Shown here: positions 1-64,000 of the stretch, one piece after another
Layout: each line of letters begins with the position of its first letter
Position numbering within the stretch: the stretch's first letter is position 1
Origin: Eubacteriales bacterium
GTDB taxonomy: Bacteria; Bacillota; Clostridia; Oscillospirales; CAG-272
Assembly: GCA_045659405.1 (NCBI GenBank)
Contig: JAZOWX010000065.1
Location: forward strand, 9,574 to 73,573
Length of the DNA stretch: 64,000 nt
Reading direction: 5' to 3'
Notes under the pieces: generated by a model
What the model was told of the DNA's origin: nothing
The model's input: the letters and a program-made list of their open reading frames with translations, nothing else
Database searches by the model: none
Translations under genes and position numbers: made by a program

Positions 1-106
1 GTTAAGCACGGAGATGCAAAGCCCGAGACAAAGGGCGCTCTCGAAAGTCTTGGCGGTGCTGACGACTGATAAATAAATTGCCGCTTGTGCGGTTTGGGAG
101 AAATAT

Positions 107-937
107 ATGAATCCTTGGTTAATAGTGGGACTTTCGTTGCTTGGCATTTTACTCATTCTCGCTTGTGTTTACGTCATTCTTATTAAGCCCGGCGCTCGCC
201 GCGGTGTGCTTGAAAAATTCCGTGGCTTCAAATACGCTCACAGAGGCTTACACAGCGAATCGGTGCCCGAAAACTCTCTTGAGGCATTCCGTCTTGCAGT
301 TGAGGGTGGCTTTGGAATAGAGCTTGACGTGCATACGGTAAAGGGCGGCGAAGTAGTTGTGTTCCACGACGCTACGCTTGACAGAATGGTAGGCAAATCG
401 GCAAGGCTGGTTGATTTTACAGCAGAGGAGCTTGGGCAGATGAAGCTTCTCGGCAGTGATGAAAAAATACCGACCTTCAGGGAGGTTTTGGAGCTTGTCG
501 GGGGCAAGGTGCCGCTCATTGTTGAGCTGAAGCACAACTCGGGCGAGAGCGGTGTTGCCAAGGCCACAGCAGAGCTTTTGCGCAGTTACAAGGGCGACTT
601 CGTAGTCGAGTCCTTTGACCCGTTTACGGTTGCTGAATTCGCAAAGGAAATGCCGGATGTTGGGCGTGGAATACTTGCTCAAAGGTATACGAACGATCCC
701 AAGCACCGTGGCTTTAAATTCTTCCTTGCAGAGAATCTTCTTATTAACCGAATATGCAATCCTGACTTTGTGGCATACCGCCACTCACACGCAGATATGT
801 TTTCATTCCGTGCGGTAAAGGCGCTTTTCAAGCCTGTGACCGTTGCGTGGACCGTGCGTTCACCCGAGGAGGAAAAGGCTGCATACGATAACGGATTTGA
901 TATGATTATATTTGAGAATTATATACCGGAAAAGTGA
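107..937 (+). CDS. Glycerophosphodiester phosphodiesterase (GDPD) family protein with N-terminal membrane anchor
   Basis: 276-aa ORF. Hydrophobic N-terminus (LIVGLSLLGILLILACVYVILI), then YAHRGLH, ENSLEAF, ELDVH and VVFHDATLDR motifs typical of the GlpQ/UgpQ fold. Confidence 0.85.
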   Translation: MNPWLIVGLSLLGILLILACVYVILIKPGARRGVLEKFRGFKYAHRGLHSESVPENSLEAFRLAVEGGFGIELDVHTVKGGEVVVFHDATLDRMVGKSARLVDFTAEELGQMKLLGSDEKIPTFREVLELVGGKVPLIVELKHNSGESGVAKATAELLRSYKGDFVVESFDPFTVAEFAKEMPDVGRGILAQRYTNDPKHRGFKFFLAENLLINRICNPDFVAYRHSHADMFSFRAVKALFKPVTVAWTVRSPEEEKAAYDNGFDMIIFENYIPEK

Positions 938-972
938 TTTTTGTAAACATTTATTGACGAACAAAGATTTTT

Positions 973-1000
973 TCAGGCGAGAATCAAAATTCTCGCCTGA
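973..1000 (+). terminator. Stem-loop downstream of the GDPD gene
   Basis: Perfect 12-bp inverted repeat TCAGGCGAGAAT-caaa-ATTCTCGCCTGA. The U-tract is weak. Confidence 0.45.
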
Positions 1001-1034
1001 AGTTCTGCTTTATATTTGATTTTGGAGATTTTAA

Positions 1035-2153
1035 ATGAAGCTTACACTTGTTGCAACCTGTCTTTTCGGACTCGAGCATCTGCTCGGTGAGGAGATAGAC
1101 GCACTCGGATACGAGAGAATATCTACGATAGACGGCAGAGTCAGCTTTGCCGCAGACGAGGAGGGCGTTGCGCTTTCAAACGTATTTTTACGCTATGCGG
1201 AGCGTATTTATATCGAGGTCGGCAGAACGAGAGCCGAAAGCTTTGACGAGCTTTTTGAGGGAGTTCGTGCTATGCCGTGGGCAGATTATATTACTAAAAC
1301 GGGTGAGTTCCCCGTGTCGGGGCACTCTATAAAATCCAAGCTGTTCTCAATTCCCGACTGCCAGGCGATTATTAAAAAGGCGATAGTACGCAGTATGTCA
1401 GAGCATTACGGCATACAGATATTTGAGGAAACCGGGGCTCGCTTCAAGGTTGAGTTTTTCATTCTTAACGACACAGCATCGCTTATGATAGACACCTCGG
1501 GTATGCCGCTTCATAAAAGAGGCTACCGTAAGGAGTCGAATGCCGCACCGATAAGAGAAACGCTTGCCGCCGCAATAGCGAAAATTTCCCGTCCGAGAGA
1601 GGACGTCCTATTATGGGACCCGATGTGCGGCAGTGGCACTATTGCCATTGAGGCGGCAATGATTATGAATAATATAGCGCCCGGAAAGCGGCGCAGCTTT
1701 GCCGCAGAGAGCTTTCCTTATATAGGTAAGGGGCGGTTCGATTTGGCAAAGGAGGAGGCTTCGGACACCGAGGTAAAAAGCGCATTCCAAGCTTATGCAT
1801 CGGATATTTCAGCACCCTGTGTAGCGCTTACCGAAAGAAATGCTGTGGCGGCGGGAGTTTCGGAAAGCATTCGTGTTATGCAAATGGACTGCCGAAAAAT
1901 CACCTCGGGCGGTATGCGAGGCACTATCGTAACAAATCCGCCCTATGGCGAGAGACTCGGAACTGTCGGTGAGGCAGAGAAGCTTTACCGAGGCATTGGT
2001 GAGCATTTTCGTTCACTTGCGCCCTGGCAGGTGTATATAATAACCTCGCACCCCTCGTTTGAGCGCTTTTACGGCAAGCGTGCTGACAAGGTGCGTAAGC
2101 TTTATAACGGTATGATACCCTGCTATTTGTATCAATTCTTCAAGAATAAGTAA
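1035..2153 (+). CDS. THUMP-domain class I SAM-dependent RNA methyltransferase (RlmL/YpsC-like)
   Basis: 372-aa ORF. SAM-binding motif DPMCGSGTIAIEAA and catalytic NPPYGERLG; the N-terminal region has a THUMP-like layout. Confidence 0.85.
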   Translation: MKLTLVATCLFGLEHLLGEEIDALGYERISTIDGRVSFAADEEGVALSNVFLRYAERIYIEVGRTRAESFDELFEGVRAMPWADYITKTGEFPVSGHSIKSKLFSIPDCQAIIKKAIVRSMSEHYGIQIFEETGARFKVEFFILNDTASLMIDTSGMPLHKRGYRKESNAAPIRETLAAAIAKISRPREDVLLWDPMCGSGTIAIEAAMIMNNIAPGKRRSFAAESFPYIGKGRFDLAKEEASDTEVKSAFQAYASDISAPCVALTERNAVAAGVSESIRVMQMDCRKITSGGMRGTIVTNPPYGERLGTVGEAEKLYRGIGEHFRSLAPWQVYIITSHPSFERFYGKRADKVRKLYNGMIPCYLYQFFKNK

Positions 2154-2186
2154 ATAATAGTTAGAAAATAATGCTAAATGACATAG

Positions 2187-2226
2187 AAAGAGGTTGGATT
2201 TGAAATGAAATCCAACCTCTTTTTTA
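2187..2226. terminator. Intrinsic terminator hairpin (bidirectional)
   Basis: AAAGAGGTTGGATTT-gaaatg-AAATCCAACCTCTTT followed by a T-run. It lies between convergent genes. Confidence 0.75.
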
Positions 2227-2448
2227 CTGATGTATAACGCTTTTTAAAGTTTTGTTTTGACAAAGCTCATATAAGCTGTATTTTTACTGCCGTAATATCT
2301 AATTCTTGGTGAGCTGTACTCCGAATATCTTTGCGAGTATATATGACAAAAATTTCGGAGAGCGTACTATTACAATTTTCATATAATCTCCATTCTGACG
2401 TTTTTGACGCCCGATAGCATTATATGAAAATAATGAAAAAGCGTGCGG

Positions 2449-3162
2449 TTATCCTAAAAGCTCCGAGAGCAGCTCGCCTGCACGATTGTAGGCACGTTCT
2501 GTGACCTTATCGAGCCGTGTGGAAACAGCGCCAAGCTGTCTTATACATACCACCGTGTCGCTTGGCAGATTGCGTATTCCGTCACGTGAATAAATGCCGA
2601 GCGAGGAGAGTCTGATGCCGTATTCGTTGACGTATTCGTAATCCTTGCCGTCCTTTGTGTAGTCCTCTATTTTATCAAAAACCGGCACCTCTTCTGCGCA
2701 GTATTTCAAAAACTGCTCCTCGGAAAGAAAGCAAAGAAAATAATCGCTGTGCAGCATATTGTCCGAGAACACCCTTGAGTTATCGTAAATACGTGGGTAA
2801 TTTGGAGTTTCACCCGCCGCCTTTATGGCTTCGATATCCGCATTCGAGGGAACGTAAAGCGCCGCAAGAGCTATCGAGACCTTGCCGTCACCGTCGTAGT
2901 CGTCTGCATATTTTGCGAGTGAGGAAACAGCCTTTTGATATTCGGGAAAATCCCCGTCCTCCGAGGTGCGACTCAATTCTCCGCCGCCGGCATACATAAC
3001 GTATACGTCATATGAGTTTTTCTCGCAAAACTGCAGAGTGCATACCGTAACGGTCACTATGATAAACAGCGCTATCAGCGTGTGCCACTTGTAGTGATAC
3101 CAAAAGTTTTCTATACGCTGTTTGAAATTCATTTTATATTGGGTGTTATTTTCTTCGGGCAT
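2449..3162 (-). CDS. Hypothetical membrane-anchored protein
   Basis: ORF 2449..3210. I prefer the start at MPEENN (3162), which has AAAGGA about 10 nt upstream. One TM helix (HTLIALFIIVTVTVCTL) precedes a soluble domain with no motif I recognise. Confidence 0.55.
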   Translation of the reverse strand: MPEENNTQYKMNFKQRIENFWYHYKWHTLIALFIIVTVTVCTLQFCEKNSYDVYVMYAGGGELSRTSEDGDFPEYQKAVSSLAKYADDYDGDGKVSIALAALYVPSNADIEAIKAAGETPNYPRIYDNSRVFSDNMLHSDYFLCFLSEEQFLKYCAEEVPVFDKIEDYTKDGKDYEYVNEYGIRLSSLGIYSRDGIRNLPSDTVVCIRQLGAVSTRLDKVTERAYNRAGELLSELLG

Positions 3163-3261
3163 ATGTAAAATCCTTTTATAATTTTTCGGTCCTTTAAAAT
3201 TATACATCATTTTCCGAGATAAGTCAACACGAATAAGGTGAACGGATTGTAAAAACCGTGC

Positions 3262-3302
3262 GCAAAAACGGCAACGAGAGCGCTATGCTTCGTTGCCGTT
3301 TT
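3262..3302 (-). terminator. Intrinsic terminator after the 3354..3740 gene
   Basis: AACGGCAACGA...TCGTTGCCGTT stem, followed by TTTTT on the minus strand. Confidence 0.7.
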
Positions 3303-3353
3303 GCTATTTGGCCGAACCTGATTTTTAAAGCCGATATTTTGTGAGGATAAAAA

Positions 3354-3740
3354 TCAAGCCTCGAATTTCGCATTGAGAAACTGCGCTACGGGCAGAAAGA
3401 CAAGCGAAAGTCCGCCCCAAAGCAGGCTGTAAAGTGGGCATATCTGCCCGAGAAAATTGAGCGGCATATTACTGTAATTCCACACGTTTTTCTTTAGTAT
3501 TATGTTGAATATCACACCGAAAATAAACTCAACCGTCGTCACCGACAGCGAGCACATCACAGCCTTATATATAAGCGGCTTTTCTCGGAACATATCGGCA
3601 ATAACCGAAAACGTGATAAAGCATATACCGCCTGCTATCATCATTGACCAGTGCGTTCTGCCACGCCATAGAAGCTCTACTATGGCATATCCCGTACCGC
3701 CGACTGCAAAAAATACGCAGTATTTCTTAACCTTTTTCAT
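3354..3740 (-). CDS. Small polytopic membrane protein (putative ABC-transporter type IV / CmpB-like family)
   Basis: I prefer the start at MKKVKKY (3740) inside ORF 3354..3830. Four hydrophobic segments. The YAIVELLWRGRTHWSMMIAGGICF motif resembles the PF06541-type family, from memory only. Confidence 0.55.
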   Translation of the reverse strand: MKKVKKYCVFFAVGGTGYAIVELLWRGRTHWSMMIAGGICFITFSVIADMFREKPLIYKAVMCSLSVTTVEFIFGVIFNIILKKNVWNYSNMPLNFLGQICPLYSLLWGGLSLVFLPVAQFLNAKFEA

Positions 3741-3827
3741 AAAATCACCCCGTTTTATTATTTGCGGTTTTCGGGGGTGATATTCGGGTGTCTGTGCCGA
3801 AAATAATTGCATCGGCGATATTGATTG

Positions 3828-3872
3828 CAAAAAGAGCTATGATGGGTAAAAAACTACCGTTTCATAGCTCTT
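3828..3872 (-). terminator. Intrinsic terminator after the GH-like gene
   Basis: AGAGCTATGA...TCATAGCTCT stem followed by a T-run on the minus strand. Confidence 0.65.
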
Positions 3873-3925
3873 TTCTGTTGTATTATTGTTTGGCTTTTGT
3901 TCGCTTTGCCGTTAATCTTGGCGAA

Positions 3926-5743
3926 TCAAAAATATGAAACCGATTTTAATTCTCCGGGCTCAAGAATAAATTCTCTTTTTTCCTTGCCGTTGTCAACTGT
4001 CGCAAAAATCTTACAGTCAAAATCGGTGTTAAGAAGATAAATTCTATCCCCTTTGTAAACCGAAAATCTTAACTTGTCGCCGCCGTAAACCTTGACGTCG
4101 GCTTCCTTGTGGCTGGCTATCATAAGCGCTCGTACTACGCTGCTGTAAGCTGCAAAGGCTGCCGTGCTCGGATAGTCGAGGCAGGTCATCAAAATTGCGT
4201 ATCCGTCGCCACATTTATTCTCGGTCATCCACGCATCCATCTCGGCGAGATCCTTTGGCGTGTATTCCAGTAGCGATTCGTTACAAAGCTTGCCCGTTTC
4301 GGCAACGATATTTCTCTCTATACGCGCGTAGTTCATATATCCCTCGGGGAACCAATCCATACAGAACGGGTACGTAACCCCGGGAACTATACTTTCAAGG
4401 AAGGTGTAGGTGCGGTTGGCGTGAACCGGATTTTTTGCATCAAGGTCGCATCCGAAAAGATCCGAAACCTTACCGTCGTGTATAAGCTTCATTTCGCCAT
4501 TGCGCTTTTCTGAGGTGTTAAGGTGCGCCGCTGTCATAAAGAGCTTTCCGCCGCCCTTAACGAAGCTTTTAAGATTTTCGTAAATCTCTTCGGCCATGGT
4601 ATTCCAGCCAACGAAAACGAGATAATCGTATTTCGCCATCACCTCATAGGGCGCTGTTGCGGGTATAATATCGTAAAGACCGTAGCCCGGGGCTCCGCTG
4701 AGGTCGTGGCTTCCGAAGTTGAGCATATTGCACCAAGAGCGTTTGTTACAGATGCTATCGAATATACGCCACATATATTCGGGGGAGGAAAAAGCGTAGT
4801 CGTCGTTGTTGTGGCAGTTCCACAGATGACCGCTCATTCTGAAAGGACTGTATCCATCAAGATTGCCCTGCACGAATGCAAACTTCACCTCGGGATTGCC
4901 GAACGGACGCTTGTCCTCTCTTATAAATTCACCGAATTCCTTTAAGAATTGACGGTATTCCTTGCAAATCGGGTGGTCATATCCGAGTCTTTTATCAAGA
5001 TAGGTATCCCGAGAGCAAACGTCCTCATTTCCGCTTTCCAGAACCAAAACGTTAGAGCCTGAAAGATATGCGTAACGATAAGCAATAGGTAAGCGCTTCA
5101 TTTTGAGCGGGTCAAGGTTTCTCGTTCCCGCATACCACTCGTGAGCCATATACGTGCCCCAGCGCTCCTTGCCGTTAGCTTTTGCTACACCGCGCGTCAA
5201 GGGAATCATAACCTCCGTGTCACCGCAAAGAGCTTCAAGGAATGGGAAATCACTCTGCTCCGCAATAGTGGAAATCATCGCCGAAGCCTCAATGGAAACC
5301 GTGGGAATGCTATCGTCATAGTAAACGTCGCTTATTGCCTCTTTCAGCTTTTCGGCAACGTATTTTTTTCCATCCGATAGCGTTTCGTGATCAAGCGTGT
5401 CAGGTCCATAATTGTGGACGGCGTACCAAGAGCCGATCTCGGCTCTGCATAAATTACAAAGGTAATATTTTCCTGCGATTTTCTTCATTTCGAGCGCAAT
5501 TTCACGGTCGAAGCCCATTTGTTCTTTGGTGCGACCTTGAAACGCGAAATAAATCTTGTTATCCGCAAGATACCTCGCCCACTCTTTAAAATAGTGAGGC
5601 TCTATCGCAACGCCGGATGAGTTAAAACGCATAAAGTTAAGTCCGTATGCTATTACGTTTTTATCAATCCACTACATAACCTCTTCGGGCTTAAAGCCGT
5701 GTCTGCCTATACGTATTCCGTGAAGAATTTCTTTTCCGTCCAT
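3926..5743 (-). pseudogene. Glycoside-hydrolase-like protein (TIM-barrel-like N-terminal part plus GH42-type trimerisation-like domain) interrupted by an in-frame TAG
   Basis: The intact 568-aa ORF is 3926..5632. The same frame continues upstream through WIDKNVIAYGLNF to a TAG at 5672..5674. Beyond that it reads MDGKEILHGIRIGRHGFKPEEVM from an ATG at 5741..5743, which is preceded by AAGGATGG. The function call is weak and rests on the segment YDYLVFVGWNTMAEEIYENLKSFVKGGGKLF. Confidence 0.5.
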
Positions 5744-5894
5744 TGTAGTCGCCCATCCTTTTGCGTTTTGAATTTGAATTTTTCGGATATTCTAAAAATA
5801 TTTCGAATTCCTTTTTTCGACTTTTATTATACAGTAAAAAGCCTTTGATTTCTATATTGCTACTGAAAATTAGAATTTTATTGCTGTTTATAAG

Positions 5895-5927
5895 AAAATC
5901 CTCTCACAGCGAGTAGAGAGGATTTTT
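5895..5927. terminator. Hairpin terminator distal to lysS
   Basis: AAAATCCTCTC-acagcgagta-GAGAGGATTTT, about 240 nt downstream of the lysS stop. Confidence 0.55.
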
Positions 5928-5951
5928 ATTGTGTGTATTAGGTACTTTAAA

Positions 5952-6022
5952 TCAAGCCTCCGGCTTCATTGTGAACTTGCCGGGGAGAATGAAGCTTATA
6001 CTTCAGGCTTCATTGTCGGGTA
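5952..6022 (-). repeat. Two ghost copies of the lysS 3' terminus
   Basis: Minus strand 6022..5996 reads TAC CCG ACA ATG AAG CCT GAA GTA TAA (YPTMKPEV*), followed by 22 nt of 3' UTR homology. Minus strand 5975..5952 reads TTC ACA ATG AAG CCG GAG GCT TGA (FTMKPEA*). The real lysS end is FPTMKPEV*. Confidence 0.9.
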
Positions 6023-6165
6023 GCAAGGCAAAAAGCTTCCTGTGGACGCTTTTTGGCGAAGCGAAACCGCCCATAGCAAGGAGCAAACAGAGCCGAGGCT
6101 TGCGTAGGAGAGAGTTTGCGACTATGCGAAGGTGGAGGGGATAAACTTGCTGGGGAAAATGAAGC

Positions 6166-7674
6166 TTATACTTCAGGCTTCATAGTCGGGAACAGAAGCA
6201 CGTCACGGATTGAAGCCGAATCTGTGAGGAGCATAACGAGTCTGTCAACACCGAAGCCGAGACCGCCTGTGGGGGGCATACCGTATTCGAGCGCTGTGAT
6301 GTAGTCGTAATCAACCTCGGCTGACGTGTTCGGGTCTTCGAGGCGCTTTTTAGCAACCTGATTTTCAAATCTCGCCTTCTGGTCGATGGGGTCGTTAAGC
6401 TCGGAGAATGCGTTTCCGAACTCGGTGCAGTTGATGAAATACTCGAATCTCTCTGTGAAGAGGGGATTCTCGGGCTTGCGCTTTGCAAGCGGGCTGTTTT
6501 CAACAGGGTAGTCGTAGATGAACGTGGGCTGTACGAGCTTGTCCTCAACGAAAGCGTCAAACAGCTCGACAAGAACAGTACCGCGTGTTGCATCAGCGGG
6601 AACTTCAACGTGGTGAAGCTTTGCAGCCGCTCTTGCATCCTCGTCGGATGCCCAGTCGTTGTAGTCGATTCCCGAATATTTCTTAACAGCCTCAACCATA
6701 GTAAGGCGCTCCCACTTGCCAAGGTCGATTTCAGTACCCTGGTAGGTGATTTTTGTGCCGCCGCAAACCTCGTTTGCAAGCTTCTTGTAAAGCTCCTCGA
6801 CAAGGTCCATCATTCCGTAGTAATCGGTGAATGCCTGATAAAGCTCAACCGAGGTGAACTCGGGGTTATGCTTTGTGTCCATACCCTCGTTTCTGAAAAT
6901 TCTGCCGACCTCGTATACCTTGTTCATACCGCCTACAATAAGGCGCTTGAGGTAAAGCTCGGTCTCGATACGAAGGTACATATCAATGTCAAGTGTGTTG
7001 TGATGAGTTACAAAAGGACGAGCCGATGCTCCGATTTCAAGGGGGAGAAGTATCGGTGTATCAACCTCAAGGAATCCCTTGCCGTCAAGATATTCACGGA
7101 TGCCCTTGAGTATCAGTGAACGCTTTACAAAGGTGTCCTTAACCTCGGGATTTACGATAAGGTCTACGTATCTTTGTCTGTATCTCTGTTCAAGATTTGT
7201 GAGTCCGTGAAACTTTTCAGGCAGCGGAAGCAAGGATTTTGCAAGCAAAACTATACTTTTTGCGTGTACGGAAACCTCGCCTGTCCTTGTTCTGAAGAGA
7301 ATACCCTCAACGCCGATGATGTCACCAACGTCCCATTTCTTGAAAGCGGCATAGTCCTCCTCGCCAACGTCATCACGTGCGACGTAAAGCTGAATCTTGC
7401 CGTCTGTGTCGAGCAGGTGAGCAAAGGAAGCCTTACCCATAATTCTGCGGCTTACCATTCTGCCCGCAACTCTTACGGTTATCTCCTCGCCCTCTGCGAG
7501 TGTCGCCTCACGGCTCTCAAATTCTTCAATAGCGCACTTTGCGGTATGCGTAGCATCGTACTTTGTTATCTCAAAGGGATTCTTGCCCGCATCTGTAAGT
7601 GCCGCAAGCTTCTCACGTCTTATCTGAAGCTCGCTTGTGGAATTGTATTCGTTAACGTTCTTATTTTCTGCCAT
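6166..7674 (-). CDS. lysS: Lysine--tRNA ligase (class II)
   Basis: 502-aa ORF with an OB-fold N-terminal region and class II core motifs (FRNEG, GMPPTGGLGFGVDRLVMLL). Confidence 0.97.
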   Translation of the reverse strand: MAENKNVNEYNSTSELQIRREKLAALTDAGKNPFEITKYDATHTAKCAIEEFESREATLAEGEEITVRVAGRMVSRRIMGKASFAHLLDTDGKIQLYVARDDVGEEDYAAFKKWDVGDIIGVEGILFRTRTGEVSVHAKSIVLLAKSLLPLPEKFHGLTNLEQRYRQRYVDLIVNPEVKDTFVKRSLILKGIREYLDGKGFLEVDTPILLPLEIGASARPFVTHHNTLDIDMYLRIETELYLKRLIVGGMNKVYEVGRIFRNEGMDTKHNPEFTSVELYQAFTDYYGMMDLVEELYKKLANEVCGGTKITYQGTEIDLGKWERLTMVEAVKKYSGIDYNDWASDEDARAAAKLHHVEVPADATRGTVLVELFDAFVEDKLVQPTFIYDYPVENSPLAKRKPENPLFTERFEYFINCTEFGNAFSELNDPIDQKARFENQVAKKRLEDPNTSAEVDYDYITALEYGMPPTGGLGFGVDRLVMLLTDSASIRDVLLFPTMKPEV

Positions 7675-7699
7675 AGAAAGTATCCGCCTCTCTTTATAG

Positions 7700-8182
7700 T
7701 CAAGCCTCTTTTGCTCTTGAAACGCTCTTTATGATGAGATGCTGCTCTCTGACACCCGAAACGACAACCTCGTCGCCTGCCGATGCACCGAGAAGAGCAA
7801 GTCCTATCGGGGAAGAATCCGAGATTTTTCCGTTCAAGGGGTCTGTCTCATAAGAGCCAACTATGTGATATACAAAATCCTTGTTTCTTTCAACGTTGTG
7901 AAGCTCAACGATAGAGCCAACGCTGATTTTGCTCTCGTCTATCTGCGACTCGTCAATGACCTTCGCATTTGCTATCATCTCACGAAGCTCGTCAATTCTT
8001 GCGTGGATTTTTCCCTGCTCCTGTTTAGCCTCGTCGTATTCGCTGTTTTCCGAAAGGTCACCGAATGCGCGCGCTGTGGAAATATCCTTCTTGTTTTCTT
8101 CTACCTTGACGTTTACAAGATAGTCAAGCTCGTCCTGAAGCGCCTTAAATCCGGCGGGGGTATATGTCTTTGATTCCGACAT
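7700..8182 (-). CDS. greA: Transcription elongation factor GreA
   Basis: 160-aa ORF. N-terminal coiled-coil with DLSENSEYDEAK, plus a GreA C-terminal domain. Confidence 0.95.
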   Translation of the reverse strand: MSESKTYTPAGFKALQDELDYLVNVKVEENKKDISTARAFGDLSENSEYDEAKQEQGKIHARIDELREMIANAKVIDESQIDESKISVGSIVELHNVERNKDFVYHIVGSYETDPLNGKISDSSPIGLALLGASAGDEVVVSGVREQHLIIKSVSRAKEA

Positions 8183-8258
8183 TTTTTGTTCTCCTCAACA
8201 GTTTATATATTTTTATTAAAATCAAATTTTATCAACAAAATGTGAATATATGTTTGCA

Positions 8259-9587
8259 TTAATTGGATATTTTTGCTAAAAGTTCGATTATAGCTGTGGC
8301 GAGCTGGCGGTCTGTACCGTCCGTGTTTTCTACAACGGTATCGGGTGTTATGCCCTCGCCGTGATAGTTCTCGCCAAGCGGTGTATAGTAGTAGGCAATA
8401 GTCATTGTAACAGAAGAGCCGTCGGTAAAGCCGAAGGTGGTCTGCATTATACCCTTGCCGTAGGTTACAGTACCGACAATGCACTCGTCAAGCAGTCCCA
8501 TCTGTCCGTAATCCCTGATTGCGGAGGTGAAAAGCTCTGCGGCGGATGCCGAGTACTGATTGCATAAAACAACGCAGGGCATACCGAGCGAATCGGGATT
8601 TTTCGTCTTTTCGAAAAAGGACATTCCTGCGTAGCTATATGACGTGATAGTCACGTTTTCGGGTACGAGATAGTCTATCATAGAGAGCGCTGCGTGAAGA
8701 TATCCGCCGCCGTTTGAGCGAAGGTCGAATATAACACCGACAGCACCGTTATCCTTTATGAAATCAAGCGCATCGCCAAACTGCAGGGCGGTGTTGTTTT
8801 TGAAAGAGGTTATCTGAATGTAACCTATATTGTCCTCAAGCATCTCGTAATATACGGTTTGCTCGGTAATCTTTGCTCTTGTTGCGATAAGGGTAAGCTC
8901 ATCCTCGCCTCTTTTGACGGTAACGCTTACCTGTGTGCCCTCGACACCCTTTATGGCGTTTGCCGTGCCGTCAAAGCCCAGCTCCTCTATCGACTTGCCG
9001 TCAACTCCGATTATATAGTCACCCGGTAAAAATCCTGCCGACTCGGCGGGCGAATCCTTCATTACCGAGGTTATAAGCATTGTTCCGTTGGTATAGTTGT
9101 GCTCTATTGTGACACCGATTCCGCAGAATTCACCGCTCATACCCTGGTCATATTCTTCATACTCATCGGGTGTGCGGTAAAATGCATAGTCGTCACCGAT
9201 AGCCGCAACGTAAGAATCCACGATAGCCGTGGTCACGTCGGTCATATTGGTGATATCGAGCTTGTCGTAGCGGTTATCAAGAAAATCGTATGCGACGGTC
9301 AGCGCCAGCTCGTAGGTGGAGGGAAGCTCCTCAACGTAGTATTTCTGAAATTTATCCTCAACCAGTATGAGCTTTGCCGATGAGTAATAGGTGAAGCCCC
9401 AGCGGCTAAGATACTGTGAAACGTATTTGTAAGCAGCCTCACCCTCGGCACTCTCGATATTTGCGTAGAGCTGCTCCTTTGGGGGCATCGGTTCTTTCTC
9501 GGGTAAGTTTAAATTGCACGAAAACAGAGCTGTCGACAGAGAAAGAACAATCACACACAAAATTGCGGTAAAAAGCTTCTTTTTCAT
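8259..9587 (-). CDS. S41 family C-terminal processing peptidase (lipoprotein, PDZ domain)
   Basis: 442-aa ORF. Signal and lipobox LFSC; PDZ segment (SPAESAGFLPGDYIIGVDG); catalytic context NQYSASAAELF and TYGKG. Confidence 0.9.
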   Translation of the reverse strand: MKKKLFTAILCVIVLSLSTALFSCNLNLPEKEPMPPKEQLYANIESAEGEAAYKYVSQYLSRWGFTYYSSAKLILVEDKFQKYYVEELPSTYELALTVAYDFLDNRYDKLDITNMTDVTTAIVDSYVAAIGDDYAFYRTPDEYEEYDQGMSGEFCGIGVTIEHNYTNGTMLITSVMKDSPAESAGFLPGDYIIGVDGKSIEELGFDGTANAIKGVEGTQVSVTVKRGEDELTLIATRAKITEQTVYYEMLEDNIGYIQITSFKNNTALQFGDALDFIKDNGAVGVIFDLRSNGGGYLHAALSMIDYLVPENVTITSYSYAGMSFFEKTKNPDSLGMPCVVLCNQYSASAAELFTSAIRDYGQMGLLDECIVGTVTYGKGIMQTTFGFTDGSSVTMTIAYYYTPLGENYHGEGITPDTVVENTDGTDRQLATAIIELLAKISN

Positions 9588-9771
9588 TGCTTTAATCCTT
9601 ATTTAAATTATAAATCCTCGTTTTGTGCAGTACATTTTTTAAGCCGTGAAAGCATTTTCGGTAAAGAGCCAAAGCGCTTTGCTTTTTCAATCCCGAATAC
9701 TTCACGGCAAATAAATATATGCTTTTATTTTTATCAGAATGATAGAAAATTATCAGATAGCTCGTCTATAT

Positions 9772-10866
9772 TCAGAACTTTGTAGGCTTGCTGGTAAGAT
9801 ATTTCTTAACCATAAGCGCAACCTTGAAGGTAACTGCGTGCTCGAATTCACGAAGGTCAAGTCCTGTAAGCTTTCTTATCTTTTCAAGTCTGTATACAAG
9901 CGTGTTTCTGTGAACGAAGAGCTTTCTTGAGGTTTCCGAAACGTTAAGGTTGTTTTCGAAGAAGCTCTGCACGGTCATAAGCGTTTCCTTATCGAGCGAC
10001 TCAAGCGAGCCCTTGTTGAACACCTCGCCAAGGAATATTTCGCAAAGCGTCGTTGGGAGCTGATATATAAGTCTGCCGATACCGAGGTTCTCATAGGACA
10101 TAGTGGTGCGCTCAATATCGAACACCTTTCCTACCTCGAGCGCAATTCTCGATTCCTTGTAAGCCATAGCGAGATTCTTAAGGTTGTCGACTATCGAGGA
10201 TATACCGATAAGCACCTTTCTGCCGTGTTCCTTTTCGATGCTCTTGGCAAGCTCCTTTGCAAACTTTTCAGCCGTCTCTGTATCCGAGCCCTTTTCAAGC
10301 TCCTTTACAACAACGACGTCAAGCTCGCTTATGCTGATAACGTAATCCTTGTTTTTGTCGTTTATGTATTCCAGAACAATCTCGTAGGGAACACCGTCGC
10401 CCTCGCTCTGGAATTTTATGTTGTATACCACGCGGCTTTCATCATTGCTGAAATGAAGCTCATTGGATTTGACGTATATATCGCTCGGAAGAATGTTGTC
10501 AAGAATGATGTTCTTCACAAACGAGCATTTGTCATATTTTTCATCATAAAGAACCTTGATGTTTCCAAGCGAGACAGAAAGCATCTGCGCCATTCTGTCG
10601 GTTTCCTTATCAACACCCTCGACAAACACGATTGTGTCAAGCTTTTGCGTGCCGCTTATTACAAATCTGTAAGTAAAGCCCTCAAGCGTGAGAGATGAGG
10701 TGGAGGAGGCATAAAGAAGCTCCTCTCTGATTCGCTGTCTTGATTCACCTATTCTGCCAAGCTCGCTGCAGGCTACGATGATACCGTTTTCATCTATAAC
10801 GCCCACAGTGCGGCCTATAACGTCGCGCATCTGGTGTATTACTGTTTGAAACAACCTGTTTGACAT
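9772..10866 (-). CDS. PucR/CdaR family transcriptional regulator
   Basis: 364-aa ORF with the C-terminal PucR-type HTH ETSRKLFVHRNTLVYRLEKIRKLTGLD. Confidence 0.85.
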   Translation of the reverse strand: MSNRLFQTVIHQMRDVIGRTVGVIDENGIIVACSELGRIGESRQRIREELLYASSTSSLTLEGFTYRFVISGTQKLDTIVFVEGVDKETDRMAQMLSVSLGNIKVLYDEKYDKCSFVKNIILDNILPSDIYVKSNELHFSNDESRVVYNIKFQSEGDGVPYEIVLEYINDKNKDYVISISELDVVVVKELEKGSDTETAEKFAKELAKSIEKEHGRKVLIGISSIVDNLKNLAMAYKESRIALEVGKVFDIERTTMSYENLGIGRLIYQLPTTLCEIFLGEVFNKGSLESLDKETLMTVQSFFENNLNVSETSRKLFVHRNTLVYRLEKIRKLTGLDLREFEHAVTFKVALMVKKYLTSKPTKF

Positions 10867-10904
10867 AAAAGAAAAGTACTCCTGTGACTTTTATTAAAAG
10901 ATTG

Positions 10905-10943
10905 GAAAATCAAAAACCACGCAAAAACAAGAGCGTTTTGCGT
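10905..10943 (-). terminator. Intrinsic terminator after rsmE
   Basis: ACGCAAAA...TTTTGCGT stem followed by GGTTTTTGATTTT on the minus strand. Confidence 0.7.
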
Positions 10944-11126
10944 AGCTTTGTTAATACTGTACTACATTCTACACTAAATTTTGACGTTTTTCAATAGTTT
11001 TTTGAAAAAATATCGTTAAATACACAAATTTTTTACAAATTTTCTGTGAAATTTTGTTTAGCAAATACAAAACGTACAGTATCCGTGAAATTTATTGAAT
11101 TTTTGCTTTGGCTATGCCGAAATCAA

Positions 11127-11870
11127 TCAGTCAAGCTCGAAGTGATAGGAAAGAGCGGAGAGGATAAAGTCGGGCGCTGTTTCGCAGCGCAAAATGCGCT
11201 CGCCAAGGCTTATCGGTGTAGCACCCGCATTGATAAGCCGCTCTGCCTCGTCGGTTGTAAATCCGCCCTCGCAGCCTACGATTACCGATACTGTGCGAAT
11301 ATTTGCACCCGCCTCGCAAAGCACACGCTTGCAAGACATATCACGTGAAGCTCCCTCGTAACAGAACAGCGTCAGGTCATATCCGTCCAGCATTTTCGTA
11401 ACCTCGGAAAAGCTTACAGCACCGTGTATTTTCGGAATGCGTGAGCGTGAGCATTGCTTTGCCGCTTCCATTGCAATTCTCCCAAGCCTTGCCGTCGTCT
11501 TTTCAGCCTTGTCCGCCTTTGGGCGCTTTATGCATCTTGCGGATTCAAAGGGGATGACTTCGCAAACACCAAGCTCGGTTGCCTTTTGTATAATAAGCTC
11601 AAGCTTGTCGGATTTCGGGTAAGCCATAAAAAGCGTAATTCTTATCGGACTCTCGCCAAAGCCCTCACGGCTTTCCTCTATTTTTGCGAGGCACTCGTCG
11701 TCACGTATTCTCGTAAGCCTTGCGGTATACTGTGTACCCTCACCGTCACTGACGGTTATGGAATCTCCCTCTGCCATACGCAGGGAGCGTGCGATGTGAT
11801 GCGCATCATCTCCGAAAATACGCACCTCTTTGTCCCCGATTTCTTTGGCATCTACGAAAAAGTTTGGCAT
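11127..11870 (-). CDS. rsmE: 16S rRNA (uracil1498-N3)-methyltransferase
   Basis: 247-aa ORF with the RsmE N-terminal PUA-like segment (FFVD...HHIARSLRM..GD) and a SPOUT C-terminal domain. Sits next to prmA, as is usual. Confidence 0.9.
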   Translation of the reverse strand: MPNFFVDAKEIGDKEVRIFGDDAHHIARSLRMAEGDSITVSDGEGTQYTARLTRIRDDECLAKIEESREGFGESPIRITLFMAYPKSDKLELIIQKATELGVCEVIPFESARCIKRPKADKAEKTTARLGRIAMEAAKQCSRSRIPKIHGAVSFSEVTKMLDGYDLTLFCYEGASRDMSCKRVLCEAGANIRTVSVIVGCEGGFTTDEAERLINAGATPISLGERILRCETAPDFILSALSYHFELD

Positions 11871-11923
11871 AAAGTCCTCACCTCCGACCTGTTAATAAGC
11901 CTTTTTACAATTCGCTTCTGTTT

Positions 11924-12847
11924 TTACTCGGGCTTGCGGCTCAACATAAGCGCAACCCAATCGTTTTCGTTTATTTTTTTGACTACTCGGTAGCCGTATT
12001 CCGCCGCCGCGGAAATTACCTCGTCCTCTCTCGGTGCAATAATTCCCGAAAGAATAAGAGGCGCATCCTCTGTAAGACAGCTTCCGATGTCGGGAAGCAT
12101 ACGCAGAATTATATCAGCCACTATATTGGCAACGCAGAAATCAAATTTTCCGGCCGACGTGTCAACGCCAGCAAGCAGGTCTGATACACCGACCTCTATA
12201 TTGTCACAGCCCTCCGAAACAACGTTGTCGAGCGCCACCTTTACGGCAACAGGGTCTATGTCGTATGCGTGTATCTTCTTTGCGCCAAGCTTTGATGCGC
12301 AAATTGAGAGTATTCCCGAGCCCGTGCCGACGTCAAGCACACGAAGTCCTGAAAGCTCCTCGTCCTGCATAAGCCTGATGACAAGCCTCGTCGTTTCGTG
12401 CGTACCCGTGCCGAATGCCATACCGGGGTCCATTCTGACTATAATTTCATCGGCAGTCGGCTCATATTTCTCCCACCTCGGCACAACAGTAACTCTGCCA
12501 AGATGCACGGGCTTGTAGTATTTCTTCCAGTTTTCCGCCCAGTCGTCCTCGCATATACCCGATATTTCGTAGCTTACCTCAATTCCAAGCGAGCTGAAGC
12601 GCTCGGCAAGAAAGGCACGGTATTCGGGAAGCGGTCTTTCCTCAGGCACGAAAATTGACACAGCTCCGTGCGATTTATCAGCGTTAAGTATTGAGTCGTC
12701 AACAAGCTCGCCATACATTCCCGAAAAGGAAAAGTCGCTGTAATCCTCTATCATAAGCGAGGTCTCGAGCATACCCATAACGGCGGCTACCGTGTCGATA
12801 TTTTCTGTCGTACACTTGACTGTGAGTTTAGTCCAATTATTGTTCAT
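11924..12847 (-). CDS. prmA: Ribosomal protein L11 methyltransferase
   Basis: 307-aa ORF with DPGMAFGTGTHETTRL and LDVGTGSGILSI motifs. Confidence 0.93.
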   Translation of the reverse strand: MNNNWTKLTVKCTTENIDTVAAVMGMLETSLMIEDYSDFSFSGMYGELVDDSILNADKSHGAVSIFVPEERPLPEYRAFLAERFSSLGIEVSYEISGICEDDWAENWKKYYKPVHLGRVTVVPRWEKYEPTADEIIVRMDPGMAFGTGTHETTRLVIRLMQDEELSGLRVLDVGTGSGILSICASKLGAKKIHAYDIDPVAVKVALDNVVSEGCDNIEVGVSDLLAGVDTSAGKFDFCVANIVADIILRMLPDIGSCLTEDAPLILSGIIAPREDEVISAAAEYGYRVVKKINENDWVALMLSRKPE

Positions 12848-13782
12848 TTTACACCTCTGTTTTTGTCAATAGCGGCTGAAATGTCAGCTTTTATTTGCAT
12901 TTTCAGCTCATTTTCGTCCGAGAAATGTTTTTCGTCACGCAAAAACGAAAGGAAATTAACCCTGACGTATTTGCCGTAAAGGTCGCCTGAAAAGTTGAAA
13001 AGATGAGCCTCTATATGAATTTTTCTCTCGCCGAGTGTCGGACAGACTCCGATGTTTACAATCGCGGGATGTGCCACACCGTCAACCACGGCAGAGGCTG
13101 TGTAAACACCCAGTCGCGGTATCAGAGCGTTATCCGCAAAGGATATGTTTATCGTCGGGATACCAAGCCTTGATGAGCCGATTCCGCGTCCGTGAGTTAC
13201 GTAGCCACGGGCAAAATACTCCTCGCCAAGAAGCTTTCCCGCCCCCTCTACGTCACCTGCCGAGAGCATATTTCTGATTATACTTGAAGAAATTTCCTCA
13301 CCGCGGTATTTCTGCTCCTCGCATACGAGCAGCTCGCCGCCGAGCGACGTCATTATTTCCGAAAGCACCGCGGTATCCGCCACAGCACCGCAACCGAATT
13401 TAAAGTTATAGCCGACAGCGCAAAGACGACAGCCAAGCTCACGGTAAAGAACACCCTCTGCAAATTCACGGGCGCTCATATTGCGAATGCTTGAAAAATC
13501 CGACAGCACGCAAAAGCTGACGCCAAGCTCGGCAAGAATGGAAAGCCTCTGCTCGGTAGTATATATGCGCCGTGTGCCGCTCTTTATATCGCTGTCCGAG
13601 CTGAACGTAAAGACACCGAGGGGCAGGGAAAGCTCTTTTGCACGTGCAAGCGCTCTTTTTATAAGCTCTCTGTGAGCCGTATGCACACCGTCAAACAGTC
13701 CTATAGCCAGGGCGCACGGTGTTCTCGGAATTACGTCCTTGCCATATTCGTATATCCTCAATGCAGGCTCACCTCGTTTCAA
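12844..13782 (-). CDS. ribF: Bifunctional riboflavin kinase / FMN adenylyltransferase
   Basis: GLFDGVHTAHRELI nucleotidyltransferase motif and a C-terminal riboflavin kinase domain. The start is uncertain: TTG at 13782, or TTG at 13761 with GAGGTGAG upstream. Confidence 0.9.
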   Translation of the reverse strand: MKRGEPALRIYEYGKDVIPRTPCALAIGLFDGVHTAHRELIKRALARAKELSLPLGVFTFSSDSDIKSGTRRIYTTEQRLSILAELGVSFCVLSDFSSIRNMSAREFAEGVLYRELGCRLCAVGYNFKFGCGAVADTAVLSEIMTSLGGELLVCEEQKYRGEEISSSIIRNMLSAGDVEGAGKLLGEEYFARGYVTHGRGIGSSRLGIPTINISFADNALIPRLGVYTASAVVDGVAHPAIVNIGVCPTLGERKIHIEAHLFNFSGDLYGKYVRVNFLSFLRDEKHFSDENELKMQIKADISAAIDKNRGVK

Positions 13783-13810
13783 ATCAGCGTTAAATCTTTA
13801 TATCCGATAT

Positions 13811-13839
13811 ATTGTATCACGGGCGGCTCGAATTGTCAA
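13811..13839 (-). promoter_or_regulatory. Sigma-A type promoter for the ribF-prmA-rsmE operon
   Basis: Minus strand TTGACA, 17 nt, TACAAT. Confidence 0.6.
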
Positions 13840-14021
13840 GGCGGGCATTGTCGGAATTGTCGGGGAATCACGGCTTGTACCGAGCTTTTTTGAAAAGTAT
13901 TTACGCAAGTGCGGATTTTTGTTTTCTCATTATATGATTTTAGTTAACAGTATCTTAATAAATATGAGGTATAATTTGGGTACGGATTATACATTTGCAA
14001 TTCCCAACGGAGGAAACCTGT

Positions 14022-15263
14022 ATGAAAAAAAGAATTATGATTTTGACTGCGGCTCTCGTCCTTACGCTGTGTCAGCTTTGCTCCTGCCTTGTCGTCTCTG
14101 ACGGCGGTGAAAACTATCTGACCGAGGCTGACGTTCTTAATATGATAGGAAATATAGAGAGCGGAAGCGTCAACAACGTAAATATAACGGTAGAGGGAAC
14201 AAACGACGTTGTCAGCGCAAGTCGTGCGGTTTTGTCAACCGTCAGCATAAGATGCGAGTTTGATACCAAATACTATTACTACTGGCCCTATACGCAGACG
14301 GTGAGCAAGACCGAGGCGCAGGGCGGCTCGGGCGTCATATACAGCCTTGATAAGGAAAGCGGCGACGCTTATATCATAACCAACTATCACGTCGTATATC
14401 ACTCGAAATCCACCGCCGCAAATAAGATTTCGGACAAAATAAATCTGTACCTTTACGGTATGGAGTATGAAAAATACGCAATCCCCGCAACCTATATCGG
14501 CGGCTCTATGGCATACGACCTTGCGGTCTTGAAGGTTGAGGGCAGCGAGGTTTTGAAGAGCGGAAACGCACTTGCCGCAAGCTTTGCGGATTCTGACGGG
14601 GTGGCTATACTTGAAACCGCAATAATCGTCGGAAATCCGAGCGGAATGTCGGCAACCGCAGGCTATATAAACATCGACAGCGAGTATATAACTATGTCGC
14701 TTGACGGTGTGACGAGCGTGGAGATGAGGGTTATGAGAACGAGCGCACCCGTCAATTCGGGAAATTCGGGCGGCGGTCTGTATAATGCCAAGGGCGAGCT
14801 TCTCGGAATTGTAAATGCGAAAAAGATTTCGGACGATACCGATAACGTGGGTTATGCAATCCCCTCAAACGTGGCGAAATACGTAGTCGAGAACATAATA
14901 GACTACTGCGACGGCAAGGAAAACGAGAGCGTTTACAAGTGCGTTCTCGGTATAAACGTCGGTGTGGCGGCAAGCAGAACCGAATACGACGAGCAGACAG
15001 CCGAAATAACTAAAATAGAAACTGTTGCGGTTTCCGAGGTTGCTGCGGACGCTGCCGCAAAGAATAAGCTCTTCGTGGGCGATATCATAAATACGCTTAC
15101 CGTCGGTGGGGAAAGCTACGATATAACGAGAAGCTTCCAGGTTATCGACCTTATGCTGCGAGTGCGCGTGGGAGATACCGTTACCTTTGGAATTACAAGA
15201 GACGGCTCGGAGCTTTCTGTTTCGGTTGAAATTACCGAACAAATGATGAATAAAATAGTGTAA
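14022..15263 (+). CDS. Trypsin-like (S1C/HtrA-type) serine protease, lipoprotein
   Basis: ATG at 14022 with GGAGGA upstream. Signal and lipobox LCSC. Catalytic Ser context NSGNSGGGLYN and His context TNYHVV. Confidence 0.85.
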   Translation: MKKRIMILTAALVLTLCQLCSCLVVSDGGENYLTEADVLNMIGNIESGSVNNVNITVEGTNDVVSASRAVLSTVSIRCEFDTKYYYYWPYTQTVSKTEAQGGSGVIYSLDKESGDAYIITNYHVVYHSKSTAANKISDKINLYLYGMEYEKYAIPATYIGGSMAYDLAVLKVEGSEVLKSGNALAASFADSDGVAILETAIIVGNPSGMSATAGYINIDSEYITMSLDGVTSVEMRVMRTSAPVNSGNSGGGLYNAKGELLGIVNAKKISDDTDNVGYAIPSNVAKYVVENIIDYCDGKENESVYKCVLGINVGVAASRTEYDEQTAEITKIETVAVSEVAADAAAKNKLFVGDIINTLTVGGESYDITRSFQVIDLMLRVRVGDTVTFGITRDGSELSVSVEITEQMMNKIV

Positions 15264-15306
15264 TTTCACAAAAATGGCAACCCGGAGGGATTTTTAACAA
15301 AAAAAC

Positions 15307-15335
15307 TTGACAAACCGCAAACACCGTGGTAAAAT
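15307..15335 (+). promoter_or_regulatory. Near-consensus sigma-A promoter with extended -10
   Basis: TTGACA (15307-15312), 17 nt ending in TGG, then TAAAAT (15330-15335). Confidence 0.7.
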
Positions 15336-15377
15336 AGTTACAAAGAATAGTCTTTCCAAATTTGAGAGGTTATAATT

Positions 15378-15482
15378 ATGAAAAAGTACGAAGCTCCCGA
15401 GATAGTTGTTCTCAACGTAAGCGGTACCGAGATTTTCACGAGCGGTGACGGTAATACTCCCGACTACGATATCAACTGGTAA
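15378..15482 (+). CDS. 34-aa peptide MKKYEAPEIVVLNVSGTEIFTSGDGNTPDYDINW (candidate RiPP-type precursor or signalling peptide)
   Basis: Below the ORF-track size cutoff. GAGAGG lies 7 nt upstream of the ATG. It has its own consensus promoter and a downstream hairpin. The track's 64-aa antisense ORF 15294..15488 covers it and has no such signals. Confidence 0.6.
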   Translation: MKKYEAPEIVVLNVSGTEIFTSGDGNTPDYDINW

Positions 15483-15509
15483 TCTCAAAATTTAAAAGCA
15501 AAAGATGTG

Positions 15510-15541
15510 TTAGCGTGATGTCCTTTTGGGCTTCACGCTAA
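15510..15541 (+). terminator. Stem-loop after the small ORF
   Basis: TTAGCGTGA-14 nt-TCACGCTAA. The T-tract is poor. Confidence 0.4.
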
Positions 15542-15707
15542 TTGAGTTGTTTAAAAAAGCGCAAAATGCTTTTGTCCTGCTATGGGGATTGCTCTCCCTT
15601 GCAAACAAACTATATCCCCTCGGTGCGGATGCTCACAGGTGCAGTCTGCGTCGGGGGGATAGCTTTTAAGCCTATGCTTGTAAAACGCCAATATGGGGGA
15701 ATTAATT

Positions 15708-16265
15708 ATGAATTTAGAAGAAAAAAAGCTGTCGGGCGAGGAAATTTTTCACGGCAAGCTGCTTCACGTCGTAAAGGACGAGGTGCTTTTGCCTAACGGT
15801 GAGCGCTCATACCGTGAGTACTGTAAGCACGTGGGCGCTGTGTGCGTGCTTCCTCTGCTTTCGGACGGCGCTGTTATAATGGAGCGCCAATACCGCTATG
15901 CCGCAGGCAGGGTGCTGCTTGAAATACCTGCGGGAAAGCTGAACTCTGCCGACGAAGAGCCGCTTTCCGCCGCCGCGCGTGAGCTTCGTGAGGAAACAGG
16001 GGCTGTTGCGGGGAAATACACCTATATCGGCAAGATGCTCGGCTCGCCCGCAATACTTTCCGAAAGCGTTTATATGTATATTGCAGAGGATATAACCTTT
16101 ACCGAAACCTCACCCGACGACGATGAATTTATAGAAATGGAAAAAATCCCTCTCGAGCGTCTTTACGCTATGGTTATGTCGGGCGAAATCGAGGACTCCA
16201 AAACGCAGATTGCCGTTCTTAAGGCGGTGCAAATCGTGAAAGATAAAAACAAAACGGCAAAATAA
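15708..16265 (+). CDS. NUDIX hydrolase (ADP-ribose pyrophosphatase-like)
   Basis: ATG at 15708 with GGGGGA upstream. Nudix box GKLNSADEEPLSAAARELREETG. Confidence 0.88.
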   Translation: MNLEEKKLSGEEIFHGKLLHVVKDEVLLPNGERSYREYCKHVGAVCVLPLLSDGAVIMERQYRYAAGRVLLEIPAGKLNSADEEPLSAAARELREETGAVAGKYTYIGKMLGSPAILSESVYMYIAEDITFTETSPDDDEFIEMEKIPLERLYAMVMSGEIEDSKTQIAVLKAVQIVKDKNKTAK

Positions 16266-16275
16266 GAAAAAACGC

Positions 16276-16304
16276 TTGACATTATTAACCAAATGTAGTA
16301 TCAT
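16276..16304 (+). promoter_or_regulatory. Sigma-A type promoter of the giant acidic-protein gene
   Basis: TTGACA, 17 nt, TATCAT. Confidence 0.6.
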
Positions 16305-16343
16305 GTAGTTATATTAAAATATTTTGACTTTGGAGGAAACAAA

Positions 16344-19300
16344 ATGGATATTATTTCTCATGTTCAGGAAATGCTCGCCAAAGACACCGTTACAGCGTAC
16401 ATAGCGCTCGGAATTGCCGGTGTATGCGGCGTCCTGATGCTCCTTGGCGCTCTTAAGGGCTTGTCACGAGGACTTACTCGTCAGACGGTTCGTTTTCTGA
16501 CGATTATCGCGTCTATCGTGATTTCGGTTCTTGCGGCAACAGGAATTACCAACGCTCTTATAGGCTTCTTTGACGGAAAAACTCTGCAAGAGGCGCTTAC
16601 CGAGCTTGGCGCAGGCGAAGCGTTTGCGGAAATGGACGGACTTGCTCTGGCAATCCTCAACGCAATCGACCCCAGCGCTGTACAGCAGATTCTTGCTCTT
16701 CCCATGACGCTTATTGTAGCTCCTATTGTGTTTGTGCTTGTCTTCATTTTCATAAGCGCAATCATGCTTATAGTACACGCTATAATCAGCGGTGCTTGCG
16801 GCTTCACTAAAAAGAGAAACAACTGGTGGACACGTCTTGCAGGTCTTGCACTCGGTGCTGTTCAGGGACTTGTTGTTGCGGCAGCTATACTCGTTCCCGT
16901 AAGCGGACTTATGGGCATCGTTTCGGATACGGTTGCGCAGATAGAAAGACTTGATGAGCAGACTGTTATGGCTTCTACCGAAAACGGTGGCGGCGACGAG
17001 GATGAGGGTGAGTTTGACGTATCCGAAATTCTCGCTATGTACGACGAGTACCTTGCAGACGTTGCTGAAAGCCCTGCTCTGAAACTCGTAAACAAGTTTG
17101 GCGGTAACCTTATAAGCAAGCAGCTTTCTACCGTTAAGATCGGCGGTCAGAAGCAGGATGCAAGACAGACTATCCCCTCGCTTGTAGGCATAGCTGTTGA
17201 TGCTATGGGTCTTGCAGATATTGATATTACAGCTCTCACACAGGATGATAAGGATACAATTACCGGTATCATTGATAAGATTATGGCAGAGCCGCTCACC
17301 CGTGACATTATCGTTGCAGGCTTCAAGGCTGCGGCTAATGCTATCGGCTCCAACAGCGAGCTTCTTGAGGACGTTCCCGCTCCCTTTGATGAAATCGTTG
17401 CATCTGCGATTTCGGTATACGGTAACAGCACAGCGGCTACCGTTAAGTCCGACCTCGGTACTCTTTGCAAGGTATTCTTCATAGTTGCTGATTCGGGCAT
17501 CCTTGCAGAGACTGACGAGCTTGATCCCATAGCTCTTATCACCGCTCCTGATGATGAGAATATGATTATCCTCGTTCTTAATGCGTTTGCAGAGAACCCC
17601 AACTTCAACACAATCGTTCTCGATGCGTTTGATATCCTTGCTGATGCTATCAAGAACGGTGAAATAGAGGATCTTCCCGAGGAGATTAATTCGTTTGCAT
17701 TCGCTATTAATCCCGTGCTCGACCACTTCGCTGAAATGACGAGCCTTACAGGAATCGTTGATGACGTTAAGACGATGCTCGCAGTTATGAGAGACATCGC
17801 AGGCACAGGTATATTTGAGGAAGACTCCGAAATTGCATTCGAGGACTTCATCTTTGCAGAAGAGGGCGAAACTCCTCTTATCAAAACCATGCTCGGCAGA
17901 TTCGTTGAAAACGAAGCTCTTGACGCTATGATGATGGAAATCATCGCAGGCGCTGCCGAAGCAATCAGAAACAACGAAATCGAAGATCTCCCCGAGGAGA
18001 TGACCGAATTCGGCTTCGTAATCAACCCCGTGCTCGACCACTTCGCAGACATGAGCAGTATTTCGGGAATTATAGCTGACCTTGATACTATCATTGCTGT
18101 TATGAAAGACCTTGACGACGCAGGTATGCTTGACGAGGATGCAGAGTTTGATATCGAGGTATTCCTTCTTTGCGAAGAGGGTGAGACTCCCCTTATCAAC
18201 ACAATCCTTGGCAGATTTGCTGAAAACGCAGCTCTTGACGCTATGATAATGGAAATTATCTCGGGCGCAGCCGAGGCAATCGAGGACGGCACACTTGAGC
18301 TTCCCGAGGAATCCGAGGAATATGCATTCCTTCTTAACCCCGTACTTGCACACTTCGGCGATATGGAGTCGGTAGACGACGTTATCGCAGATATTGATAC
18401 AGTTATAGAGATATACAGAGAAATCGAAGAGTCGGGTATCACCGATGACGATTTCGACGAGGATGAGCTTCTTAACGTGCTTCTTCTTAACGAGGACTGT
18501 GTTATAGACGCTATCCTTGATATAGTTGATGAAAACGAAGCGCTTGAAACTCTTATTCTGGAAATCATCACAGGTGCGGCTGACGAGATTGTCGCAGGCA
18601 ACCTTCCTCTGTTCGAGGATTCGGATATGCCCGAGGATATTGAGGACGTGCTGATGGAGGTTATCGCAGTTATTGCCGAAACCGACAGCATCACTACACT
18701 CAAGGGTGACATTCAGGTTATTCAGGACGTATTTGCTCTTGTAGGTGATATCGAATTCAACGAAGACACAGACTACGTAGAGCTTCTCTTCGGTGCAGAA
18801 GAGGGTGAGGAGAGCGTTATTATAGCAGCTCTTAACAAGCTCGCTGCTTCAAGATTTGACGATGCTATTCTCGGAGCTATCCAGGCAATTGCTTCCGACC
18901 CTGCATTCCTTGAGGATGCTGACGAGGCAACCGCTGAGGTGATTCAGCCCTTCCTTGACGTATTCACAGCAGATGAAGCAACTCTTGCAAGCATCACAGC
19001 AGATATCGAGGTGCTTCAGGAGGTTATAATCCTTCTTAACAACAGCGGTGCGTTTGAGGATGGCGCAGATGCGCTTTCGATACTCTTTGTAAAAGAGGCA
19101 GACGAGGACGAAACCCTTATCCTAACCGTTATCGGTAAGCTCGAAGCTACCAACTTTAAAGATCCGCTTGTAAATGCTTACAAGTCTATCGCAACAAAGG
19201 ATGACAACGGCAATTATCTGATGCTTGACGGTGCAGATGCTCTTACAGCATCTATTGTTGGACCTCTTCTTGAGGAAATAGCAAGAACTGCATCTATAAC

Positions 19301-20951
19301 CGATATAAAGAACGACGTAGGATATATCTCCGAGGCTGTAACGCTTCTTGACAGCGAGGGTCTTCTCGGTGATGGCAGCGAAGAGAATATTGACGAGCTC
19401 GAAGCTATCTTTGGCCGTGAGGGCGAGGAAGACAGCCTTCTCGTTCAGATTATCGAAATCTTCGAGGGTACACGTTACGACGATGAGCTTACAGCTGCTC
19501 TTACCGAAACTATTTCCGACGAGCTTGACGCAGGCTCCGACCCCACAATGGCGGTTATCACAAAGGCAATGTTCAACCTTCTTCACGGTGCGGATAACCT
19601 CACCGACGTAAAGGCAGACATCAACGCACTCGGTGACGTTATCGTACTCCTTGAGGTTAGCGGTGACGGCGATATGCTCGCACTTCTTACCAAGGACGGT
19701 GACGGTAATACACCTATCAACAAGGCAATCGACGAGTTCACCACCGATGACCTTCAGAGCTTCCTTCTTGAGGTTGTAACAGGCCTTTCGGGCGGTGTTG
19801 TAAACTACTATGACGGCGAAGCGGGCGACGACGATATCGAGATATCGCTTGGCGAGCTTGCAGAGCCTACACTCTCCTTCGTAATCGCAGCTATGGAGGT
19901 ATTCGCACAAATCGACACCGTTGATAAGCTTGACCGTGACGTTGTGACTATTTCCAATATTATCGAAATTCTTGATACCAACGGACTTATGTCTGACGAG
20001 GGTAACATCTCGGTTGACGTTGTAACGATCTTCACAGATCCCGCTGTAAATGCGGCAGCTAACGAAACCGTTATCGACCTTATCCTTGCAGAGTTTGAAG
20101 CAAACAGTGACCTCAACCCCGTGCTTCTTGCTCTTACACGCAGCTTGTCCGCGGATATCGACCTTATAAACGTTGGCGCTCCGTTTGATATGCTTGTTGC
20201 ATCGGTTGCAGACGTATTCGGCAGAAGCACCGCTGAAACCGTTGTTTATGACGTACAGACTGTTGCAGAGGTATTCGTAATACTCGTTGATGCAGGCGTG
20301 CTTGAAGAGAATGCAGATGCCGTTGGAATCCTTTCCGAAAAGGATGAGGGAACAGGCGAGACAATAGTTGACCGCATTGTTGCAACTCTTAAGACAAACG
20401 ATAACACCAAGCCCATAGTTACAGACTTCACCAAGATTTCGCTTTCGCTTATGATAAACGGCACTACCGGTGAGGGTGCTGAAGGCGGCGCAAGTGACTT
20501 CGAGGAAATCGAGGAAACCTACACCGAGGCAAAGGGTGAGCTTGATAACGTCGTTGCAGATAACGTAATCGTTACAGACGGCGGAACAAAGTACAGCGAG
20601 AAGACCGAAGAAGAAAAGCAGGAAGCTATTGAAAGCGTTTCCGGCGCTATTTCGGATGCTCTTGATAACACTCTTAAGGAAGAGGGCTCGACCGACGATA
20701 CGCCCGTAGTTGACGAAGAGGTTGCCAAGGGTATGGCTGAATTCGTTCTTGAAAACTTCGGTGACAAGACAATGGAAGATCTTGTTGAAGAGGGACTTTA
20801 TATAGAAGTAAAGGACGAAAACGGCGACGTTGTTACTGACACCGACGGAAACGTCAAGTATGAGATTTCGGACGAGGCTATTTCGGACGTTATTCTCAGC
20901 TACTACAATGCATGGCTTGCAGCTCAGCAGAATGCTGGAGCAGGCAACTGA
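16344..20951 (+). CDS. Giant (1535 aa) highly acidic repeat protein with an N-terminal multi-TM CvpA-like domain
   Basis: Single uninterrupted ORF. The first ~200 aa have four or five hydrophobic helices resembling the CvpA family. The rest is D/E-rich with about ten repeats of ~105 aa. It has its own promoter and a strong terminator. Confidence 0.85.
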   Translation: MDIISHVQEMLAKDTVTAYIALGIAGVCGVLMLLGALKGLSRGLTRQTVRFLTIIASIVISVLAATGITNALIGFFDGKTLQEALTELGAGEAFAEMDGLALAILNAIDPSAVQQILALPMTLIVAPIVFVLVFIFISAIMLIVHAIISGACGFTKKRNNWWTRLAGLALGAVQGLVVAAAILVPVSGLMGIVSDTVAQIERLDEQTVMASTENGGGDEDEGEFDVSEILAMYDEYLADVAESPALKLVNKFGGNLISKQLSTVKIGGQKQDARQTIPSLVGIAVDAMGLADIDITALTQDDKDTITGIIDKIMAEPLTRDIIVAGFKAAANAIGSNSELLEDVPAPFDEIVASAISVYGNSTAATVKSDLGTLCKVFFIVADSGILAETDELDPIALITAPDDENMIILVLNAFAENPNFNTIVLDAFDILADAIKNGEIEDLPEEINSFAFAINPVLDHFAEMTSLTGIVDDVKTMLAVMRDIAGTGIFEEDSEIAFEDFIFAEEGETPLIKTMLGRFVENEALDAMMMEIIAGAAEAIRNNEIEDLPEEMTEFGFVINPVLDHFADMSSISGIIADLDTIIAVMKDLDDAGMLDEDAEFDIEVFLLCEEGETPLINTILGRFAENAALDAMIMEIISGAAEAIEDGTLELPEESEEYAFLLNPVLAHFGDMESVDDVIADIDTVIEIYREIEESGITDDDFDEDELLNVLLLNEDCVIDAILDIVDENEALETLILEIITGAADEIVAGNLPLFEDSDMPEDIEDVLMEVIAVIAETDSITTLKGDIQVIQDVFALVGDIEFNEDTDYVELLFGAEEGEESVIIAALNKLAASRFDDAILGAIQAIASDPAFLEDADEATAEVIQPFLDVFTADEATLASITADIEVLQEVIILLNNSGAFEDGADALSILFVKEADEDETLILTVIGKLEATNFKDPLVNAYKSIATKDDNGNYLMLDGADALTASIVGPLLEEIARTASITDIKNDVGYISEAVTLLDSEGLLGDGSEENIDELEAIFGREGEEDSLLVQIIEIFEGTRYDDELTAALTETISDELDAGSDPTMAVITKAMFNLLHGADNLTDVKADINALGDVIVLLEVSGDGDMLALLTKDGDGNTPINKAIDEFTTDDLQSFLLEVVTGLSGGVVNYYDGEAGDDDIEISLGELAEPTLSFVIAAMEVFAQIDTVDKLDRDVVTISNIIEILDTNGLMSDEGNISVDVVTIFTDPAVNAAANETVIDLILAEFEANSDLNPVLLALTRSLSADIDLINVGAPFDMLVASVADVFGRSTAETVVYDVQTVAEVFVILVDAGVLEENADAVGILSEKDEGTGETIVDRIVATLKTNDNTKPIVTDFTKISLSLMINGTTGEGAEGGASDFEEIEETYTEAKGELDNVVADNVIVTDGGTKYSEKTEEEKQEAIESVSGAISDALDNTLKEEGSTDDTPVVDEEVAKGMAEFVLENFGDKTMEDLVEEGLYIEVKDENGDVVTDTDGNVKYEISDEAISDVILSYYNAWLAAQQNAGAGN
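17655..18599 (+). repeat. Three best-conserved 315-nt (105-codon) tandem units inside the giant gene
   Basis: Units start at 17655 (NGEIEDLPEE...), 17970 (NNEIEDLPEE...) and 18285 (DGTLELPEES...). All three share ..NPVLDHFA(E/D)M..., (A/C)EEGETPLI and ALDAM(M/I)MEII.GAAEAI strings. Confidence 0.85.
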
Positions 20952-20979
20952 TTCATAAGAATTAGTCTAAAAAACAATA

Positions 20980-21020
20980 CCCCCACGGGCAATAAAGCCC
21001 GTGGGGGATATTTTATTTTA
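20980..21020 (+). terminator. Intrinsic terminator of the giant gene
   Basis: CCCCCACGGGC-aataaa-GCCCGTGGGGG followed by a T-rich tract. Confidence 0.85.
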
Positions 21021-21054
21021 TATGAGATGTTGCAAAAAGCAATATGAAATGACT

Positions 21055-21119
21055 CCTCATCCGTCAGCCTACGGCTGCCACCTTCCCCCACAGGGGAAGG
21101 CGAAGTGCGGTGGATGAGG
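21055..21119 (-). other. 65-nt nested-palindrome element directly after the pheT stop
   Basis: Outer 8-bp stem CCTCATCC/GGATGAGG encloses two hairpins: CAGCC-tac-GGCTG and CCTTCCCC-caca-GGGGAAGG. It ends 6 nt from the pheT stop codon. Confidence 0.7.
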
Positions 21120-21124
21120 TGTAA

Positions 21125-23497
21125 TTAAACAACCATACCCAAGGTGGCAAGAGCTGCCGCTATTTTTTCGGTTACGGGAACAAGCTCTCCTTTGGAAAGC
21201 GTGCGGTCCTGCGCCTCAAAGGCGAAACGGAGCGTTATTGCATAGCCGTTTTCCTTTTCGTATACGTCCTGAAGATAGCATTCCTTAAGCATTCCGCCCG
21301 AAGCTTCCTCGGCAGCCGCTTTTGCGGCATCAAAGTCAAGGCGCTCTGTGCCTGTGTTAAAGGTCATATCTATCTCAACCCCGGGGAATTTGGACGGCTC
21401 GGCATAAACCGTTGTGCCTGCCGCTATCTTTGCAAATGCCTCGGTATCTATCTCGAAGAATGCGAGCGAGCATTTCTTGTCGATGTTATCGGATACTGTG
21501 GGGTGCGCTACCGAAAGATAACCGATAACGCTGTCGCAAACGCAAATATCAAAGGTGTTTTCGGGGTGGCAGTAGTCGGCATAATTTACAGCGGGCGCAA
21601 AGCTTACGTCCTTGTGAAGAATTTCCTCGACAAGGTCGCATACGGCATCTGTCGCCTTTGTAAAGAGCGCTTCCTCGCCAAGTACTCTTGTGAAGAGCAC
21701 AGCGCCAAGCTTCTTTCTTTCGGTGCAATAGTTTGCTCTTGCGGCATCAAGCTTTACGTCAACGGTATGTCCTATCTCAAAGATAGAGAAGCTGTCGGCA
21801 TAGCTCTTGTTATCAGCCGCATAGGAAAGAAGTGTCGGGAGCATCGTAGTTCTTATATAGGCGTTGTCGGGATTTGATGCGTTGATTATCTTAACGCTTT
21901 CCACGGTTTGTATACCAAGCTCACGGTTACGTGCCGCATCAGACCAAATGTAGGAGTGAACCTCGTGCATTGCGTGTTCTTTTACGAGAATATCTCTCAT
22001 TCTGTCCTCGTGCGATTTGAGCAGCTCCTTGCGTACGGGAAGAAGCGGACTTTCGGATGTGAATATCTCAAAGTTGTCGTAGCCGTAAATTCTTGTGATT
22101 TCCTCAATTATATCAGCCTTTATCGTAACGTCTTTAGTAGCACGCCAAGAGGGTACTGTAACTGTGAAATTATCACCGTCCTGCTTCACACCGAAGCCAA
22201 GGGCTGTAAGCGTTTTTACTATCTGCTCGACGGAGATATCAATACCTGTGTAGCGGTCAACGTATCTCTTGTCAAATTCGAGTACTATCGTCTCGTAATG
22301 CTTTACGTAAGAGTCGGTGAAGCTTGAAGTAATTCTGCAATCTGCATCATACTCCTTGAGCAGGTAAAGAAGTCGTGCTGTCGCAAGCGAGCAAAGCTCG
22401 GGGTCGAGCATCTTCTCATATCTCATCGAAGCATCTGTACGAAGTCCGAGTCTTGTCGTGGTTTTTCTTACCGAAATACCGTCAAAGGTCGCAGATTCAA
22501 GAAGAAGTGAGGTGGTTGTGTCCTCTATCTTTGATGCCTCGCCGCCCATAACGCCTGCTACGGCAACGGGCTTGTCGTCCGAGGTAATCATAAGCATATT
22601 TCCGTCGATATCACGGACTACACCGTCAAGTGTTTCGAATTTTGTACCCGCAGGGAATGTCTGAACCTCGATTTTGTCAACTACCGCATTGTCAAATGCG
22701 TGCATCGGCTGACCGAGCTCCATCATTACGTAGTTTGTAAGGTCGGCAAGGAAATTGATAGCACGGGAGCCGCAGTAGTAAAGGCGGATTCTCATATTTA
22801 CAGGGCTTACCTTGCGAAGAATGTTTTCAACCTTTATAGCCGAATAACGCCATACAAGCTCGGTTGCGCGTACGTCAATCGCAACGGCGGGAAGATTTGA
22901 ATATGCTGTGAGGTCGTCTGTTGCGGGGAGCTTAAGCTCTCTGCCTGTGAGGGTTGCAAACTCTCTTGCCATACCGTAGTGACTCCAAAGGTCGGGGCGG
23001 TTTGTAAGCGACTTGTTATCAACCTCAAAGATTATGTCGTCGATATCGTATATCGACTTGATATCAGCGCCAAGGGGCAGACTTGGGTCAAGCTCCCAGA
23101 TGCCCGAGTGGTCGTCGCTGATTCCAAGCTCTGCTTCGGAGCAGCACATACCGTAGGATGTAAAGCCTGCAATTGTCGCAGGAGCAATCGGGTGGCCGCA
23201 TACAGCGCCTCCCGCTGTCGCAAGAGCAACCTTGAGTCCGACTCTTACGTTGGGAGCGCCGCAGACAATGTCAACAATCTCGCTGCCCGTGTTTACCTTC
23301 AAGAGGTGAAGCTTTTTGGAGCTTGGGTGATTTTCAACCGAAACAATCTCGGCAACTATAACACCGTGCGTGTCCTCACCCTTGATTATTATATCCTCAA
23401 CCTCTGCTGTGGAGAGGGTGAAATTCTTTATAAGCTGTACCTTGTCAAATCCCGAAAGGTCAACAAAGTCGCCTATCCAATTCATTGATAAAAACAT
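21125..23497 (-). CDS. pheT: Phenylalanine--tRNA ligase beta subunit
   Basis: 790-aa ORF immediately downstream of pheS, with the N-terminal tRNA-binding, B3/4, B5 and C-terminal FDX-ACB layout. Confidence 0.95.
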   Translation of the reverse strand: MFLSMNWIGDFVDLSGFDKVQLIKNFTLSTAEVEDIIIKGEDTHGVIVAEIVSVENHPSSKKLHLLKVNTGSEIVDIVCGAPNVRVGLKVALATAGGAVCGHPIAPATIAGFTSYGMCCSEAELGISDDHSGIWELDPSLPLGADIKSIYDIDDIIFEVDNKSLTNRPDLWSHYGMAREFATLTGRELKLPATDDLTAYSNLPAVAIDVRATELVWRYSAIKVENILRKVSPVNMRIRLYYCGSRAINFLADLTNYVMMELGQPMHAFDNAVVDKIEVQTFPAGTKFETLDGVVRDIDGNMLMITSDDKPVAVAGVMGGEASKIEDTTTSLLLESATFDGISVRKTTTRLGLRTDASMRYEKMLDPELCSLATARLLYLLKEYDADCRITSSFTDSYVKHYETIVLEFDKRYVDRYTGIDISVEQIVKTLTALGFGVKQDGDNFTVTVPSWRATKDVTIKADIIEEITRIYGYDNFEIFTSESPLLPVRKELLKSHEDRMRDILVKEHAMHEVHSYIWSDAARNRELGIQTVESVKIINASNPDNAYIRTTMLPTLLSYAADNKSYADSFSIFEIGHTVDVKLDAARANYCTERKKLGAVLFTRVLGEEALFTKATDAVCDLVEEILHKDVSFAPAVNYADYCHPENTFDICVCDSVIGYLSVAHPTVSDNIDKKCSLAFFEIDTEAFAKIAAGTTVYAEPSKFPGVEIDMTFNTGTERLDFDAAKAAAEEASGGMLKECYLQDVYEKENGYAITLRFAFEAQDRTLSKGELVPVTEKIAAALATLGMVV

Positions 23498-23512
23498 CTT
23501 TTCCTGACCTCC

Positions 23513-24535
23513 TTATATAGATTTGAACTGCGAGAGCGCCTTGAGGTTACCGCTGTTGAAGTCACGGATATCCTTAACGCCGTATTTCATCATTGCAAGA
23601 CGGGTAAGACCGAGACCAAAGGCAAAGCCTGTATACTCCTCGGGGTCTATACCGCCCTCTCTCAAAACGTTGGGGTGTATCATACCGCAGGGGCAAAGCT
23701 CAAGCCAGCCCGAGTTTTTGCAGGACGGACATCCCTCTCCACCGCAGATAAGGCAGTTGATATCAAGCTCAAAGCCGGGCTCGACAAATGGGAAGAAGCC
23801 GGGGCGCAGACGCACCTTTATATCCCTCTTGAACACCTCGGAGAGCATTGTTTTCATAAAGTAAATGAGGTTTGAAATAGATATATCCTTGTCAATCATC
23901 ATACCCTCCATCTGGATGAAGGTATTCTCGTGACAGGCGTCGGTAGTCTCGTTTCTGAAGCATCTGCCGGGGAAAATCGCACGAAGCGGTGCGCCGTATT
24001 TCTTCATTATCGCATTCTGTGCGGCAGAGGTCTGCGTCTTAAGAAGCTGACCGTTTTCAAGATAATAGGTATCCTGCATATCACGTGCGGGGTGATGCTT
24101 GGGTATGTTGAGCGCCTCAAAGCACTCGTAATCGTCAACGATTTCGGCATAGTCCTCGATTGTGAAGCCCATGCTTACGAATATCTCCTCAACCTCTCTT
24201 GTCGCAAGAGTGATGGGGTGATACGAGCCAAGCTCACGGCGCCGTCTCATAGAGGGTGTGTATTTTTTTGCACTTCTTATCTTTGCTTCGATTTCGGCAT
24301 TCTTGATTGTGGCAAGAGCCGCATCAATGCCGCCCTCAATCTTGGTTTTCAGCTCGTTTATAAGCTGACCTGCCGCACGCTTGTCCGTAGCGTCGCGAAG
24401 TCCCTTCATAAGCTCGGCAATATGTCCCTTTTTGCCAAGGAAATCTATTCTGATTGCCTCTATATCCTCGGAGCTTTTTGCCTCGGCAACCCTGCTGTCA
24501 AAGAGTGTGCAGAGCTGTTCAATCTTTTCTTTCAT
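23513..24535 (-). CDS. pheS: Phenylalanine--tRNA ligase alpha subunit
   Basis: 340-aa ORF with class II motifs (HPARDMQDTYY, FPGRCFRNE, GFAFGLGLTRLAM). Confidence 0.96.
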   Translation of the reverse strand: MKEKIEQLCTLFDSRVAEAKSSEDIEAIRIDFLGKKGHIAELMKGLRDATDKRAAGQLINELKTKIEGGIDAALATIKNAEIEAKIRSAKKYTPSMRRRRELGSYHPITLATREVEEIFVSMGFTIEDYAEIVDDYECFEALNIPKHHPARDMQDTYYLENGQLLKTQTSAAQNAIMKKYGAPLRAIFPGRCFRNETTDACHENTFIQMEGMMIDKDISISNLIYFMKTMLSEVFKRDIKVRLRPGFFPFVEPGFELDINCLICGGEGCPSCKNSGWLELCPCGMIHPNVLREGGIDPEEYTGFAFGLGLTRLAMMKYGVKDIRDFNSGNLKALSQFKSI

Positions 24536-24631
24536 TTTCCTGACGTCCTTTCAGAATGAGATAGGTATATAGTATATCATATACCGCATATATCATACAA
24601 TAAAATATTTTAGTACAAAAAAGCCGTTTTG

Positions 24632-25096
24632 TCAATGCTTTTTTATAAACTCGATAACAGCCGAGGGTAAAATTTCGCACAGCTCCGCACTGCAATCAAT
24701 TTTCTCTCTTGCAAGTGTCGAGCTTATATTCGAAAAGTCCTCGCCTGACGGGATAAGCTCGGTTTCAAAGCCGCCCTCCTTGAGATTGTACTCTGCCTGG
24801 CGCTTTTCGTATTCGAGGTCGGTATCGTTTCTGTATCCCTTGACGATTTTTTCTATTCCGTGCAGACGCATATAATCAACCACCCGCCCGGGGTAGTAAT
24901 CCACGGTTACAGAGGGAATATCTTTTGTTGCGAGCCGCAGCATTTCCACACGCTCCGACGGGGTAAAGCGATAGTTTTTTTCGGGATTGATAAACACGGT
25001 GACGAAAAGCTCGTCATACTTTTGTGCGGCACGCTTTATGATTTCAAGATGCCCGAGTGTCACGGGGTCATAGCTGCCGGGAAGAATAACCTTCAT
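24632..25096 (-). CDS. coaD: Pantetheine-phosphate adenylyltransferase
   Basis: I prefer the start at MKVILPGSYDPVTLGH (25096) inside ORF 24632..25192. This carries the (T/H)xGH nucleotidyltransferase motif. Confidence 0.92.
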   Translation of the reverse strand: MKVILPGSYDPVTLGHLEIIKRAAQKYDELFVTVFINPEKNYRFTPSERVEMLRLATKDIPSVTVDYYPGRVVDYMRLHGIEKIVKGYRNDTDLEYEKRQAEYNLKEGGFETELIPSGEDFSNISSTLAREKIDCSAELCEILPSAVIEFIKKH

Positions 25097-25109
25097 AGCC
25101 GCTCTCCCA

Positions 25110-25679
25110 TCAGCGCCCTGCGTGATACAGCAGCACAGCGAGCGTTGTTTTTTTGCCGTAATGCGTGTGCTTAAGCACTTCGAAGGCGGCAAATTCCGGG
25201 CTCTCGAAATCTATATTTTCCTCGCCCATCTCAAGCACCAGCAGAGCGCCGTCGTTCAGCATATCCCCGTCAAGCAGTCTCACTACCGCATCAGCAGCGC
25301 ACATCATACCGTATGGCGGGTCAATAAAAACGAGGTCAAATCTCTCTTTCCCCGATGCCTTTCGGATATAGTTGCGGTAGTCTGTAACAAGGTAACGGCA
25401 CTTGTCGAAAAATCCGAGCGACTTTGCGTTTTCCTTGACTATATTCTCGGCATCACGTGACATATCGGTGAACATAACGCCCGAAGCTCCTCGTGAGAGG
25501 GCCTCAAGTCCGAGCTGTCCCGAGCCTGCGAAAAGGTCAAGCACACGTCTGCCCTCTATGTCAAACTGTATAGAGGAAAACATTGCCTCCTTTATCCTTT
25601 GCGAGGTTGGACGGGTGGCATCGCCCTCCAGCGTTTTCAGCCTCTTTCCCTTTGCTGTGCCGGTTATTATCTGAATCAT
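25110..25679 (-). CDS. rsmD: 16S rRNA (guanine966-N2)-methyltransferase
   Basis: 189-aa ORF with LDLFAGSGQLGLEALSRGA and DPPY motifs. The rsmD-coaD pairing is conserved. Confidence 0.9.
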   Translation of the reverse strand: MIQIITGTAKGKRLKTLEGDATRPTSQRIKEAMFSSIQFDIEGRRVLDLFAGSGQLGLEALSRGASGVMFTDMSRDAENIVKENAKSLGFFDKCRYLVTDYRNYIRKASGKERFDLVFIDPPYGMMCAADAVVRLLDGDMLNDGALLVLEMGEENIDFESPEFAAFEVLKHTHYGKKTTLAVLLYHAGR

Positions 25680-27514
25680 TTTCTGCGTCCTCCTGAAAGC
25701 TTCTTGAAATGCTCGTATATCCGTGTGGCATCGCCTTTGCCGATTCCCTTTATTTTCATAAGCTCGCTAACACTCGCAACTCGTATTTCGGAGAGCGACA
25801 TTGCCGAAAGCAACAGCTTTGCCTTGGCAGGGCCGATGCCCGAAATCTTTTCGAGCGAGGAATGAGTGAGCGTTTTTTTCTTCGCATCCTGCGAGTGCTT
25901 CACGGCAAATCTGTGCGCTTCTTCCTGCAAATTGTAAACAAAAGAGTACACGGAAGGCTCAATTGCTATGGAAATCTCACGTTCTCCGTCTGTCAGCGCA
26001 CGCGTTTTATGGAAGTCGTCCTTTACCATACCAAACACCGGGATATCAAGAGTTGCTCCGAGGAGCGCCTCCTTTGCCACGCCAACGTGTCCGACACCGC
26101 CGTCAACCAGAATGAGGCTCGGCTCGTCAGAGAGCGATGCTGTGCCGTCACCGATATGCGAAAGCCGACGTTCGAGTGCCTCACGCATTGAAGCGTAGTC
26201 GTCGGGCGCATCCGTGACGCTCTTGATGTTAAAGCTTCTGTAATCCGAGCGCTTTAGCTTTCCGTCTGCGTATACTACCATTGATGCTGTGATATGCTCA
26301 CGGCCTATGTTGGATATATCGTACGCTTCGATTCGCTTCGGTATTTCCGAAAGTCCGAGAAGCTCTGTAAGCTTTTTGAGACTTTTGTTCTCACGCTCCT
26401 CTGAAAGTCGGTGCTGTCTTTCGGCTTCCTTTGCGTTTGCAAGTGCCATATCGCACAGTCGTCTTGCATCTCCACGCTCGGGAATTTTTACGGCTACCTT
26501 GTACTTTTTGCCAAACGAAAGATATTCGGACAGAAGCGAAATCTCCTCCTCGGGAAGCGGGAAATCAAGCAGGATTTCGCGCGGAGTATCACCGTCGCTG
26601 TCGTAATAATCGGCAATGAGCGAAATTACGTCCTCTCCCGAAACCTCGCCGCCTGTCAGGGTGAATTCGTTTTTGTTTATGAGTGCGCCGCCACGGATTG
26701 TCAGCATTGCGAGAATGCTTTCGGCAGGTGAGGTGTACAGCGCAAATATATCACGGCTCACACGCTCGTCGGCTACGACCTTTTGCTTTTCCGAAAGCTG
26801 CTCGAGCGCCTTAATGCTGTCCCTGATTGCTGCGGCACGCTCGAATTCGAGGTTTTCTGCGGCTTCGTTCATATTCGATACCAGAAGCTCACGAGTGCCG
26901 GCTACGTTGCCTGACAGCACCCATTCTGCGCATTTTACGAGCGCACGGTATTCAGCGCCCGAAACCTTACCCGTGCAGGGCGCAATACAGCGGCCCATAT
27001 CCTTGTAAATACAAGGGCGCTCTCGCCCGATATCCTTTGGAAACGAGCGGCGGCAGGTGGGCAGGGTGAAAATCTTCATAACCACCTCCAGCGCTGTGTG
27101 CGCCTCGTCTGCGCTTCTGTAAGGGCCGAAATATCTGCCCTTATCCGACCTTCTGTCACGGGTAACGAAAAGCTTCGGAAAGTCCTCGGACGTAACCTTT
27201 ATATACGGATAGGATTTTGCATCCTTCAGTCTTACGTTGTATTTTGGAGTGTGCTTTTTGATAAGCACGTTTTCAAGCGTGAGCGCCTCGATTTCCGTGT
27301 CGCACACGATGTAATCAAAGTCGGCAACGTGGCTGACCATACGCTCGGTTTTCGGGGTGTGGTGCGTACCTGTAAAATAGCTTGTGACACGGTTTTTGAG
27401 CTTTTTAGACTTTCCGACGTAGATGATTTTTTCCTCGGCATCCTTCATAATGTATATGCCGGGGGACATAGGCAGGGAATTTGCCTTTTTACGCAATCTT
27501 TCTATTCGTGTCAC
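25676..27514 (-). CDS. uvrC: Excinuclease ABC subunit C
   Basis: 612-aa ORF with a GTG start and GGGGAGGTG upstream. GIY-YIG motif GIYIMKD...IIYVGKSKKLKNRV and a C-terminal (HhH)2. Confidence 0.96.
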   Translation of the reverse strand: MTRIERLRKKANSLPMSPGIYIMKDAEEKIIYVGKSKKLKNRVTSYFTGTHHTPKTERMVSHVADFDYIVCDTEIEALTLENVLIKKHTPKYNVRLKDAKSYPYIKVTSEDFPKLFVTRDRRSDKGRYFGPYRSADEAHTALEVVMKIFTLPTCRRSFPKDIGRERPCIYKDMGRCIAPCTGKVSGAEYRALVKCAEWVLSGNVAGTRELLVSNMNEAAENLEFERAAAIRDSIKALEQLSEKQKVVADERVSRDIFALYTSPAESILAMLTIRGGALINKNEFTLTGGEVSGEDVISLIADYYDSDGDTPREILLDFPLPEEEISLLSEYLSFGKKYKVAVKIPERGDARRLCDMALANAKEAERQHRLSEERENKSLKKLTELLGLSEIPKRIEAYDISNIGREHITASMVVYADGKLKRSDYRSFNIKSVTDAPDDYASMREALERRLSHIGDGTASLSDEPSLILVDGGVGHVGVAKEALLGATLDIPVFGMVKDDFHKTRALTDGEREISIAIEPSVYSFVYNLQEEAHRFAVKHSQDAKKKTLTHSSLEKISGIGPAKAKLLLSAMSLSEIRVASVSELMKIKGIGKGDATRIYEHFKKLSGGRRK

Positions 27515-27573
27515 CTTTGCACCTCCCCTTTTTAAAATGTTGTAAGAAATTTACCGATGCGCAGAAGATTTTA

Positions 27574-27700
27574 TCTGCAAATCTCGGCAGTTGAAAATAT
27601 CGGTAGTTTGAAATATCGGTAGTTGAAAATCTCGGCAGTTAAAAATCTCGCTGTTGAAAATCTCGGTAATTGAGAATATCGGTAGTTGAAAATCTCGGCA
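27574..27700. repeat. Tandem array of eight 16-bp units (consensus GTTGAAAATMTCGGYA)
   Basis: Head-to-tail copies with no spacers; one unit is 15 bp. The array lies 60 nt upstream of the uvrC start and downstream of the HPr terminator. Confidence 0.9.
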
Positions 27701-27761
27701 GGGCCCTGTATACGGATAAAATTAAGGAGTCCGAAAGCCGGCCCGACGCTTTTGTGGTAAA

Positions 27762-27793
27762 ACAAAAACGGCAGCTTCGTACTGCCGTTTTTT
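27762..27793 (-). terminator. Intrinsic terminator after the HPr gene
   Basis: AACGGCAG-cttcgta-CTGCCGTT flanked by A-run and T-run, so bidirectional. Confidence 0.8.
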
Positions 27794-27806
27794 GTCGTTA
27801 TAGGAT

Positions 27807-28070
27807 TTACTCGGCAAAACCGCTGTCAATAAGGTCACAAAGCCCCACAACAGCCTTTGCCTCGTCTATTCCGTCAGCGATGAGGGTTATTGTCGTACCC
27901 TTAACTATGCCGAGGGAGAGAACTCCGAGCAAGCTCTTTGCATTCACACGGCAATCATCCTTTTCAACCCAAACAGAACACTTGTATGAGTTCGCTTTCT
28001 GGATAAAGAAGGTTGCGGGTCTTGCGTGCAAGCCTACGCTGTTCTGTATTGTAACGTTGCGTGATACCAT
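27807..28070 (-). CDS. ptsH: HPr family phosphocarrier protein
   Basis: I prefer the start at MVSRNVTIQN (28070) with GGAG upstream. His-15 context GLHARPA and Ser-46 context NAKSLLGVLSLG. Confidence 0.9.
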   Translation of the reverse strand: MVSRNVTIQNSVGLHARPATFFIQKANSYKCSVWVEKDDCRVNAKSLLGVLSLGIVKGTTITLIADGIDEAKAVVGLCDLIDSGFAE

Positions 28071-28104
28071 CGAAATATCTCCTTCGAGCTGTCTTAATAT
28101 AACA

Positions 28105-28133
28105 AGTATACCAAAAAGAAATACAAAAATCAA
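28105..28133 (-). promoter_or_regulatory. Sigma-A type promoter of the HPr gene
   Basis: Minus strand TTGATT, 17 nt, TATACT. Confidence 0.5.
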
Positions 28134-28229
28134 TACTTTTTTACAAAAAAGCTTTGAAATTTTTTCACAAAAAGTATATAAATAAAGGAATATCCTTGCT
28201 GAAAAATGCATAAAAATGCAGATTTTTCT

Positions 28230-30011
28230 CTAATCAACGTCGATATCCACCGACGAGGATTGCATTGAGAGCGTGTCTGTGAAATATCCGAGCCGCTCGT
28301 CATGCTCGGTTTTTGAAGCCCTGAGCATTGCGCTTCCGATACCGAATACAACGAAGAAAAGACAGTATATAGCAGGGTCTGCAAACACGTTCTCGAAAAT
28401 ACCGAGCAAAAGAAGCGAGTACACAGTGCCGCTCATAGTAAGCGATGCAGAGGTGACCGATTTGTGCGCATAGGGCAGGTATTTGTAAACGTGAGCCGAG
28501 CGTATCAGCATCAGGATAAGGAAGAGCATCGGCACGAAAATTCCGCCCTCGCACCCAAGCTGTAAGAGCAGATTTCCCGAGCTTTTGTAGGCAACTCCCG
28601 TGATGTCCGATATAGCCTGTGAAAACGGAGCTTCACCGATACCGACACCAAAGAGCAGGTTTTTGACAAGCAGCTTTGCCGAGGCGGCTGTTGCTGCGGC
28701 ACGCTCGGTGACAACCGTCGGGTTGAGGCCTGTTTTTTCTGCAAGTGATATGATAGCGCTTTCGGGTATAAAATACACAAAATGCAATAAAATGTAAATA
28801 ATTATCGTCAAATATAGTGCTTTTTTGTTCTTCGAAGCGGCGGTAATGAGGATTGCGCTTATCAGGATTGCTGTAATTGCATCTACTCTTGTTGCAAGAA
28901 TTATGGCGATGATATCAAGCAGTAAAAGAACTGCGAAAATCATTCCCGCACGTCCTCGCTCAAAGTATTTGAACAAGAGATAGGAGCATATTGCCGCCAC
29001 GGTTAGAAAGGCGGAAAGCGTACCGCCCGAGGTAAAGGTTGCCGTAATTTCGTACTCGGCGAGCGATATATCCGAGCTAACCGAGGCTTTTATAAACTCT
29101 ACCGCGGTCATTACCGAAATCGGCAGGGATGAGAGCGATATTGCCGTCAGTGCGCACTCGTAAAGGCGTCTGTTCGTAATTATGTTACTTGCCGCAAAAT
29201 ATCCCAGCGCAAGAGCCAACGAGAACATCGAATTTATAAATGAGGACATACCGCCGAGGAAAATACCGCTTATGAGCATAAAGAATAGCATCATCAGTAT
29301 CACAAGGTCGTACTGCTCAAAGCTGTATACTCGCTTTCCCGTCAGCACCTTTCTTGTAAACGAAAGTGCGCAAATAGCGATAAGAACAGAGAGAATTGTT
29401 CTGTCAAACTCAAAAATCGGGGTTATAGGAAGCACGAGTAGTGTGGTAAATAGCGAAAATTCGGGTGAGGCTATGGCAACGGCAAGATAAATCGTCGCAC
29501 CGATAGCCAAAGCTACGGTTCTGGCGGGAATGAAATACCCAAGCGCCGCAAGAAGAATACCGATAAAGGCGGCTGTGGGAGCGTTCATTGTGCGCTCACT
29601 TTTTGTAACCGACTTTTTTATTCTCAAAAAGTCAAAAAGGATAAAATCTGTGACAGCCCATTCCTGAAGCCCCTCTGACAGTGGCTTGTCAAAAATGAGA
29701 AGCGTCGCTGCAATAAGCGAAAACGAAGCGCCTACAATCAGCGCCCCGTAAGCATCTGTGCCGGATGCGCCGAGTGAGCTTTTTGCAAACTGAATGAATA
29801 TAGTCAACAGACCGAAAAGCAGAAAGAGTATGCCGTAATTGCGAAGCTTCGTGTAGGCAAGAGCGTTTGTAAGGCTTTTGAGTGGAGAAAAGAATTCTGC
29901 GCTTTTTCTCGAAACCTTTCCGCTGAATTTGCGGCAGAAGAAGCTCTTTTCACGCTGACCGTCGCAAAATTCGTATCCCTTGATAAGCGAGGCGAGTGTG
30001 TTATTCTTCAC
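28230..30011 (-). CDS. Large polytopic membrane protein (possibly O-antigen ligase/polymerase-like)
   Basis: 593-aa ORF with ten or more hydrophobic segments. Its start overlaps the trmD stop by 11 nt, so it belongs to the same operon. The function guess is weak. Confidence 0.6.
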   Translation of the reverse strand: MKNNTLASLIKGYEFCDGQREKSFFCRKFSGKVSRKSAEFFSPLKSLTNALAYTKLRNYGILFLLFGLLTIFIQFAKSSLGASGTDAYGALIVGASFSLIAATLLIFDKPLSEGLQEWAVTDFILFDFLRIKKSVTKSERTMNAPTAAFIGILLAALGYFIPARTVALAIGATIYLAVAIASPEFSLFTTLLVLPITPIFEFDRTILSVLIAICALSFTRKVLTGKRVYSFEQYDLVILMMLFFMLISGIFLGGMSSFINSMFSLALALGYFAASNIITNRRLYECALTAISLSSLPISVMTAVEFIKASVSSDISLAEYEITATFTSGGTLSAFLTVAAICSYLLFKYFERGRAGMIFAVLLLLDIIAIILATRVDAITAILISAILITAASKNKKALYLTIIIYILLHFVYFIPESAIISLAEKTGLNPTVVTERAAATAASAKLLVKNLLFGVGIGEAPFSQAISDITGVAYKSSGNLLLQLGCEGGIFVPMLFLILMLIRSAHVYKYLPYAHKSVTSASLTMSGTVYSLLLLGIFENVFADPAIYCLFFVVFGIGSAMLRASKTEHDERLGYFTDTLSMQSSSVDIDVD

Positions 30012-30753
30012 TTTTTTTCACCGTCCTCCGCTTTTTCTTCGGCTGAAGCGCAGCTTCGTATTCGGGGTGCAAAATAAGCAGCTCGGGGCGTCTTTCACGG
30101 GTTATCTTTACCGCCTCTTCGTGACGGTAGCGCTCTATTTTTGCGTGGTCGCCCGACAGCAGCACCTCGGGAACCTCTCTGCCTAAAAAGCTGCGAGGCT
30201 TTGTGTACTGCGGATATTCGAGAATACCCGAAGCGTGCGACTCACCCTCGTAGCATTCTGGGGATGAGAGCGTACCCTCAAGCAGTCTTGACACCGAGTC
30301 TATAACGATACAAGCGGGGATTTCACCGCCGGTCACAACGTAGTCACCGATTGATATTTCCTCGTCTACTATCTCGTCTATTATTCGCTGGTCAACACCC
30401 TCGTAATGACCGCAAAGAAATATCAGTCTGTCATAGTCGGTAAGCTCCTTTGCAACTGCGTGCGTAAAGATCCTGCCGCGCGGAGACATATATATGACAC
30501 GCTGACGCTCTCCGTCGGGCGCTGAATCTACGATACTGCGATAGCAGTCGTAAATCGGCTGGCAGGTCATAACCATTCCGACACCGCCGCCATACGGGGT
30601 ATCGTCTGTATTTCTGTGCTTGTTGGTGCTAAAGTCACGTATATTGTGCGAGCGAAGCGAGATAATACCCGCCTTCCTGGCTCTGCCTATTATGCTCTCT
30701 CCGAGTACCGTGTTTACCATATCGGGGAAGAGCGTCATAACGTCAAATTTCAT
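30001..30753 (-). CDS. trmD: tRNA (guanine37-N1)-methyltransferase
   Basis: 250-aa ORF with the PYGGGVGMVM motif, coupled to rimM. Confidence 0.96.
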   Translation of the reverse strand: MKFDVMTLFPDMVNTVLGESIIGRARKAGIISLRSHNIRDFSTNKHRNTDDTPYGGGVGMVMTCQPIYDCYRSIVDSAPDGERQRVIYMSPRGRIFTHAVAKELTDYDRLIFLCGHYEGVDQRIIDEIVDEEISIGDYVVTGGEIPACIVIDSVSRLLEGTLSSPECYEGESHASGILEYPQYTKPRSFLGREVPEVLLSGDHAKIERYRHEEAVKITRERRPELLILHPEYEAALQPKKKRRTVKKSEE

Positions 30754-31265
30754 ACCTCGTCAAAGAAGCCGGGTATCGGGCGCACAAAAACGCCTCGATT
30801 TTCGTCTATCTCCTTTACAAATTCGCTGACAGCGGGGAAAAGCACCTCGCCCCCCTCGGTCTGTACCGTATAAATTTTGCTCCTCGGAGCATCTGTGATG
30901 TCCTTTATTTTTCCGTAAACACGTCCGGTATCGACGTCAATTACGTCAAGACCTATCATATCCTGAAGCAGCATCTGCCCGGGCTTTACGGGGATATCCT
31001 CTCTTTTGAGATAGAGGACTGTATTTTTCATAGCGAAAGCTTCCTCTCTCGAAGAAACACCGAGAAGGCCGAGCAAAACAAGGTTTCCGCTAACAGATGC
31101 AGAAGCTACCTTATACTCGTTGTATTTGCCGTCAGAATCGGCAACGAACACTCGCCTCTGCGCCGCTAAAACCTTCGGGGAGTCACACCAAGGCTCCACC
31201 TTTAAAATTCCGCGAACACCGTGTGCCGCACACACCCGTCCGCACTCCAAAAATTCCTTTTTCAT
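30750..31265 (-). CDS. rimM: Ribosome maturation factor RimM
   Basis: I prefer the start at MKKEFLECGRV (31265). It has the GVRGILKVEPW motif and overlaps the trmD start. Confidence 0.9.
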   Translation of the reverse strand: MKKEFLECGRVCAAHGVRGILKVEPWCDSPKVLAAQRRVFVADSDGKYNEYKVASASVSGNLVLLGLLGVSSREEAFAMKNTVLYLKREDIPVKPGQMLLQDMIGLDVIDVDTGRVYGKIKDITDAPRSKIYTVQTEGGEVLFPAVSEFVKEIDENRGVFVRPIPGFFDEV

Positions 31266-31364
31266 ATCATATATTTTAGCATATATAATTCTAATTGTCA
31301 ATTAAGAATAGAATAATCGCAAAACGGAAAAATAAAAAATGAGCAAAATCTTTTTCCAAAGCTA

Positions 31365-31393
31365 TTGACTTTTTGAAAATCGTATGATATAAT
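31365..31393 (+). promoter_or_regulatory. Consensus sigma-A promoter of the tRNA-Met/tRNA-Glu operon
   Basis: TTGACT, 17 nt, TATAAT, about 30 nt before the tRNA-Met 5' end. Confidence 0.75.
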
Positions 31394-31422
31394 GTTCAAG
31401 CGGTTTGTAAAGAAATACATTT

Positions 31423-31499
31423 GGCGGATTAGCTCAGTTGGCTAGAGCGTCCGGTTCATACCCGGCAGGTCGTTGGTTCAAATCCGACATCCGCTACCA
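31423..31499 (+). tRNA. tRNA-Met (CAT), elongator type
   Basis: Manual cloverleaf: acceptor GGCGGAT/ATCCGCT, D-arm GCTCAGTTGGCTAGAGC, anticodon loop TTCATAC, T-arm GTTGGTTCAAATCCGAC, encoded CCA. Confidence 0.9.
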
Positions 31500-31504
31500 C
31501 CGCC

Positions 31505-31579
31505 GGCTCGTTGGTCAAGCGGTTAAGACACGGCCCTTTCACGGCTGTAACAGCGGTTCGATTCCGCTACGAGTCACCA
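31505..31579 (+). tRNA. tRNA-Glu (TTC)
   Basis: GGCTCGTTGGTCAAGCGGTTAAGACACGGCCCTTTCACGGCTGTAACAGCGGTTCGATTCCGCTACGAGTCACCA. Anticodon loop CTTTCAC; encoded CCA. Confidence 0.93.
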
Positions 31580-31583
31580 AAAA

Positions 31584-31614
31584 GAACGTCACCCAATCGG
31601 GTGACGTTCTTTTT
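31584..31614 (+). terminator. Intrinsic terminator after tRNA-Glu
   Basis: GAACGTCACCC-aatc-GGGTGACGTTC followed by TTTTT. Confidence 0.9.
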
Positions 31615-31663
31615 GCTAACCCGCAGCCTCATCGAACACGCCTCCGTTGCAGAGCAACGGACT

Positions 31664-31983
31664 GCGGTTCGCATTTCCGCCGCAGCCGTGTCAAGCTCGC
31701 TTGTAAGCGGCAAGGCAGGAAATATTCATCTGTGATGAAATTCCGCTATAGCACCCGAATGGGTGCTTTTTTCATTTCGTGGTGACTCGTAGCAGGAATC
31801 TCCCCGAGCGACGAAGTCGTGGGCGGTATTGCCGCTCGCACCAAATCCTATAAGAGTGAAAAAGCCGTTACATAAACTTACAATTTCCCTTGCTCGCCGG
31901 GCAAGATACCGTCTGCGACGGTATGCGCCACATTGCTCCGCCGCTTTCGTGTCGAAAGCCTTGCAGGGCGGCAAATTCCGCTA
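31664..31983. repeat. Scattered ghost fragments of the tRNA-Glu 3' half
   Basis: 31664-31681 GCGGTTCGCATTTCCGCC resembles the T-arm. The exact 9-mer ATTCCGCTA (tRNA positions 31561-31569) recurs at 31740-31748 and 31975-31983. At 31780-31800 the minus strand reads GATTCCTGCTACGAGTCACCA, which is the tRNA-Glu 3' end with a one-nt insertion. Confidence 0.8.
31751..31772 (+). terminator. Intrinsic terminator-like hairpin
   Basis: GCACCC-gaat-GGGTGC followed by TTTTTT. Confidence 0.7.
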
Positions 31984-31999
31984 TAAAACCGAAGAATAG

Positions 32000-32026
32000 G
32001 ACACCACGTTTGTGGTGTCTTCTTGT
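32000..32026 (+). terminator. Hairpin terminator-like element
   Basis: GACACCAC-gttt-GTGGTGTC followed by TTCTTGTATT. Confidence 0.55.
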
Positions 32027-32041
32027 ATTCTATATTATTCA

Positions 32042-32070
32042 TTGACTTTGCAGTAAGCATATGGTATAAT
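32042..32070 (+). promoter_or_regulatory. Consensus sigma-A promoter (extended -10) of the AAC(3)-like gene
   Basis: TTGACT, 17 nt ending in TGG, then TATAAT. This leaves a leader of about 170 nt before the ATG at 32249. Confidence 0.7.
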
Positions 32071-32248
32071 TAGCCAACACCCAGCTAAATCGAACACACA
32101 GAGGGGATATATAAATCGGCATATTTATGCCCGATATTCTTTGTGAATTCGTACTTTAATAGGGTGCTGAACCGAAATCCGTTCGAATTCTATTAGCCCT
32201 TGGCTCGAAAAATTTTGAAAAGACAGATATGCGACTTTAGGAGATAGT

Positions 32249-33060
32249 ATGTATTCAAAGCAGGATATATTAAAGCAATTGAGAAATATGAAAGCGCCGC
32301 AGGACAGCGTGGTTATGATGCATTCTGCGTTCCGCACGGTTGGCGGGTTTGAGGGGGGCGCTGAGGCTTTTCTTGACACGCTGATAGAGTATTTTACCGA
32401 AAAGGGCGGATTATTCTGTGTGCCTGCCCACACCGCAGGCAACTGGTTTTTCGGCAAGGAAATTCACTTGATATGCTTAGCTCGGAAACTGACCTCGGTA
32501 TTTTAGCAAAAATAGCTATTGAAAGAGCTGACGGCGTACGCTCGGAAAATCCTATGCTTTCTACCGTTGTGTTCGGTGACAGGGCGAAAGCCGAGGCATT
32601 CGTAAAGGATGACCAATTTATCAAGACACCGACAGCGCCGGAAAGCTGCTTTGGTAAGCTTTATCAGCAGAACGGATACGTGCTTTTGCTCGGAGTCGGT
32701 CAAGAAAAAAATACGTTTTTGCATAGTGTCGGTGAAATTCTGGAGCTTGATGACCGCATGTCGGACGAAAATGTGAAAGCCACTGTCAGACGCAAGTCAG
32801 GAGAAATTGTCGAGCGGGAGCTTCGCCTTTATCATTGTGAGAAAACGTTTGACGTTTCTTTGCGATTCCCAAAATATGAGGTAGCCTTCCGTTATCACGG
32901 TGGTATCACAGACGGCTTTATCGGAGATGCACCGATACAGCTTTGCAGCGCTGTGAAAATGACGGATACCGTCAAACTCATCTTCGAAAATTCGGACGGA
33001 CAGGACCCGTTAGGCTCGGAATTTCCTATTTCTCAAAAATGGTTTTGTAAAGGGAAGTGA
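32249..33060 (+). pseudogene. Aminoglycoside N3-acetyltransferase (AAC(3)/YokD-like) family gene, frameshifted
   Basis: Two overlapping ORFs (32249..32506 and 32473..33060) together cover the family. Adding one T to the T5 run at 32447-32451 joins them as ...VPAHTAGNWFFRQGNSLDMLSSETDLGILAKIA... Confidence 0.75.
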
Positions 33061-33092
33061 GATTTCAGCGAAAAACGCTCGGATTCTCATGA

Positions 33093-33516
33093 GTGGAGTT
33101 TGCTTTGCAAACACGCAGCTTAAAGCGTGAGTAGAGCCAAAAAAGCCGACTACAAAACGTTTTTCAATGCACAGCACAGAAGCGCTATGCTACCACAGGT
33201 ATTCGCCTATGGCGAAGATACCCACGCTCTGCGCCTGAAGAACAAGCTCTTCGAGCTTCGAGCGGGGTATGCGAACCGGGGTTTGCTATGCAAACACGCA
33301 GCTCAAAGCGTGAGTAGAGCCAAAAAAGCGTCACCCAATCGGGTGACTGTGCTACCACAGGTATTCGCCTATGGCGAAGATACCCACGCTCTGCGCCTGA
33401 AGAACAAGCTCTTCGAGCTTCGAGCGGGGTATGTGAACCGGGGTTTGCTTTGCAAACACGCAGCTCAAAGCGTGAGTAGAGCCAAAAAAGAGTCACCCAA
33501 TAGGGTGACGCCTTTT
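33093..33516 (-). repeat. 162-bp tandem repeat (about 2.6 copies) downstream of tRNA-Thr
   Basis: Units start at 33189 and 33351, with only a few mismatches seen by eye. Each unit has several hairpins (GTTTGC-aaa-GCAAAC, AAGCTC-gaa-GAGCTT, GGTATCTTCGCC-ata-GGCGAATACC). Each ends in the terminator hairpin GTCACCCAAT(C/A)GGGTGAC. Confidence 0.9.
33484..33516 (-). terminator. Intrinsic terminator after tRNA-Thr
   Basis: GTCACCC-tatt-GGGTGAC followed by TTTTTT on the minus strand. Confidence 0.85.
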
Positions 33517-33592
33517 TGGAGCTGCTAGCCAGATTTGAACTGGGGACCTCATCCTTACCAAGGATGTGCTCTACCAACTGAGCCATAGCAGC
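33517..33592 (-). tRNA. tRNA-Thr (GGT)
   Basis: Minus strand GCTGCTATGGCTCAGTTGGTAGAGCACATCCTTGGTAAGGATGAGGTCCCCAGTTCAAATCTGGCTAGCAGCTCCA. Anticodon loop TTGGTAA. There is one C-C mismatch at the base of the T-stem. CCA is encoded. Confidence 0.85.
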
Positions 33593-33620
33593 ATATTGAG
33601 TTTTGTCCGTGACGGTTAGT

Positions 33621-33649
33621 ATTATATCAAAAAAATATTTTTTTGTCAA
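33621..33649 (-). promoter_or_regulatory. Perfect-consensus sigma-A promoter of tRNA-Thr
   Basis: Minus strand TTGACA, 17 nt, TATAAT, about 28 nt upstream of the tRNA 5' end. Confidence 0.8.
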
Positions 33650-33807
33650 TAGGTTAATGCGAAATTTTAGAGCAAATTTCAAAAAAGTAAATTCTGAAGC
33701 CAAAAGGGCGCTCGGGCGTCTTGCGTATCGCCCGAAAAATGCGGAAATCCGAAATATCCGTTTAAAATAAATTTATCATCTCACAATATATAAAAACTCG
33801 AGGTGGT

Positions 33808-34713
33808 ATGCCTATGGACTTCATTCTTTTGCTCTATCCCATAACCTGCCTTTTATCCTATGCTTTAGCGCTGCATATAGCGAAGCTTTCATTTCGTGTG
33901 GGTGCTGTTGACCTGCCCGACGGTGGGCGAAAGCTTCACAAAATGCCTATGCCAAAGCTTGGCGGTGTCGGGATATATTCAGCCTTTGCGGTGGGCTTGA
34001 TTCTTGATTTTCTGCTTGTCGGGGCGGATTTTCGTATTTTTGGCGGTGGGGTTGGCACAGCGCCCGACAGACTTGCTTTCCTGCAGCTCACCTTTGGTGC
34101 GGCTTCTGTCATCATAGGCGCGGCTGACGACGTTTTTTCTTACGGGGCGGCAAAAAAACTGACGCTCGGTGCGGCTTTGTCGCTTATAAGCGCACTTTAT
34201 ATGACCGATTTTTCGGATTTTGCCCTGCCGATGACTTATTTTCTGCGTGTTTTGGGCAACGCTCTGTTTATACTTCTTATTATGAATGCCTTTAATATGT
34301 CAGACGGCGCAGACGGACTTTGCGCAACGCTGGCTCTTGTACCGCTGCTTTTTTTGTCAGGCAATTCTGCGGCAGGGCTGGTTTTCTTTTCGGTTCTCGG
34401 ATTTTTGCCGCACAACATACCTGCGAAAATTTATCTCGGTGAATCGGGTGCGGGATTTCTCGGTTATTTTGCGGCGGTAACCTTTCTTTACGGCGGTGCT
34501 GACGGCGGCGCAATTTTTGCATTTTTACCGTATATCGTCGAGCTGACAAGCACGGTTATAAGACGTGCCGCTCTTGGGAAGCACCCGTTTTCGGCAGACC
34601 GTGGGCATATACACCACAAGCTCATAGCGCTCGGATTTAATCCGCACGGTGTTGCCTCGGTTATGACGGCAGCCGCGGCTCTCATTTCGGCTGCGGCTTT
34701 AATCGTCGGCTGA
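33808..34713 (+). CDS. Glycosyltransferase family 4 (MraY/WecA-like polyprenyl-phosphate sugar-1-phosphate transferase)
   Basis: 301-aa polytopic ORF with the NAFNMSDGADGL motif and a C-terminal HIHH segment. Confidence 0.85.
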   Translation: MPMDFILLLYPITCLLSYALALHIAKLSFRVGAVDLPDGGRKLHKMPMPKLGGVGIYSAFAVGLILDFLLVGADFRIFGGGVGTAPDRLAFLQLTFGAASVIIGAADDVFSYGAAKKLTLGAALSLISALYMTDFSDFALPMTYFLRVLGNALFILLIMNAFNMSDGADGLCATLALVPLLFLSGNSAAGLVFFSVLGFLPHNIPAKIYLGESGAGFLGYFAAVTFLYGGADGGAIFAFLPYIVELTSTVIRRAALGKHPFSADRGHIHHKLIALGFNPHGVASVMTAAAALISAAALIVG

Positions 34714-35480
34714 CCTGCGTGAGTCGCTTATAGCCGCTTGCAGTAAAGGCTGTCTTTCATTCCTACAAAAGCGCAAAAGAGACAGCCTCGACACCGCTCG
34801 AAACGAATATATGAGGCTCGTATTTTTGAAGCGCATGAAGCGCGATTGAAAGCGTGGCGCAAACGGCAAAACCTAACAATATGCTAACAATCATTGACTT
34901 TTTGATAGGATTTTGCCCGTTTACACCGATGTTCCGACCTGCAAAGGCTATGGCTACGAGAGAGCGCTCCTTTTGCACGGGCTGCCACGTTTTCAATATA
35001 TACGGCTGTCGTGTTGCCTGCGATTCAGGGTGAGCCGAAGCCGTTTATTGCCGAGCGAATTTTGATATTTGATACGGTACAAAGCGCCGAGCGAAGCTGT
35101 GACTTCAAGCGACGTGTGTATTGTTTTTTGCACCTGCCAAAAAACCGTGTGCCGACGGAGCGAGCCGCCCTGATTTCAGCGCCCTCGGCTATGCCGAGCA
35201 TACAGCTTGCGGGCAGGGCAAGGGGCTTGTCGCTCGGGTTGATGCGACGGCTGCGACGGCTGCGCTGTCTGGTGACAGCACTTTTACTTCGCGAGTGGAC
35301 GTCACAAGGGGGATAACCGACTCAAATATGAGGATTCATATGGCTTTTGGTGAATTTGCCTCGGGCTGACGTTGGCTATAAGTCCGTAAAGCCCGAAAAA
35401 GCTATACAAAATATGGTATTTTCATAAATATATGTAAATGTTTCATAAAAAGCGGCTGCAAATTTTATTATAAAAGTTAA

Positions 35481-35509
35481 TTGAAAAAAATGCGGCAATA
35501 TGATACAAT
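35481..35509 (+). promoter_or_regulatory. Sigma-A type promoter of the 1401-aa gene
   Basis: TTGAAA, 17 nt, TACAAT. The RBS AAGGAG precedes the ATG at 35543. Confidence 0.6.
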
Positions 35510-35542
35510 AAATAAAAAGTATATTTTAAGGAGTCTTACTAT

Positions 35543-38500
35543 ATGAAAAGATTACACAAATTGCTTGTGATACTGCTTTCGCTTTCGATGCTGCTCGGTG
35601 TGATCGCCATTTCCGCTTTTGCGGCAGATGACACGGTTGCTAAAATCGGCGACGAAGAGTACACATCGCTTTCTGCGGCGGTTGCGGCGGCAAACGGCCA
35701 GACGGCTGTTGACGAAAACGGTGACCCCGAGGCGGTTACGATCACGCTCGTAAAGGACGTGACGCTCGGCGCATCAGAGGGGCTCACGCTTGAGCTTGAT
35801 AAGCTTGCACTCACGATTGACCTTAACGGAAAAACGCTTGACGTGTCGAACGTCGGTCCTATCAGAGATCCCGGAGCGACAAAGGACAGAGAGGTTAAGG
35901 CGGCTATATTCGCAAGGGGCGCAGGCTCTGTGCTTACCTTTAAAAACGGAACTGTTATAAACTTTGGCGATAAGAACGGTGTATTTGGCATAGAAAAGGA
36001 TAGAGATGCGTGTATTGTAATTGAGGGTGTTACCGTCAATGCAAAGGGCGGTATTTCAACGCCCATAGTTAACGCCAGAAACGGTAAGGTTACGGTTTCG
36101 GATTGCGAATTCGTATCCTACGGCTATAATGCTGCCGTTGTTCGTCAGGCAGGCAATGCAGAGATTATAATTGAGGATTCCGAGCTGCTTAATATAGACG
36201 GCACCGGAATGCAGTCGGCTGTAATCAAGACCGAGGGTACGGCTACCGCTGTGCTGTCCGACACGGTTGATGACAAGATTGTTGAAAGACCTCATATATA
36301 CGTAAAGAACACCGAGATGTTCGCTGCATCAAACGTAATTATCACACACCTGTCGGGTGAGGCGAGACCTGCGACCTGCATCAAGCCCATTCTTCTGTTT
36401 GAGGATTGCGATATCGAGCAGTGCAACAAGCTTTCCTATAACAACGATGAAACACTTCTTCTTCAAAGCAATAACTACGTTTTGAGAGGAAATAACGCTG
36501 TCGTTGAGTTTGACGGCTGTAACGTTGAATACGCAAGAGTTGCGATTGCTACAAGCGACGCACTTGAGGTGAAAATCGACAACTCCGTATTCTCTATGAC
36601 TCTGCTCGGACAGCAGTATTATATGAATGAAACCACCGATCTCAAGACAGAATGCGACTCCTATTTTGTTTCGGGTAAGGGTAAGGTTTCGGTAACCAAC
36701 ACGGCTATATATCTGCCCAAATTGGCAAACGGCAAATTCGTTCCCATTGCGGATAACGTGGCTCTCCAGTATGCCGATTCGCTTGACGTGCTTTCCAAGG
36801 ACGGCTTGAAGCTTGGCAAGGGCTGTGTTACTAACTCCACAGATGATTTCGGTGATCTTCGAATTCTTGCTATCGCATGCACCTGTTACCCGATTGCCGA
36901 GGGCAGCTACATAGATATTTTCGCTCCCGAAAAGGACGAATGGTCGGATAAATGGTATTCGGACAACAGCTACGAGGCAAAGCTCAACGGCAAGAAGTAT
37001 AAGACCTTTGCCGAGGCTTACGCTGATGCTAAGGACGGAGATAAGATCGAGCTTCTTTCCAATATTGCAGGAATGCAGTCGATAGAAAAAGAAATATCCG
37101 TAAGAAACTTCGTAGGATATGAATTCAAGCACACCTCGGCAACCTATAAATCGATAACCTCGCGCGGATTTATCGACTTTATCCCCGCAAAGGCATACGA
37201 GCTTATAAGCGTTAAGCTTGTAACAGACACGGGTACGGAGGAAATGCTTGTTGCGGCAGGCAACTATGCGGTATATAACGGCTCGCTTGCAGCCGGCTGG
37301 AGATTCAGCGATTACAGAATCATCAACTTCAAGGGCTGGGGCGAAACACCGGATAACGCAAACCTTGGCGCTGATCTTCCTTACATCGACGGTAGCGTAT
37401 CCTCGATAACGGTTTACGCTGTATTCGATGAGATTTACGACCTTGACGCAGACTATGCGGTAACAGAGCTTAACGGCGACTTTATAGCCTTTGGCGGCAG
37501 CTACGACGAGCTTGCGGAAACAAATAACGTGTTTATGTCCGGCAAATTCAACGGCGAGGGCGAAAAAGCACGTGACAAGGTAATCGTACTTCTTCGTGAT
37601 ATATACACAGACAAAACGATAAACACTAATATAAACGGTAATATTTACATTGACCTCAACGGTCACAAGATTGTTACTAAAAACAATTTCCTGTTCTCCT
37701 CGGATCTTTCAAACTTCATTTATCAGTATGACGGAGCGAAAGAGGATGGCAAGGTTCCGATCAGAAGATACAACAAGAACTTTACCGTATGGGAGCGTAA
37801 GGATGCAAATTCTCCCTGGGAGCAGGTTTCTAACACGCCCTTCTACGCTGTTAAGAGCGCCGACGACCCCCAGATGACAGAATATGCCATAGGTCTTGGT
37901 GACTTCGAGCTTGCCGCAGGCAGAAGCAATGGCGGTGTGACGACGAACTTCTATCTCTTCTCCTCGAGGCCCGGAGCTTCGGTAGATACCGGCTCAAGCC
38001 CCATGTTAAAAATCATCTCTCACATGAGAGTAAGAATGTACACCGAGGGTAAGGGTAAGGAGCTTATAAACTCTAACACCAATACGAACAAGGTTAATAT
38101 CGGTAACTCGAAGCTTTCTGCTGATATGGCGGCAAGGGTTGGCGATAATCAGATTACCTTCAACTGTAAGACTCTTGGCAATTACAACGAAATTTTCAAC
38201 CATGCAAACTATATTGACGATGCGATTATTATTGCAAGCGGCGCGGGCGGTGCAATAACCTGTTCTGACACTGTCGGTCTTAAGGGTACGATTTTCATTA
38301 CCAACAGTGTACTTATGAATACAACGGCGGGCGCTTGCCTCATTCAGCTCGATTCGCTTGCTGCACTCTATGTTGAGGGTACAACCTTCGTTGCAACTCC
38401 TAATGGAGCAACCTATCCCGAATTTATGGGCAAGCTTGCTTTCCACAGTGGTATGCCAGCATCGACCACAAAGAGAGAAATCACAGGCTGTAATTTCATA

Positions 38501-39748
38501 AACTGCAAGCCTACGGTTAAAACTCTGACAAACAACGGTACTACCGTTCTCGTTAAGGATATCGCATATAACGTAGCCGGCGGTGTAACAGTCAACACCG
38601 AGGGACTTGTTCTTGATGCATCCTACGTTGTAAACGAGGATGCCGTATGGAACATTCCTGTTACGGTAGGTGATGAGGTTTACTACCTTGCTTATAAGAC
38701 GCTTCACTCGTCCGCTACCCCCGAAACAGTTACGGTTACCTGGTGTGATGCTGATGGCAACACTATCGGGGAAGAGACTTACTTCCGTGGCGCAAAGGTT
38801 GTTTATAATGGCGCTTTGAGCAGCGGTGTTGTAGACGGCAAGCCTTACGTCAACCTTTCGAAGTTTGTTATCGAGGCTATCGGTGACGCTGACCTTGATA
38901 GCATTCAGGCAGACGCACAGGTTATGGTAAGCGAGGTTGTATACGGTATTGATGCAGAGGTTGAGGTTCGGCATAACGTTAATATCTCGAGCGAGCTTAC
39001 CGTTTCTATCTACGTTCCCGTGCTTTCCGAGATAACGAAGATTTCGCTTATGACACCCGACGGTGAAAACCTTATCAACCCCGAGAATACTGTAATTCTT
39101 GGTGATGGCGCTGAGTACTACGTTGTAACCTCTGTTGCTATAAGCCCCAATCAGATTCACAGAAATATCGTATATGCTATCACGGTTTCCGACGGTACGT
39201 ATACCGACGTTGTATACAAGAGCGTAAGCATTCTCGGATATGCAGAGAAGCTGCTCGCGGATAAGGAAGCCAAAGATTCGGTAAAGGCGCTTGTTTCTGC
39301 TATGCTCGTTTATGCAAACGAGTCCTACAAGTACTTTGACGGTGCGGAAAATGCTGACGTTGCAGCTCTTATCGGTGAATACGAGGTATCCGCTCCCACA
39401 GCAGAAACCGCAAAGGACGTTGCGGCTATATCCGAGTACGTTCTTTACGCAAGTCTTCAGCTTAACAGCAGAATTGCATTCGTGTTCGAGGTTGCAGACG
39501 GCGTTGAGGCGCTCACTATCAACGGTGTAGAATATGCGGCTGTTGACGGATTCGTTGTATACGATTGCGACGTAGCAGCTACAAACGACCTTATCTCGGT
39601 AGAGGTAGGCGGCGCTGTCGGTGCATACGACCTTGTAGCGTATATAGCTGCGGTTGCTCCTGTGGCAGATGAGCTTACTGCTTACGATCTCGCTTCGGCG
39701 CTTTACAGCTTTGCTGCAGCGGCTGATGCGTATCTTGCAGACAACTGA
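35543..39748 (+). CDS. Very large (1401 aa) secreted protein, probably beta-helix/adhesin-like
   Basis: Sec signal MKRLHKLLVILLSLSMLLGVIAISAFAADD. It has repeated A-x-I-G/NG-x-x-Y-x-T/S-(L/F)-x-x-A modules (VAKIGDEEYTSLSAAVAAANG; AKLNGKKYKTFAEAYADAKDGDKIELL). I see no LPXTG, SLH or dockerin. Confidence 0.8.
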   Translation: MKRLHKLLVILLSLSMLLGVIAISAFAADDTVAKIGDEEYTSLSAAVAAANGQTAVDENGDPEAVTITLVKDVTLGASEGLTLELDKLALTIDLNGKTLDVSNVGPIRDPGATKDREVKAAIFARGAGSVLTFKNGTVINFGDKNGVFGIEKDRDACIVIEGVTVNAKGGISTPIVNARNGKVTVSDCEFVSYGYNAAVVRQAGNAEIIIEDSELLNIDGTGMQSAVIKTEGTATAVLSDTVDDKIVERPHIYVKNTEMFAASNVIITHLSGEARPATCIKPILLFEDCDIEQCNKLSYNNDETLLLQSNNYVLRGNNAVVEFDGCNVEYARVAIATSDALEVKIDNSVFSMTLLGQQYYMNETTDLKTECDSYFVSGKGKVSVTNTAIYLPKLANGKFVPIADNVALQYADSLDVLSKDGLKLGKGCVTNSTDDFGDLRILAIACTCYPIAEGSYIDIFAPEKDEWSDKWYSDNSYEAKLNGKKYKTFAEAYADAKDGDKIELLSNIAGMQSIEKEISVRNFVGYEFKHTSATYKSITSRGFIDFIPAKAYELISVKLVTDTGTEEMLVAAGNYAVYNGSLAAGWRFSDYRIINFKGWGETPDNANLGADLPYIDGSVSSITVYAVFDEIYDLDADYAVTELNGDFIAFGGSYDELAETNNVFMSGKFNGEGEKARDKVIVLLRDIYTDKTINTNINGNIYIDLNGHKIVTKNNFLFSSDLSNFIYQYDGAKEDGKVPIRRYNKNFTVWERKDANSPWEQVSNTPFYAVKSADDPQMTEYAIGLGDFELAAGRSNGGVTTNFYLFSSRPGASVDTGSSPMLKIISHMRVRMYTEGKGKELINSNTNTNKVNIGNSKLSADMAARVGDNQITFNCKTLGNYNEIFNHANYIDDAIIIASGAGGAITCSDTVGLKGTIFITNSVLMNTTAGACLIQLDSLAALYVEGTTFVATPNGATYPEFMGKLAFHSGMPASTTKREITGCNFINCKPTVKTLTNNGTTVLVKDIAYNVAGGVTVNTEGLVLDASYVVNEDAVWNIPVTVGDEVYYLAYKTLHSSATPETVTVTWCDADGNTIGEETYFRGAKVVYNGALSSGVVDGKPYVNLSKFVIEAIGDADLDSIQADAQVMVSEVVYGIDAEVEVRHNVNISSELTVSIYVPVLSEITKISLMTPDGENLINPENTVILGDGAEYYVVTSVAISPNQIHRNIVYAITVSDGTYTDVVYKSVSILGYAEKLLADKEAKDSVKALVSAMLVYANESYKYFDGAENADVAALIGEYEVSAPTAETAKDVAAISEYVLYASLQLNSRIAFVFEVADGVEALTINGVEYAAVDGFVVYDCDVAATNDLISVEVGGAVGAYDLVAYIAAVAPVADELTAYDLASALYSFAAAADAYLADN

Positions 39749-39903
39749 TTAAACTAAAATACCATAACACCCAAAATCGGGCGTTACGGTAGAAAACGAT
39801 AATAAAAACCAAAAACAGGCTGTCTTGACTTTATGGTCAGGGCAGCCTGTGTACCTTTGTACCCCTCTCGCAGTATAGGGTAGCCCGTCTTCATAAAATA
39901 TAA

Positions 39904-39936
39904 AGCCCGATGGCAAATTGCCATCGGGCTGTTTTG
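39904..39936. terminator. Shared hairpin terminator between convergent genes
   Basis: AGCCCGATGGCA-aat-TGCCATCGGGCT followed by GTTTTGTT. Confidence 0.7.
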
Positions 39937-39982
39937 TTCAATCGGCCTTTAATAGCGGAACATACTCACTCCACCGCTTACC

Positions 39983-40057
39983 GTGGAGGAGTTCGGTTAG
40001 AAAACCTGCCTATTAAAGTGCGTTTCCGTTTTTATCGAAAAGCGGCAATGGTGCAAG
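39983..40057 (-). repeat. Ghost copy of the 3' end of the phosphoribosyltransferase gene (14 codons, stop, 30 nt of UTR)
   Basis: Minus strand 40057..40013 encodes LAPLPLFDKNGNAL*, identical to the real C-terminus (40169..40125). It differs at 7 nt in 6 codons, all synonymous. The adjacent 30-nt UTR differs at 1 nt. The two copies are 112 nt apart. Confidence 0.92.
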
Positions 40058-40124
40058 ATTCTCGGCTCCCTCTGCGAGGGGGCTCCGCAAAGCGGTGGAG
40101 GAGTTCGGTTAGAAAAGCTGCCTA

Positions 40125-40676
40125 TTAAAGTGCGTTTCCGTTTTTGTCAAAGAGCGGAAGCGGTGCGAGGTATGTTATATCCTTTCTTTCGATAGCATCG
40201 CCCTCGGCAAGGATAGCCATTTTGCCCACGATTTCGCCGCCTGCCTGCAAAACGAGGTTTTCAAGCGACAGGAGCGAACCGCCCGTGCTTATTACGTCGT
40301 CAACGATAAGCACACGCTTACCCTTGAGATATTCGGCATCGTCACCGTCTATGTAAAGAGTCTGTCCGTTTGTTGTGGTGATAGACTTTGTCTCGCATTT
40401 TACCACGTCTTTCATATAAAGCTTAACCGACTTGCGTGCAAGGACGTAGCGGTTTTTGCCCGAAATGCGGCACATAGCGTGAATCAGGGGAATACCCTTT
40501 GATTCTGCGGTTATCATAACGTCGTGCTCGGGTGCTATTTTGTAAAGCTCGGCTGCGCAGTGCTCGGTAAGCTCCACGTCTCCGAAAAGCACGAATGCTC
40601 CAATATAAAGCTCCTCGTTAATGGGGCAGAGCGGCAAATCACGCTCAAGGCCCTTGATGTTGATTTTATATACCAT
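40125..40676 (-). CDS. Purine (adenine/xanthine-type) phosphoribosyltransferase family protein
   Basis: 183-aa ORF with the PRPP-binding loop VLIVDDVISTGGS. Confidence 0.85.
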   Translation of the reverse strand: MVYKINIKGLERDLPLCPINEELYIGAFVLFGDVELTEHCAAELYKIAPEHDVMITAESKGIPLIHAMCRISGKNRYVLARKSVKLYMKDVVKCETKSITTTNGQTLYIDGDDAEYLKGKRVLIVDDVISTGGSLLSLENLVLQAGGEIVGKMAILAEGDAIERKDITYLAPLPLFDKNGNAL

Positions 40677-40811
40677 AAAAAAGCTCCTATCCGCCGTGGG
40701 TACGGCTTGTAGTTTTTTGTTCTTTAGAGTCGGGGAATTGCTCCTATTACAGTATATAATAATTCGGAAAATTTTTCAAGCGAATTTTTAAAATTTAGCG
40801 TTTTTAAAGAA

Positions 40812-41702
40812 TTATTCGAAGAAATCGTGTCCGCCGATTGAAAAAGCGTATTTTCTCGTATTGACAATCCAGAACGAGGTCGAGTACTTGGGCGCCATAA
40901 AGAATAAAATGTTCTCCGAAAGCCGTGTACCTTCAAGACAGATTTTAGCGGCAAGAGTCTCGGTGTAGCCTGGGGTGTTATAGATTGTTCCGTTTGCTAC
41001 GGGCGTAAACTGAACACCGTATTTGCGGTCAAAGATTACGCTGTAAATAGTGTTCGGGAAATCTCTTGACGCTACTCTGTTGAGTATGACGTTGCCGACG
41101 GCTATCTGCCCGATAAGCGACTCGCCGCGGCTCTCTGCGCTGATGATTCGCGCAAGCCACAGCACCTCGTCATCGCGGTAGAATTTTTCAGCCGGTAAAA
41201 GCGCTGAATATCTGCCGTAAACCCTTACCGAAGAAGTGCTGTTTGTAAAGCTTAAACCGCACGCTTTCACAAGCGTATCGAGCGGAGCATACATTCTTCC
41301 GTTTGAAAGAATGGTGACGGGTGATGTTGAAAACAGAGCACGTCCGTTTGCCCATACGACGTATGCGCCGTCTGTCGCTGTGAGCGTAAGGCCCTCTCCT
41401 GTGACGGTTATAGTGCGGCTTTTGCTGTTATATGTAACCTGTGCGTTTGTGATGACAGAATCGGAAAAAGCTCTTACGGGTACATATATCTGTGAGTTGA
41501 TTACAAGTGCTTGCTCTGAAAGCTTTGCCTCTCTAACGTAGATTTCAAGTGACATATAGCTGTGAAGATTTTTGTTTCCAATGCCAAATAGCCGCAGCTC
41601 ATTTTTGGTATAATTTGAGGCTGAAGCTCGTGTTGGAAGCATCAAAAAGATAAACGTGAATGCAAAAATCAAAGCAAAGCACCTCTTGAGTGCTTTTTTC
41701 AT
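40812..41702 (-). CDS. SleB-like cell wall hydrolase with an N-terminal copper-amine-oxidase-like (stalk) domain
   Basis: 296-aa ORF with a signal peptide. Hydrolase_2 signature LARIISAESRGESLIGQIAVGNVILNRV...FPNTIYSVIF. Confidence 0.85.
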   Translation of the reverse strand: MKKALKRCFALIFAFTFIFLMLPTRASASNYTKNELRLFGIGNKNLHSYMSLEIYVREAKLSEQALVINSQIYVPVRAFSDSVITNAQVTYNSKSRTITVTGEGLTLTATDGAYVVWANGRALFSTSPVTILSNGRMYAPLDTLVKACGLSFTNSTSSVRVYGRYSALLPAEKFYRDDEVLWLARIISAESRGESLIGQIAVGNVILNRVASRDFPNTIYSVIFDRKYGVQFTPVANGTIYNTPGYTETLAAKICLEGTRLSENILFFMAPKYSTSFWIVNTRKYAFSIGGHDFFE

Positions 41703-42013
41703 TAAGTCCTCCTTTCTATTTTTGCCATAACCGGCGGTGGAAGCAAAGGCGAAAATTCAATCTTCCGCCGCTCTGTGGCTATGTAAAGTGTAGCAAACAA
41801 AGGTGTTTTTTTCAATAGTGAGCCTATGGCAAAAATGTAATAAGATGGCAGAGGACACCGGCTCTCGTATTTCTTTACATTAATATATATAGGTGAGCTT
41901 TAAAGCCATATTTTACCTATTCCGTCTGCCTTCGAAAAAACACAAATTACGACTATTTATCCCGAATTTGGCAATACTAACTTTGACAGGAAAGTCAAAG
42001 GGGAGCAGATATT

Positions 42014-42802
42014 ATGCGATTAAACAAGGTTGAAATCTGCGGAGTTGATACGGCAAAGCTTAAGGCACTTAACGAGGACGAAAAACGAGAGCTTTTGTAC
42101 AGAGTAAAGAATGGCACGGATGCCGAAAGACGAGAGGCAAGAGATGCAATGATAATGGGGAATTTGCGTCTCGTTTTATCTGTAATAGGAAGATTTACCC
42201 CAAAGCGTGAGACGGTAGACGACCTTTTTCAGGTGGGGTGCATCGGACTTATGAAGGCGATAGATAATTTCAACCTTGAGCTTGACGTCAGGTTTTCAAC
42301 CTATGCTGTGCCGATGATTATCGGTGAGGTAAGACGGTATCAGCGTGATAACAATTCGGTAAGAGTGTCGCGCGGTATGCGTGATTTGGCATACAAGGCG
42401 CTGATGGTAAAAGAGGATATAATAAGCAAAGAGCAACGTGAGCCAACACTTGCCGAAATAGCAAAAAGGCTCGACGTGCCGCAGCGCTCTGTCGGTGAGG
42501 CTATGGAGGCAATAATCGAGCCGATTTCGATTTTTGATTCGGTTTTCGGTGACGGTGAGGATTCGGTTTACGTAATAGATAAGCTGAAGGATGATGGAGA
42601 GAGCGATGATATCTGGGTGGAAAATATCGCCCTCAAGGAGGCGCTGACGCATCTTAACGAGCGTGAGTGGTCGATAATTTACAAGCGCTTTTATAAGGGC
42701 AGAACGCAAATGGAAATAGCCGAGGAGGTCGGAATAAGCCAGGCGCAGGTGTCAAGGATTGAAAAGGGCGCAATCGAAAAAATGAGAAAGCTTATGGAGT
42801 GA
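42014..42802 (+). CDS. sigG: Sporulation sigma factor SigG
   Basis: 262-aa ORF. NKVEICGVDTAKL at the N-terminus, GNLRLVLSVIGRF, DDLFQVGCIGLMKAIDNF and FSTYAVPMIIGEVRRYQRDNNSVRVSR closely follow the SigG pattern. Confidence 0.9.
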   Translation: MRLNKVEICGVDTAKLKALNEDEKRELLYRVKNGTDAERREARDAMIMGNLRLVLSVIGRFTPKRETVDDLFQVGCIGLMKAIDNFNLELDVRFSTYAVPMIIGEVRRYQRDNNSVRVSRGMRDLAYKALMVKEDIISKEQREPTLAEIAKRLDVPQRSVGEAMEAIIEPISIFDSVFGDGEDSVYVIDKLKDDGESDDIWVENIALKEALTHLNEREWSIIYKRFYKGRTQMEIAEEVGISQAQVSRIEKGAIEKMRKLME

Positions 42803-42870
42803 ATTTAAAGCTTACAGAGAGAATTTAAGGCTTATAAAGTGAATTTAAAGCTTATAAAGTGAAAGCTTGG
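42781..42870 (+). repeat. 20-bp tandem stutter starting in the last codons of sigG
   Basis: The gene end aatgagaaagcttatggagt(ga) is followed by gaatttaaagcttacagaga, gaatttaaggcttataaagt, gaatttaaagcttataaagt and gaaagcttgg. Confidence 0.85.
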
Positions 42871-42892
42871 CAGGTGCGTTTTTTACTAAAAA

Positions 42893-42937
42893 AAGCCGTA
42901 GGGGTACTGTGTTTTCCACAATACCCCTACGGCTTTA
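42893..42937. terminator. Strong bidirectional terminator
   Basis: 14-bp stem AAGCCGTAGGGGTA...TACCCCTACGGCTT flanked by A-run and T-run. Confidence 0.8.
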
Positions 42938-42994
42938 TTCGGTTATGCCTGAATACGACAACCCCGAATTTTATGTAATTTTATATAGAAATTA

Positions 42995-43648
42995 CTACTT
43001 TGCGTCAGCGAACTGCTTCTTTGCGTTGATGATACCAACGATAAGACCGATAACTGCGAATACGATGAAGAAGATGGGGTCCATAGCAGGGCCAAAGAGA
43101 GCAACACCGAGAATCGCAGCAGCACCTATCATACCAACAAGAGCGGAGATGAGTACGAAGATGGGCTTGAAGAAGAAGCGAAGAACAAGGCCTACGAGAA
43201 TTGCAGCAACAGCGTTAACTGCGATTGCGGGAATAGCGGCGGGAATGAGACCTGCGGGAATGAATGCAGGAACTGCAACGTAGCCGATGATTGCGCCGAG
43301 AAGGAAGAGGCCAAGCTTGTTAGCGCGGCACATAATAAGACCGCCGATAGCAGCAAGAACAAGACCAACAACAGCGCTAATGCTAATGCCCATAGGAAGA
43401 GCGATGCCTGCAAGGAACTTGGGAACGATTATTCCTGTTCCAACGTAAGCGAAAGCGGCAGCGCCAACGAGGCAGAATGCCTTATTCATTACGGTGTAGC
43501 CGTAACGTGAGAAGAGTGCGAGAAGAACAACTGCAACTGCAGCAACTGCTACTGCAAGATCAGCAAGAGTAACGCCTGCAATAAGAGCCGAGTTGCCGAG
43601 ATACGCTTTGAGATCGAGCATCTCGATGTAGGGTTTTAACATATCCAT
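42995..43648 (-). CDS. Gly/Ala-rich polytopic membrane protein, unknown function
   Basis: 217-aa ORF with six or seven hydrophobic segments and no motif I recognise. Confidence 0.65.
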   Translation of the reverse strand: MDMLKPYIEMLDLKAYLGNSALIAGVTLADLAVAVAAVAVVLLALFSRYGYTVMNKAFCLVGAAAFAYVGTGIIVPKFLAGIALPMGISISAVVGLVLAAIGGLIMCRANKLGLFLLGAIIGYVAVPAFIPAGLIPAAIPAIAVNAVAAILVGLVLRFFFKPIFVLISALVGMIGAAAILGVALFGPAMDPIFFIVFAVIGLIVGIINAKKQFADAK

Positions 43649-43930
43649 GGGAAAATCTCCTTTAAAATATTATTTTGTTTATATTATACCATATATTTGA
43701 AAAAAAGCAAGAGGATTTTTAACATTTTTTGAAAAATTGTGAATATTTTTCGGCGAGCTTCACGAAAAATCCGATTCCCCAAAAAAAGGCCGTGCCGTCG
43801 TGTGATACTAAATCCGCCCGTCGGTAATCCTCTTTTGTTCTTGCTGTCTGCGCCAAGGGGGCACATACAAAAATGCGCTTTGGCAGATTTGATTTTGAAG
43901 CGTTGATTGTTTGCGCTCGTTTTGCTTTTT

Positions 43931-43975
43931 AAACAAAAAACACCACAAAATGACAATAAAGGTTGCCATTTTGTG
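43931..43975 (-). terminator. Intrinsic terminator of the decarboxylase-subunit operon
   Basis: CACAAAATG...CATTTTGTG stem followed by GTGTTTTTTGTTT on the minus strand. Confidence 0.8.
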
Positions 43976-44007
43976 ATGTTTTGATTGCTTTTACAAGCTT
44001 TTAAGGA

Positions 44008-44148
44008 TTATTTTTTAGATGCCGTGAGTGCGCCTATTGCGTAGGTAGCTGCGGTGATTACTCCGATAATGATGAATACTCCGAGCATACCGACACCCAT
44101 ATATACGAGGTTCTTAACAAAACTAATAGGTTCAAACTGTAAATTCAT
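44008..44148 (-). CDS. 46-aa single-TM protein (OadG-like gamma subunit candidate)
   Basis: Below the ORF-track cutoff. MNLQFEPISFVKNLVYMGVGMLGVFIIIGVITAATYAIGALTASKK. AAGGAG lies 7 nt upstream, and the ATG is 18 nt downstream of the beta-subunit stop. Confidence 0.6.
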   Translation of the reverse strand: MNLQFEPISFVKNLVYMGVGMLGVFIIIGVITAATYAIGALTASKK

Positions 44149-44165
44149 AACTCTGCTCCTTTTCA

Positions 44166-45416
44166 TCAAACTAACGGCAAGAACATGCTAAGCACGAGCG
44201 AGCCTGCGATAACCGATGCAATCTGACCTGATACGTTTACACCGATAGAGTGCATAAGGAGGAAGTTCTGGTTATCCTCTTCAAGTCCGAGCTTGTGAAC
44301 GATTCTGCCCGCCATGGGGAATGCGGAAATACCCGCAGCTCCTATCATCGGGTTGATGAGCGGTTTGCCGAGCAGCTTCATAATTACGTTGTAAAGCTTT
44401 GCGAAGAGCACACCGCCTGCGGTATCGACAACGAATGCGATAAGACCGAGGCCGAGAATGAGCAGGGTTTCAACCGCAAGGAACTGATTTGCGTTCATAT
44501 TGAAAGCGATTGTTATACCGAGGAATATAGTTACAAGGTTTGCAAGTACCTTTTGCGCTGTTTCGGAAATTGACTCAAGCACACCGCACTCGCGGATAAG
44601 GTTACCGAACATAAGGAAGCCGATAAGCGAGCCTGCCGAGGGTACGAATACGCAAGCAACGATAGAGATGATAATCGGGAAGAGAATTTTTGTGGTTTTG
44701 CTTACCGATTTTGCAGCGTATGCCATACGGATTTTTCTCTCGCCCCTGGTAGTGAGCAGCTTGATTACAGGGGGCTGTATGATAGGAACGAGCGCCATAT
44801 AGGAGTATGCCGCAACCGTAATTGCACCGACGTAGTTTGAGCCGAGTGCGTTAGCAACGACGATAGAGGTAGGACCGTCTGCCGCACCGATAATAGCGAT
44901 AGACGCATAATCTCTTGCCTCGGGGAAGAATATCGAAGCCATGCAGAGGGTGAAGAATATACCGAACTGTGCGGCAGCTCCGAAAATCATAAGCTTGGGG
45001 TTGGAAAGAAGCGGACCAAAGTCAATCATCGCACCGATACCGATGAACAATAGCAGCGGGAACAGCTCGTTTGCTATACCTGCGTTGTAAAGCTCATGCA
45101 GCGGCTCTGCGATACCGTGATACACGTGTACGGTCTGTTCTACGAGATGCTCTGCGGTACAGCAGGCGTTAGCGGTAGCTTCGTTGAATACCTCACCGCA
45201 TATTGCGCAAATTGTCTGCACCTTTTCGGATACAACTCCGGGGAAGTTCATCAGGATTGCACCGAAGCCTATCGGCAGAAGCAGGGGAGGCTCGATTTCT
45301 TTTTTGATTGCGAGGTAAATCAGGATTCCGCCAATGACCCACATAATGATCATTTTCCAGTTTCCGTCCTTACCGAATTCCAAAACGGGGTCGAATAATG
45401 CTAAAAGTTCCTTCAT
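44166..45416 (-). CDS. Sodium ion-translocating decarboxylase beta subunit (OadB/GcdB/MmdB family)
   Basis: 416-aa polytopic ORF with family strings EPPLLLPIGFGAILMNFPG, FIGIGAMIDFGPLLSNPK and GAAAQFGIF. Confidence 0.9.
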   Translation of the reverse strand: MKELLALFDPVLEFGKDGNWKMIIMWVIGGILIYLAIKKEIEPPLLLPIGFGAILMNFPGVVSEKVQTICAICGEVFNEATANACCTAEHLVEQTVHVYHGIAEPLHELYNAGIANELFPLLLFIGIGAMIDFGPLLSNPKLMIFGAAAQFGIFFTLCMASIFFPEARDYASIAIIGAADGPTSIVVANALGSNYVGAITVAAYSYMALVPIIQPPVIKLLTTRGERKIRMAYAAKSVSKTTKILFPIIISIVACVFVPSAGSLIGFLMFGNLIRECGVLESISETAQKVLANLVTIFLGITIAFNMNANQFLAVETLLILGLGLIAFVVDTAGGVLFAKLYNVIMKLLGKPLINPMIGAAGISAFPMAGRIVHKLGLEEDNQNFLLMHSIGVNVSGQIASVIAGSLVLSMFLPLV

Positions 45417-45830
45417 TGTTTTTTCCTTTCGGTATGTATTATTTATTTTAAAAAATCACAAAAATAAAGACCTCGGTACTGCTTTGCTCACACTTTGCTG
45501 ACTGTGAACGACGGCTGACTTGCCGTAAGTACCAAAAGTCTTGTTCGAAAAACGTGATATTTCCGAGCGATGTGCGCTGTGATGACGAAAATACCAAGCA
45601 TATTGACAGAAAGCGGTTTCAGGAAATCCGAAATCTGTAAAATATGTCAACTACTCCCTTTTTTGCGGCTATATTTTAACACAGAGCATGGTAAAAGTCA
45701 ATACAAAAAACGTTATTTTACGCAAATTTAACATAGGGCGCACGCACGTGCGTGTGGGGCTAAAAACGGCAAAAAATATGAATTATCAAAGAAAAAACTT
45801 GTAATAGCACTGTTAAAATCGGAATTTTTT

Positions 45831-45862
45831 CAAAAAAAAGAGATTGCCCGAAGCCGGGCAAG
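45831..45862 (-). terminator. Intrinsic terminator after the helicase gene
   Basis: TTGCCCG-gctt-CGGGCAA followed by a T8 tract on the minus strand. Confidence 0.85.
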
Positions 45863-45928
45863 CTCACGCTGTTTTATTATAGCCTCAATCTTTAGGGGCG
45901 GTGCTGGGGTTGTTTCGGGAGTCTGCTG

Positions 45929-48346
45929 TCACGTTTGAGCCGTGTCAAAGCTTTTTCCGCTTTCAGCCCAGAATTTGTCAAGCTCCTCTCGAAGAAGCTT
46001 TGCGTCAGGAATAAATTTCATACCCGACCATAGCTTTGGCATAGTTTTCTTATATATCGGGTCATCAAATCTGTCGTCTATAAGCACAAGCACACCGTAG
46101 TCGTCCTCACGTCGGATAACTCTGCCGCCTGCCTGCAAAACCCTGTTTATTCCGGGGTAAACGTATGCAAACTGCATACCCTCCTCAAACCTCTCGTCGT
46201 AGTACTGACGCATTGCTTCACGCTCAAAGGAGAGAGCGGGGATTCCGATGCCGACTATAACTGCGCCGATAAGGCTGTCACCCGCAAGGTCAATGCCCTC
46301 GGAGTATATTCCGCCCATAACGCAGAATCCGATAAGGTATGATTTGTCGTTTTTGTCCTTGAATTTTTCAATAAATGCGCTCTTTTCGGCACGTGTCATA
46401 TCCCTCTTTTGCGAAATTACCTGAATTTTCGGGTATTTTGAAGCAAAAGCCGCCGCCAATGCCTCGGAATAGGCAAACGACGGTGAGAAAATCATATAAT
46501 TTCCTCGCTTTGCCGAAACCGTAGCGGCAATTATTTTGCAAACAGCGGATAACGTGTCCTCTCTTTCCGAAAGCCTTGTGCCGACCTTGTCCATAATCGA
46601 CACCGAAAGCTGACCTCGTGTAAAGGGGGAGTCAACCTCTAAAAGCTCGGCATCTCTGCCAAGACCGAGCATTGCGCTGTAATAGTAGAGCGGTGAGAGC
46701 GTTGCGGAGAAGAATACCGCGGACGAGCCGAGGTCGAGCCTTTTTGAAATTTCGCCCGAGGGGTCAACGCAAAACAGCTTCAAGCGGAGCGTGCCGCCCG
46801 ACAAGAACATAAAGGTTTCGTACGAGCTGTCATAGCGCATAAGCGCCGAATAAAGCTTTTTTACCGTGTACAGATAGCTTCGCAAAAAGCGGATTCTGTC
46901 CTCGCCCCTATCGTCATTTGCCGAATAGGAGCGCAAAAGCTCAATCTCGGTACACTCTGCAAGTGAGGAAAAAATTCCGTAAATCTCACCCGGAACCTCG
47001 CTCATGTGCGTGGCGGCAACCGTATCACCGTGGCTGTCATGACGCATCTCGTCACGAAGGTATGCGTTGAGCGTTTTTCTGAATTTTAAAACAGCCTCGC
47101 TTACTGCCGCACGCAGGGGCGAAAGCTCGCCTATCAGCTCACAGCACAGCGGCGCTTCAAGCTCGGTGTCGGTGATTTCGGCAGAATATATGCTCTGGGC
47201 TCTGTCGGGCAGGTTGTGCGCCTCGTCAAACAGAAATGCGTATCCGCCGCCCGAGGTGAAATACCGTCTTATGTAAACCTGCGGGTCAAACAGATAATTG
47301 AAGTCGCAGATTACAACGTCGCAAAGCTCGGAATAGGTGAGAAGCAGCTCGTACGGGCAGACCGAAAACTCTCTTGCAACAGTACGTGCATCGGTGAGCG
47401 TTACTACGGTTTTGCCCATTTCGTAAAGGGCGAGTGCCGCATCCGCAAGCTTGTTGAATTTTTGATTCTTGCACAGATTTTTCCGTCTTTTACAAATGAG
47501 TCCTGACTCGCAGGAATTTTCCTTTGAGGAAAGAATCACCCCTCGGATGATAGCGCCAACCTCACTCATACGCATAAGGCAATCACGTGCCGCCTCTGCC
47601 GTGGTTGACTTCGGGGTAAAGTAGAATATTTTATCGCACCTGCCGCCACCGTATGCACGAAGTGCGGGGTAGAGGGCGGATACCGTCTTTCCCGTGCCTG
47701 TCGGAGCTGCCCCAATCAGCCTGCCGCCCCTCGAGATTGCACGGTATGCCGAATGTATAAAGCTCGACTGTCCCTCTCTTATATCGGGGTAGGGAAAACG
47801 CATATCGGCAAGTGTTGGCAGCCTCTTTGTAACACGGTCAATTTCTGGCCTTGCATATATGACGGTTGCGCATACGCACTTGTTGAAGAAGCTCTCAAGC
47901 TTCTTTATGCTTGTAAACTCTTCTTTACAGCCAAAATAACCGAAAATGCTGTTATTGTAAACCATAATTAACTTTACAGCATTCAAAGAGCGTTCTTTTG
48001 CGTATATATAGCCACTGATATACGCCTCGGCTCGGCACTGCTTTTCAAGCTCACGGTCAGGCGCTTTTGCCTCTCCCTCAAGCTCTGCGAAAACATAGAT
48101 TTCACCCGCCCTCTCGTATGCATCGTCAAAGTTAATCTCAAAGCGTGCGACGGGTGTTTCAAAGGTGTAGTGGGGTGTGAATTTTTCAACACCGGGGATA
48201 AGCTTTTTGGCTACCGCATCGGCAGAGGCAATACGCCTTGGCTCATCCTCGTCACAAATCGGGGTAGGCGCAAACCGCCCTCTTGCGATGCTGACAAACT
48301 CGCGGATGTCCATAAGAATGCAGTCTTTTTCCTTTGCGTATCGCAT
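45929..48346 (-). CDS. DinG/Rad3-family ATP-dependent DNA helicase with an extra ~190-aa N-terminal domain
   Basis: 805-aa ORF with Walker A AAPTGTGKT and a DEAHNL box. The N-terminal domain is unassigned; a nuclease-like role is only a guess. Confidence 0.85.
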   Translation of the reverse strand: MRYAKEKDCILMDIREFVSIARGRFAPTPICDEDEPRRIASADAVAKKLIPGVEKFTPHYTFETPVARFEINFDDAYERAGEIYVFAELEGEAKAPDRELEKQCRAEAYISGYIYAKERSLNAVKLIMVYNNSIFGYFGCKEEFTSIKKLESFFNKCVCATVIYARPEIDRVTKRLPTLADMRFPYPDIREGQSSFIHSAYRAISRGGRLIGAAPTGTGKTVSALYPALRAYGGGRCDKIFYFTPKSTTAEAARDCLMRMSEVGAIIRGVILSSKENSCESGLICKRRKNLCKNQKFNKLADAALALYEMGKTVVTLTDARTVAREFSVCPYELLLTYSELCDVVICDFNYLFDPQVYIRRYFTSGGGYAFLFDEAHNLPDRAQSIYSAEITDTELEAPLCCELIGELSPLRAAVSEAVLKFRKTLNAYLRDEMRHDSHGDTVAATHMSEVPGEIYGIFSSLAECTEIELLRSYSANDDRGEDRIRFLRSYLYTVKKLYSALMRYDSSYETFMFLSGGTLRLKLFCVDPSGEISKRLDLGSSAVFFSATLSPLYYYSAMLGLGRDAELLEVDSPFTRGQLSVSIMDKVGTRLSEREDTLSAVCKIIAATVSAKRGNYMIFSPSFAYSEALAAAFASKYPKIQVISQKRDMTRAEKSAFIEKFKDKNDKSYLIGFCVMGGIYSEGIDLAGDSLIGAVIVGIGIPALSFEREAMRQYYDERFEEGMQFAYVYPGINRVLQAGGRVIRREDDYGVLVLIDDRFDDPIYKKTMPKLWSGMKFIPDAKLLREELDKFWAESGKSFDTAQT

Positions 48347-48376
48347 AAGTGCGCCCCCCTTTTTCGTTTTTTTATA

Positions 48377-48405
48377 ATTTTAACATATCGCGCGAACAAA
48401 GTCAA
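48377..48405 (-). promoter_or_regulatory. Sigma-A type promoter of the helicase gene
   Basis: Minus strand TTGACT, 17 nt, TAAAAT. It marks the left limit of the phage-like block. Confidence 0.6.
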
Positions 48406-48438
48406 TAAAGCCGAAGCTTTTAGCCGTTTGCCTTTGCT

Positions 48439-49284
48439 TTATTTTTCCTCGCACACCTCTTCGGAGTTACACCCCGAAAGAAATGAGGAAAGAAGCTTTG
48501 CCTTTGTAGAAAGCCACAGACTTGCCTTATCCTTTGTGTAGCTGTATCCTGCGACGTAGCCCTTGATTGCGATTATCGGCAGGGCAGAGAGCTTCATTAT
48601 GCTCTCTATCACCGTCATCGCATCAAGTCCGTCCTTTGCCCCAAGCACCACCGCTCCTGTGAAAAAGACCGAAACCGTGGCGGGGATAAGCCTCATCAGC
48701 ATAGAGAAAAGCTTGTTTTTTTCAGGGCTTTGCAGCTCACTTTTCGTCTTTGCATCAAAGGATAGAAGCATTCCCGGGGTAAGCTCCGTCGGCTTCATCC
48801 CGAAGACCTTGCGAAAGATTCGACGCTCGTTTTTGGTTGCCGCGCCCTCGCTCTTTATGCGCTCGTAGTCGGAGAGCGTCAAGCCGTATTTCATAAGCAC
48901 ACCCTCACGGCGAAAGCCCAGCTCACGGAGCGAATAGTCCTTGCAAAACTCACGCAGAGCGTAGATGTTGTTCGGCTTTATTTTTTCTGCCGCCGCATTG
49001 TAGTGTGCAAGTGCCGCCTGATATTCCTCGCTCTCACGTCCGAGCCTCTCGCCGGATGACTCCATTGAAAAATACATAAGATAGGACGCAAGCAGCATAA
49101 GCAGTACCGTGCCTGTGACGTTTTCATTCAGCCTGCCGATAAAGCCGATATCGGTAAAGGTCACCAAAACGGCAACCGCAAGCGTTATCAGCGCAACAGC
49201 CTTTCCTGCGTTGTTGATTATGCTCATATACCCCTTTTTAAGTATAGCGTCCGAATTCAGAAGCGAAAGCTCAAAGTCATTCAT
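48439..49284 (-). CDS. Phage-block membrane protein (281 aa), unknown function
   Basis: Hydrophobic helices at the N-terminal and C-terminal parts. The start overlaps the upstream stop. Confidence 0.6.
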   Translation of the reverse strand: MNDFELSLLNSDAILKKGYMSIINNAGKAVALITLAVAVLVTFTDIGFIGRLNENVTGTVLLMLLASYLMYFSMESSGERLGRESEEYQAALAHYNAAAEKIKPNNIYALREFCKDYSLRELGFRREGVLMKYGLTLSDYERIKSEGAATKNERRIFRKVFGMKPTELTPGMLLSFDAKTKSELQSPEKNKLFSMLMRLIPATVSVFFTGAVVLGAKDGLDAMTVIESIMKLSALPIIAIKGYVAGYSYTKDKASLWLSTKAKLLSSFLSGCNSEEVCEEK

Positions 49285-49657
49285 TTTTCACCCTCGTTTT
49301 CTTTGCAAGTCTGAAGAATACCGAGCCTAAAAGATTTCCGAGAAATCCGAAAAAGGATATCACAATCATCTCGTCGGCTATTTTACAAAGCAGGTAAAAG
49401 AGTGCGAAAATTATAAACCACACGGTTGTTGCCGACGGTGTTTTCAGCCTTGCCGTCACTATGCGCATAAGCGGCAGAAACGAGATGATAAGCAGGAGCA
49501 TAGCCCAAAGAGATATCAGCTTTTCAGGCTCGCTGTCCCGACAGAGCGGAAAATAAAGCAGAGTGCATACAGCAGGCGGAGCTACCGAAAACATCACTCC
49601 CAAAAGCCGCAAAACCCAAGCGCTGACGTTATTCTGCTCTTTGACCTGATGCATCAC
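49277..49657 (-). CDS. Phage-block small 4-TM protein (126 aa; holin-like by size and topology only)
   Basis: Four hydrophobic segments and a basic C-terminus. It overlaps both neighbouring genes. Confidence 0.55.
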   Translation of the reverse strand: MMHQVKEQNNVSAWVLRLLGVMFSVAPPAVCTLLYFPLCRDSEPEKLISLWAMLLLIISFLPLMRIVTARLKTPSATTVWFIIFALFYLLCKIADEMIVISFFGFLGNLLGSVFFRLAKKTRVKNE

Positions 49658-50372
49658 CGAGCGCCTCCCGCATCTTATTCAATTTTTCACCGAGCGCCGC
49701 CTTTCTGTATTCGGGCAGAGAAGAAGACATAAAAACTTCAGAGAGGGCGTCTATCTGACAGCGCAAAATTATTTCGGTTGACGCCTGCGTTTTCTCAAGT
49801 CTGTCTATGCCAGAAAGGCTAGCCTCAAGCGCTGTGAGCTTTTCCTCGAAGCTTTTCAGCACGGATTCCGCACGTCCGAGGCTCTCTTTCATTTTTTCGC
49901 TCTGCTCGCTCAAAGCTCCCGTGCCAAGCTCGGTATTTTCCTTAAGCTGTCCGAGCGCCCCCGCTATTGCCGTGAGTGAATTTCTTACAAGCGGCAACAG
50001 TCCCTTTTTATAGGCAAAGGAAAGCACAGCCGTGCCGATGAGCGTCAGAGCGCAGAATATCTCGCCCGAATAGTCGCATATTTTATCAAAAATCAGCTCG
50101 AAAATATTGTAGTCCTCTCCGCTCGGTGCGCCCTCGTCGGTTGGAGCGCTGTCGGGAGTTGGTGCGCCCTCGTCTGTTGGTGTGCTCTCGACGGTGGGAG
50201 CGCCCTCTTTGCTCGGTGCGCTGCCCGTGCCTATCGGCGCTTGCACTTGTGCGGTTGCCACAGCGATTTGCTCCGAGGACTGCTCTGCGACCTCATTTCC
50301 CGAAGCCGAGGCGGTCAGCGCAAGTGCGCAGATGAGTATGGTTGATATAAGAAATGTAAAGATTTGTTTCAT
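49629..50372 (-). CDS. Phage-block secreted or membrane protein with a Pro/Thr/Glu-rich repeat and a coiled-coil C-terminus (247 aa)
   Basis: Signal peptide MKQIFTFLISTILICALALTASA, EGAPT/DEGAP repeats, one TM helix, then a heptad-like segment. Confidence 0.6.
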   Translation of the reverse strand: MKQIFTFLISTILICALALTASASGNEVAEQSSEQIAVATAQVQAPIGTGSAPSKEGAPTVESTPTDEGAPTPDSAPTDEGAPSGEDYNIFELIFDKICDYSGEIFCALTLIGTAVLSFAYKKGLLPLVRNSLTAIAGALGQLKENTELGTGALSEQSEKMKESLGRAESVLKSFEEKLTALEASLSGIDRLEKTQASTEIILRCQIDALSEVFMSSSLPEYRKAALGEKLNKMREALGDASGQRAE

Positions 50373-50394
50373 TTTTTACTCCTTTTTTGTGTTT

Positions 50395-50784
50395 TTAAAA
50401 CAATACGCTTTCAAAGGCTTCGCTCTCAAGCCTTTTCACCTTGCCCTCAAGTAAGGTCAGCCTTTGGTTTAATTTGATACACGCACTCTCGACTCTTATG
50501 ACATCCTCGTCGGTGTATATGCGGCGGATAGCATCATCGCTTTTCTCTATCCTGCAAAGCGCAATCGTCTGCCCCTTTAGGTGTAAAAACAGGGTGTGTA
50601 TGCCAAGGGGGATTTTTGAGGTCCGAATAGAGCCGCTATCCCCAAAAAGCCTTGCAAAAGCGCCGCCGAGGCTTATTTCTGCGCCATCCGGAGCGCCGAT
50701 TACCGTCAGCTTCAGCTCCTCGCCCTCGCAACGGGCGCAGGCGCAGACGTAAGGAGAGCTGTCTTTATAAAGAGAATTAGTCAT
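50395..50784 (-). CDS. Phage-block hypothetical protein (129 aa)
   Basis: I prefer the start at MTNSLYK (50784), which overlaps the upstream stop as ATGACTAA and has GGAGGA upstream. Confidence 0.6.
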   Translation of the reverse strand: MTNSLYKDSSPYVCACARCEGEELKLTVIGAPDGAEISLGGAFARLFGDSGSIRTSKIPLGIHTLFLHLKGQTIALCRIEKSDDAIRRIYTDEDVIRVESACIKLNQRLTLLEGKVKRLESEAFESVLF

Positions 50785-51046
50785 AGTATTCATCCTCCGA
50801 AGGCTCACTGCCCATATATCCGTCCTCTGTTTTATGTATCATAAGAATGTAGCTGCCCATATCGGTGTATTCCACCGTCAGCTTTGAGTCGGTTGTGTTG
50901 ATTACGTATCCGTTACCCTGCACGGGCTTGTATCCCGCACTCGCTAAATCCTCTGCTGTGGGATTGGTTACTATCATATCTCCGAGCGTTATCGAATATC
51001 CGTTATAGAAGGTAATACTGCCGTTATTGTCAAGTTTTCCGTACAT
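50777..51046 (-). CDS. Phage-block hypothetical protein (89 aa)
   Basis: ORF in the operon with a GAAAGGAA RBS. Confidence 0.55.
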   Translation of the reverse strand: MYGKLDNNGSITFYNGYSITLGDMIVTNPTAEDLASAGYKPVQGNGYVINTTDSKLTVEYTDMGSYILMIHKTEDGYMGSEPSEDEYYD

Positions 51047-51071
51047 TTTAATTCCTTTCTTCTTTGTGACG

Positions 51072-52217
51072 TTATTTTTTGTAGTATGCTAAAAGCTTGT
51101 TGGGCACTCCGCTACCGTACACCTCTATTCCCACGTATCCCTTTGCCACTCTTGGAATATCTATGCAGGAATTTTCCTTAACGTAGAGCTTTTCGGCTCT
51201 TGCGTATACGATACTCTTGGGGTACGAAAAGGCTTGGCTCGCAGTGTAAATTCCGAAGTACGGCGAAAAATATACGGTGCTCTCGTCCACCAACGTATAT
51301 GCATATTCCACGCCAATTATGTCCTCCACGCTATCCTTTCGGGGATAGGTGTAGAAAAGGTCCATAGGTCTGTTCATATCGGCAGGGACGGGAAGATGAA
51401 GCTGAATTATCTGCGGGTCTGAGGGAATTTCGGCAAAGAATGCTTTATCACGGGTAAAGGTAGTACGCATAATTCTTATCGTGCTGCTTTTGTTTTTCCA
51501 GTCAAAGGTGTCGTAAATACCGACACCCCCAACCGTATGGCCGCATAAGGGGTTTGACATACTTATCGTGTACTCATAGCCTCGGTAGTAATCGAAATAG
51601 TCGTAGTCGTGCGCTCCCTCGAATATACCGAAGCTCAAGACCTCTATTCTGTAATAATCTGCCGTCGGTATCTGCGAGAGCTTTATTTCGGATATGGTTT
51701 TTCCCTCGACGCTTGTGTAGGCTATGTAGCAGTCGTCGCTGTCGCCCGACATAATGTCCTCACTGCTTGAGTCGGTGTAGCATATCTGTATACCAGTGCT
51801 TGAATTTCTCTGACCTATGAAGTGGAAGCGGAAGGTGTACACGGTATTTTCCTTGAAAAGCTTTGGGTTAGAGCCGATGATATTCGCATATTCATCAGCG
51901 TAGTCGTACCTGTACTGAAAGTAGCTGTCCTCGTCAAACATACACTCAATGTAGGACGAGTACATTGTTGCCATAGCCTCGAAAAAATCAAAGCCGTCTA
52001 TCAGATTAATTCCGTGTATGCGCACCTTGATATTGTATTTTCCCGTCGATTGGTCAAGCGTTCCGAGCGGTGACGAAATCGTATTTGCCTTTCCGTATAT
52101 CACAAGATTTTCGAGGTTGTCATCGCAGGATGAGTTGTAGGAAAGGCAGTAAGAGCCAACGGCACACTCGCTTCCGCTTGCCGCATCAGAAAGTCGGTGT
52201 AATATGCGGCTATGCAT
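51072..52217 (-). CDS. Phage-block structural protein (381 aa), unknown
   Basis: The start overlaps the upstream stop (ATGCATAG). It sits after the fibre-like gene. Confidence 0.6.
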   Translation of the reverse strand: MHSRILHRLSDAASGSECAVGSYCLSYNSSCDDNLENLVIYGKANTISSPLGTLDQSTGKYNIKVRIHGINLIDGFDFFEAMATMYSSYIECMFDEDSYFQYRYDYADEYANIIGSNPKLFKENTVYTFRFHFIGQRNSSTGIQICYTDSSSEDIMSGDSDDCYIAYTSVEGKTISEIKLSQIPTADYYRIEVLSFGIFEGAHDYDYFDYYRGYEYTISMSNPLCGHTVGGVGIYDTFDWKNKSSTIRIMRTTFTRDKAFFAEIPSDPQIIQLHLPVPADMNRPMDLFYTYPRKDSVEDIIGVEYAYTLVDESTVYFSPYFGIYTASQAFSYPKSIVYARAEKLYVKENSCIDIPRVAKGYVGIEVYGSGVPNKLLAYYKK

Positions 52218-52680
52218 TTTCGATACCTCTCACGTGGCATTGAAGCTTTCCGTCATACCAGAATACCGCCGTGTAGTGCATATTTGACTCCGGAACGAGC
52301 TTATCTCCTATAACCGAGTGTCCTGTGAAGCGTACCAGACCTTTCGCATAAGAAAGAGTCGTCGGAGTATTGCCCGAATCAAAGGTCAGCACGCAGTAGA
52401 AATCCTTTTCATAGCTGAAAGGGCCATATATCGTCAGACGTGACATCTCGCCAAATCTTATGTCGTGGCAGTGTGAGAGCCTGATTGTTGTGCCGCTCGG
52501 CTCTTTGACCTCGCCGCCGAGCATTTCAAGCTCTGAAAATTTGCTCTCTCCGTTGCCGATTTTTATTCTGTATCTTCCGCCCTCGCTTTTTGAGAGGGCA
52601 AGCTCACCGTCGTCTATAACAACGTCGTTTTCCGCCCATTCGGCATCACTGCCGCGCAGGTGCTTTACTTTATTCGGCAT
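52210..52680 (-). CDS. Tail-fibre-like protein (156 aa)
   Basis: N-terminus HLRGSDAEWAENDVVIDDGELALSK...RIKIGNGESKFSEL fits the R-G-[ST]-x-A-x-W...G-E-[LI]...K-I-G-[DN]-G motif. That motif is common at the N-termini of phage fibre and HylP-type proteins. Confidence 0.6.
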   Translation of the reverse strand: MPNKVKHLRGSDAEWAENDVVIDDGELALSKSEGGRYRIKIGNGESKFSELEMLGGEVKEPSGTTIRLSHCHDIRFGEMSRLTIYGPFSYEKDFYCVLTFDSGNTPTTLSYAKGLVRFTGHSVIGDKLVPESNMHYTAVFWYDGKLQCHVRGIENA

Positions 52681-53167
52681 CAGGCATTCCCTCCGTTCTC
52701 ATCTTCGGTGTTCCGCAATCAAGCACGACGTACTCACGGGCGGTGTAGCCGTCGCCCATATCACGCTTGACTGCCTTGATTTCGCGAAGGATTATTTCGG
52801 ATATCTCCTTTATCTCGGTAGCGTCACCGATAAAGCGCTCTATACGCTCTGTGAGCGTTTCACCGTAAACGTCAAGATAAGAGGAGAAATTGCCGTTTTT
52901 AATATCGGATAACAGCTCGGACAGCGTGTGTCCTTCTCTGATTCCCGTGGGGATAAGCGCTGTAATTGATTCGCCCTCGCCTGCGCTGATAGAGTCCACA
53001 AGCTGATTGAATTTTTCAATTATGAAAAGCGGAAGTCTGTCAAATGCCGCCTTCATTTCGGCGGCGGTGTAGCCCTTTCCGCCAAATGAGGTGGGCGCTG
53101 TCGGGCGGGTCGGCAGCGAGGAGACCTTGAGCGCCTCTATATCCTCCGTAAGTATTTTACTTACCAT
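52670..53167 (-). CDS. Phage-block hypothetical protein (165 aa)
   Basis: ORF in the operon. Its stop overlaps the downstream start. Confidence 0.55.
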   Translation of the reverse strand: MVSKILTEDIEALKVSSLPTRPTAPTSFGGKGYTAAEMKAAFDRLPLFIIEKFNQLVDSISAGEGESITALIPTGIREGHTLSELLSDIKNGNFSSYLDVYGETLTERIERFIGDATEIKEISEIILREIKAVKRDMGDGYTAREYVVLDCGTPKMRTEGMPDAE

Positions 53168-53185
53168 AGTTTATTCCTTTCTTTG

Positions 53186-55891
53186 TTACTGTTTTTTGAT
53201 TTTGCCCTTTACCGTAAATCGGTAGGTTATCGAGTATATACCAAAGGGGGATGCGTACTCGTCCGAGTAAAAGGCAAGCTGCTTTTCTACCCAGCCTTTT
53301 TCATGCTCACCGATAGGCACGGTAAAGGATGAGGAGGTGTTTGCCGAAAGCGTACCGAAATCAAGCGCTGTGAAATCAAGCTCGCCGCCGGGGAAGCTTG
53401 TGGTCTCTCGGTAGCCCGAGCGGTCTGTGCCAACCTCGCATATAAGCTTGCTCGACGAGAACGCGCGGCACTTTACCGTAAGCGAGTTCTTCACCGTGTT
53501 TTTTGTCAAATGCGGTAAACCACAGTTGTCATTTGCGGTGATTAGAGCATATCTTGGCGCATGATTTGCAAAGGAATAAAAGTCGGTGTGTATCCGTCTT
53601 CCCATTTTTTCACGGTACTCCTCGGCATCAAAATCGGCAAGAGCCTCAAGCCTTTTTGGGGGTACGCCTCGCTTGTCGTTATTGAATACGCACACGTCAC
53701 CGCTTTGTGTGCCGAAGATGAGGTATCCGTAAATTGAGAGCAGCTCGCACGCAGGCGAAAAGTCACCGCCCGAAAACTCCTCTGTCGGTGTTACCTCGTA
53801 GCGCAGGTCTGCCTCGGGGCTTACGTAGTAGACCGTTTCGCCACCCTCGGTCACTGTGCTGTAAACCGTGCCGTTTGCCGCCTCGGATATATTCGGGTGG
53901 GTGAGAAAGCCCTCGTGTGCCGTCGAGGAATATCTGTATACACGGCTGTCGTTTTTGTAAGTGCCGATGCCCTTGAGGTAATACCATTCGTATTCAACAC
54001 CGCCTGTTTCGTGGGTAAAGGTAGAGCGAGAGTCGGCAAGATAGATATTGTCGTCTGCAAGAAGCACAAGATATCCGCACCACTCGGAAAGCCTTACGTC
54101 CTCAAGCCTTTGTGAAAGAAGACTTGCGTTTATATTGTGCGAGCGGCAGACTATGCTTCTGTCAAGATTGATAGACTGCTTTTCAAGAGCGCACACACCG
54201 AGCGGACTTATAAACAGTGCATCGTCGAAGAAGGATATTGCGCCGCCCTTTGCATATAAGCCGGAATGAACGTAGGCTGTCGGGTATATCTTCGGCAGGA
54301 TATCGCTCTCGGTCTCTTTTGGTGCGTGGTAGAATATACTGCCGCAGCCGTCGTCTCCGCTTTTGAATACGGCAAGCATATTTGACGTTCCGAGCAGCGC
54401 CCGAACTCTGTGTCCGCCGATACCGTCGTTAAAATAATTCAGCGAGCCGAAATAAAGCGGATTGTTGTTGCCGCTGGAATCTCTTGCTGAATAAAAAACG
54501 GTGTTTGGCAGCTTCGGGTTTCCGCTGACGAACATTCTTCCGTCAAATGCCTCGGATACCGTGCAGCCGAGAATCATCTCACAGGCGTCAATACCGCCCG
54601 AAATTGAAAGAATGTCAGGCGAGGTGGGCGAGCTGTGCGGCAGGTCGTCGCAGACTCTTGCCTCGATTTTTATCTCGTGTCCCTCAAGCGTGTATTTGTT
54701 CTCGGTTTCAATTACCACAGCGCGGATATAGCCATCCTCGCTTACCGTGCTGTACGCAATGCTCACACCGTCAAGGGTTACGTCGCAAACCTCCTTAGTC
54801 GGGGTGTGTATCGGGATTTCAACCGCACGGGTGAGATTTACAACGTCGAAAAGAATTGTAAACTTGGTGCTTTCGACGTAATTCTCGATTTCCATATAGT
54901 TTGTAAGGTTCATCGAATATCTGATTTCACCAAGCGCCTCACAGCCCTCGAAAATTCCCGTGCCGTATTTTTTAAGTCCGCCGCCAACCTGAAAGTCGGT
55001 CAGGGCCACGCACCCCTCGAATGCCGAGGTGCATATTTCCTCAATAGAGTCGGGCGTCATTACCGTTTGCAGCGAGGAGCATCTGTAAAATGCTTGCTTG
55101 CCTATCGTTTTTACGCCATCCGAGATATGAACTGCGGTTATATTTCTGTTTGATCTGAAGGCATTTGCGCCGATTTCGGTAACCGTGTAGGGCCTTCCGT
55201 TAATTCTGACGCTTGACGGAATATAAACAACTCCCGAGGTGGTGCCGTCCGAGGTGAGAATTGCACTTCCGTCCTCCTCCGAGAGTATTTCGTAGGTCAA
55301 GCCCCTCGTTCCGTGGCCGAATTCCGAACAGCTTCCGATAAAATTACGCTCAAAGAAGCGACGTGTCAGAAGATTTCTCTGCTCGTATTCCTTGCCGTTT
55401 AAGTAGGTGGTGGGAACGTAGGGCGCAACCGATGCATCGTCACTCACCCTGACAGCCCCGTCACCGCTTACCGCAATTATTCCCGCACCGTCGAAAAGAT
55501 AAAGCACGTCGCCAAAGGCTCTTGCGTGGCTTTTTGTGTCCGAAAGCTCGAAAATCGGTGTGATATCATGGCAGGTATCAATTTTACCGAGCGGAAACGT
55601 GTAAAGATGCGACCCTGCGTGTACTATGATATGTACCTCGGCATCACGTCCGAAGCGAGAGTAAATGCCGTTTATCCGCTCGCCGGTCTCAAGTATTTTA
55701 CGGAAGCCGGGAATACTCTCCGTGACCGAAGCTCCCGCACCGTCATAGTCTCGGTACATATTTTCAAGGTAGGAAAATCTGCGTGTTGAAATTCCCGAGC
55801 CGTCCGAGGAAAAGTCAACACCGAGCATATCCTTATACGAGCAGGTGAATTCTGATTTTGAGCCGAGGTAATTTTTACTTTTTACAGCCAT
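53186..55891 (-). CDS. Large virion protein (about 901 aa) with an internal BspA-type leucine-rich-repeat insert; positioned like a podoviral tail tubular B (nozzle) protein
   Basis: I prefer the ATG at 55891, which overlaps the upstream TGA as TGATG. LRR_5-like segment: TVTEIGANAFRSNRNITAVHISDGVKTIGKQAFYRCSSLQTVMTPDSIEEICTSAFEGCVALTDF. Confidence 0.65.
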   Translation of the reverse strand: MAVKSKNYLGSKSEFTCSYKDMLGVDFSSDGSGISTRRFSYLENMYRDYDGAGASVTESIPGFRKILETGERINGIYSRFGRDAEVHIIVHAGSHLYTFPLGKIDTCHDITPIFELSDTKSHARAFGDVLYLFDGAGIIAVSGDGAVRVSDDASVAPYVPTTYLNGKEYEQRNLLTRRFFERNFIGSCSEFGHGTRGLTYEILSEEDGSAILTSDGTTSGVVYIPSSVRINGRPYTVTEIGANAFRSNRNITAVHISDGVKTIGKQAFYRCSSLQTVMTPDSIEEICTSAFEGCVALTDFQVGGGLKKYGTGIFEGCEALGEIRYSMNLTNYMEIENYVESTKFTILFDVVNLTRAVEIPIHTPTKEVCDVTLDGVSIAYSTVSEDGYIRAVVIETENKYTLEGHEIKIEARVCDDLPHSSPTSPDILSISGGIDACEMILGCTVSEAFDGRMFVSGNPKLPNTVFYSARDSSGNNNPLYFGSLNYFNDGIGGHRVRALLGTSNMLAVFKSGDDGCGSIFYHAPKETESDILPKIYPTAYVHSGLYAKGGAISFFDDALFISPLGVCALEKQSINLDRSIVCRSHNINASLLSQRLEDVRLSEWCGYLVLLADDNIYLADSRSTFTHETGGVEYEWYYLKGIGTYKNDSRVYRYSSTAHEGFLTHPNISEAANGTVYSTVTEGGETVYYVSPEADLRYEVTPTEEFSGGDFSPACELLSIYGYLIFGTQSGDVCVFNNDKRGVPPKRLEALADFDAEEYREKMGRRIHTDFYSFANHAPRYALITANDNCGLPHLTKNTVKNSLTVKCRAFSSSKLICEVGTDRSGYRETTSFPGGELDFTALDFGTLSANTSSSFTVPIGEHEKGWVEKQLAFYSDEYASPFGIYSITYRFTVKGKIKKQ

Positions 55892-56730
55892 CACGCCCAC
55901 CCCAAAACGTCACGGTATTCGCCGCCCGATATCGAGGTGTTATACCGTCTTATGAAGCTCATATCCGACTTGTAAAGCGACATATAGTACTGCGCCTTTT
56001 CGGCATCGTCGTCGAGCCACAAATATGCCGTGGTGAGTAGCGGGAGCAGGGGTCTGCATTCGCCCGAAATATCAATTTCCGAGTCGGGCTCGTCGGCAGA
56101 AATGCGCCTTGGCATTCTGGCATAGGTCAGATAAACCTCGTCGTATTTTCCAAAGGGGAGCATCAGTATGCCGTTTTGCATTACGGCATCGGTAACCGTG
56201 CCGTCCTTTGTTTTCGGCAGCTCGAGAAAGCTGTGAAAATCTCCGAAAAGCTGATTGATATCGTAGCTTGAGCTTTGTGTGTATTCCCTGATATCGCTTT
56301 CCTTTTCGGAATACAGCTCGCCATAGCAGGTAAAGCCGTAAACGGTGTAGGTGTACTCACCCGAAAGCGTGAGTGTCGCATCAGCACTTCGTATAAATCC
56401 ACGGAATACTATACCGTCACCGTCGAAGCTCCGCTCTGTTTTTGCAATTCCGTCGGATATGGTAAATCTGCCCTTGCCGCTCACCCTGAAGATATAGGAC
56501 CTGCCGCAGAGCTTCAGCGTCTGCTCTATGCCGCCTCGGTGGATAATAGTATCCTTGTAAATCAGCGGCTTTTGCTCTTTTGTATAAAGCCTTACCGTCT
56601 TTGCCACGGGGCGCTCGGTGAAAATAGTCATAAGCGCTCTGTTTGCCGAGGCGATGAAGCTTTTATCAATGGTTATGCCGTCCTCGAAAGCGAGGGCGCA
56701 AACCTCGTCGTGTAGGTTATTTAGTGTCAT
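55891..56730 (-). CDS. Virion protein (279 aa); positioned like a tail tubular A or adaptor protein
   Basis: First ORF after the non-coding gap that follows the capsid gene, and coupled to the 901-aa gene. Confidence 0.55.
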   Translation of the reverse strand: MTLNNLHDEVCALAFEDGITIDKSFIASANRALMTIFTERPVAKTVRLYTKEQKPLIYKDTIIHRGGIEQTLKLCGRSYIFRVSGKGRFTISDGIAKTERSFDGDGIVFRGFIRSADATLTLSGEYTYTVYGFTCYGELYSEKESDIREYTQSSSYDINQLFGDFHSFLELPKTKDGTVTDAVMQNGILMLPFGKYDEVYLTYARMPRRISADEPDSEIDISGECRPLLPLLTTAYLWLDDDAEKAQYYMSLYKSDMSFIRRYNTSISGGEYRDVLGWA

Positions 56731-57121
56731 GTTAGTTCCAACTTCATTGTTTTTTTAATAGGGGTTAGCGAAATTTGAATGTTAAATTATGGCAAAACCC
56801 CTCTGTGATTTACTTTATAAAGGTGAAATATGCCTTGCAAATGAAATGATTTCCACAACAAACCTCGTCACAGTTTGCGGTTTATTTTGGGCATAATCGA
56901 ATAAGAAACGTAGGAAATAAATTTTCATCTTACGCTGTTCAGCCGACGATTTCTGCCCCAAACAAACCTTGTCACATAGTCACGTCGAGCTTCGCCACTC
57001 GCAATTTAGCTTTTTTGAATTACGAGCGGCTCGCTCTGTTTTAGCGGTTGCGAAGCAATCATTCAAAGACCGTTTGGTCAATTAAAGATTGCAAGGCAAT
57101 CATTTCATCTTATTCGGTTGC

Positions 57122-58168
57122 TCAAAGAGCGCTTGCACCGTCAATGGCGCCGGTCGAATCAACCGCAAGCAGGATGTGCTTGTAAGTACCGAAGCCGACA
57201 CCGAAGCGGCATCTGCCGTTCCAGATGTAGTTGCCCGTGTGGTTGTCCACCCAGCTTGAAACGGTGAGGGGAACACGGTTGAAGAACATATTACCCGAAA
57301 GATTTCTGTTTGCCTCGGAGGACATTATCATAAGTCTGTCGTCGGTTGACTGCCAGCCGGGCATAACGACGATATTCCAGTTGCCGTACTGAAGGTTGAT
57401 GTCGTTGTAGCCGTTGCCGAGCGCACCCTGCGAGCCGCAGACCTTCTTTGCGATAGCCTCTGCCACAGGACGGTTACCGGGAAGAATAATGGTGTCGGCA
57501 GTATAGCCGAGCGCCTCACCGTTTTCGTCCTTGAGGTTTCTCATCTTAACTGCAAGCTCACCGAGCGCCTCCTCAAACTGCGCTGCGGATGCTGTGCCGC
57601 CGTTTTTGAAAATATCGCCGTAGAAGAAGTTGGACTGTGTGCCCTGCTTCTCTCCGATACCCCACTTGTGCGCCTTGTTGAAAAGCGGAAGCGAGTCGGG
57701 AGCGGTGAGGTCAATAGTAGCGCCTGCAAAGCTGCCGCTTGTCGCAGTTGCCGCCGAGAGGGCGTACTCGCAAATCTTGTGCATAGTCTTGTAGTAGGCT
57801 CTTGTGAAGTTTTCCGCTCTGCGCTTTGCATCTGCCGCAACACCGTAGTTTGCGTCCTCCATCATTTCTGCGGTGATGGTGAATTCCTTCATAAACTGAA
57901 TATGCTCGATGAACTTACGGTAGGTTTCGCTGATTGTGTCGCCCTCTGCCGCTTCGCCCTCGGCTGCCGCACGGAATACGTCAAATTCGTTCTGACCTAC
58001 AATGGTCTCGCCGAACTTATTGCTCTTTTCAACGTTAAAGAGCCAGTCGCAAATACCGCCCTTTTTGGTAAGTATATCGCTCTCATGCTCGATAACCATT
58101 TTAATGGGTGTTTCAAGCTTGCCGATTGCGGCGTTGGTAACGCCTGAAGATTTTGAATAGATTATCAT
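57122..58168 (-). CDS. Putative major capsid protein (348 aa)
   Basis: Called from size and position after the portal and an acidic scaffold-like gene. GAAAGGA RBS. No motif-level proof. Confidence 0.6.
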   Translation of the reverse strand: MIIYSKSSGVTNAAIGKLETPIKMVIEHESDILTKKGGICDWLFNVEKSNKFGETIVGQNEFDVFRAAAEGEAAEGDTISETYRKFIEHIQFMKEFTITAEMMEDANYGVAADAKRRAENFTRAYYKTMHKICEYALSAATATSGSFAGATIDLTAPDSLPLFNKAHKWGIGEKQGTQSNFFYGDIFKNGGTASAAQFEEALGELAVKMRNLKDENGEALGYTADTIILPGNRPVAEAIAKKVCGSQGALGNGYNDINLQYGNWNIVVMPGWQSTDDRLMIMSSEANRNLSGNMFFNRVPLTVSSWVDNHTGNYIWNGRCRFGVGFGTYKHILLAVDSTGAIDGASAL

Positions 58169-58354
58169 ATTAATTTCCTTTCAATTCTTTAAAATTTGCA
58201 ATGTCAAAGGCTTATCTTTCGGCAAAACCTTGATTTGGAAGTGCGCATAACGCAGTTAATATTAATCGAAGGTTTTGACAGCCGAAAAAGCTTTTTGACC
58301 TAGTTTATTTTTTCGGTTTATCAATAAAATGTAACCGTTAGATTACATATTTTG

Positions 58355-58864
58355 TTATTTTGCTACTCTTTTGTAAAGAGATTGGATTTCCGTATCGCTC
58401 ATGCCGGAGAAAATTTCACGGGCGGATTTAAGCTCTGCTCGCGACATGGCGGGGGCTATGCCGCCCGCCGCTTTTGGCACACTGCCGCAAAGGTGAGAGC
58501 GGTTGTCACGGTGGCTTACCCTCTGGGTTGCAAGGTATGCCTCTCTTGCCGAAAGCCCAAGCTCACGCAGCTCGGCAAATCTTACGGGATTGTCAAGCTC
58601 GGTGATGCTCTGAAGCTCTCTTGCCGAGTAAAACTCCCGACGCAATTCGGCAACGTCATCCTTTTCCATAGCGGCATAATCGACATCAGCCGCTTCTTCG
58701 TCGGCATCAGATACTTCTTCGTCGGCATCAGCCACCTCATCATCGGTATCCTCTATGACGTCAGCCTCGCCCGTGCCGTCTGTGATTAGCTCGTTTTGGG
58801 CGGTGTTATCCTCTGCCACAGTGTCCATAGCCTCTCCGATATCCGTAAAGTTAAGCTCGTCCAT
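58355..58864 (-). CDS. Acidic scaffold-like protein (169 aa)
   Basis: N-terminal half is D/E-rich (EADVIEDTDDEVADADEEVSDADEEAADVD). It sits immediately upstream of the capsid gene. Confidence 0.55.
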   Translation of the reverse strand: MDELNFTDIGEAMDTVAEDNTAQNELITDGTGEADVIEDTDDEVADADEEVSDADEEAADVDYAAMEKDDVAELRREFYSARELQSITELDNPVRFAELRELGLSAREAYLATQRVSHRDNRSHLCGSVPKAAGGIAPAMSRAELKSAREIFSGMSDTEIQSLYKRVAK

Positions 58865-58867
58865 AAA

Positions 58868-59005
58868 TTAAGCTCTCCTTTTTGCGCGAAGGTCGGTGTC
58901 GGATTTCTGCTTTGTTACCTTTGGCTCGCCCTTGGGCGCACCCTTGGGGGATTTAATCATACCGCCCCCGTTTGTTGCATATACCGAATATTCCTTGTTC
59001 TTCAT
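58868..59005 (-). CDS. 45-aa basic protein MKNKEYSVYATNGGGMIKSPKGAPKGEPKVTKQKSDTDLRAKRRA
   Basis: Below the ORF-track cutoff. AAGGAG lies 7 nt upstream, and the ORF fills the gap between flanking genes. Confidence 0.5.
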   Translation of the reverse strand: MKNKEYSVYATNGGGMIKSPKGAPKGEPKVTKQKSDTDLRAKRRA

Positions 59006-59017
59006 ACTTTTTCTCCT

Positions 59018-59707
59018 TTACTGTTTGTTCTTTAGTCCTTCGAGATAACCGCCGTCAAGCTTTATCTCGTTCATCTTTCTTGCGTATTCCGCAAGCTCAC
59101 GTGCGATGCTTTCTTTAAGTCCAAGCTTCAGCGCATATTCATAGCTTTCAGCCTCTGAATATCCCTCGTTATTTATAGCGGAAAGTACGCTTTTACGAAG
59201 CTTTTCGGTGACAGCTGCCATAGCGCTGTCCGCCGCACGTTTCGCATAAGAGCCTGAAAGCCCTGCCGTATTTGCAAATTCAAGCATAGCGTTGTAGTCG
59301 GTAAGCGTTGCCTTTGTCATGTCAGAAACGACGCTTGTGAAAAGCTTTTCCTGATTTTTCGTATACTTGTCTATGTAGTCGGCATAGGAAATTCTTGCCT
59401 TTTGCTCCTTTTCACCGTATTTTGCCTCGGCAATTTTGGCGGCGCTTTTCAAGCTATCCTTTGCAAGCTCGGACAGATATTCAGCATATCCGCCCGAGGT
59501 AAGTCCCGAGCCGCCTAACCTCTCGGCACTAACACCGTAGGTCGGCATAGCCTTGGCGGAGTCGGCACGTGCATCCTTCATAGCGGTGAGGTAATCCGCC
59601 TCGGCACTTTTCAGTTCTTCTCTAACAAAAGCGGAATATGCCACAGGCTCGTTTTTTCTTTTCAGACGATTTATATAGTCGTCGTAAGAGCTATATGCCG
59701 TTGCCAA
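59018..59707 (-). CDS. Phage-block protein (229 aa), unknown (head-associated by position)
   Basis: TTG start with GGGAGG 9 nt upstream. It overlaps the portal gene's 3' end by 17 nt. Confidence 0.55.
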   Translation of the reverse strand: MATAYSSYDDYINRLKRKNEPVAYSAFVREELKSAEADYLTAMKDARADSAKAMPTYGVSAERLGGSGLTSGGYAEYLSELAKDSLKSAAKIAEAKYGEKEQKARISYADYIDKYTKNQEKLFTSVVSDMTKATLTDYNAMLEFANTAGLSGSYAKRAADSAMAAVTEKLRKSVLSAINNEGYSEAESYEYALKLGLKESIARELAEYARKMNEIKLDGGYLEGLKNKQ

Positions 59708-61454
59708 TCTGATAAACCTCCCTGCTGTTTATTATTTCTGTAAAGTATTCTACGTTTTCCTTTGCGTAGGGGTAGTGCGCACGCTCCTGGCATTGCCAAT
59801 AGCGGAGCAGTGATTTCGGGTCTGTCGGCTCGCCTAGCGTTCCTGCACGCAGATTTTCGAGATTTCTTTGCCACAGCGCCTCACGTGAATATTCCTCACC
59901 GCCGCCTGTGTCCGTGCTGAAAAGATAGGAGTCGTCGTAGTGATATTCACCGCTTCTGATATCGTATCCGATAAAGCTGTAACGGTTGAAATGCTCGTTG
60001 TGAATTCTGCCGTATGCATCACGGTAGCTTACCACCCTCGGCTCGTCGGCAAAGGCAAGATAATGCTCGAAGATTTTTCGGTCAAGTGCGGCATAAGCCG
60101 TGTGCTTCATCTTCTTTTTAGAGTTAAGTCTGCCCGCCGCCTGCGAAATTCGCAGCTGCTTTGCATAGCCCGACTCGTTTGAGTTCATATCAATTCCCTG
60201 ATATGCGTCCGAAATACCGAGTATTCGTTTGCTGTGGTCGTAAAGCCTTTCCGCCTCGGCAATGTCCTGGGCAATGTTCGGTGTGGTATCAACCTTGCCG
60301 TATTGCGCCGCACTCTCACCGGGCTTCATTTTTATAACCTGCCCGAATACCGAATTGTTGAGCGTCACTCTCGCATCCTCCGGCATAACCGGTGTTATAC
60401 CTGCACGCAGGAGCTTTTGCAGAATTCTTGACTCTATTTTGTTTATCGCCTGCTGCTCCGGGCGAATGTACTCGCAGTCGGATTGACCGTAAAGCGACTT
60501 TTCAACCGAGGTGTTTTTGCGCACAACGATAGGGAAGCTGTTCGGTGTGTAGTAGGGAATATTGCCCTCGTTATCATCGAAGAAATCCTCGCCAACCTTG
60601 TCGAAAATGCCATATTTTGCAAACTGTTGTTTGCTTATACTCTCGAAAATCTGATTTTCCGATTTGAAATCGGGATTTTCACACAGGCAATGCTCCTCCT
60701 CTTTATTGCAGATTTGACAGCGCTTTATCTTGCGCTTGTAGTAGGAGGGAATGTCAAGCAGGGTAAGTCCGCCCGAAAAGACGAACTGACCGACCTCGCC
60801 CCGCTCGTCGCGGTAGTAGCATATAATCACCCCGACCGTGTCCGACTCGTCTGGCGCTCCTGCAAATTCAAGCTCACACTCTGCCAAATCGCACTCCTCG
60901 TCCTTTATTCCGTACTTGCGTTTAAGCTCACCGCGAGTGGTTGTAAAGCGAATGAAGCAGTATTCCATATCGTCAACCGAATATATACCCGGTTGCGGCA
61001 GGAAATCGAGCGGAGATATACATTGAATTTTGACACCGCCGATACCGCCCTCGTACTTCGTGTTATCCCACTCGATATGCCATACGCTCGAGCCGTATAT
61101 ATAGGTGTAGCGCTCGTCAAGGTCGTTAAGCTCTGCAAAGGGGAGTCTTTCTCTCATCGCATAGCACAGCCGCTCAACCGTGTGCGCATTGCGGATACCC
61201 GCCTCGCTGTAATATTCCGGCTCAACCTTGGGTGCGGGGATGTCCGAGGAAATCTGGCTTTCTATCATTTCGTAGGTGATGTTTCTTACGGTCAGCGCCG
61301 ATTCGGGCGAGCCGTCAATTTCCGCAGAGCCTCGGTATTGTCGCATATAGCTGTCGAGCTTATCAAAGGTCTCGCCTGCGGCAAGCCTTGCGCTCTCGTA
61401 AAGCGACTTGAAAAAATCCAGCTTTTCGGATTTTGTTTTGTATTCTGTTTTCAC
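59691..61454 (-). CDS. Putative portal protein (587 aa)
   Basis: Called from size and its position directly after terL. The GTG start overlaps the terL stop as GTGA. Confidence 0.7.
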   Translation of the reverse strand: MKTEYKTKSEKLDFFKSLYESARLAAGETFDKLDSYMRQYRGSAEIDGSPESALTVRNITYEMIESQISSDIPAPKVEPEYYSEAGIRNAHTVERLCYAMRERLPFAELNDLDERYTYIYGSSVWHIEWDNTKYEGGIGGVKIQCISPLDFLPQPGIYSVDDMEYCFIRFTTTRGELKRKYGIKDEECDLAECELEFAGAPDESDTVGVIICYYRDERGEVGQFVFSGGLTLLDIPSYYKRKIKRCQICNKEEEHCLCENPDFKSENQIFESISKQQFAKYGIFDKVGEDFFDDNEGNIPYYTPNSFPIVVRKNTSVEKSLYGQSDCEYIRPEQQAINKIESRILQKLLRAGITPVMPEDARVTLNNSVFGQVIKMKPGESAAQYGKVDTTPNIAQDIAEAERLYDHSKRILGISDAYQGIDMNSNESGYAKQLRISQAAGRLNSKKKMKHTAYAALDRKIFEHYLAFADEPRVVSYRDAYGRIHNEHFNRYSFIGYDIRSGEYHYDDSYLFSTDTGGGEEYSREALWQRNLENLRAGTLGEPTDPKSLLRYWQCQERAHYPYAKENVEYFTEIINSREVYQIGNGI

Positions 61455-62803
61455 GTTGGTTCTCCGTATTTGGTTTTTAGATATTTTTTTCCGTCCTCGT
61501 CAGCTCCGACGTAGTCCTCCCACATATCCGCCGTCCAATTTGCAAACCGTACTCGCTCGCTCTTTTCCGAGGGCCTCGCATAGAACACGGCAAAGCCTCG
61601 CAAAGCGTCGGGTGCGTGTGTTATTTCGTGCGGCTCGGTTGCGCAGTCGGTGGGGCGCAGCTTGTCTACTGTCAGGGCGGGGAGCGTGTTTATAATTTCG
61701 GTACAGTGCGAGAATATCTTCAGCCGATTTGCTATCAGTAGCTCCTTTACTGCAAGCCAGCCGCTTTCTCTGTCGTTAGAGGTTTTTGTGAAGCATACTC
61801 CGTATTCGGAGAAGATACTCGCCTTTGTACGTCCGCTCTCCTGCCCACGGCTCCAAAGGTCGGGGGGTGCGAGCGTTGCGTAAATGTCCTCGCCCCTCGG
61901 TGTCCTCTCGGTTATGGCGGCAGCCGCACGGCTGATAGGAAGCCCCGACTCGCAGTATTCACGGTAAACGTAGGCACAGCCGTCGGGCGCTACCGCTATC
62001 CAAAGGGTGGCAAGGCGGTCAAGACCGTAATCAATAGTTCGGTATTTGCGCCAGCCCTCGGGAATTTCAAAGGGTGTGATAACGTGGTCCTTATAGGAAA
62101 ATTCCGAGAAATACTGACCCTCAAAAATATTCCAGTCACCGTTAAGCAGCGCCCGTCTTTCACGCTCGGGCAGAGCTAAAAGCCTATCTCGGTAGGTTGG
62201 GTCCTTTGATGTGAGAAAGCTGTTGTCGTCAAGAAAAGAGGGGATGAAAATTCTTTTCATACCGTCCTCGCCAAGAAAGCTTGTGCTCGGAGCTTTCGGG
62301 TCTACGAAGCGTCGCTTTACCCAGCTATGACCGATACCGCCGGGGTTGGTGGTGGATTTTATCTGCTTTGGGAAGCTGTTAGCTCCACGCACCCGTGATA
62401 TAAGATAGATGTATTGCGACTCGGTAAAATGCGTAAGCTCATCAAAGCGGATGACGTCATATTCTGCGCTTTGATACTGATAAACGTCGTTTTCGGTTGC
62501 GCAATAGCCGAAATCAATAAATGAGCCGTTTTTGAATTTTCCCGTGTGGGAGGATGAGTTGTGAGTATAGATTTCTTTAGGGTAGAGAGATAAGCTTAAG
62601 CGTATGAGAGATTTGTCAAGCTCGGAAAATGTTCTGCGAAGTATGAGCTGACGGGATTTCGGGTATTTTACAGCGAACAGAAGCGCATCAACCATCTGAC
62701 CGAATGATTTGCCGCCGCCTGCCGCACCGCCGAATAAAACCTCGTCCTCGGTAGCGTCCAAAAAGAGCTTTTGCTTTTTGGTAACCGAAAGCGGAAGCTT
62801 CAT
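61451..62803 (-). CDS. Terminase large subunit
   Basis: 450-aa ORF with Walker A FGGAAGGGKS near the N-terminus and a nuclease-like C-terminal half. It overlaps terS as ATGA. Confidence 0.9.
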   Translation of the reverse strand: MKLPLSVTKKQKLFLDATEDEVLFGGAAGGGKSFGQMVDALLFAVKYPKSRQLILRRTFSELDKSLIRLSLSLYPKEIYTHNSSSHTGKFKNGSFIDFGYCATENDVYQYQSAEYDVIRFDELTHFTESQYIYLISRVRGANSFPKQIKSTTNPGGIGHSWVKRRFVDPKAPSTSFLGEDGMKRIFIPSFLDDNSFLTSKDPTYRDRLLALPERERRALLNGDWNIFEGQYFSEFSYKDHVITPFEIPEGWRKYRTIDYGLDRLATLWIAVAPDGCAYVYREYCESGLPISRAAAAITERTPRGEDIYATLAPPDLWSRGQESGRTKASIFSEYGVCFTKTSNDRESGWLAVKELLIANRLKIFSHCTEIINTLPALTVDKLRPTDCATEPHEITHAPDALRGFAVFYARPSEKSERVRFANWTADMWEDYVGADEDGKKYLKTKYGEPT

Positions 62804-63117
62804 TCTTGCACCTCGAGCGTTATTGAAACCTCGCCCGTGCCGCCCTCTGTCTCCGAGTCGAGAAGATACTTTGTAAATGATGAGTCAAACCGCTTCGTCA
62901 ACGCGCCGTCTATAAGATAATCTCTCCTGATTTCGTTGCATTCGGTGTATGCCTCGTCAAATTTTTTGTGTCCTCTGAAGCTCAAAAGCACAGCAAGCGT
63001 CGTGCCTATGCTTCTTGCAAATTTATCAAAGCTCGGCGGAGCGCCGCTCCCCTCATACGAGGAAAAATAGCAGTACATTTTCCTCGGCAGGTCATTGCTG
63101 TATTTCAGCCTTGCCAT
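62800..63117 (-). CDS. Putative terminase small subunit (105 aa)
   Basis: Small ORF coupled to terL. No specific motif confirmed. Confidence 0.55.
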   Translation of the reverse strand: MARLKYSNDLPRKMYCYFSSYEGSGAPPSFDKFARSIGTTLAVLLSFRGHKKFDEAYTECNEIRRDYLIDGALTKRFDSSFTKYLLDSETEGGTGEVSITLEVQE

Positions 63118-63421
63118 ATTGTAATCTCTCCTTTCAAACGCAATTCATCTCTATCCGTGGTTGTAAGAGCGTCGGTTGCCACGGCTAAATGAGTATCCAA
63201 AGAGAATTTTCATTCGGTATAGAGGCTCATTTTTCGGTGTGGCTTCCGCCCTTACTTGCCGTCTTTTTTCTCGGCTACAAAGAAATAAAACGGCATATTG
63301 CGATTGGCGTAGCCTGCCGTTCGCATCTCGATTATACATCAAAAAATTCGCCGAGTAAGTATAGTTATATTCCAAACTTCAAGCGCTTTTAACAGCGCAT
63401 TTTGTGCAAAATAGACAAACA

Positions 63422-63442
63422 CCCCGCCCGAAAAGGGCGGGG
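63422..63442 (-). terminator. GC-rich hairpin between the XRE gene and terS
   Basis: CCCCGCCC-gaaaa-GGGCGGGG, followed by TGTTTGTCTATTT on the minus strand. Confidence 0.5.
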
Positions 63443-63518
63443 CAGGTCGCTTCCGACTTTATATATATAAAGCAGTAGCGACTGTCAGCGCTGTCTATGC
63501 AATCACACGGCTTTAATT

Positions 63519-63557
63519 ATAAAAAATACGAGGCACAGCTTTTTGCTGTGCCTCGTT
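63519..63557 (-). terminator. Intrinsic terminator after the XRE gene
   Basis: 12-bp stem ACGAGGCACAGC...GCTGTGCCTCGT followed by ATTTTTTAT on the minus strand. Confidence 0.85.
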
Positions 63558-63624
63558 TATCTTTTGTTTTTATTCTGTTTTTGAGGGTTGTGAGCGCTTC
63601 GGAAAAGCACCGCTGCGCAAGCCC

Positions 63625-63840
63625 TTAATCTTCTATATCCGTAAGCTTTGAAACCGTAGTGCCAAGAACCTCTGCAATTTTGAACAAGGTTTTTAGCGAA
63701 GGGCAGAAAAAGCAATTGGGCGCTTCAAGCTGCGAAACATAGCCGCAAGACAAATCGCACTCCTCTGCAAGCTCCTCCTGCGTCATCCCTTGTAGCTTTC
63801 TGTAATAAGCAATTTTTAAGCCTATTTTAATCAAATTCAT
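63625..63840 (-). CDS. XRE-family helix-turn-helix transcriptional regulator
   Basis: HTH_3 signature LKIAYYRKLQGMTQEELAEECDLSCGYVSQLE. The start is at MNLIK (63840) or MIDSQ (63861). Confidence 0.85.
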   Translation of the reverse strand: MNLIKIGLKIAYYRKLQGMTQEELAEECDLSCGYVSQLEAPNCFFCPSLKTLFKIAEVLGTTVSKLTDIED

Positions 63841-64000
63841 TTTATATTGGCTATCTATCATTATGACCTCGCTGCAATTATATAATATTCGAAGCAAACT
63901 CGATATCCTAGTATTTGACAAAAACATTTTACCTTATTTACTTTTTAATTGTTATATGGTAAAATATAATAAACCTTATAAATTACATAAGGTTTGCTTC

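Follow-up and report, generated by a model that had tools for sequence, protein, structure and literature searches.

Repeated copies of the lysS 3' end around a conserved module of about 120 nt in a Eubacteriales genome, possible scars of site-specific insertion

The window analyzed here is a 64,000-nt stretch of a Eubacteriales genome (GCA_045659405.1) in which genes are followed by short extra copies of their own 3' ends, referred to below as ghosts. The original prediction joined four loci (lysS, a phosphoribosyltransferase (PRT) gene, sigG, and tRNA-Glu) into one pattern; the lysS and PRT ghosts are real, but sigG and most of the tRNA-Glu fragments do not belong with them. The lysS locus contains the following features, with related genomes and contigs designated by L numbers throughout.

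6166..7674, minus strand: lysS (lysyl-tRNA synthetase), the live gene, ending in FPTMKPEV and a stop (ORF list and translation)
6144..6190, minus strand: attL-like upstream copy of a direct repeat, consisting of the final 7 lysS codons, the stop, and 22 nt of 3' UTR (repeat search, translation)
6021..6143, minus strand: lysS spacer, a miniature non-coding module (homologous inserts in L007, L010, L011 (two copies), and L097)
5974..6020, minus strand: lysS ghost 1, attR-like, with PTMKPEV, a stop, and 22 nt of UTR, 94% identical to the live end (repeat search, translation)
5952..5973, minus strand: lysS ghost 2, TMKPEA with stop codon TGA, directly abutting the UTR of ghost 1 (translation)
5890..5928, minus strand: hairpin resembling an intrinsic terminator, downstream of the ghosts (sequence reading, MFE fold)

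Both ghosts predicted behind lysS were confirmed. The upstream repeat copy (6144-6190), which completes the intact live ORF with its stop codon at 6166-6168, recurs at 5974-6020 over 47 nt with 94% identity, and a 123-nt spacer separates the live end from this first ghost. The second ghost, 22 nt long, agrees with the live tail at 15 of 21 positions and is probably a tail displaced in an older event, the insert body of which has since been lost; it is paralleled by an abutting ghost in L008 that is identical at 15 of 15 nt to the live tail of its sister L006. Among the orthologous lysS loci fetched for comparison (n = 80), the order of live stop, homologous module of ~120 nt, and ghost reading TMKPEV plus stop was also found in L007, L010, L011, and the metagenome contig L097. 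The module occupies this lysS position in five genomes, the window and four other species, which were assembled independently in different studies.

The lysS spacer is a discrete, low-copy, conserved non-coding module of ~120 nt rather than random debris. It has CCCCTCCACCTTCGCATAGTCGC at its 5' end, followed by GGGCGGTTTCGCTTCGCC, a hairpin framed by A5 and T5, and CTTGCTA at its 3' end, and its termini (CC.CC.CCACCGTCG and CTTGCTACCC) are not inverted repeats. A covariance model (R1) found it once in the window (97 bits, E = 6e-21) and did not detect it at the PRT, pheT, or tRNA sites, and no further copies are present in 1.3 Mb of related DNA. Neither the lysS insert (123 nt) nor the PRT insert (37 nt) contains an ORF, and curated RNA families (Rfam 15) matched only three tRNAs in the window, with nothing better than E = 5 at 5850-6250. 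Searches of IMG/VR, JGI metagenomes, PLSDB plasmids, and INPHARED phages, with strict patterns and short BLAST queries that could miss distant relatives, returned no full-length element carrying the module.

Between carriers, the module is 74-86% identical, compared with 46-55% at four-fold sites of the adjacent lysS, and it also occurs beside tRNA genes, both of which speak against the suggestion that the spacer is a deletion stump. Its conserved right part adjoins a tRNA-Cys gene, where it is inverted and bordered by a repeated 18-nt piece of the tRNA end, and also adjoins tRNA-like 3' fragments and a dut gene; in metagenome contigs, the module lies near tRNA genes in both orientations, and members of the family adjoin tRNA-Cys and tRNA-Ser ends with short repeats. 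Carriers are scattered over the lysS tree, and the sister genomes L006, L008, and L079, with LysS 94-95% identical, are without the module. Occupied and empty lysS sites thus occur among close relatives, with L007 occupied, L006 empty, and L008 retaining the ghost only in one case, and L011 occupied and L079 empty in another, in a downstream context that differs and so precludes a base-by-base comparison of the boundaries.

The junction CCN/ACNATGAARCC (slash at the junction) is common to the window, L007, L010, L011, L097, L025, L030 (twice), and L047. Its identical nucleotide position in at least eight independent loci argues for site specificity and not for random illegitimate joints. The same core bounds larger islands of 1-2 kb in L025, in L047, and twice in series in L030; those of L030 and L047 carry arm-type repeats at both ends (TTATAAGAA, with a 10-nt period, in L030 and ACTACACCAA in L047), but nothing convincing of this type was seen within the 120-nt module or the PRT spacer. 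No recombinase domains were found in these islands, nor did the inserts, the surroundings of the ghosts, or the scanned window ORFs yield an integrase or other recombinase. Tyrosine-integrase ICEs target the 3' end of lysS, where their repeats measure 13-17 bp (PMC4701971), and in Faecalibacterium the same end is targeted by IME_Flo942_lysS_1, for which tandems and remnants (CIMEs) have been described (PMC12084326). Although the original prediction knew of no described mechanism for short serial scars at protein-gene ends, one is on record: integrative elements accrete in tandem and decay to remnants or CIMEs (PMC12084326; PMC4701971).

The ghost tails of the five genomes all read TMKPEV and a stop; third codon positions and the stop codon are the only places at which they differ, indicating that they still served as coding ends until recently. 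The identification of the ghost as the native tail is clear for L008 only; the margin is 1 nt in L007 and L010, live and ghost tails score equally in L011, and the live tail of the window is nearer to the sister by 1 nt.

The second locus lies around the PRT gene.

40125..40676, minus strand: PRT gene (PF00156; annotated in sources as adenine phosphoribosyltransferase), ending in LAPLPLFDKNGNAL and a stop (translation, domain)
40095..40169, minus strand: upstream repeat copy, with the last 14 codons, the stop, and 30 nt of UTR ending in CTCCTCCAC (repeat search)
40058..40094, minus strand: spacer of 37 nt, CGCTTTGCGGAGCCCCCTCGCAGAGGGAGCCGAGAAT, a GC-rich hairpin (sequence; not detected by model R1)
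39983..40057, minus strand: PRT ghost, with a stretch of 51 nt sharing 98% identity with the live copy, followed by 24 nt that hold 7 differences (repeat search)

The live ORF is intact, with its stop codon at 40125-40127, and 40095-40169 is repeated at 39983-40057 over 75 nt with 89% identity. As predicted, there is one ghost and its coding differences are confined to synonymous sites (7/7; C/T, G/A, T/G, and T/C changes), leaving the peptide identical to the live end (LAPLPLFDKNGNAL and stop); the chance that 7 random changes would keep the peptide is P of about 1e-5. The differences are clustered, with 7 in 24 nt vs. 1 in 51 nt (p = 0.001) and a sharp boundary between core and arm. By eye, the spacer together with the preceding CTCCTCCAC resembles the end of a DUF559 cassette in L013. 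No counterpart of the ghost is present in the relatives examined at 84-96% protein identity, so its origin has to be judged from internal evidence, and it probably shares the insertion origin proposed for lysS.

The remaining two loci gave a different picture.

42787..42863, plus strand: tandem repeat of 20 nt in 3.8 copies, beginning within the final 16 nt of sigG (42014-42802) (TRF, translations)
31780..31800, minus strand: inverted copy of the last 20 nt of tRNA-Glu, the gene lying at 31505-31579 on the plus strand (local alignment against shuffles)
31738..31985, plus strand: two copies of AAATTCCGCTATA, at 31738-31750 and 31973-31985, both with a terminator-like hairpin behind them

At sigG, the predicted repeats (about 3.5 units) do exist, but they form a plain head-to-tail array without spacer (period 20, 3.8 copies, 85% matches in TRF). 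Its units read KLME-stop, KLTER, RLIK-stop, and KLIK-stop, so the changes are not biased toward synonymous sites. The array is absent in the relatives L084 and L088, the latter of which has an N-gap immediately behind its sigma gene. It is an ordinary minisatellite that decays without regard to codons, not an insertion scar. Four tRNA-Glu fragments had been proposed, and only the inverted one exceeds chance (score of 35 vs. a null maximum of 27), while the three on the plus strand score 18-21, each within chance. The 13-nt repeat AAATTCCGCTATA is real, and its copies are possibly decayed tRNA 3' ends. With its tRNA-end fragments and a truncated AAC(3) resistance gene, the interval between tRNA-Glu and tRNA-Thr looks like a decayed integration islet.

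A common motif beside three minus-strand stop codons had also been claimed, and its third instance falls at pheT.

21041..21124, minus strand: GC-rich nested hairpin directly behind the pheT stop, including the third motif (sequence; Pfam match for pheT)

A similar element occurs in L079, and no ghost is present behind pheT. The pattern GGTGGAKGRG, defined after the fact, is enriched in the window (4 occurrences vs. 0.21 expected), with 3/4 just downstream of minus-strand stops; the lysS instance (6126-6140), however, falls inside the module and is simply its 5' terminus. The downstream recurrence of gene ends itself is above background: in a scan of ~1,100 gene ends from the window and related loci, 9 tails recurred within 400 nt at 18 or more of 21 positions, vs. 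0 in reverse-complement and shuffled controls; gene 5' ends, scanned likewise, yielded 2.

We consider it moderately probable that the lysS ghosts, and probably the PRT ghost, are direct repeats of the attL/attR type produced by site-specific insertion with a replacement gene end. DNA would insert by site-specific recombination into a short core within the last codons of a gene, bringing its own copy of the gene end so that the target gene stays intact; the previous end would be shifted downstream as a ghost, and repeated insertions would stack ghosts in series. At lysS, the core would be the junction sequence given above, and the current insert would be a 170-nt unit (replacement tail, 22 nt, and the ~120-nt module) with conserved module ends and the hairpin within it, the module presumably moving as one unit. 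A tyrosine-type integrase would carry out the recombination; since no integrase was found anywhere, this is an enzyme that we infer, and the module, having no recombinase of its own, would need to be moved in trans, like a CIME. The original prediction that incoming DNA targets gene 3' ends and carries a replacement end is well supported at lysS by the shared junction, the serial ghosts in L030, the islands, and the published target, and PRT is compatible with it. Several points weigh against insertion: besides the negative searches for a recombinase, a full-length element, and the module at the other sites of the window, a lambda-type reaction would have to excise a very small circle of ~170 bp, and a fixed crossover point does not predict the 22 nt of native-looking UTR present in both repeat copies of the window.

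A rather unlikely alternative is that slippage or unequal crossing-over duplicated the gene ends locally, in tandem or as segments, and that the copies then decayed, with occasional gene conversion between them and no foreign DNA involved. The sigG array is exactly such a case, and plain tandems also occur in the lysS module of L011 (joined at CTATG/CTAGG microhomology), in a 162-nt tRNA-Thr unit (97% identical), and in L059, where 54 nt of the tail of a 261-aa gene are duplicated just upstream of an atpE-like ORF; gene conversion could further account for the identical 51-nt core at PRT. The lysS and PRT loci, however, are laid out as A-B-A' with a unique B and not as A-B-A-B, the purely synonymous changes in the PRT arm are unexpected for decay of a dead copy (P between about 1e-5 and 2e-3 across models), and the lysS spacer is a conserved module common to distant species and other targets.

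The module might instead be a host-selected 3'-UTR element (a terminator/insulator or small RNA), inherited vertically from an ancestor of the clade and repeatedly lost via the flanking repeats, with the ghost kept as part of it. Its conservation is well above neutral, and the A5-stem-loop-T5 hairpin is kept in every copy with some compensatory changes (90% of cells paired vs. 48-59% with partners slid); the fold in the window has a z-score of -3.6, and direct repeats make precise loss easy. Beyond the hairpin, however, RNAalifold found almost no conserved structure, Rfam gave no match, and ghost variation restricted to third positions and stops is not expected of a long-dead or DNA-site sequence. 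In addition, the module lies beside tRNA-Cys in the opposite orientation and beside other targets, and the tree requires at least six independent losses, making this explanation an unlikely one.

Patchy allelic replacement, which the original prediction had offered as a second route, would proceed by homology-facilitated illegitimate recombination, in which DNA of a related strain is anchored at one end by homology and joined illegitimately just past the stop at the other, leaving a donor or recipient end as the ghost. The ghosts are indeed allele-like, with synonymous-only changes at PRT and PEV/PEA/PET variants that equal the live tails of other species, selection would retain only joints past the stop codon, and the 47-nt repeat of the window includes native-like UTR. 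At lysS, however, no raised similarity indicative of co-conversion was seen among carriers in the last 300 nt of the gene, and this route accounts neither for the fixed junction position nor for the conserved module and its place beside tRNA genes, which makes it quite improbable. It is highly improbable that a metagenome assembler collapsed strain variants in tandem: although an exact duplication running into the contig end of L014 is such an artefact, L088 has its gap, and PRT and sigG are without independent confirmation, the lysS architecture recurs across the independent assemblies, and the copies are 85-94% identical, not exact, with unique sequence between them.

Insertion with a replacement gene end has its closest parallel in tyrosine-integrase elements (ICEs, IMEs, prophages, and genomic islands), the direct repeats of which hold a gene 3' end, as at lysS and PRT, with an element-borne end keeping the gene intact. 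ICESt3-type ICEs of Streptococcus and IME_Flo942_lysS_1 of Faecalibacterium use the same target gene, the core of ~15 nt here is similar in length to the published repeats, and serial (tandem) occupation is common to both, the related islands of L030 and L047 having arm-type repeats at both ends. Unlike these elements, the inserts here have no integrase or any other gene between the repeats, are 112-170 nt instead of kilobases long, and could be linked by sequence to no full-length element in the searches above.

Diversity-generating retroelements were rejected, since neighboring ORFs have no RT domain and the PRT differences are not confined to template adenines. MITEs and REP-type repeats resemble the lysS module in being small and non-coding, with conserved ends, a variable middle, a hairpin, and an intergenic position just downstream of genes. 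Nevertheless, a MITE identity was rejected: the module has no terminal inverted repeats, copies of the target-gene end of 10-47 nt replace the short fixed duplication, and it is present once in 64 kb with none more in the related DNA. Island borders marked by tRNA 3' fragments are comparable to the tRNA-Glu/tRNA-Thr interval, and the module family likewise lies beside tRNA-Cys and tRNA-Ser ends, although the window has one significant tRNA-Glu fragment only, and that one inverted. CIMEs share with the module att-like flanks, the lack of mobility genes, a site used by integrative elements, and possible tandem arrays. However, CIMEs are att-flanked deletion derivatives of recognizable ICEs or IMEs, a derivation not found for the module, which is only ~120 nt long, non-coding, and conserved as a unit across species, targets, and both orientations, and this is not the pattern of independent deletions. 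Most likely, the lysS and PRT ghosts are att-type insertion scars at gene 3' ends, a known kind of event that here involves a new form of miniature element; what is unusual is that the DNA inserted at lysS is so small, gene-less, and recurrent in related gut bacteria.

Ghosts, that is, extra copies of a gene's 3' end downstream of the live gene, are a real and non-random feature of these genomes, as the original prediction had anticipated. Among approximately 1,100 gene ends in the window and related loci, nine had tails recurring (at least 18/21) within 400 nt, whereas two controls gave none and a mirror test at gene starts gave only two; a peptide-level scan recovered the same cases. The four loci proposed to share one pattern, however, are heterogeneous: the ghosts of lysS and of a phosphoribosyltransferase gene (PRT) are real, but sigG carries a plain tandem array and most of the tRNA-Glu fragments are at chance level. 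Ghost tails were also seen in unrelated Clostridia MAGs (numbers with the prefix L denote loci and metagenome contigs used for comparison), including a 54-nt tandem of the tail MTFIREAVED* with synonymous differences only, whose 261-aa gene closely precedes an atpE-like ORF (L059, 5900-6010, minus strand), and the tail GKLAAKL* of a 255-aa gene, followed by EKLAA* and IKLAAML* fragments (L067, 1700-1930). Some 'ghosts' in MAGs can be artefacts, given that the last ~90 nt of a gene in L014 (10780-11027) are duplicated exactly up to where the contig stops, probably through misassembly, and that a run of Ns lies directly behind a sigma gene in L088 (~6560-6660).

An uncultured gut Clostridia/Oscillospirales-type bacterium is the source of the window, whose G+C content is 47%. 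Its LysS is at most 88% identical to the best matches, which are ruminant-gut MAGs, and exact-protein look-ups returned no identical LysS, PRT, SigG, or GreA. Housekeeping genes surround the four loci (greA-lysS, pheST, trmD-rimM, sleB-like, PRT, sigG, and prmA-rsmE). Upstream of uvrC, an intergenic 16-nt tandem array (AAATCTCGGCAGTTGA; 27571-27717; 7.8 copies, 79% matches) resembles an array of iterons or binding sites.

Both ghosts predicted at lysS are present, and the locus is arranged as follows:
6144-6190: live lysS tail plus 22 nt of UTR
6021-6143, minus strand: non-coding insert of ~120 nt (the module)
5974-6020: first ghost (PTMKPEV*), a 47-nt repeat of the live tail and UTR, 94% identical
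5952-5973: second ghost (TMKPEA*), more diverged, directly after the first
The ghost tails of five genomes all read TMKPEV*, with differences confined to third codon positions or the stop codon, which indicates that they were under coding constraint until recently. In L008, a 15-nt ghost right behind a foreign-type tail (PET*) matches the live tail of the sister genome L006 at every position.

The order of lysS stop codon, homologous ~120-nt non-coding module, and ghost tail also occurs in L007, L010, L011, where the module is in tandem duplicate, and metagenome contig L097. The module has three conserved parts, namely a 5' end (CC.CC.CCACCGTCGCATAGTCGC), a block (CTCCTTGCTTTGGGCGGTTTCGCTKCGC), and an A5-stem-loop-T5 hairpin with the 3' end CTTGCTA; its ends can also be written as CC.CC.CCACCGTCG and GGGCGGTTTCGCTKCG-hairpin-CTTGCTA. 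It has no conserved reading frame. Module identity between carriers is 74-86%, compared with only 46-55% at four-fold sites of their lysS, and the carriers are scattered over the LysS tree, with sisters of 94-95% identical LysS lacking the module. By these comparisons, the module is not neutral debris. A rival explanation is that the module, or its hairpin, is a selected UTR element; all copies keep the hairpin, and some of its changes are compensatory. The module has no Rfam match, and no known RNA family was found for it. Spread via homologous recombination with co-conversion is rejected, as the lysS 3' region of the carriers shows no excess similarity; the lack of co-conversion makes the left junction sharp and also leaves the patchy allelic replacement offered by the original prediction unsupported at lysS. 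Readings as a DGR, an integron attC site, or a MITE were rejected on defining features.

A search for other module copies, using a stringent pattern built on the right part of the module, yielded six relevant metagenome contigs:
L097: module at lysS
L091 and L096: module at tRNA-Cys, in reverse orientation
L093: module with a tRNA-Ser-like 3' fragment
L095: module with a tRNA-like 3' fragment
L094: module abutting a convergent dut gene
In L091 and L096, the insert is bordered by an 18-nt repeat consisting of the last 10 nt of the tRNA and 8 nt downstream. In L094 (4385-4400), the reverse-complemented module end (GGGTAGCAAGTAA) constitutes the last three codons and stop of the dUTPase gene (…GGFGSTGSK*); here an insert has rewritten the terminus of a gene that it met head-on. 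Neighboring genes in L091 and L094, the two longer contigs examined, are of housekeeping type. A covariance model of the module (R1) found one copy in the window, at lysS, and none beyond the known contigs in 1.31 Mb of loci, indicating a low-copy family. A single family at all sites is rejected at the sequence level, as R1 matches only the lysS copy in the window.

Larger DNA segments also use the lysS core as a hot spot of insertion. Ghost tails lie 1.0-3.0 kb downstream of lysS in L025, L030 (two in series), and L047, and the islands between the live lysS end and these distant ghosts carry a GH5 cellulase, DUF6591, and unknown proteins as cargo. Arm-type repeats, the usual appearance of attL and attR, are present at both island ends in L030, where they are 10-nt-periodic, and in L047. 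The lysS junction is invariably CCN|ACNATGAARCC. In L005 and L016, which are repeat-rich after the lysS stop, the downstream ORFs are housekeeping-type, LRR, or unannotated, and no integrase domain was found among them. Many MAG contigs stop shortly past lysS, consistent with assembly breakage by large variable elements, or by rRNA operons. Among the published targets of tyrosine-integrase ICEs is the lysS 3' end, with repeats of 13-17 bp (PMC4701971), and an IME in lysS of Faecalibacterium has been named, with tandems, remnants, and cis-mobilizable elements (CIMEs) also described (PMC12084326).

At PRT, the repeat comprises two segments:
40095-40169: live PRT end
39983-40057: ghost, 75 nt, 89% identical, encoding the identical 14 residues and stop codon
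Over a 51-nt stretch the copies differ at a single position, and the next 24 nt contain seven differences, all synonymous. The predicted synonymous-only divergence is thus borne out in seven of seven differences (P ~1e-5 that seven random changes leave the peptide intact), and the differences are clustered (p = 0.001). The ghost and its UTR are absent in five lineages with 84-96% protein identity, all of which are 'empty'. An identical core with coding-constrained, diverged arms fits an att-type junction of two long-separated alleles. The same ghost may be a local duplication with gene conversion, or may derive from illegitimate allelic recombination. The sleB-like and PRT block (39748-42014) is inverted relative to L088, in which a large protein, sleB, PRT, and sigma follow in order on one strand, and has the same orientation as in L084; the ghost region coincides with one boundary of this inversion.

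The original prediction also noted a motif shared beside three minus-strand stop codons. Its enrichment holds, with GGTGGAKGRG, a pattern chosen post hoc, occurring four times against 0.21 expected, three of the four just past minus-strand stop codons. The lysS copy is the module terminus (reverse complement of its 5' end), and pheT has no ghost. The PRT copy straddles the repeat/spacer junction, and the pheT copy lies inside an 84-nt nested hairpin:
21041-21124: GC-rich nested hairpin right behind the pheT stop, CCTCATCCACCGC...CCTTCCCC-TGT-GGGGGAAGG...GGATGAGG
L079 (5575-5680) has a similar element behind a DUF4268 gene; its first 15 nt are the same, and it includes a CTTCCCC/GGGGAAG hairpin. 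Two DUF559 (Vsr-like endonuclease) genes are present in L013 (3095-3790 and 5760-6720). One of them has ~45-nt inverted ends with CCTCCACC/GGTGGA motifs and sits at the center of a palindrome (GCCTCCACCGGTGGAGGC), with a possible CCGG duplication; dnaJ-tail ghosts (KKTSFFSKFKK*) arranged in tandem surround it, although L013 has no dnaJ gene next to them. In L075 (1680-1770), dnaJ is followed by a single ghost of its tail. The L013 unit may be a small endonuclease-borne mobile cassette, and a literature search on DUF559 mobility returned nothing. The PRT spacer and pheT hairpin resemble the cassette ends, a lead that hints at another type of small insert in these genomes. Such a cassette was not established as a driver in the window, which has no DUF559 gene and only a short likeness.

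Contrary to the original prediction, the sigG repeat does not belong to the ghost theme: it is a tandem array with 3.8 copies of a 20-nt unit (85% matches), in which amino acids change freely and which is absent in two relatives. The sole tRNA-Glu fragment to score above the shuffled null (35 vs. a maximum of 27) is 31780-31800, an inverted copy of the gene's last 20 nt; a 13-nt repeat is also real, but each of the predicted plus-strand fragments is at chance level. Missing from the original list is an array directly downstream of tRNA-Thr (33517-33592), at 33095-33508 on the minus strand, in which a 162-nt unit occurs twice in tandem (97% identical) with a partial third (51 nt). A terminator-like hairpin (GTCACCCnATnGGGTGAC), similar to the one behind tRNA-Glu, opens each unit, and CTGTGGTAGCA, weakly like the tRNA-Thr acceptor end CTGGCTAGCAGC, closes it; the array may represent mini-inserts stacked in tandem at the end of a tRNA gene. 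Between the two tRNAs, among tRNA-end fragments, lies an N-terminally truncated aminoglycoside 3-N-acetyltransferase (32473-33060, plus strand, with 32249-32506, plus strand; PF02522, profile positions 73-229 of 232), which looks like a cargo remnant of a decayed integrated element.

Overall, site-specific insertion at the gene 3' end is the best-supported explanation, in which an insertion would bring an element-borne replacement gene end and displace the older one. The original observation is confirmed in part, and the predicted involvement of integrative elements is partly upheld, by the lysS junction, the islands, and the published target, but neither an integrase nor a full-length element was found: no recombinase domain occurs among the window ORFs scanned, and no integrase in the islands of L025, L030, and L047. 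The window ends in a prophage, which also has an HTH regulator and whose integrase and attachment sites were not located inside the window:
48439-64000: prophage region, approximately the last 16 kb, with many ORFs lacking a Pfam match
53186-55900: BspA-type LRR protein
59691-61454: portal gene
61451-62803: large terminase gene
The module has been conserved as one unit in different species, at different targets, and in both orientations, which is not what independent deletions of large elements would give. It behaves like a miniature CIME that would depend on a recombinase in trans, and its excised circle would have the junction ...CTTGCTA-CCCGACTATGAAGCC...-x-CCCCTCCACC. Counting against insertion are the very small implied circle, the native-like UTR that the lysS repeat of the window includes on both sides, the integrase being seen nowhere, and the missing full-length relative, for which IMG/VR pattern scans and BLAST against plasmids and phages, covering also an autonomous partner, gave chance matches only.

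It is possible, if rather doubtful, that the module represents a new family of miniature, wholly non-coding, site-specific integrative elements, the smallest of their kind, which would occupy essential genes and tRNA genes at their 3' ends; every copy would bring a mimic of its own target's end, retargeting would proceed by mimic swap (lysS, tRNA-Cys, tRNA-Ser, dut), and mobility would come in trans from the host or from a recombinase gene located elsewhere. In MAGs, whose assembly breaks at the large elements themselves, such ghost tails offer an inexpensive way of marking integration hot spots. If the module is only a remnant, the finding is an ordinary one, att scars at a known target; if it is trans-mobilized, foreign alleles would repeatedly overwrite the terminal codons of lysS and other housekeeping genes. 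The process is of a known kind and lysS a known target, and the unusual part is the gene-less ~120-nt insert: with trans-mobilization, site-specific integration systems would have ~120-170-bp non-coding parasites, as transposons have MITEs.

Follow-up and report, generated by a model that had tools for sequence, protein, structure and literature searches.

A gene-less insert and displaced copies of the lysS 3′ end in an uncultured gut Clostridia genome: a candidate microCIME-like integration

The lysyl-tRNA synthetase gene of an uncultured gut Clostridia genome is followed by two further copies of its own last codons, the first of them set apart from the gene by a short insert rich in hairpins. 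How did an essential gene come to be trailed by copies of its own end, and what is the insert? These questions were addressed in a 64-kb stretch of DNA (the window, meaning the whole stretch analysed) and at the lysS loci of its relatives (designated L with a number).

The lysS gene and its displaced ends

In the window, lysS is a 502-aa ORF on the minus strand with the C-terminus FPTMKPEV* in translation. Its product is a class II lysyl-tRNA synthetase whose homologues carry PF00152/PF01336 and are named lysyl-tRNA synthetase in one source; an exact look-up of the window's LysS protein found no recorded identical sequence. The gene greA lies upstream, and the other window neighbours are housekeeping genes. 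The locus comprises the following features:

6166..7674, minus strand: lysS, the putative target gene (ORF, translation, homologue domains)
6144..6190, minus strand: direct-repeat copy 1, an attL-like junction with the working last 8 codons and stop (6166-6190) and the spacer (6144-6165) (47-nt repeat, 94%)
6020..6143, plus strand for the favoured fold, antisense to lysS: 124-nt insert, its core a predicted structured non-coding module of ~118 nt (covariance model, fold)
6029..6055, no strand assigned: helix P1, a 12-bp A-run/T-run hairpin (inverted repeat; compensatory changes)
5974..6020, minus strand: direct-repeat copy 2, made up of ghost 1 (5996-6020) and a spacer copy (5974-5995) (repeat comparison)
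5952..5975, minus strand: ghost 2, the probable oldest lysS end, with the native-type flank TTTAA next to it (sequence, motif count)
5895..5926, minus strand: probable native lysS terminator hairpin AAAATCCTCTC..GAGAGGATTTT (perfect 11-bp inverted repeat; -15.6 kcal/mol, z -6)

The working end of lysS reads TTC CCG ACT ATG AAG CCT GAA GTA TAA (6192..6166, minus strand). Directly after the stop comes the 22-nt spacer GCTTCATTTTCCCCAGCAAGTT (6165..6144, minus strand) and then the insert (6143..6020). Ghost 1, the nearer displaced copy (6022..5996, minus strand), reads TAC CCG ACA ATG AAG CCT GAA GTA TAA; its repeat codons (PTMKPEV*, 5996-6020) carry one synonymous difference from the working end, and the spacer copy that follows it (5995..5974) has 2/22 mismatches. 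Ghost 2 (5975..5952, minus strand) reads TTC ACA ATG AAG CCG GAG GCT TGA and encodes TMKPEA*. An earlier note on this DNA had counted two synonymous changes in it; there are three, together with one V-to-A replacement and a TAA-to-TGA change of stop codon. The CCG missing from ghost 2 is better read as a left-hand truncation.

A repeat search recovered a 47-nt direct repeat (5974-6020 vs 6144-6190; 94% identity, spacing 170) that holds the last lysS codons, the stop and 22 nt beyond it. The 26-mer ATGAAGCCTGAAGTATAAGCTTCATT occurs exactly twice and ACWATGAAGCCNGARG three times, exactly at the three lysS ends, each against 0.00 expected in shuffles. The claim that copies of the lysS end follow the gene is thus borne out, with the correction that they are arranged in series and are not nested.

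The pattern of differences bears on the origin of these copies. Across 11 pairs of real and ghost ends, here and in relatives, 27/33 differences fall at third codon positions (23/23 within the first six codons), and the frame and an in-frame stop are kept in every ghost. The third-position excess holds even if half of the changes are assigned to a neutral copy (P = 9e-5). Since the differences are almost solely at third positions, every ghost would once have been a working lysS end, and the sequences support the view that the displaced copies are genuine lysS 3′ ends left by successive events. Divergence rises with distance from lysS in the window and in an independent tandem case (L030), which agrees with the serial events proposed earlier. 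Divergence confined to synonymous sites offers a simple sequence test by which att-type replacement can be told from ordinary duplication.

Empty sites, filled sites and larger inserts in relatives

Comparison of the lysS 3′ flank across strains, which the earlier note had suggested, uncovered both empty and filled alleles. In L096, L101 and L102 (LysS 97% identical) the stop is followed directly by the native terminator and the spacer is absent, whereas in L097, L098, L099 and L100 spacer, module and ghost intervene and the same terminator hairpin stands after the ghost. L097 and L098 are identical, and the spacers of L097, L099 and L100 are homologous to that of the window. The flank after ghost 2 begins TTTAA, as it does in L097 and L099 behind their single ghost. 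Repeats of 24-27 nt are found in L097, L099, L100, L010, L011 and L007. In one strain set, a 68-aa 'gene' has been called in the lysS 3′ flank.

This layout of insert and ghost recurs in other samples of the same clade, across at least four independent assemblies, and in three other genera, and is therefore no assembly artefact. The extra 47-nt copy of the window was seen in its own assembly only, among the assemblies compared, the one point in favour of an assembly error or a chimeric metagenome contig; given the independent assemblies, we consider such an origin of the repeats scarcely credible.

L097 and L099 differ at 11/1509 lysS positions, 9 of them in the last 35 nt, at 3/25 ghost positions and at 4/~150 positions in spacer and module. 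The changes thus gather at the two junctions, which speaks for site-specific integration. However, 5 of the 9 are located upstream of the repeat and are not accounted for by a simple swap of ghost and working end.

Larger inserts occupy the same lysS position in other relatives. L025 carries a 1.4-kb insert with a GH5 gene, L047 a 1.6-kb insert at the lysS end, and L030 a tandem pair of inserts. The ghosts of L030 lie at +1054 and +3045, the one at +3045 being the more diverged, and a terminator copy follows each. All three loci show repeated 8-10-nt motifs near both ends of the inserts, the repeat begins in every case with the Pro codon that follows TTC, and no integrase was found in the inserts. 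In L048, a Phage_integrase gene fragment and an IrrE-like gene lie directly after lysS, and L008 has a scar-like mini-ghost at lysS. A crude motif scan of the 64-kb window gave no integrase signature, and a parent element with a lysS attP and the module was not found.

Taken at a probability of about 0.6, our preferred reading is that a gene-less "microCIME"-like element integrated site-specifically at the lysS 3′ end, and that a second round and an internal deletion followed. The 3′ end of lysS would serve as the attachment site for integrating mobile DNA that arrives with a lysS end of its own, made up of the last eight codons and the stop. Recombination inside the conserved ACN-ATG-AAR-CC stretch would turn the incoming copy into the working end and displace the former end downstream as a ghost. 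In the window, ghost 2 with the terminator at 5895-5926 would be the oldest end. A gene-less mini-element of ~170 bp per unit (22-nt spacer, 118-nt module and lysS end copy) may then have arrived, and a second unit may have been gained, either in another round of integration or through unequal crossing-over of the repeats. Deletion of the older unit's module would finally have joined ghost 2 to ghost 1 with its spacer (5974-6020). As the element has no coding content, any integration or excision must occur in trans, most likely through the tyrosine integrase of a larger element, as is described for streptococcal CIMEs and microCIMEs. The junction of an excised circle would read ..CTTGCTAC-CCNACNATGAARCC..TAA-GCTTCATT..

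The folded module and its copies elsewhere

The earlier note offered no mechanism and gave the insert no identity. By its covariance-model match (6020-6139, plus strand; 111 bits, E 4e-24), the insert core is a member of a conserved, structured non-coding family of ~118 nt. A first model search recovered 18 copies of this family, and 6 further copies came to light later. The consensus fold, with helices P1-P4, is recovered by single-sequence MFE prediction (-38.9 kcal/mol on the plus strand vs -30.1 on the minus strand). In the alignment, 94% of cells are paired and 12 pairs show double changes, while G-U pairs favour the plus strand (20 cells vs 5); covariation across copies thus supports the predicted fold. 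The description of the insert as rich in hairpins was correct: the two that had been named are P4 (GCAAAC/GTTTGC) and P1 (AAAAAGC/GCTTTTT, arms 6029-6040 and 6044-6055).

P1 has a predicted energy of -13.1 kcal/mol on the lysS-sense strand. It looks like a terminator in both directions, and this A-run/stem/T-run hairpin could stop lysS transcripts before the ghosts. The hairpin reported earlier downstream of the copies is real (5895-5926), and the accompanying claim that the lysS terminator proper lies only after all copies is doubtful. A simple terminator scan called neither hairpin because their T-runs lie inside the stems.

Rfam returned 0 matches at the gathering score for the window, at E<=10 for 5850-6250, and at E<=1 for four loci with typical copies. 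A typical module had no BLAST match in plasmid and phage collections, two exact-pattern scans of viral contigs gave no match, and no second module copy was found in the 64-kb window. A coding module in the frame NRPKQ..RAE..DYATVE is rejected because of indels of non-multiples of three and in-frame stops among the copies. A target-specific guide in the variable P4 loop is likewise rejected, as copies at different targets share the loop sequence. The module motif CATAGTCG pairs with the lysS codons CGACTATG in some copies; yet copies at unrelated targets carry the motif unchanged, and the pairing is broken in most ghosts by synonymous variants. Both facts count against guide pairing, which is kept only as a lead.

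The module is under constraint. In lysS-linked copies it evolves ~4x slower than lysS four-fold sites (identity 0.89-0.92 vs a four-fold divergence of 0.34-0.40). It abuts the ghost at one and the same nucleotide, within one base, in four genera, and the spacer has a constant length of 24-25 nt across genera. Such constraint and the constant spacer length, together with the position and the spacer homology that the window shares with L097 and L100, would suit an old, vertically inherited 3′-flank RNA element that serves lysS or the cell without recent mobility. Its repeats would have formed by local duplication, slippage or unequal crossing-over, the last of which could also account for the 47-nt copy peculiar to the window, and empty strains would reflect loss by recombination between repeats. 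However, the module occurs at just 4/80 species-level lysS loci, scattered among close relatives without it. An idle ghost should also gather non-synonymous changes and indels over a four-fold divergence of 0.35-0.55, which the ghosts do not, and the same family is found in mobile-element genes and at tRNA ends. We therefore regard vertical inheritance as improbable.

The copies away from lysS include a parallel case at a tRNA. L103 carries a 344-nt gene-less insert with a diverged module; on either side of this insert stands a 17-nt repeat of the tRNA-Pro 3′ end, and a large mobile element lies in tandem with it. In DUF6809 genes, which are mobile-element accessory genes, the module is a clean 114-nt insertion and empty alleles exist. 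The insertion length rests on an anchor-based measurement of empty vs filled alleles, which revealed no flanking repeat or target duplication. The 22-25-nt lysS spacer resembles DUF6809 sequence to the right of the insertion point (GCTGGGG), a match too short to evaluate. ARAGORN found fragments only and no tRNA genes beside the module in L085 or L091. The module lies in either orientation with respect to its neighbouring gene. The earlier note had allowed that the matches might belong to a widespread repeat unrelated to lysS; this applies in part, since the insert family also occurs away from lysS, although the ghosts themselves derive from lysS.

Such copies raise the possibility that the module moves as a small non-autonomous element of its own, by retroposition of an RNA or as DNA under the action of a single-strand transposase. 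On this view it would have entered the lysS stop in antisense orientation, and the ghost would be a long target-site duplication of 24-47 nt from widely staggered cuts rather than an att site. The sharp, conserved 5′ end GTAGCAAG adjoins nine different, unrelated flanks, the DUF6809 insertion is clean with empty alleles available, the fold resembles that of an RNA and contains a conserved G-U pair, an 8-nt motif of the module (CGACTATG) complements the antisense lysS flank beside it, and a reverse transcriptase lies near one copy (L107). Yet the DUF6809 insertion lacks any duplication, so long duplications are not regular, and the differences between ghost and real ends are of coding type rather than those of one constrained and one neutral copy. 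Moreover, unrelated, module-free inserts of 1-2 kb yield the same repeat from the same codon, the complementarity is lost through synonymous variants in most ghosts, and there are no terminal inverted repeats or conserved target tetranucleotide. On balance, this explanation is unlikely.

The in-frame ghosts under coding-type constraint, the covariation-backed fold and the DUF6809 insertion length, a multiple of three, could also suggest that the insert is removed from the lysS mRNA in an intron-like manner, with the ghost kept because it is translated after removal, or that it acts as an antisense or 3′-UTR regulatory RNA. The favoured folding strand is, however, antisense to lysS and the orientation to neighbouring genes varies; at 118 nt the insert core is much shorter than group I or group II introns, Rfam gave no match, and no splice that restores the conserved EKFHDCW is apparent in DUF6809. 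An RNA-level explanation of either kind is thus very improbable.

The module also sits uneasily with the site-specific integration that we prefer. Its constraint and compensatory changes are not what is expected of decayed att arms, its presence in DUF6809 without a repeat and beside nine flanks may point to a movement mechanism of its own, and random deletions would not be expected to give a constant module/ghost junction in four genera. A bolder proposal, to which we give a fairly low probability, is that the 118-nt module is no debris and works as an active cis-signal for mobile units that are tiny, lack a recombinase and form a new class. By virtue of a structured single-strand or RNA element, units of 150-350 nt, with or without cargo, would ride on enzymes of larger elements, integrases or others, into mobile-element genes and the 3′ ends of genes and tRNAs, and the ghosts would stay translatable because integration is reversible.

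If the module is such a mobility signal, this would explain the persistence and spread of microCIME-like units, which published surveys treat as decay products. On our preferred reading, an essential gene of uncultured gut Clostridia doubles as a landing pad for very small gene-less passengers, and its stacked former ends would form a built-in record of integration history. Annotation should avoid calling small ORFs from ghosts and inserts of this kind.

Comparison with known systems

Several known classes of small or serial elements resemble the insert in part. ERIC, Correia, RPE and bcr1 are MITE-like structured repeats of ~120 nt, non-coding and located in or near genes. The module is like them in size, strong secondary structure and gene-linked insertion, and unlike them in having no terminal inverted repeats or short target duplication and few copies per genome. 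A transposase-dependent MITE is rejected, as the module ends are not complementary (GTAGCAAG at one, ..GGTGGAG at the other) and the DUF6809 insertion has no duplication. An IS200/IS605-derived PATE is also rejected, since the nine left flanks share no tetranucleotide and a hairpin lies near one end only.

Integron cassettes are recombinase-less units, with or without cargo, that accumulate in series at one site, and their recombination signal is a folded single strand whose structure is conserved; in these respects the insert resembles them. Whereas attC forms a simple imperfect hairpin, the module has a branched fold and conserved loops, and the target is a gene end rather than attI. The alignment has no RYYYAAC/GTTRRRY boxes and there is no integron integrase nearby, and an integron cassette is rejected on these grounds. 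A diversity-generating retroelement is rejected as well: there is no reverse transcriptase among the neighbours, and the mismatches between the 47-nt repeat copies (T/A, T/C and A/G) are not confined to adenine.

At E. coli icd, the e14 element and phage 21 supply a replacement 3′ end, and the displaced partial copy differs mainly synonymously. The element is of prophage size and the duplicated segment is ~165 bp. The window shares with this system the replacement end of an essential gene and the displaced copy, while its element is a mini-insert without genes.

In Streptococcus, ICEs with a tyrosine integrase insert at the 3′ end of lysS and are flanked by direct repeats of 13-17 bp (PMC4701971). 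The gene and end are the same, the repeats cover the last lysS bases and the gene stays intact; unlike the window, with its repeats of 24-47 nt and no genes, these ICEs span tens of kb and carry their own integrase (PMC4701971).

The closest likeness is to the microCIMEs of S. salivarius/S. thermophilus, which are gene-less, att-flanked and 130-220 bp long and occur, as do cargo CIMEs of 1.2-13 kb, at the 3′ ends of rpmG, rpsI, fda and rplL; the published screen could not detect single copies (PMC7563491). The window insert has no genes, its module being non-coding, and its size (146 nt between the repeats, a 170-bp unit) lies within the ~130-220 bp range. Its direct repeats include the 3′ end of a housekeeping gene, with a third end beyond the 47-nt repeat and older copies farther from the gene in series. 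The integrase-less cargo inserts of L025, L030 and L047 (1-2 kb) resemble classical CIMEs. Unlike microCIMEs, the window copy stands alone, without an adjacent ICE or IME in 64 kb, at lysS and in uncultured gut Clostridia. Tandem arrangement with a large element is seen for the tRNA-Pro copy of L103. Two observations bear on whether the unit may derive from an ICE or IME by deletion, as microCIMEs do: the module occurs in that L103 insert and in the DUF6809 accessory gene, and no lysS-targeting parent element with the module was found. The window body also differs in being a conserved, constrained, folded module that is found free-standing elsewhere, and not decayed DNA. The integration process looks to be of a known kind, and the 118-nt folded core of the insert looks undescribed.

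The lysS end in the window and in close strains

The window belongs to an uncultured gut Clostridia lineage (LysS matches species representatives at 86% at best), and its neighbourhood is of a housekeeping kind, with greA, S41 peptidase, and methyltransferase genes. A GDPD-family gene lies at the window start (107-937). The earlier note had read the lysS end as being followed by 22 nt, a 124-nt insert, and two further ends, and this arrangement was confirmed by minus-strand reading and by a 47-nt repeat at 94% identity:

6166-7674, minus strand: lysS, 502 aa, ending ...TTC CCG ACT ATG AAG CCT GAA GTA TAA
After the lysS stop, minus strand, in order: 22-nt spacer; 124-nt insert; second end copy plus 22 nt; third end
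6144-6190 and 5974-6020: 47-nt direct repeat, 94% identity, spacing 170

The second copy, directly after the insert, comprises eight lysS codons, the stop, and the 22 nt; the third end is more diverged (..ACA ATG AAG CCG GAG GCT TGA). We call such displaced copies of the last codons and stop ghosts (ghost 1, 5996-6020; ghost 2, 5952-5975). Diagnostic lysS-end patterns occur two and three times in the window against 0.00 expected, and no further copies of the 124-nt insert were found elsewhere in it.

The comparison of lysS 3′ flanks across related strains that the note had proposed turned up both empty and filled sites, on contigs traced from LysS proteins 97-98% identical to that of the window. 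At the empty sites (L096, L101, L102, and seven similar contigs), the native terminator directly follows the TAA. At the filled sites (L097/L098, L099, and L100), the stop is followed by a 24-nt spacer, the module (the structured core of the insert), one ghost, and then the native terminator as in the empty strains. An assembly artefact is excluded for insert and ghost only; this does not cover the extra 47-nt copy, which is present in the window alone among these close-strain contigs. Between L097 and L099, nine of the 11 differences across 1509 nt of lysS fall within the last 35 nt, and the ghost differs at 3/25 positions, compared with only about 4/150 for spacer and module; the changes concentrate at the two repeat copies. 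The empty strains L096, L101, and L102 also have a 68-aa gene, with no Pfam match, annotated ~170-380 nt past the lysS stop and before the next gene. That next gene is shorter in them (483 aa vs. ~605 aa), so downstream gene structure differs between the strain groups.

The lysS end as a probable integration site in relatives

Among 80 species-level lysS loci, L007, L010, and L011 have a homologous insert, with a ghost behind it, at the corresponding place, and in L011 the insert is present in two tandem copies. An old vertical element combined with local duplication is a weakened explanation, given this patchy distribution (4/80 loci) and the intactness of the ghosts. We compared 11 real/ghost pairs from eight loci. 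Third codon positions hold 27 of the 33 differences, including all 23 within the first six codons, and the remainder concern either the stop, which may be TAA or TGA, or the last residue, which varies among V, A, and T. Frame and stop are kept in every ghost. Judged by this pattern, each ghost evolved as a translated lysS end; neutral drift would look different.

L025, L047, and L030 also have ghosts, at 1.0-3.0 kb past the lysS gene; in L030 there are two, one behind the other, and the farther is the more diverged. The inserts bracketed by these ghosts have a single cargo gene and lack an integrase, and 8-10-nt motifs recur close to both ends. In every insert family, the repeat starts at the Pro codon after TTC. 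Immediately past lysS, L048 (5453-9290) has a Phage_integrase gene in truncated form (6238-7011, minus strand), an IrrE-like gene of the IrrE/M78 peptidase type, and zinc-ribbon genes, with repeated GTTTTACCCCA motifs after the lysS stop. This resembles an integrase-bearing element at the lysS end, its far end lying beyond the fetched flank. L008 has a 15-nt ghost, AAGCCTGAAGTATAA (locus position ~5503), one base past the real end ..AAGCCCGAAACATAA and with no insert, which looks like a scar from imprecise loss or replacement. Across this group, the end of lysS probably serves generally as a site of integration.

The same gene end is the site of a domain fusion: in several LysS orthologues (L018, L022, L040, L059, L070, and P0011), FPTMKPL is followed by a C-terminal extension of ~150 aa. 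The extension resembles a tRNA-binding domain, and the P0011 entry lists PF01588.

The folded module and its occurrence away from lysS

On the window's plus strand, the ~118-nt module starts with GTAGCAAG and ends with ..GACTATGCGACGGTGGAG. A pattern scan of metagenome contigs gave nine more true copies, none adjoining lysS, and with a covariance model, a first search detected 18 copies and later loci yielded six more. The helices are as follows:

P1: A-run/T-run hairpin
P2: CCGCC pairs with GGUGG
P3: GCA pairs with UGC
P4: sequence-variable helix, pairing kept

Pairing in the consensus fold reaches 94% of cells, falling to 34-57% when partners are slid, and both sides change at 12 pairs. The covariation score is 0.33 vs. 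0.13 shuffled (0/500 shuffles reach 0.33), G-U pairs favour the plus strand (20 cells vs. 5), and folding the window copy by itself also recovers the consensus shape. In one copy (L087, 154-315), the variable P4 loop holds a 45-nt hairpin-rich insertion. A protein-coding module was ruled out, since indels between copies are not multiples of three and stops are present. That the insert is an intron or regulatory RNA is a reading weakened by its strand and size, by the lack of any Rfam family matching the module, and by the absence of a frame-restoring splice; phage, plasmid, and viral collections gave no match to the module either. Within the window's clade, modules are 0.89-0.92 identical despite differences of 0.34-0.40 at lysS four-fold sites, which points to either constraint or recent spread.

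In L103 (6034-6459), the 3′ end of tRNA-Pro(GGG) is repeated (17 nt) at a distance of 344 nt, and the 344-nt gene-less insert holds a diverged, oppositely oriented module (63.6 bits). Past the tRNA ghost lies a large mobile element in which DUF6809, a small mobile-element gene, contains a second module; this layout is a tandem "accretion". L089 (240-1319) has a 43-nt repeat plus module twice, 918 nt apart, with a promoter (textbook TTGACA/TATAAT) and an ORF in between; read antisense, the 43 nt resemble another gene's end (..DFAMSISKLW*). The module adjoins tRNA fragments in L091 and L085, and in L095 (134-949) it immediately follows a GDPD-like gene, supplying the last two codons and stop.

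DUF6809 insertions, compared with L108-L111:
L103, 3437-3570
L107, 6151-6284

The distance between two anchors in DUF6809 is 13 nt in empty alleles vs. 127 nt in filled ones (+114), and no flanking repeat was found at the insertion, an arrangement that a simple att model does not account for. The insertion replaces the KFHDC codons, and a stop from the module's first bases yields a 56-aa product ending ENYM*. Proteins of 56 aa recur among the homologues found (97 members in the largest such cluster). A restart product is conceivable, because the last ~60 nt of the module are in frame with the intact C-terminal remainder. In L107 (3600-10600), the cargo region around the interrupted gene includes genes for AbiH, peptide deformylase, FRG, a 308-aa reverse transcriptase (RVT_1), and an AAA ATPase with DUF2201, and it resembles a defence island carried by a mobile element.

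The duplication-free DUF6809 insertion, together with sequence divergence within 0-12 nt past the module in L084 and L087, shows that the ends of the module are sharp; the module may also be able to move, or to promote recombination, by itself. Module-driven insertion with long target duplications is weakened as the source of the lysS repeats: the DUF6809 insertion is free of duplication, ghost divergence is of the coding type, and inserts without the module produce the same repeat.

Proposed window history and known systems

Under att-site duplication, ghost 2 would be the oldest lysS end and the 5895-5926 hairpin its terminator; the sequence just downstream of ghost 2 and this hairpin sit where other strains have their native flank and terminator, with low aligned identity. 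A ~170-bp unit (end copy, 22-nt spacer, and module) would have integrated by recombination within ACN-ATG-AAR-CC, and a second unit could stem from re-integration or unequal crossing-over between repeats. The older module was presumably then deleted, joining ..GCAAGTT to CACAATG..., a fusion that would explain why ghost 2 has no Pro codon. The predicted hairpin P1 may now terminate lysS transcripts. A crude scan found no recombinase in the window.

The lysS 3′ end is targeted by tyrosine-integrase ICEs in Streptococcus (PMC4701971). In S. salivarius, the 3′ ends of rpmG, rpsI, fda, and rplL carry series of att-flanked elements: CIMEs of 1.2-13 kb that lack an integrase, and microCIMEs of 130-220 bp that have no genes (PMC7563491). 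These systems support the picture of integration at the lysS end. The proposed process, att-site duplication by integrating elements, is already known, and the microCIME is the closest named system to the window element. The lineage is new and the site here is lysS, with the twist that the element body is a conserved, structured, and apparently mobile 118-nt module.

Follow-up and report, generated by a model that had tools for sequence, protein, structure and literature searches.

A displaced copy of a gene end downstream of a phosphoribosyltransferase gene in a Clostridia genome and its reading as a possible recombination scar

Among the documented routes by which 3' fragments of genes become orphaned are 'C-terminal displacement' and homology-facilitated illegitimate recombination, and such fragments have been described at rhs loci and in the T6SS effector-immunity arrays of Vibrio cholerae (PMC5361080). 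We describe a comparable arrangement in the window (the whole 64-kb stretch of DNA that was analysed), in which the end of a phosphoribosyltransferase (PRT) gene recurs shortly downstream as an untranslated copy, hereafter the ghost. As in the rhs and T6SS orphans, a displaced 3' fragment stands behind an intact gene, lies in the same orientation, looks like coding sequence and would stem from another allele; those orphans have one homologous and one illegitimate side, and the same layout is proposed here for the ghost. Unlike them, the PRT is a housekeeping enzyme without the logic of polymorphic toxins and immunity, the displaced fragment holds just 45 coding nt, the same peptide is encoded at both ends so that nothing has been diversified, and the join falls within a palindromic repeat element. 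Two marks of a displaced 3' fragment were found, namely a partial copy in the same orientation directly downstream and divergence under coding constraint, and the collections searched yielded no identifiable donor or scar-free sister strain. Scars consisting of displaced gene ends are already known, and no new system or function is involved here; what is particular to this case is the housekeeping gene, the clean mosaic of ancient and recent parts, the position at a palindromic repeat and the presence of a second ghost in the same window.

Two further classes of sequence invite comparison. ICESt1 and ICESt3 insert into the 3' end of fda and regenerate it (PMC5812530). The ghost repeats resemble attL and attR in that they span a stop codon, leave the gene intact and combine a near-identical core with a diverged flank; unlike attL and attR, they are separated by only 37 nt, are not accompanied by an integrase and occupy a site that is free of elements in relatives. 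Repeats of the REP, REPIN and BIME type, for their part, are hot spots of rearrangement with a role at the join-points of duplications, the markers of REP and REPIN being a RAYT transposase and a GTAG or CGTC tag. All three are extragenic palindromic repeats (PMC3116915, PMC2817692). The 46-nt element found at the PRT locus is like them a short, GC-rich hairpin past a stop codon, with an inverted partner arm, intergenic copies elsewhere and rearrangement junctions at its edges. Unlike them, it is a candidate only, with one copy in the window, no RAYT transposase seen and its related copies in high-GC gut bacteria, whereas the genome here has 47% G+C.

The PRT gene, assigned from its open reading frame and homologues, occupies positions 40125..40676 on the minus strand and encodes a protein of 183 aa with the Pfam domain PF00156, the close homologues of which are named adenine phosphoribosyltransferase in their source records; its stop codon TAA lies at 40125-40127, and the gene end reads CTCGCACCGCTTCCGCTCTTTGACAAAAACGGAAACGCACTTTAA on the minus strand. 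The first-pass annotation had reported a copy of this gene end 112 nt beyond the real one, and a repeat search bore this out as a direct repeat of 75 nt with 67/75 identical positions, the starts of the two copies being 112 nt apart. The real copy (40095..40169, minus) takes in the last 14 codons, TAA and 30 nt of 3' UTR, and the ghost copy (39983..40057, minus) comprises 14 codons, a stop (TAA, 40013-40015), 21 nt of UTR and then the first 9 nt of the palindromic hairpin element. Translation of both copies gave the same peptide, LAPLPLFDKNGNAL followed by a stop, and confirmed the seven annotated differences in six codons, which fall at codon positions 3,3,1,3,3,3,3 and are synonymous in 7/7 cases; the 30 nt past the stop hold the one mismatch that had been noted there (40117 C in the real copy, 40005 G in the ghost). 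Read as real/ghost, the substitutions are C/T, G/A, C/T, T/G, C/T, T/C, C/T and C/G, with A in the ghost at 1/8, and the longest exact repeat between the copies is 28 nt. The parts of the repeat occur in two copies only in the 64-kb window, where none is expected by chance. The abrupt end of homology on both sides was likewise upheld, as evidenced by ungapped and gapped tests that detected no significant nucleotide homology outside the 75 nt on either side.

Simulation of seven random substitutions left the peptide unchanged in 1e-5 to 6e-5 of the runs; given this P for 7/7 synonymous differences, a non-coding duplicate that drifted neutrally is excluded, as had been argued from the sequence beforehand. 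The ghost follows the real copy after 37 nt and precedes the terminator. Its frame differs from that of the gene (112 = 3x37+1) and it is preceded by TAA-TAG; it is therefore beyond the reach of read-through and untranslated, and its use through read-through or frameshifting was ruled out.

The clustering of the differences is an observation that goes beyond the first-pass annotation: the first 24 nt contain seven of them and the 51 nt that follow just one (Fisher p = 0.001). In the real copy the diverged part, 24a (CTCGCACCGCTTCCGCTCTTTGAC, coding for LAPLPLFD; 40146..40169, minus), holds all seven synonymous differences with respect to the ghost, the first 24 nt of which form 24b (CTTGCACCATTGCCGCTTTTCGAT; 40034-40057, minus). 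The rest is a 51-nt block of near-identity (40095..40145 in the real copy, minus; 39983-40033 in the ghost) that consists of the codons for KNGNAL, TAA and 30 nt of UTR, starts with the bases AAAAACGGAAA and has its sole difference at 40117. Both parts were compared with a panel of 54 independent lineages, for which the matching stretch was fetched from genome and metagenome collections. The 24-mers coding for LAPLPLFD share 19/24 positions on average between species, and only 14% of the pairs are at or below 17, the real and ghost copies standing at 17/24, a level at which synonymous divergence is saturated. For the 51-nt stretch the mean between lineages is 18/51 and the maximum 32/51, against 50/51 for real versus ghost; KNGNAL, at the C-terminal end, represents the most variable residues of the PRT family, and the UTR of the block is absent even from the closest relatives.

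Taken together, the exclusively synonymous differences and the 17/24 identity indicate that both 24-mers long evolved as coding sequence, in two alleles. The 50/51 identity, set against at most 32/51 elsewhere and a UTR that relatives lack, indicates that the 51-nt part was recently shared with the resident locus, and such recent sharing means that any account needs a homologous exchange. The repeat is thus a mosaic, its 5' third descending from two anciently separated alleles under selection and its 3' two-thirds being, to judge from the panel, recently shared. The earlier proposal that the ghost was coding sequence elsewhere before landing here is consequently supported in part: the first 24 nt of the two copies diverged as coding sequence, to the species level (17/24), whereas the 3' 51 nt, which match the resident copy at 50/51, do not bear it out. 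Several lineages conserve AAAAACGGAAA at the nucleotide level, and the boundary between the 24-nt and 51-nt parts at this stretch is plausibly a homologous joint; the sequence at the mosaic boundary, AAAAACGG, is compatible with one, and the ghost junction GAGAAT|CTTGCA displays no microhomology.

The two copies are separated by a 37-nt spacer (40058-40094, 68% G+C). Joined to the final 9 nt of the real copy, this spacer forms a 46-nt stretch (CTCCTCCACCGCTTTGCGGAGCCCCCTCGCAGAGGGAGCCGAGAAT; 40058..40103, minus) that is a copy of a GC-rich hairpin repeat element. It agrees at 41/46 positions, with one 3-nt gap, with a near-invariant core of about 52 nt, AAGCTCTCTCCCCCACCGCCTGCGGGCGGAGCCCCCTCGCAGAGGGGGCCAAGAA, and the alignment (window 40103-40058 versus core) scored 58 against a shuffle maximum of 23. 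The core contains two GC-rich hairpins and often stands within larger palindromic structures. It came to light in a BLAST search of the region against a phage collection, where four human-faecal contigs titled 'UNVERIFIED Bacteriophage sp.' were hit, and further contigs were obtained from IMG/VR by pattern scanning. The core is present between housekeeping genes (its neighbours being formyltransferase, IMP cyclohydrolase, UvrD and acyltransferase) in 8 unrelated contigs of high G+C (62-67%), and once in the 64-kb window. Since the element lies between bacterial housekeeping genes, it is a bacterial extragenic hairpin repeat rather than a phage feature. Seven of the contigs (L100-L103, i.e., MT837730, MT836157, MT836991 and MT838152, and L104, L105 and L107 from IMG/VR) are labelled as phage yet carry housekeeping genes such as a purN-type formyltransferase, IMP cyclohydrolase and UvrD helicase; from this gene content they look like fragments of bacterial chromosomes. 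The hairpin element matched no Rfam family, and its copies in other genomes have no gene-end duplications beside them.

The last 9 nt of the real copy, CTCCTCCAC, are the start of the element, and the alignment crosses the repeat boundary. Because the consensus of the element is continuous across the junction of real copy and spacer, that junction should be ancestral and both ghost junctions novel. The conserved right end of the element (…GCCGAGAAT) adjoins the first base of the ghost, and on the other side of the ghost lies an arm, AAGCGGTGGAGTGAGT (39964..39979, minus), which inverted-repeat analysis and a predicted RNA fold identified as the complement of ACTCCTCCACCGCTT at the element start; the exact inverted repeat measures 11 nt (40090-40100 / 39969-39979). 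This arm includes the CGCTT complement to the element start, 5 nt that are missing from the ghost's own copy. The ghost hence sits between an element copy and its complementary arm, and in the predicted minimum free energy RNA fold the arm at 39964..39979 pairs with that of the real copy and encloses the ghost, the ghost-containing 3' UTR folding strongly as a whole (z = -4.6). Farther downstream, an intrinsic terminator (39904..39930, minus) with a 12-bp stem and a T-run contains the central stem/loop motif ATGGCA...TTTGCCAT that is also present in the terminator of the related lineage L096, which argues that the ghost lies within the transcribed 3' UTR and approximately where the gene natively ends. 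One candidate was dropped: the spacer had been considered as a further protein relic, 'LAEG', in the frame of the ghost (P 0.001-0.004), and the bases in question belong to hairpin 2 of the element (29/31).

The neighbours of the PRT gene are a large surface-type protein of 1401 aa (35543-39748, +), a SleB-type cell-wall hydrolase, a sporulation-type sigma factor, OAD-beta and a helicase; neither an integrase or other mobile-element gene nor a reverse transcriptase was present among the ORFs scanned from 28-49 kb. The 1401-aa protein has no Pfam domain. Comparison of synteny, which had been put forward as a check on the origin of the ghost, established that the region downstream of PRT is a breakpoint in many relatives and that no ghost lies there: the genes that follow PRT vary widely, are housekeeping genes and include none from mobile elements and no integrase. 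A second gene-end copy was absent from the 80 species-representative loci listed and from about 15 closer metagenomic loci. The nearest lineage, L081, matches the real copy at 20/24 and the ghost at 18/24.

It was also observed that the SleB-PRT pair (window 39749-42013) is inverted between the 1401-aa and sigma-factor genes, the usual order being SleB-PRT-sigma (L084, L086, L095, L001, L002). The inversion is common to L096 and L081-83, lineages that are 75-89% identical (L096, L081), and is therefore much older than the block of 98% identity; this mismatch in age, 75-89% versus 98%, rules out the inversion as the cause of the ghost.

A single conspecific contig, L099 (Logan SRR22318479), was recovered; its identity is 98.3% across the 1777 compared nt and reaches 99.2% in the first 396 nt of PRT. 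It ends 112 nt ahead of the repeat, and the 99.2% match marks the body of the PRT gene as typical of the species. Look-ups of exact proteins (PRT, SleB, sigma factor, OAD-beta, TM protein and P0121) gave no match from the same species. Pattern scans of JGI metagenome and IMG/VR DNA contained neither the 51-nt block nor 24b, and the donor allele was not found in them; no locus carried the ghost 24-mer, the best being 22/24 in L040. The 75-nt repeat had no viral or plasmid matches and the ghost no Rfam family. The surroundings of the locus are rich in repeats in relatives as well, with intergenic direct-repeat arrays in L084 (4663-4825, past the sigma gene) and L011 (3895-4350, past PRT) with a unit length of about 55-103 nt and a spacing of 94-380 nt.

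A second stop-spanning ghost occurs in the window at 5974-6190 (minus sense), at the gene of a class II aminoacyl-tRNA synthetase (6166-7674, minus; Pfam tRNA-synt_2). Here a repeat of 47 nt (6144-6190), consisting of 7 codons, TAA and 22 nt of UTR, recurs 170 nt downstream at 5974-6020 with 44/47 identical positions; only one coding position differs, and does so synonymously (ACT>ACA), the spacer of 123 nt is unique, and an 11-nt third partial copy, ACAATGAAGCC, follows. No further stop-spanning ghost was encountered in the 548 kb of related loci scanned.

The most economical family of explanations for the PRT ghost is that of a recombination scar, since the signature in the 24-mers requires two functional alleles and the identity of the 51 nt requires exchange or common descent. 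That a diverged allele was involved in such a scar is likely as a general claim, which is weighted above the specific reading because it also includes a local duplication followed by import. The specific reading, which we put forward tentatively and at somewhat less than an even chance, is that the ghost represents a non-functional scar in the 3' UTR of PRT, left by the out-of-register union of two versions of the locus. The two versions would have met most likely through uptake of DNA from a related strain, and one of them would have possessed a PRT coding region of foreign descent with a recombination joint at the conserved AAAAACGGAAA. An illegitimate, homology-facilitated join, possibly at a break between the complementary arms, could have united them out of register, with the consequence that the new gene end was set upstream of the old one rather than replacing it. 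The end left over would have had too little time to decay and may be transcribed, without effect, within a longer and strongly folded 3' UTR; without the ghost, the palindromic element would read …GAGAAT-GGTAAGCGG…. For this scar to form, no fewer than two events are required: homologous exchange where the two parts of the mosaic meet (24|51), and an illegitimate join. With 51-nt direct repeats lying 112 nt apart, the ghost should be prone to loss, and polymorphism among strains is therefore predicted. No function is indicated for the ghost, which is lineage-specific, untranslated and without a match to an RNA family.

The variant that dispenses with an out-of-register join supposes that 75 nt were duplicated locally between the arms, e.g., during break repair, and that a diverged import later replaced the real 3' coding region up to AAAAACGG, so that the ghost would be a fossil of the former native allele; we regard it as being on the unlikely side, at about half the weight of the scar formed by out-of-register joining. 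Two events suffice for it, it explains the 51-nt identity directly, its mosaic boundary falls at a nucleotide-conserved stretch fit for a crossover, and the aminoacyl-tRNA synthetase ghost, with 3/47 differences, suggests that local duplications of 3' ends occur in this genome. The evidence as to which copy is native is conflicting. The ghost is continuous with a native-looking terminator, which speaks for the variant and mildly favours the ghost as the native copy, whereas codon usage and the 99.2% conspecific gene body mildly favour the real one: the ghost contains the rare codons CCA (8%) and TTG (6%), and the real copy looks native, with log-likelihoods of -8.2 (real) and -10.4 (ghost). 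L081 is slightly nearer to the real copy, which also runs against the variant, although neither the identities to L081 or other lineages nor a sliding-identity profile of the gene is informative on nativeness. In addition, an import at saturated synonymous divergence would need recombination at roughly 75-80% identity, and a templated local copy is unsupported inasmuch as neither ghost junction has microhomology.

That an assembler or gap-closer joined the versions of two strains or species serially at the palindrome is quite improbable, even though palindromes are sites where contigs tend to break and the junction is located within a palindromic element. Nearly all relatives are MAGs and the window very probably derives from a metagenome-assembled genome too, two stop-spanning ghosts in 64 kb stand against none in 548 kb of related loci, and synonymous differences would be natural for alleles that truly co-exist; but no plausible parental sequence has a k-mer in common with the spacer|ghost and ghost|arm junctions, which leaves a graph assembler no path by which to make them, the longest exact repeat of 28 nt is below the usual final k values, there are no Ns or other signs of joining, and a 50/51 block that includes UTR would be left unexplained between deeply diverged alleles. 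A shade less probable again is a remnant attL/attR pair, brought to within 37 nt by the near-total deletion of a prophage or ICE that carried its own gene end. Direct repeats over a gene 3' end with the frame intact are typical of such insertions, as with ICESt1/3 in fda (PMC5812530), and the repeat does join a near-identical core to a more diverged arm. This explanation is poorly supported because neither an element nor an integrase is present here or in relatives: the neighbours include no mobile-element gene, no relative has an element or a ghost after PRT, where the downstream genes are housekeeping ones, the repeat is without viral or plasmid matches, and the 37 nt between the copies are a chromosomal hairpin element and not the ends of a mobile one. 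Some insertion sequences generate direct repeats that measure tens to hundreds of base pairs, and a long target-site duplication from insertion of the hairpin element, with later divergence, would account for a spacer that belongs to a repeat-element family and for a second insertion-like structure at 5974-6190 (123 nt within 47-nt repeats). We consider it highly improbable, given that the element overlaps the left repeat by 9 nt that the ghost shares, so that the repeats are not simple flanks of it, that copies identical at birth cannot gain seven differences, all synonymous, within 24 nt and leave the other 51 nt unchanged, that element copies elsewhere lack gene-end duplications and that the 123-nt spacer is unrelated to the hairpin element. 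Least credible are a tandem duplication by slippage followed by neutral drift and a functional second copy, such as a regulatory RNA or the template repeat of a diversity-generating retroelement (DGR). The copies are close and in direct orientation and the 3' UTR folds strongly (z = -4.6); the synonymous-only divergence excludes drift, the divergence is clustered besides, the 37-nt spacer is unrepeated and hence not part of a tandem unit, and a functional copy is at odds with the lack of an Rfam family and with the absence of the ghost from all other lineages compared. In a DGR, differences between variable and template repeats are confined to template-repeat adenines, with a reverse transcriptase nearby. 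Such a system was ruled out here, the ghost having A at 1/8 of the differences and no reverse transcriptase being found among the ORFs scanned from 28-49 kb.

If the reading as a recombination scar is right, the 75-nt relic keeps a piece of an allele that has been lost as a gene from this genome, and it attests directly that a core metabolic gene of an uncultured gut bacterium traded sequence with a lineage at synonymous saturation, the palindromic repeat marking the junction. The locus would then provide a worked example of how scars can be read by mosaic analysis against a panel of lineages, and a caution for annotation and the calling of pseudogenes. A broader idea, that breaks between the arms of the element are a recurrent trap for gene-end fragments of incoming homeologous DNA, is decidedly unlikely on present evidence. 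Were it true, this lineage of uncultured ruminant-gut Clostridia would accumulate 'fossil' 3' ends, and the ghosts of the PRT and aminoacyl-tRNA synthetase genes would form a readable archive of recombination between lineages.

The window contains other repeats. Past tRNA-Thr(GGT) (33517-33592, -), a 162-nt unit is present twice at 33095-33509 with 97% identity, together with a third partial copy of 51 nt, and each full unit opens with the terminator-like hairpin and T-run of the tRNA. Kinship of these repeats, or of the 123-nt spacer at the synthetase gene, with the hairpin element was considered and ruled out, and neither the synthetase-ghost region nor the tRNA-Thr repeats had a match in the phage collection. 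A 20-nt tandem repeat of 3.8 copies (window 42787-42863, +) starts within the final 14-16 nt of the sigma-factor gene, the stop of which is at 42800-42802; its units are AAAGCTTATGGAGTGA, then ATTTAAAGCTTACAGAGAGA, ATTTAAGGCTTATAAAGTGA and ATTTAAAGCTTATAAAGTGA, with a terminator after them. The 16-nt repeat AAATCTCGGCAGTTGA, in 7.8 copies (or with a period of 63 nt), extends over 27579-27701, at and just beyond the 5' end of an ORF of 612 aa (25676-27514, minus). Finally, an ORF of 1535 aa (16344-20951, +) contains repeats of about 315 nt internally (17639-18583) and weakly matches the Colicin V production domain.
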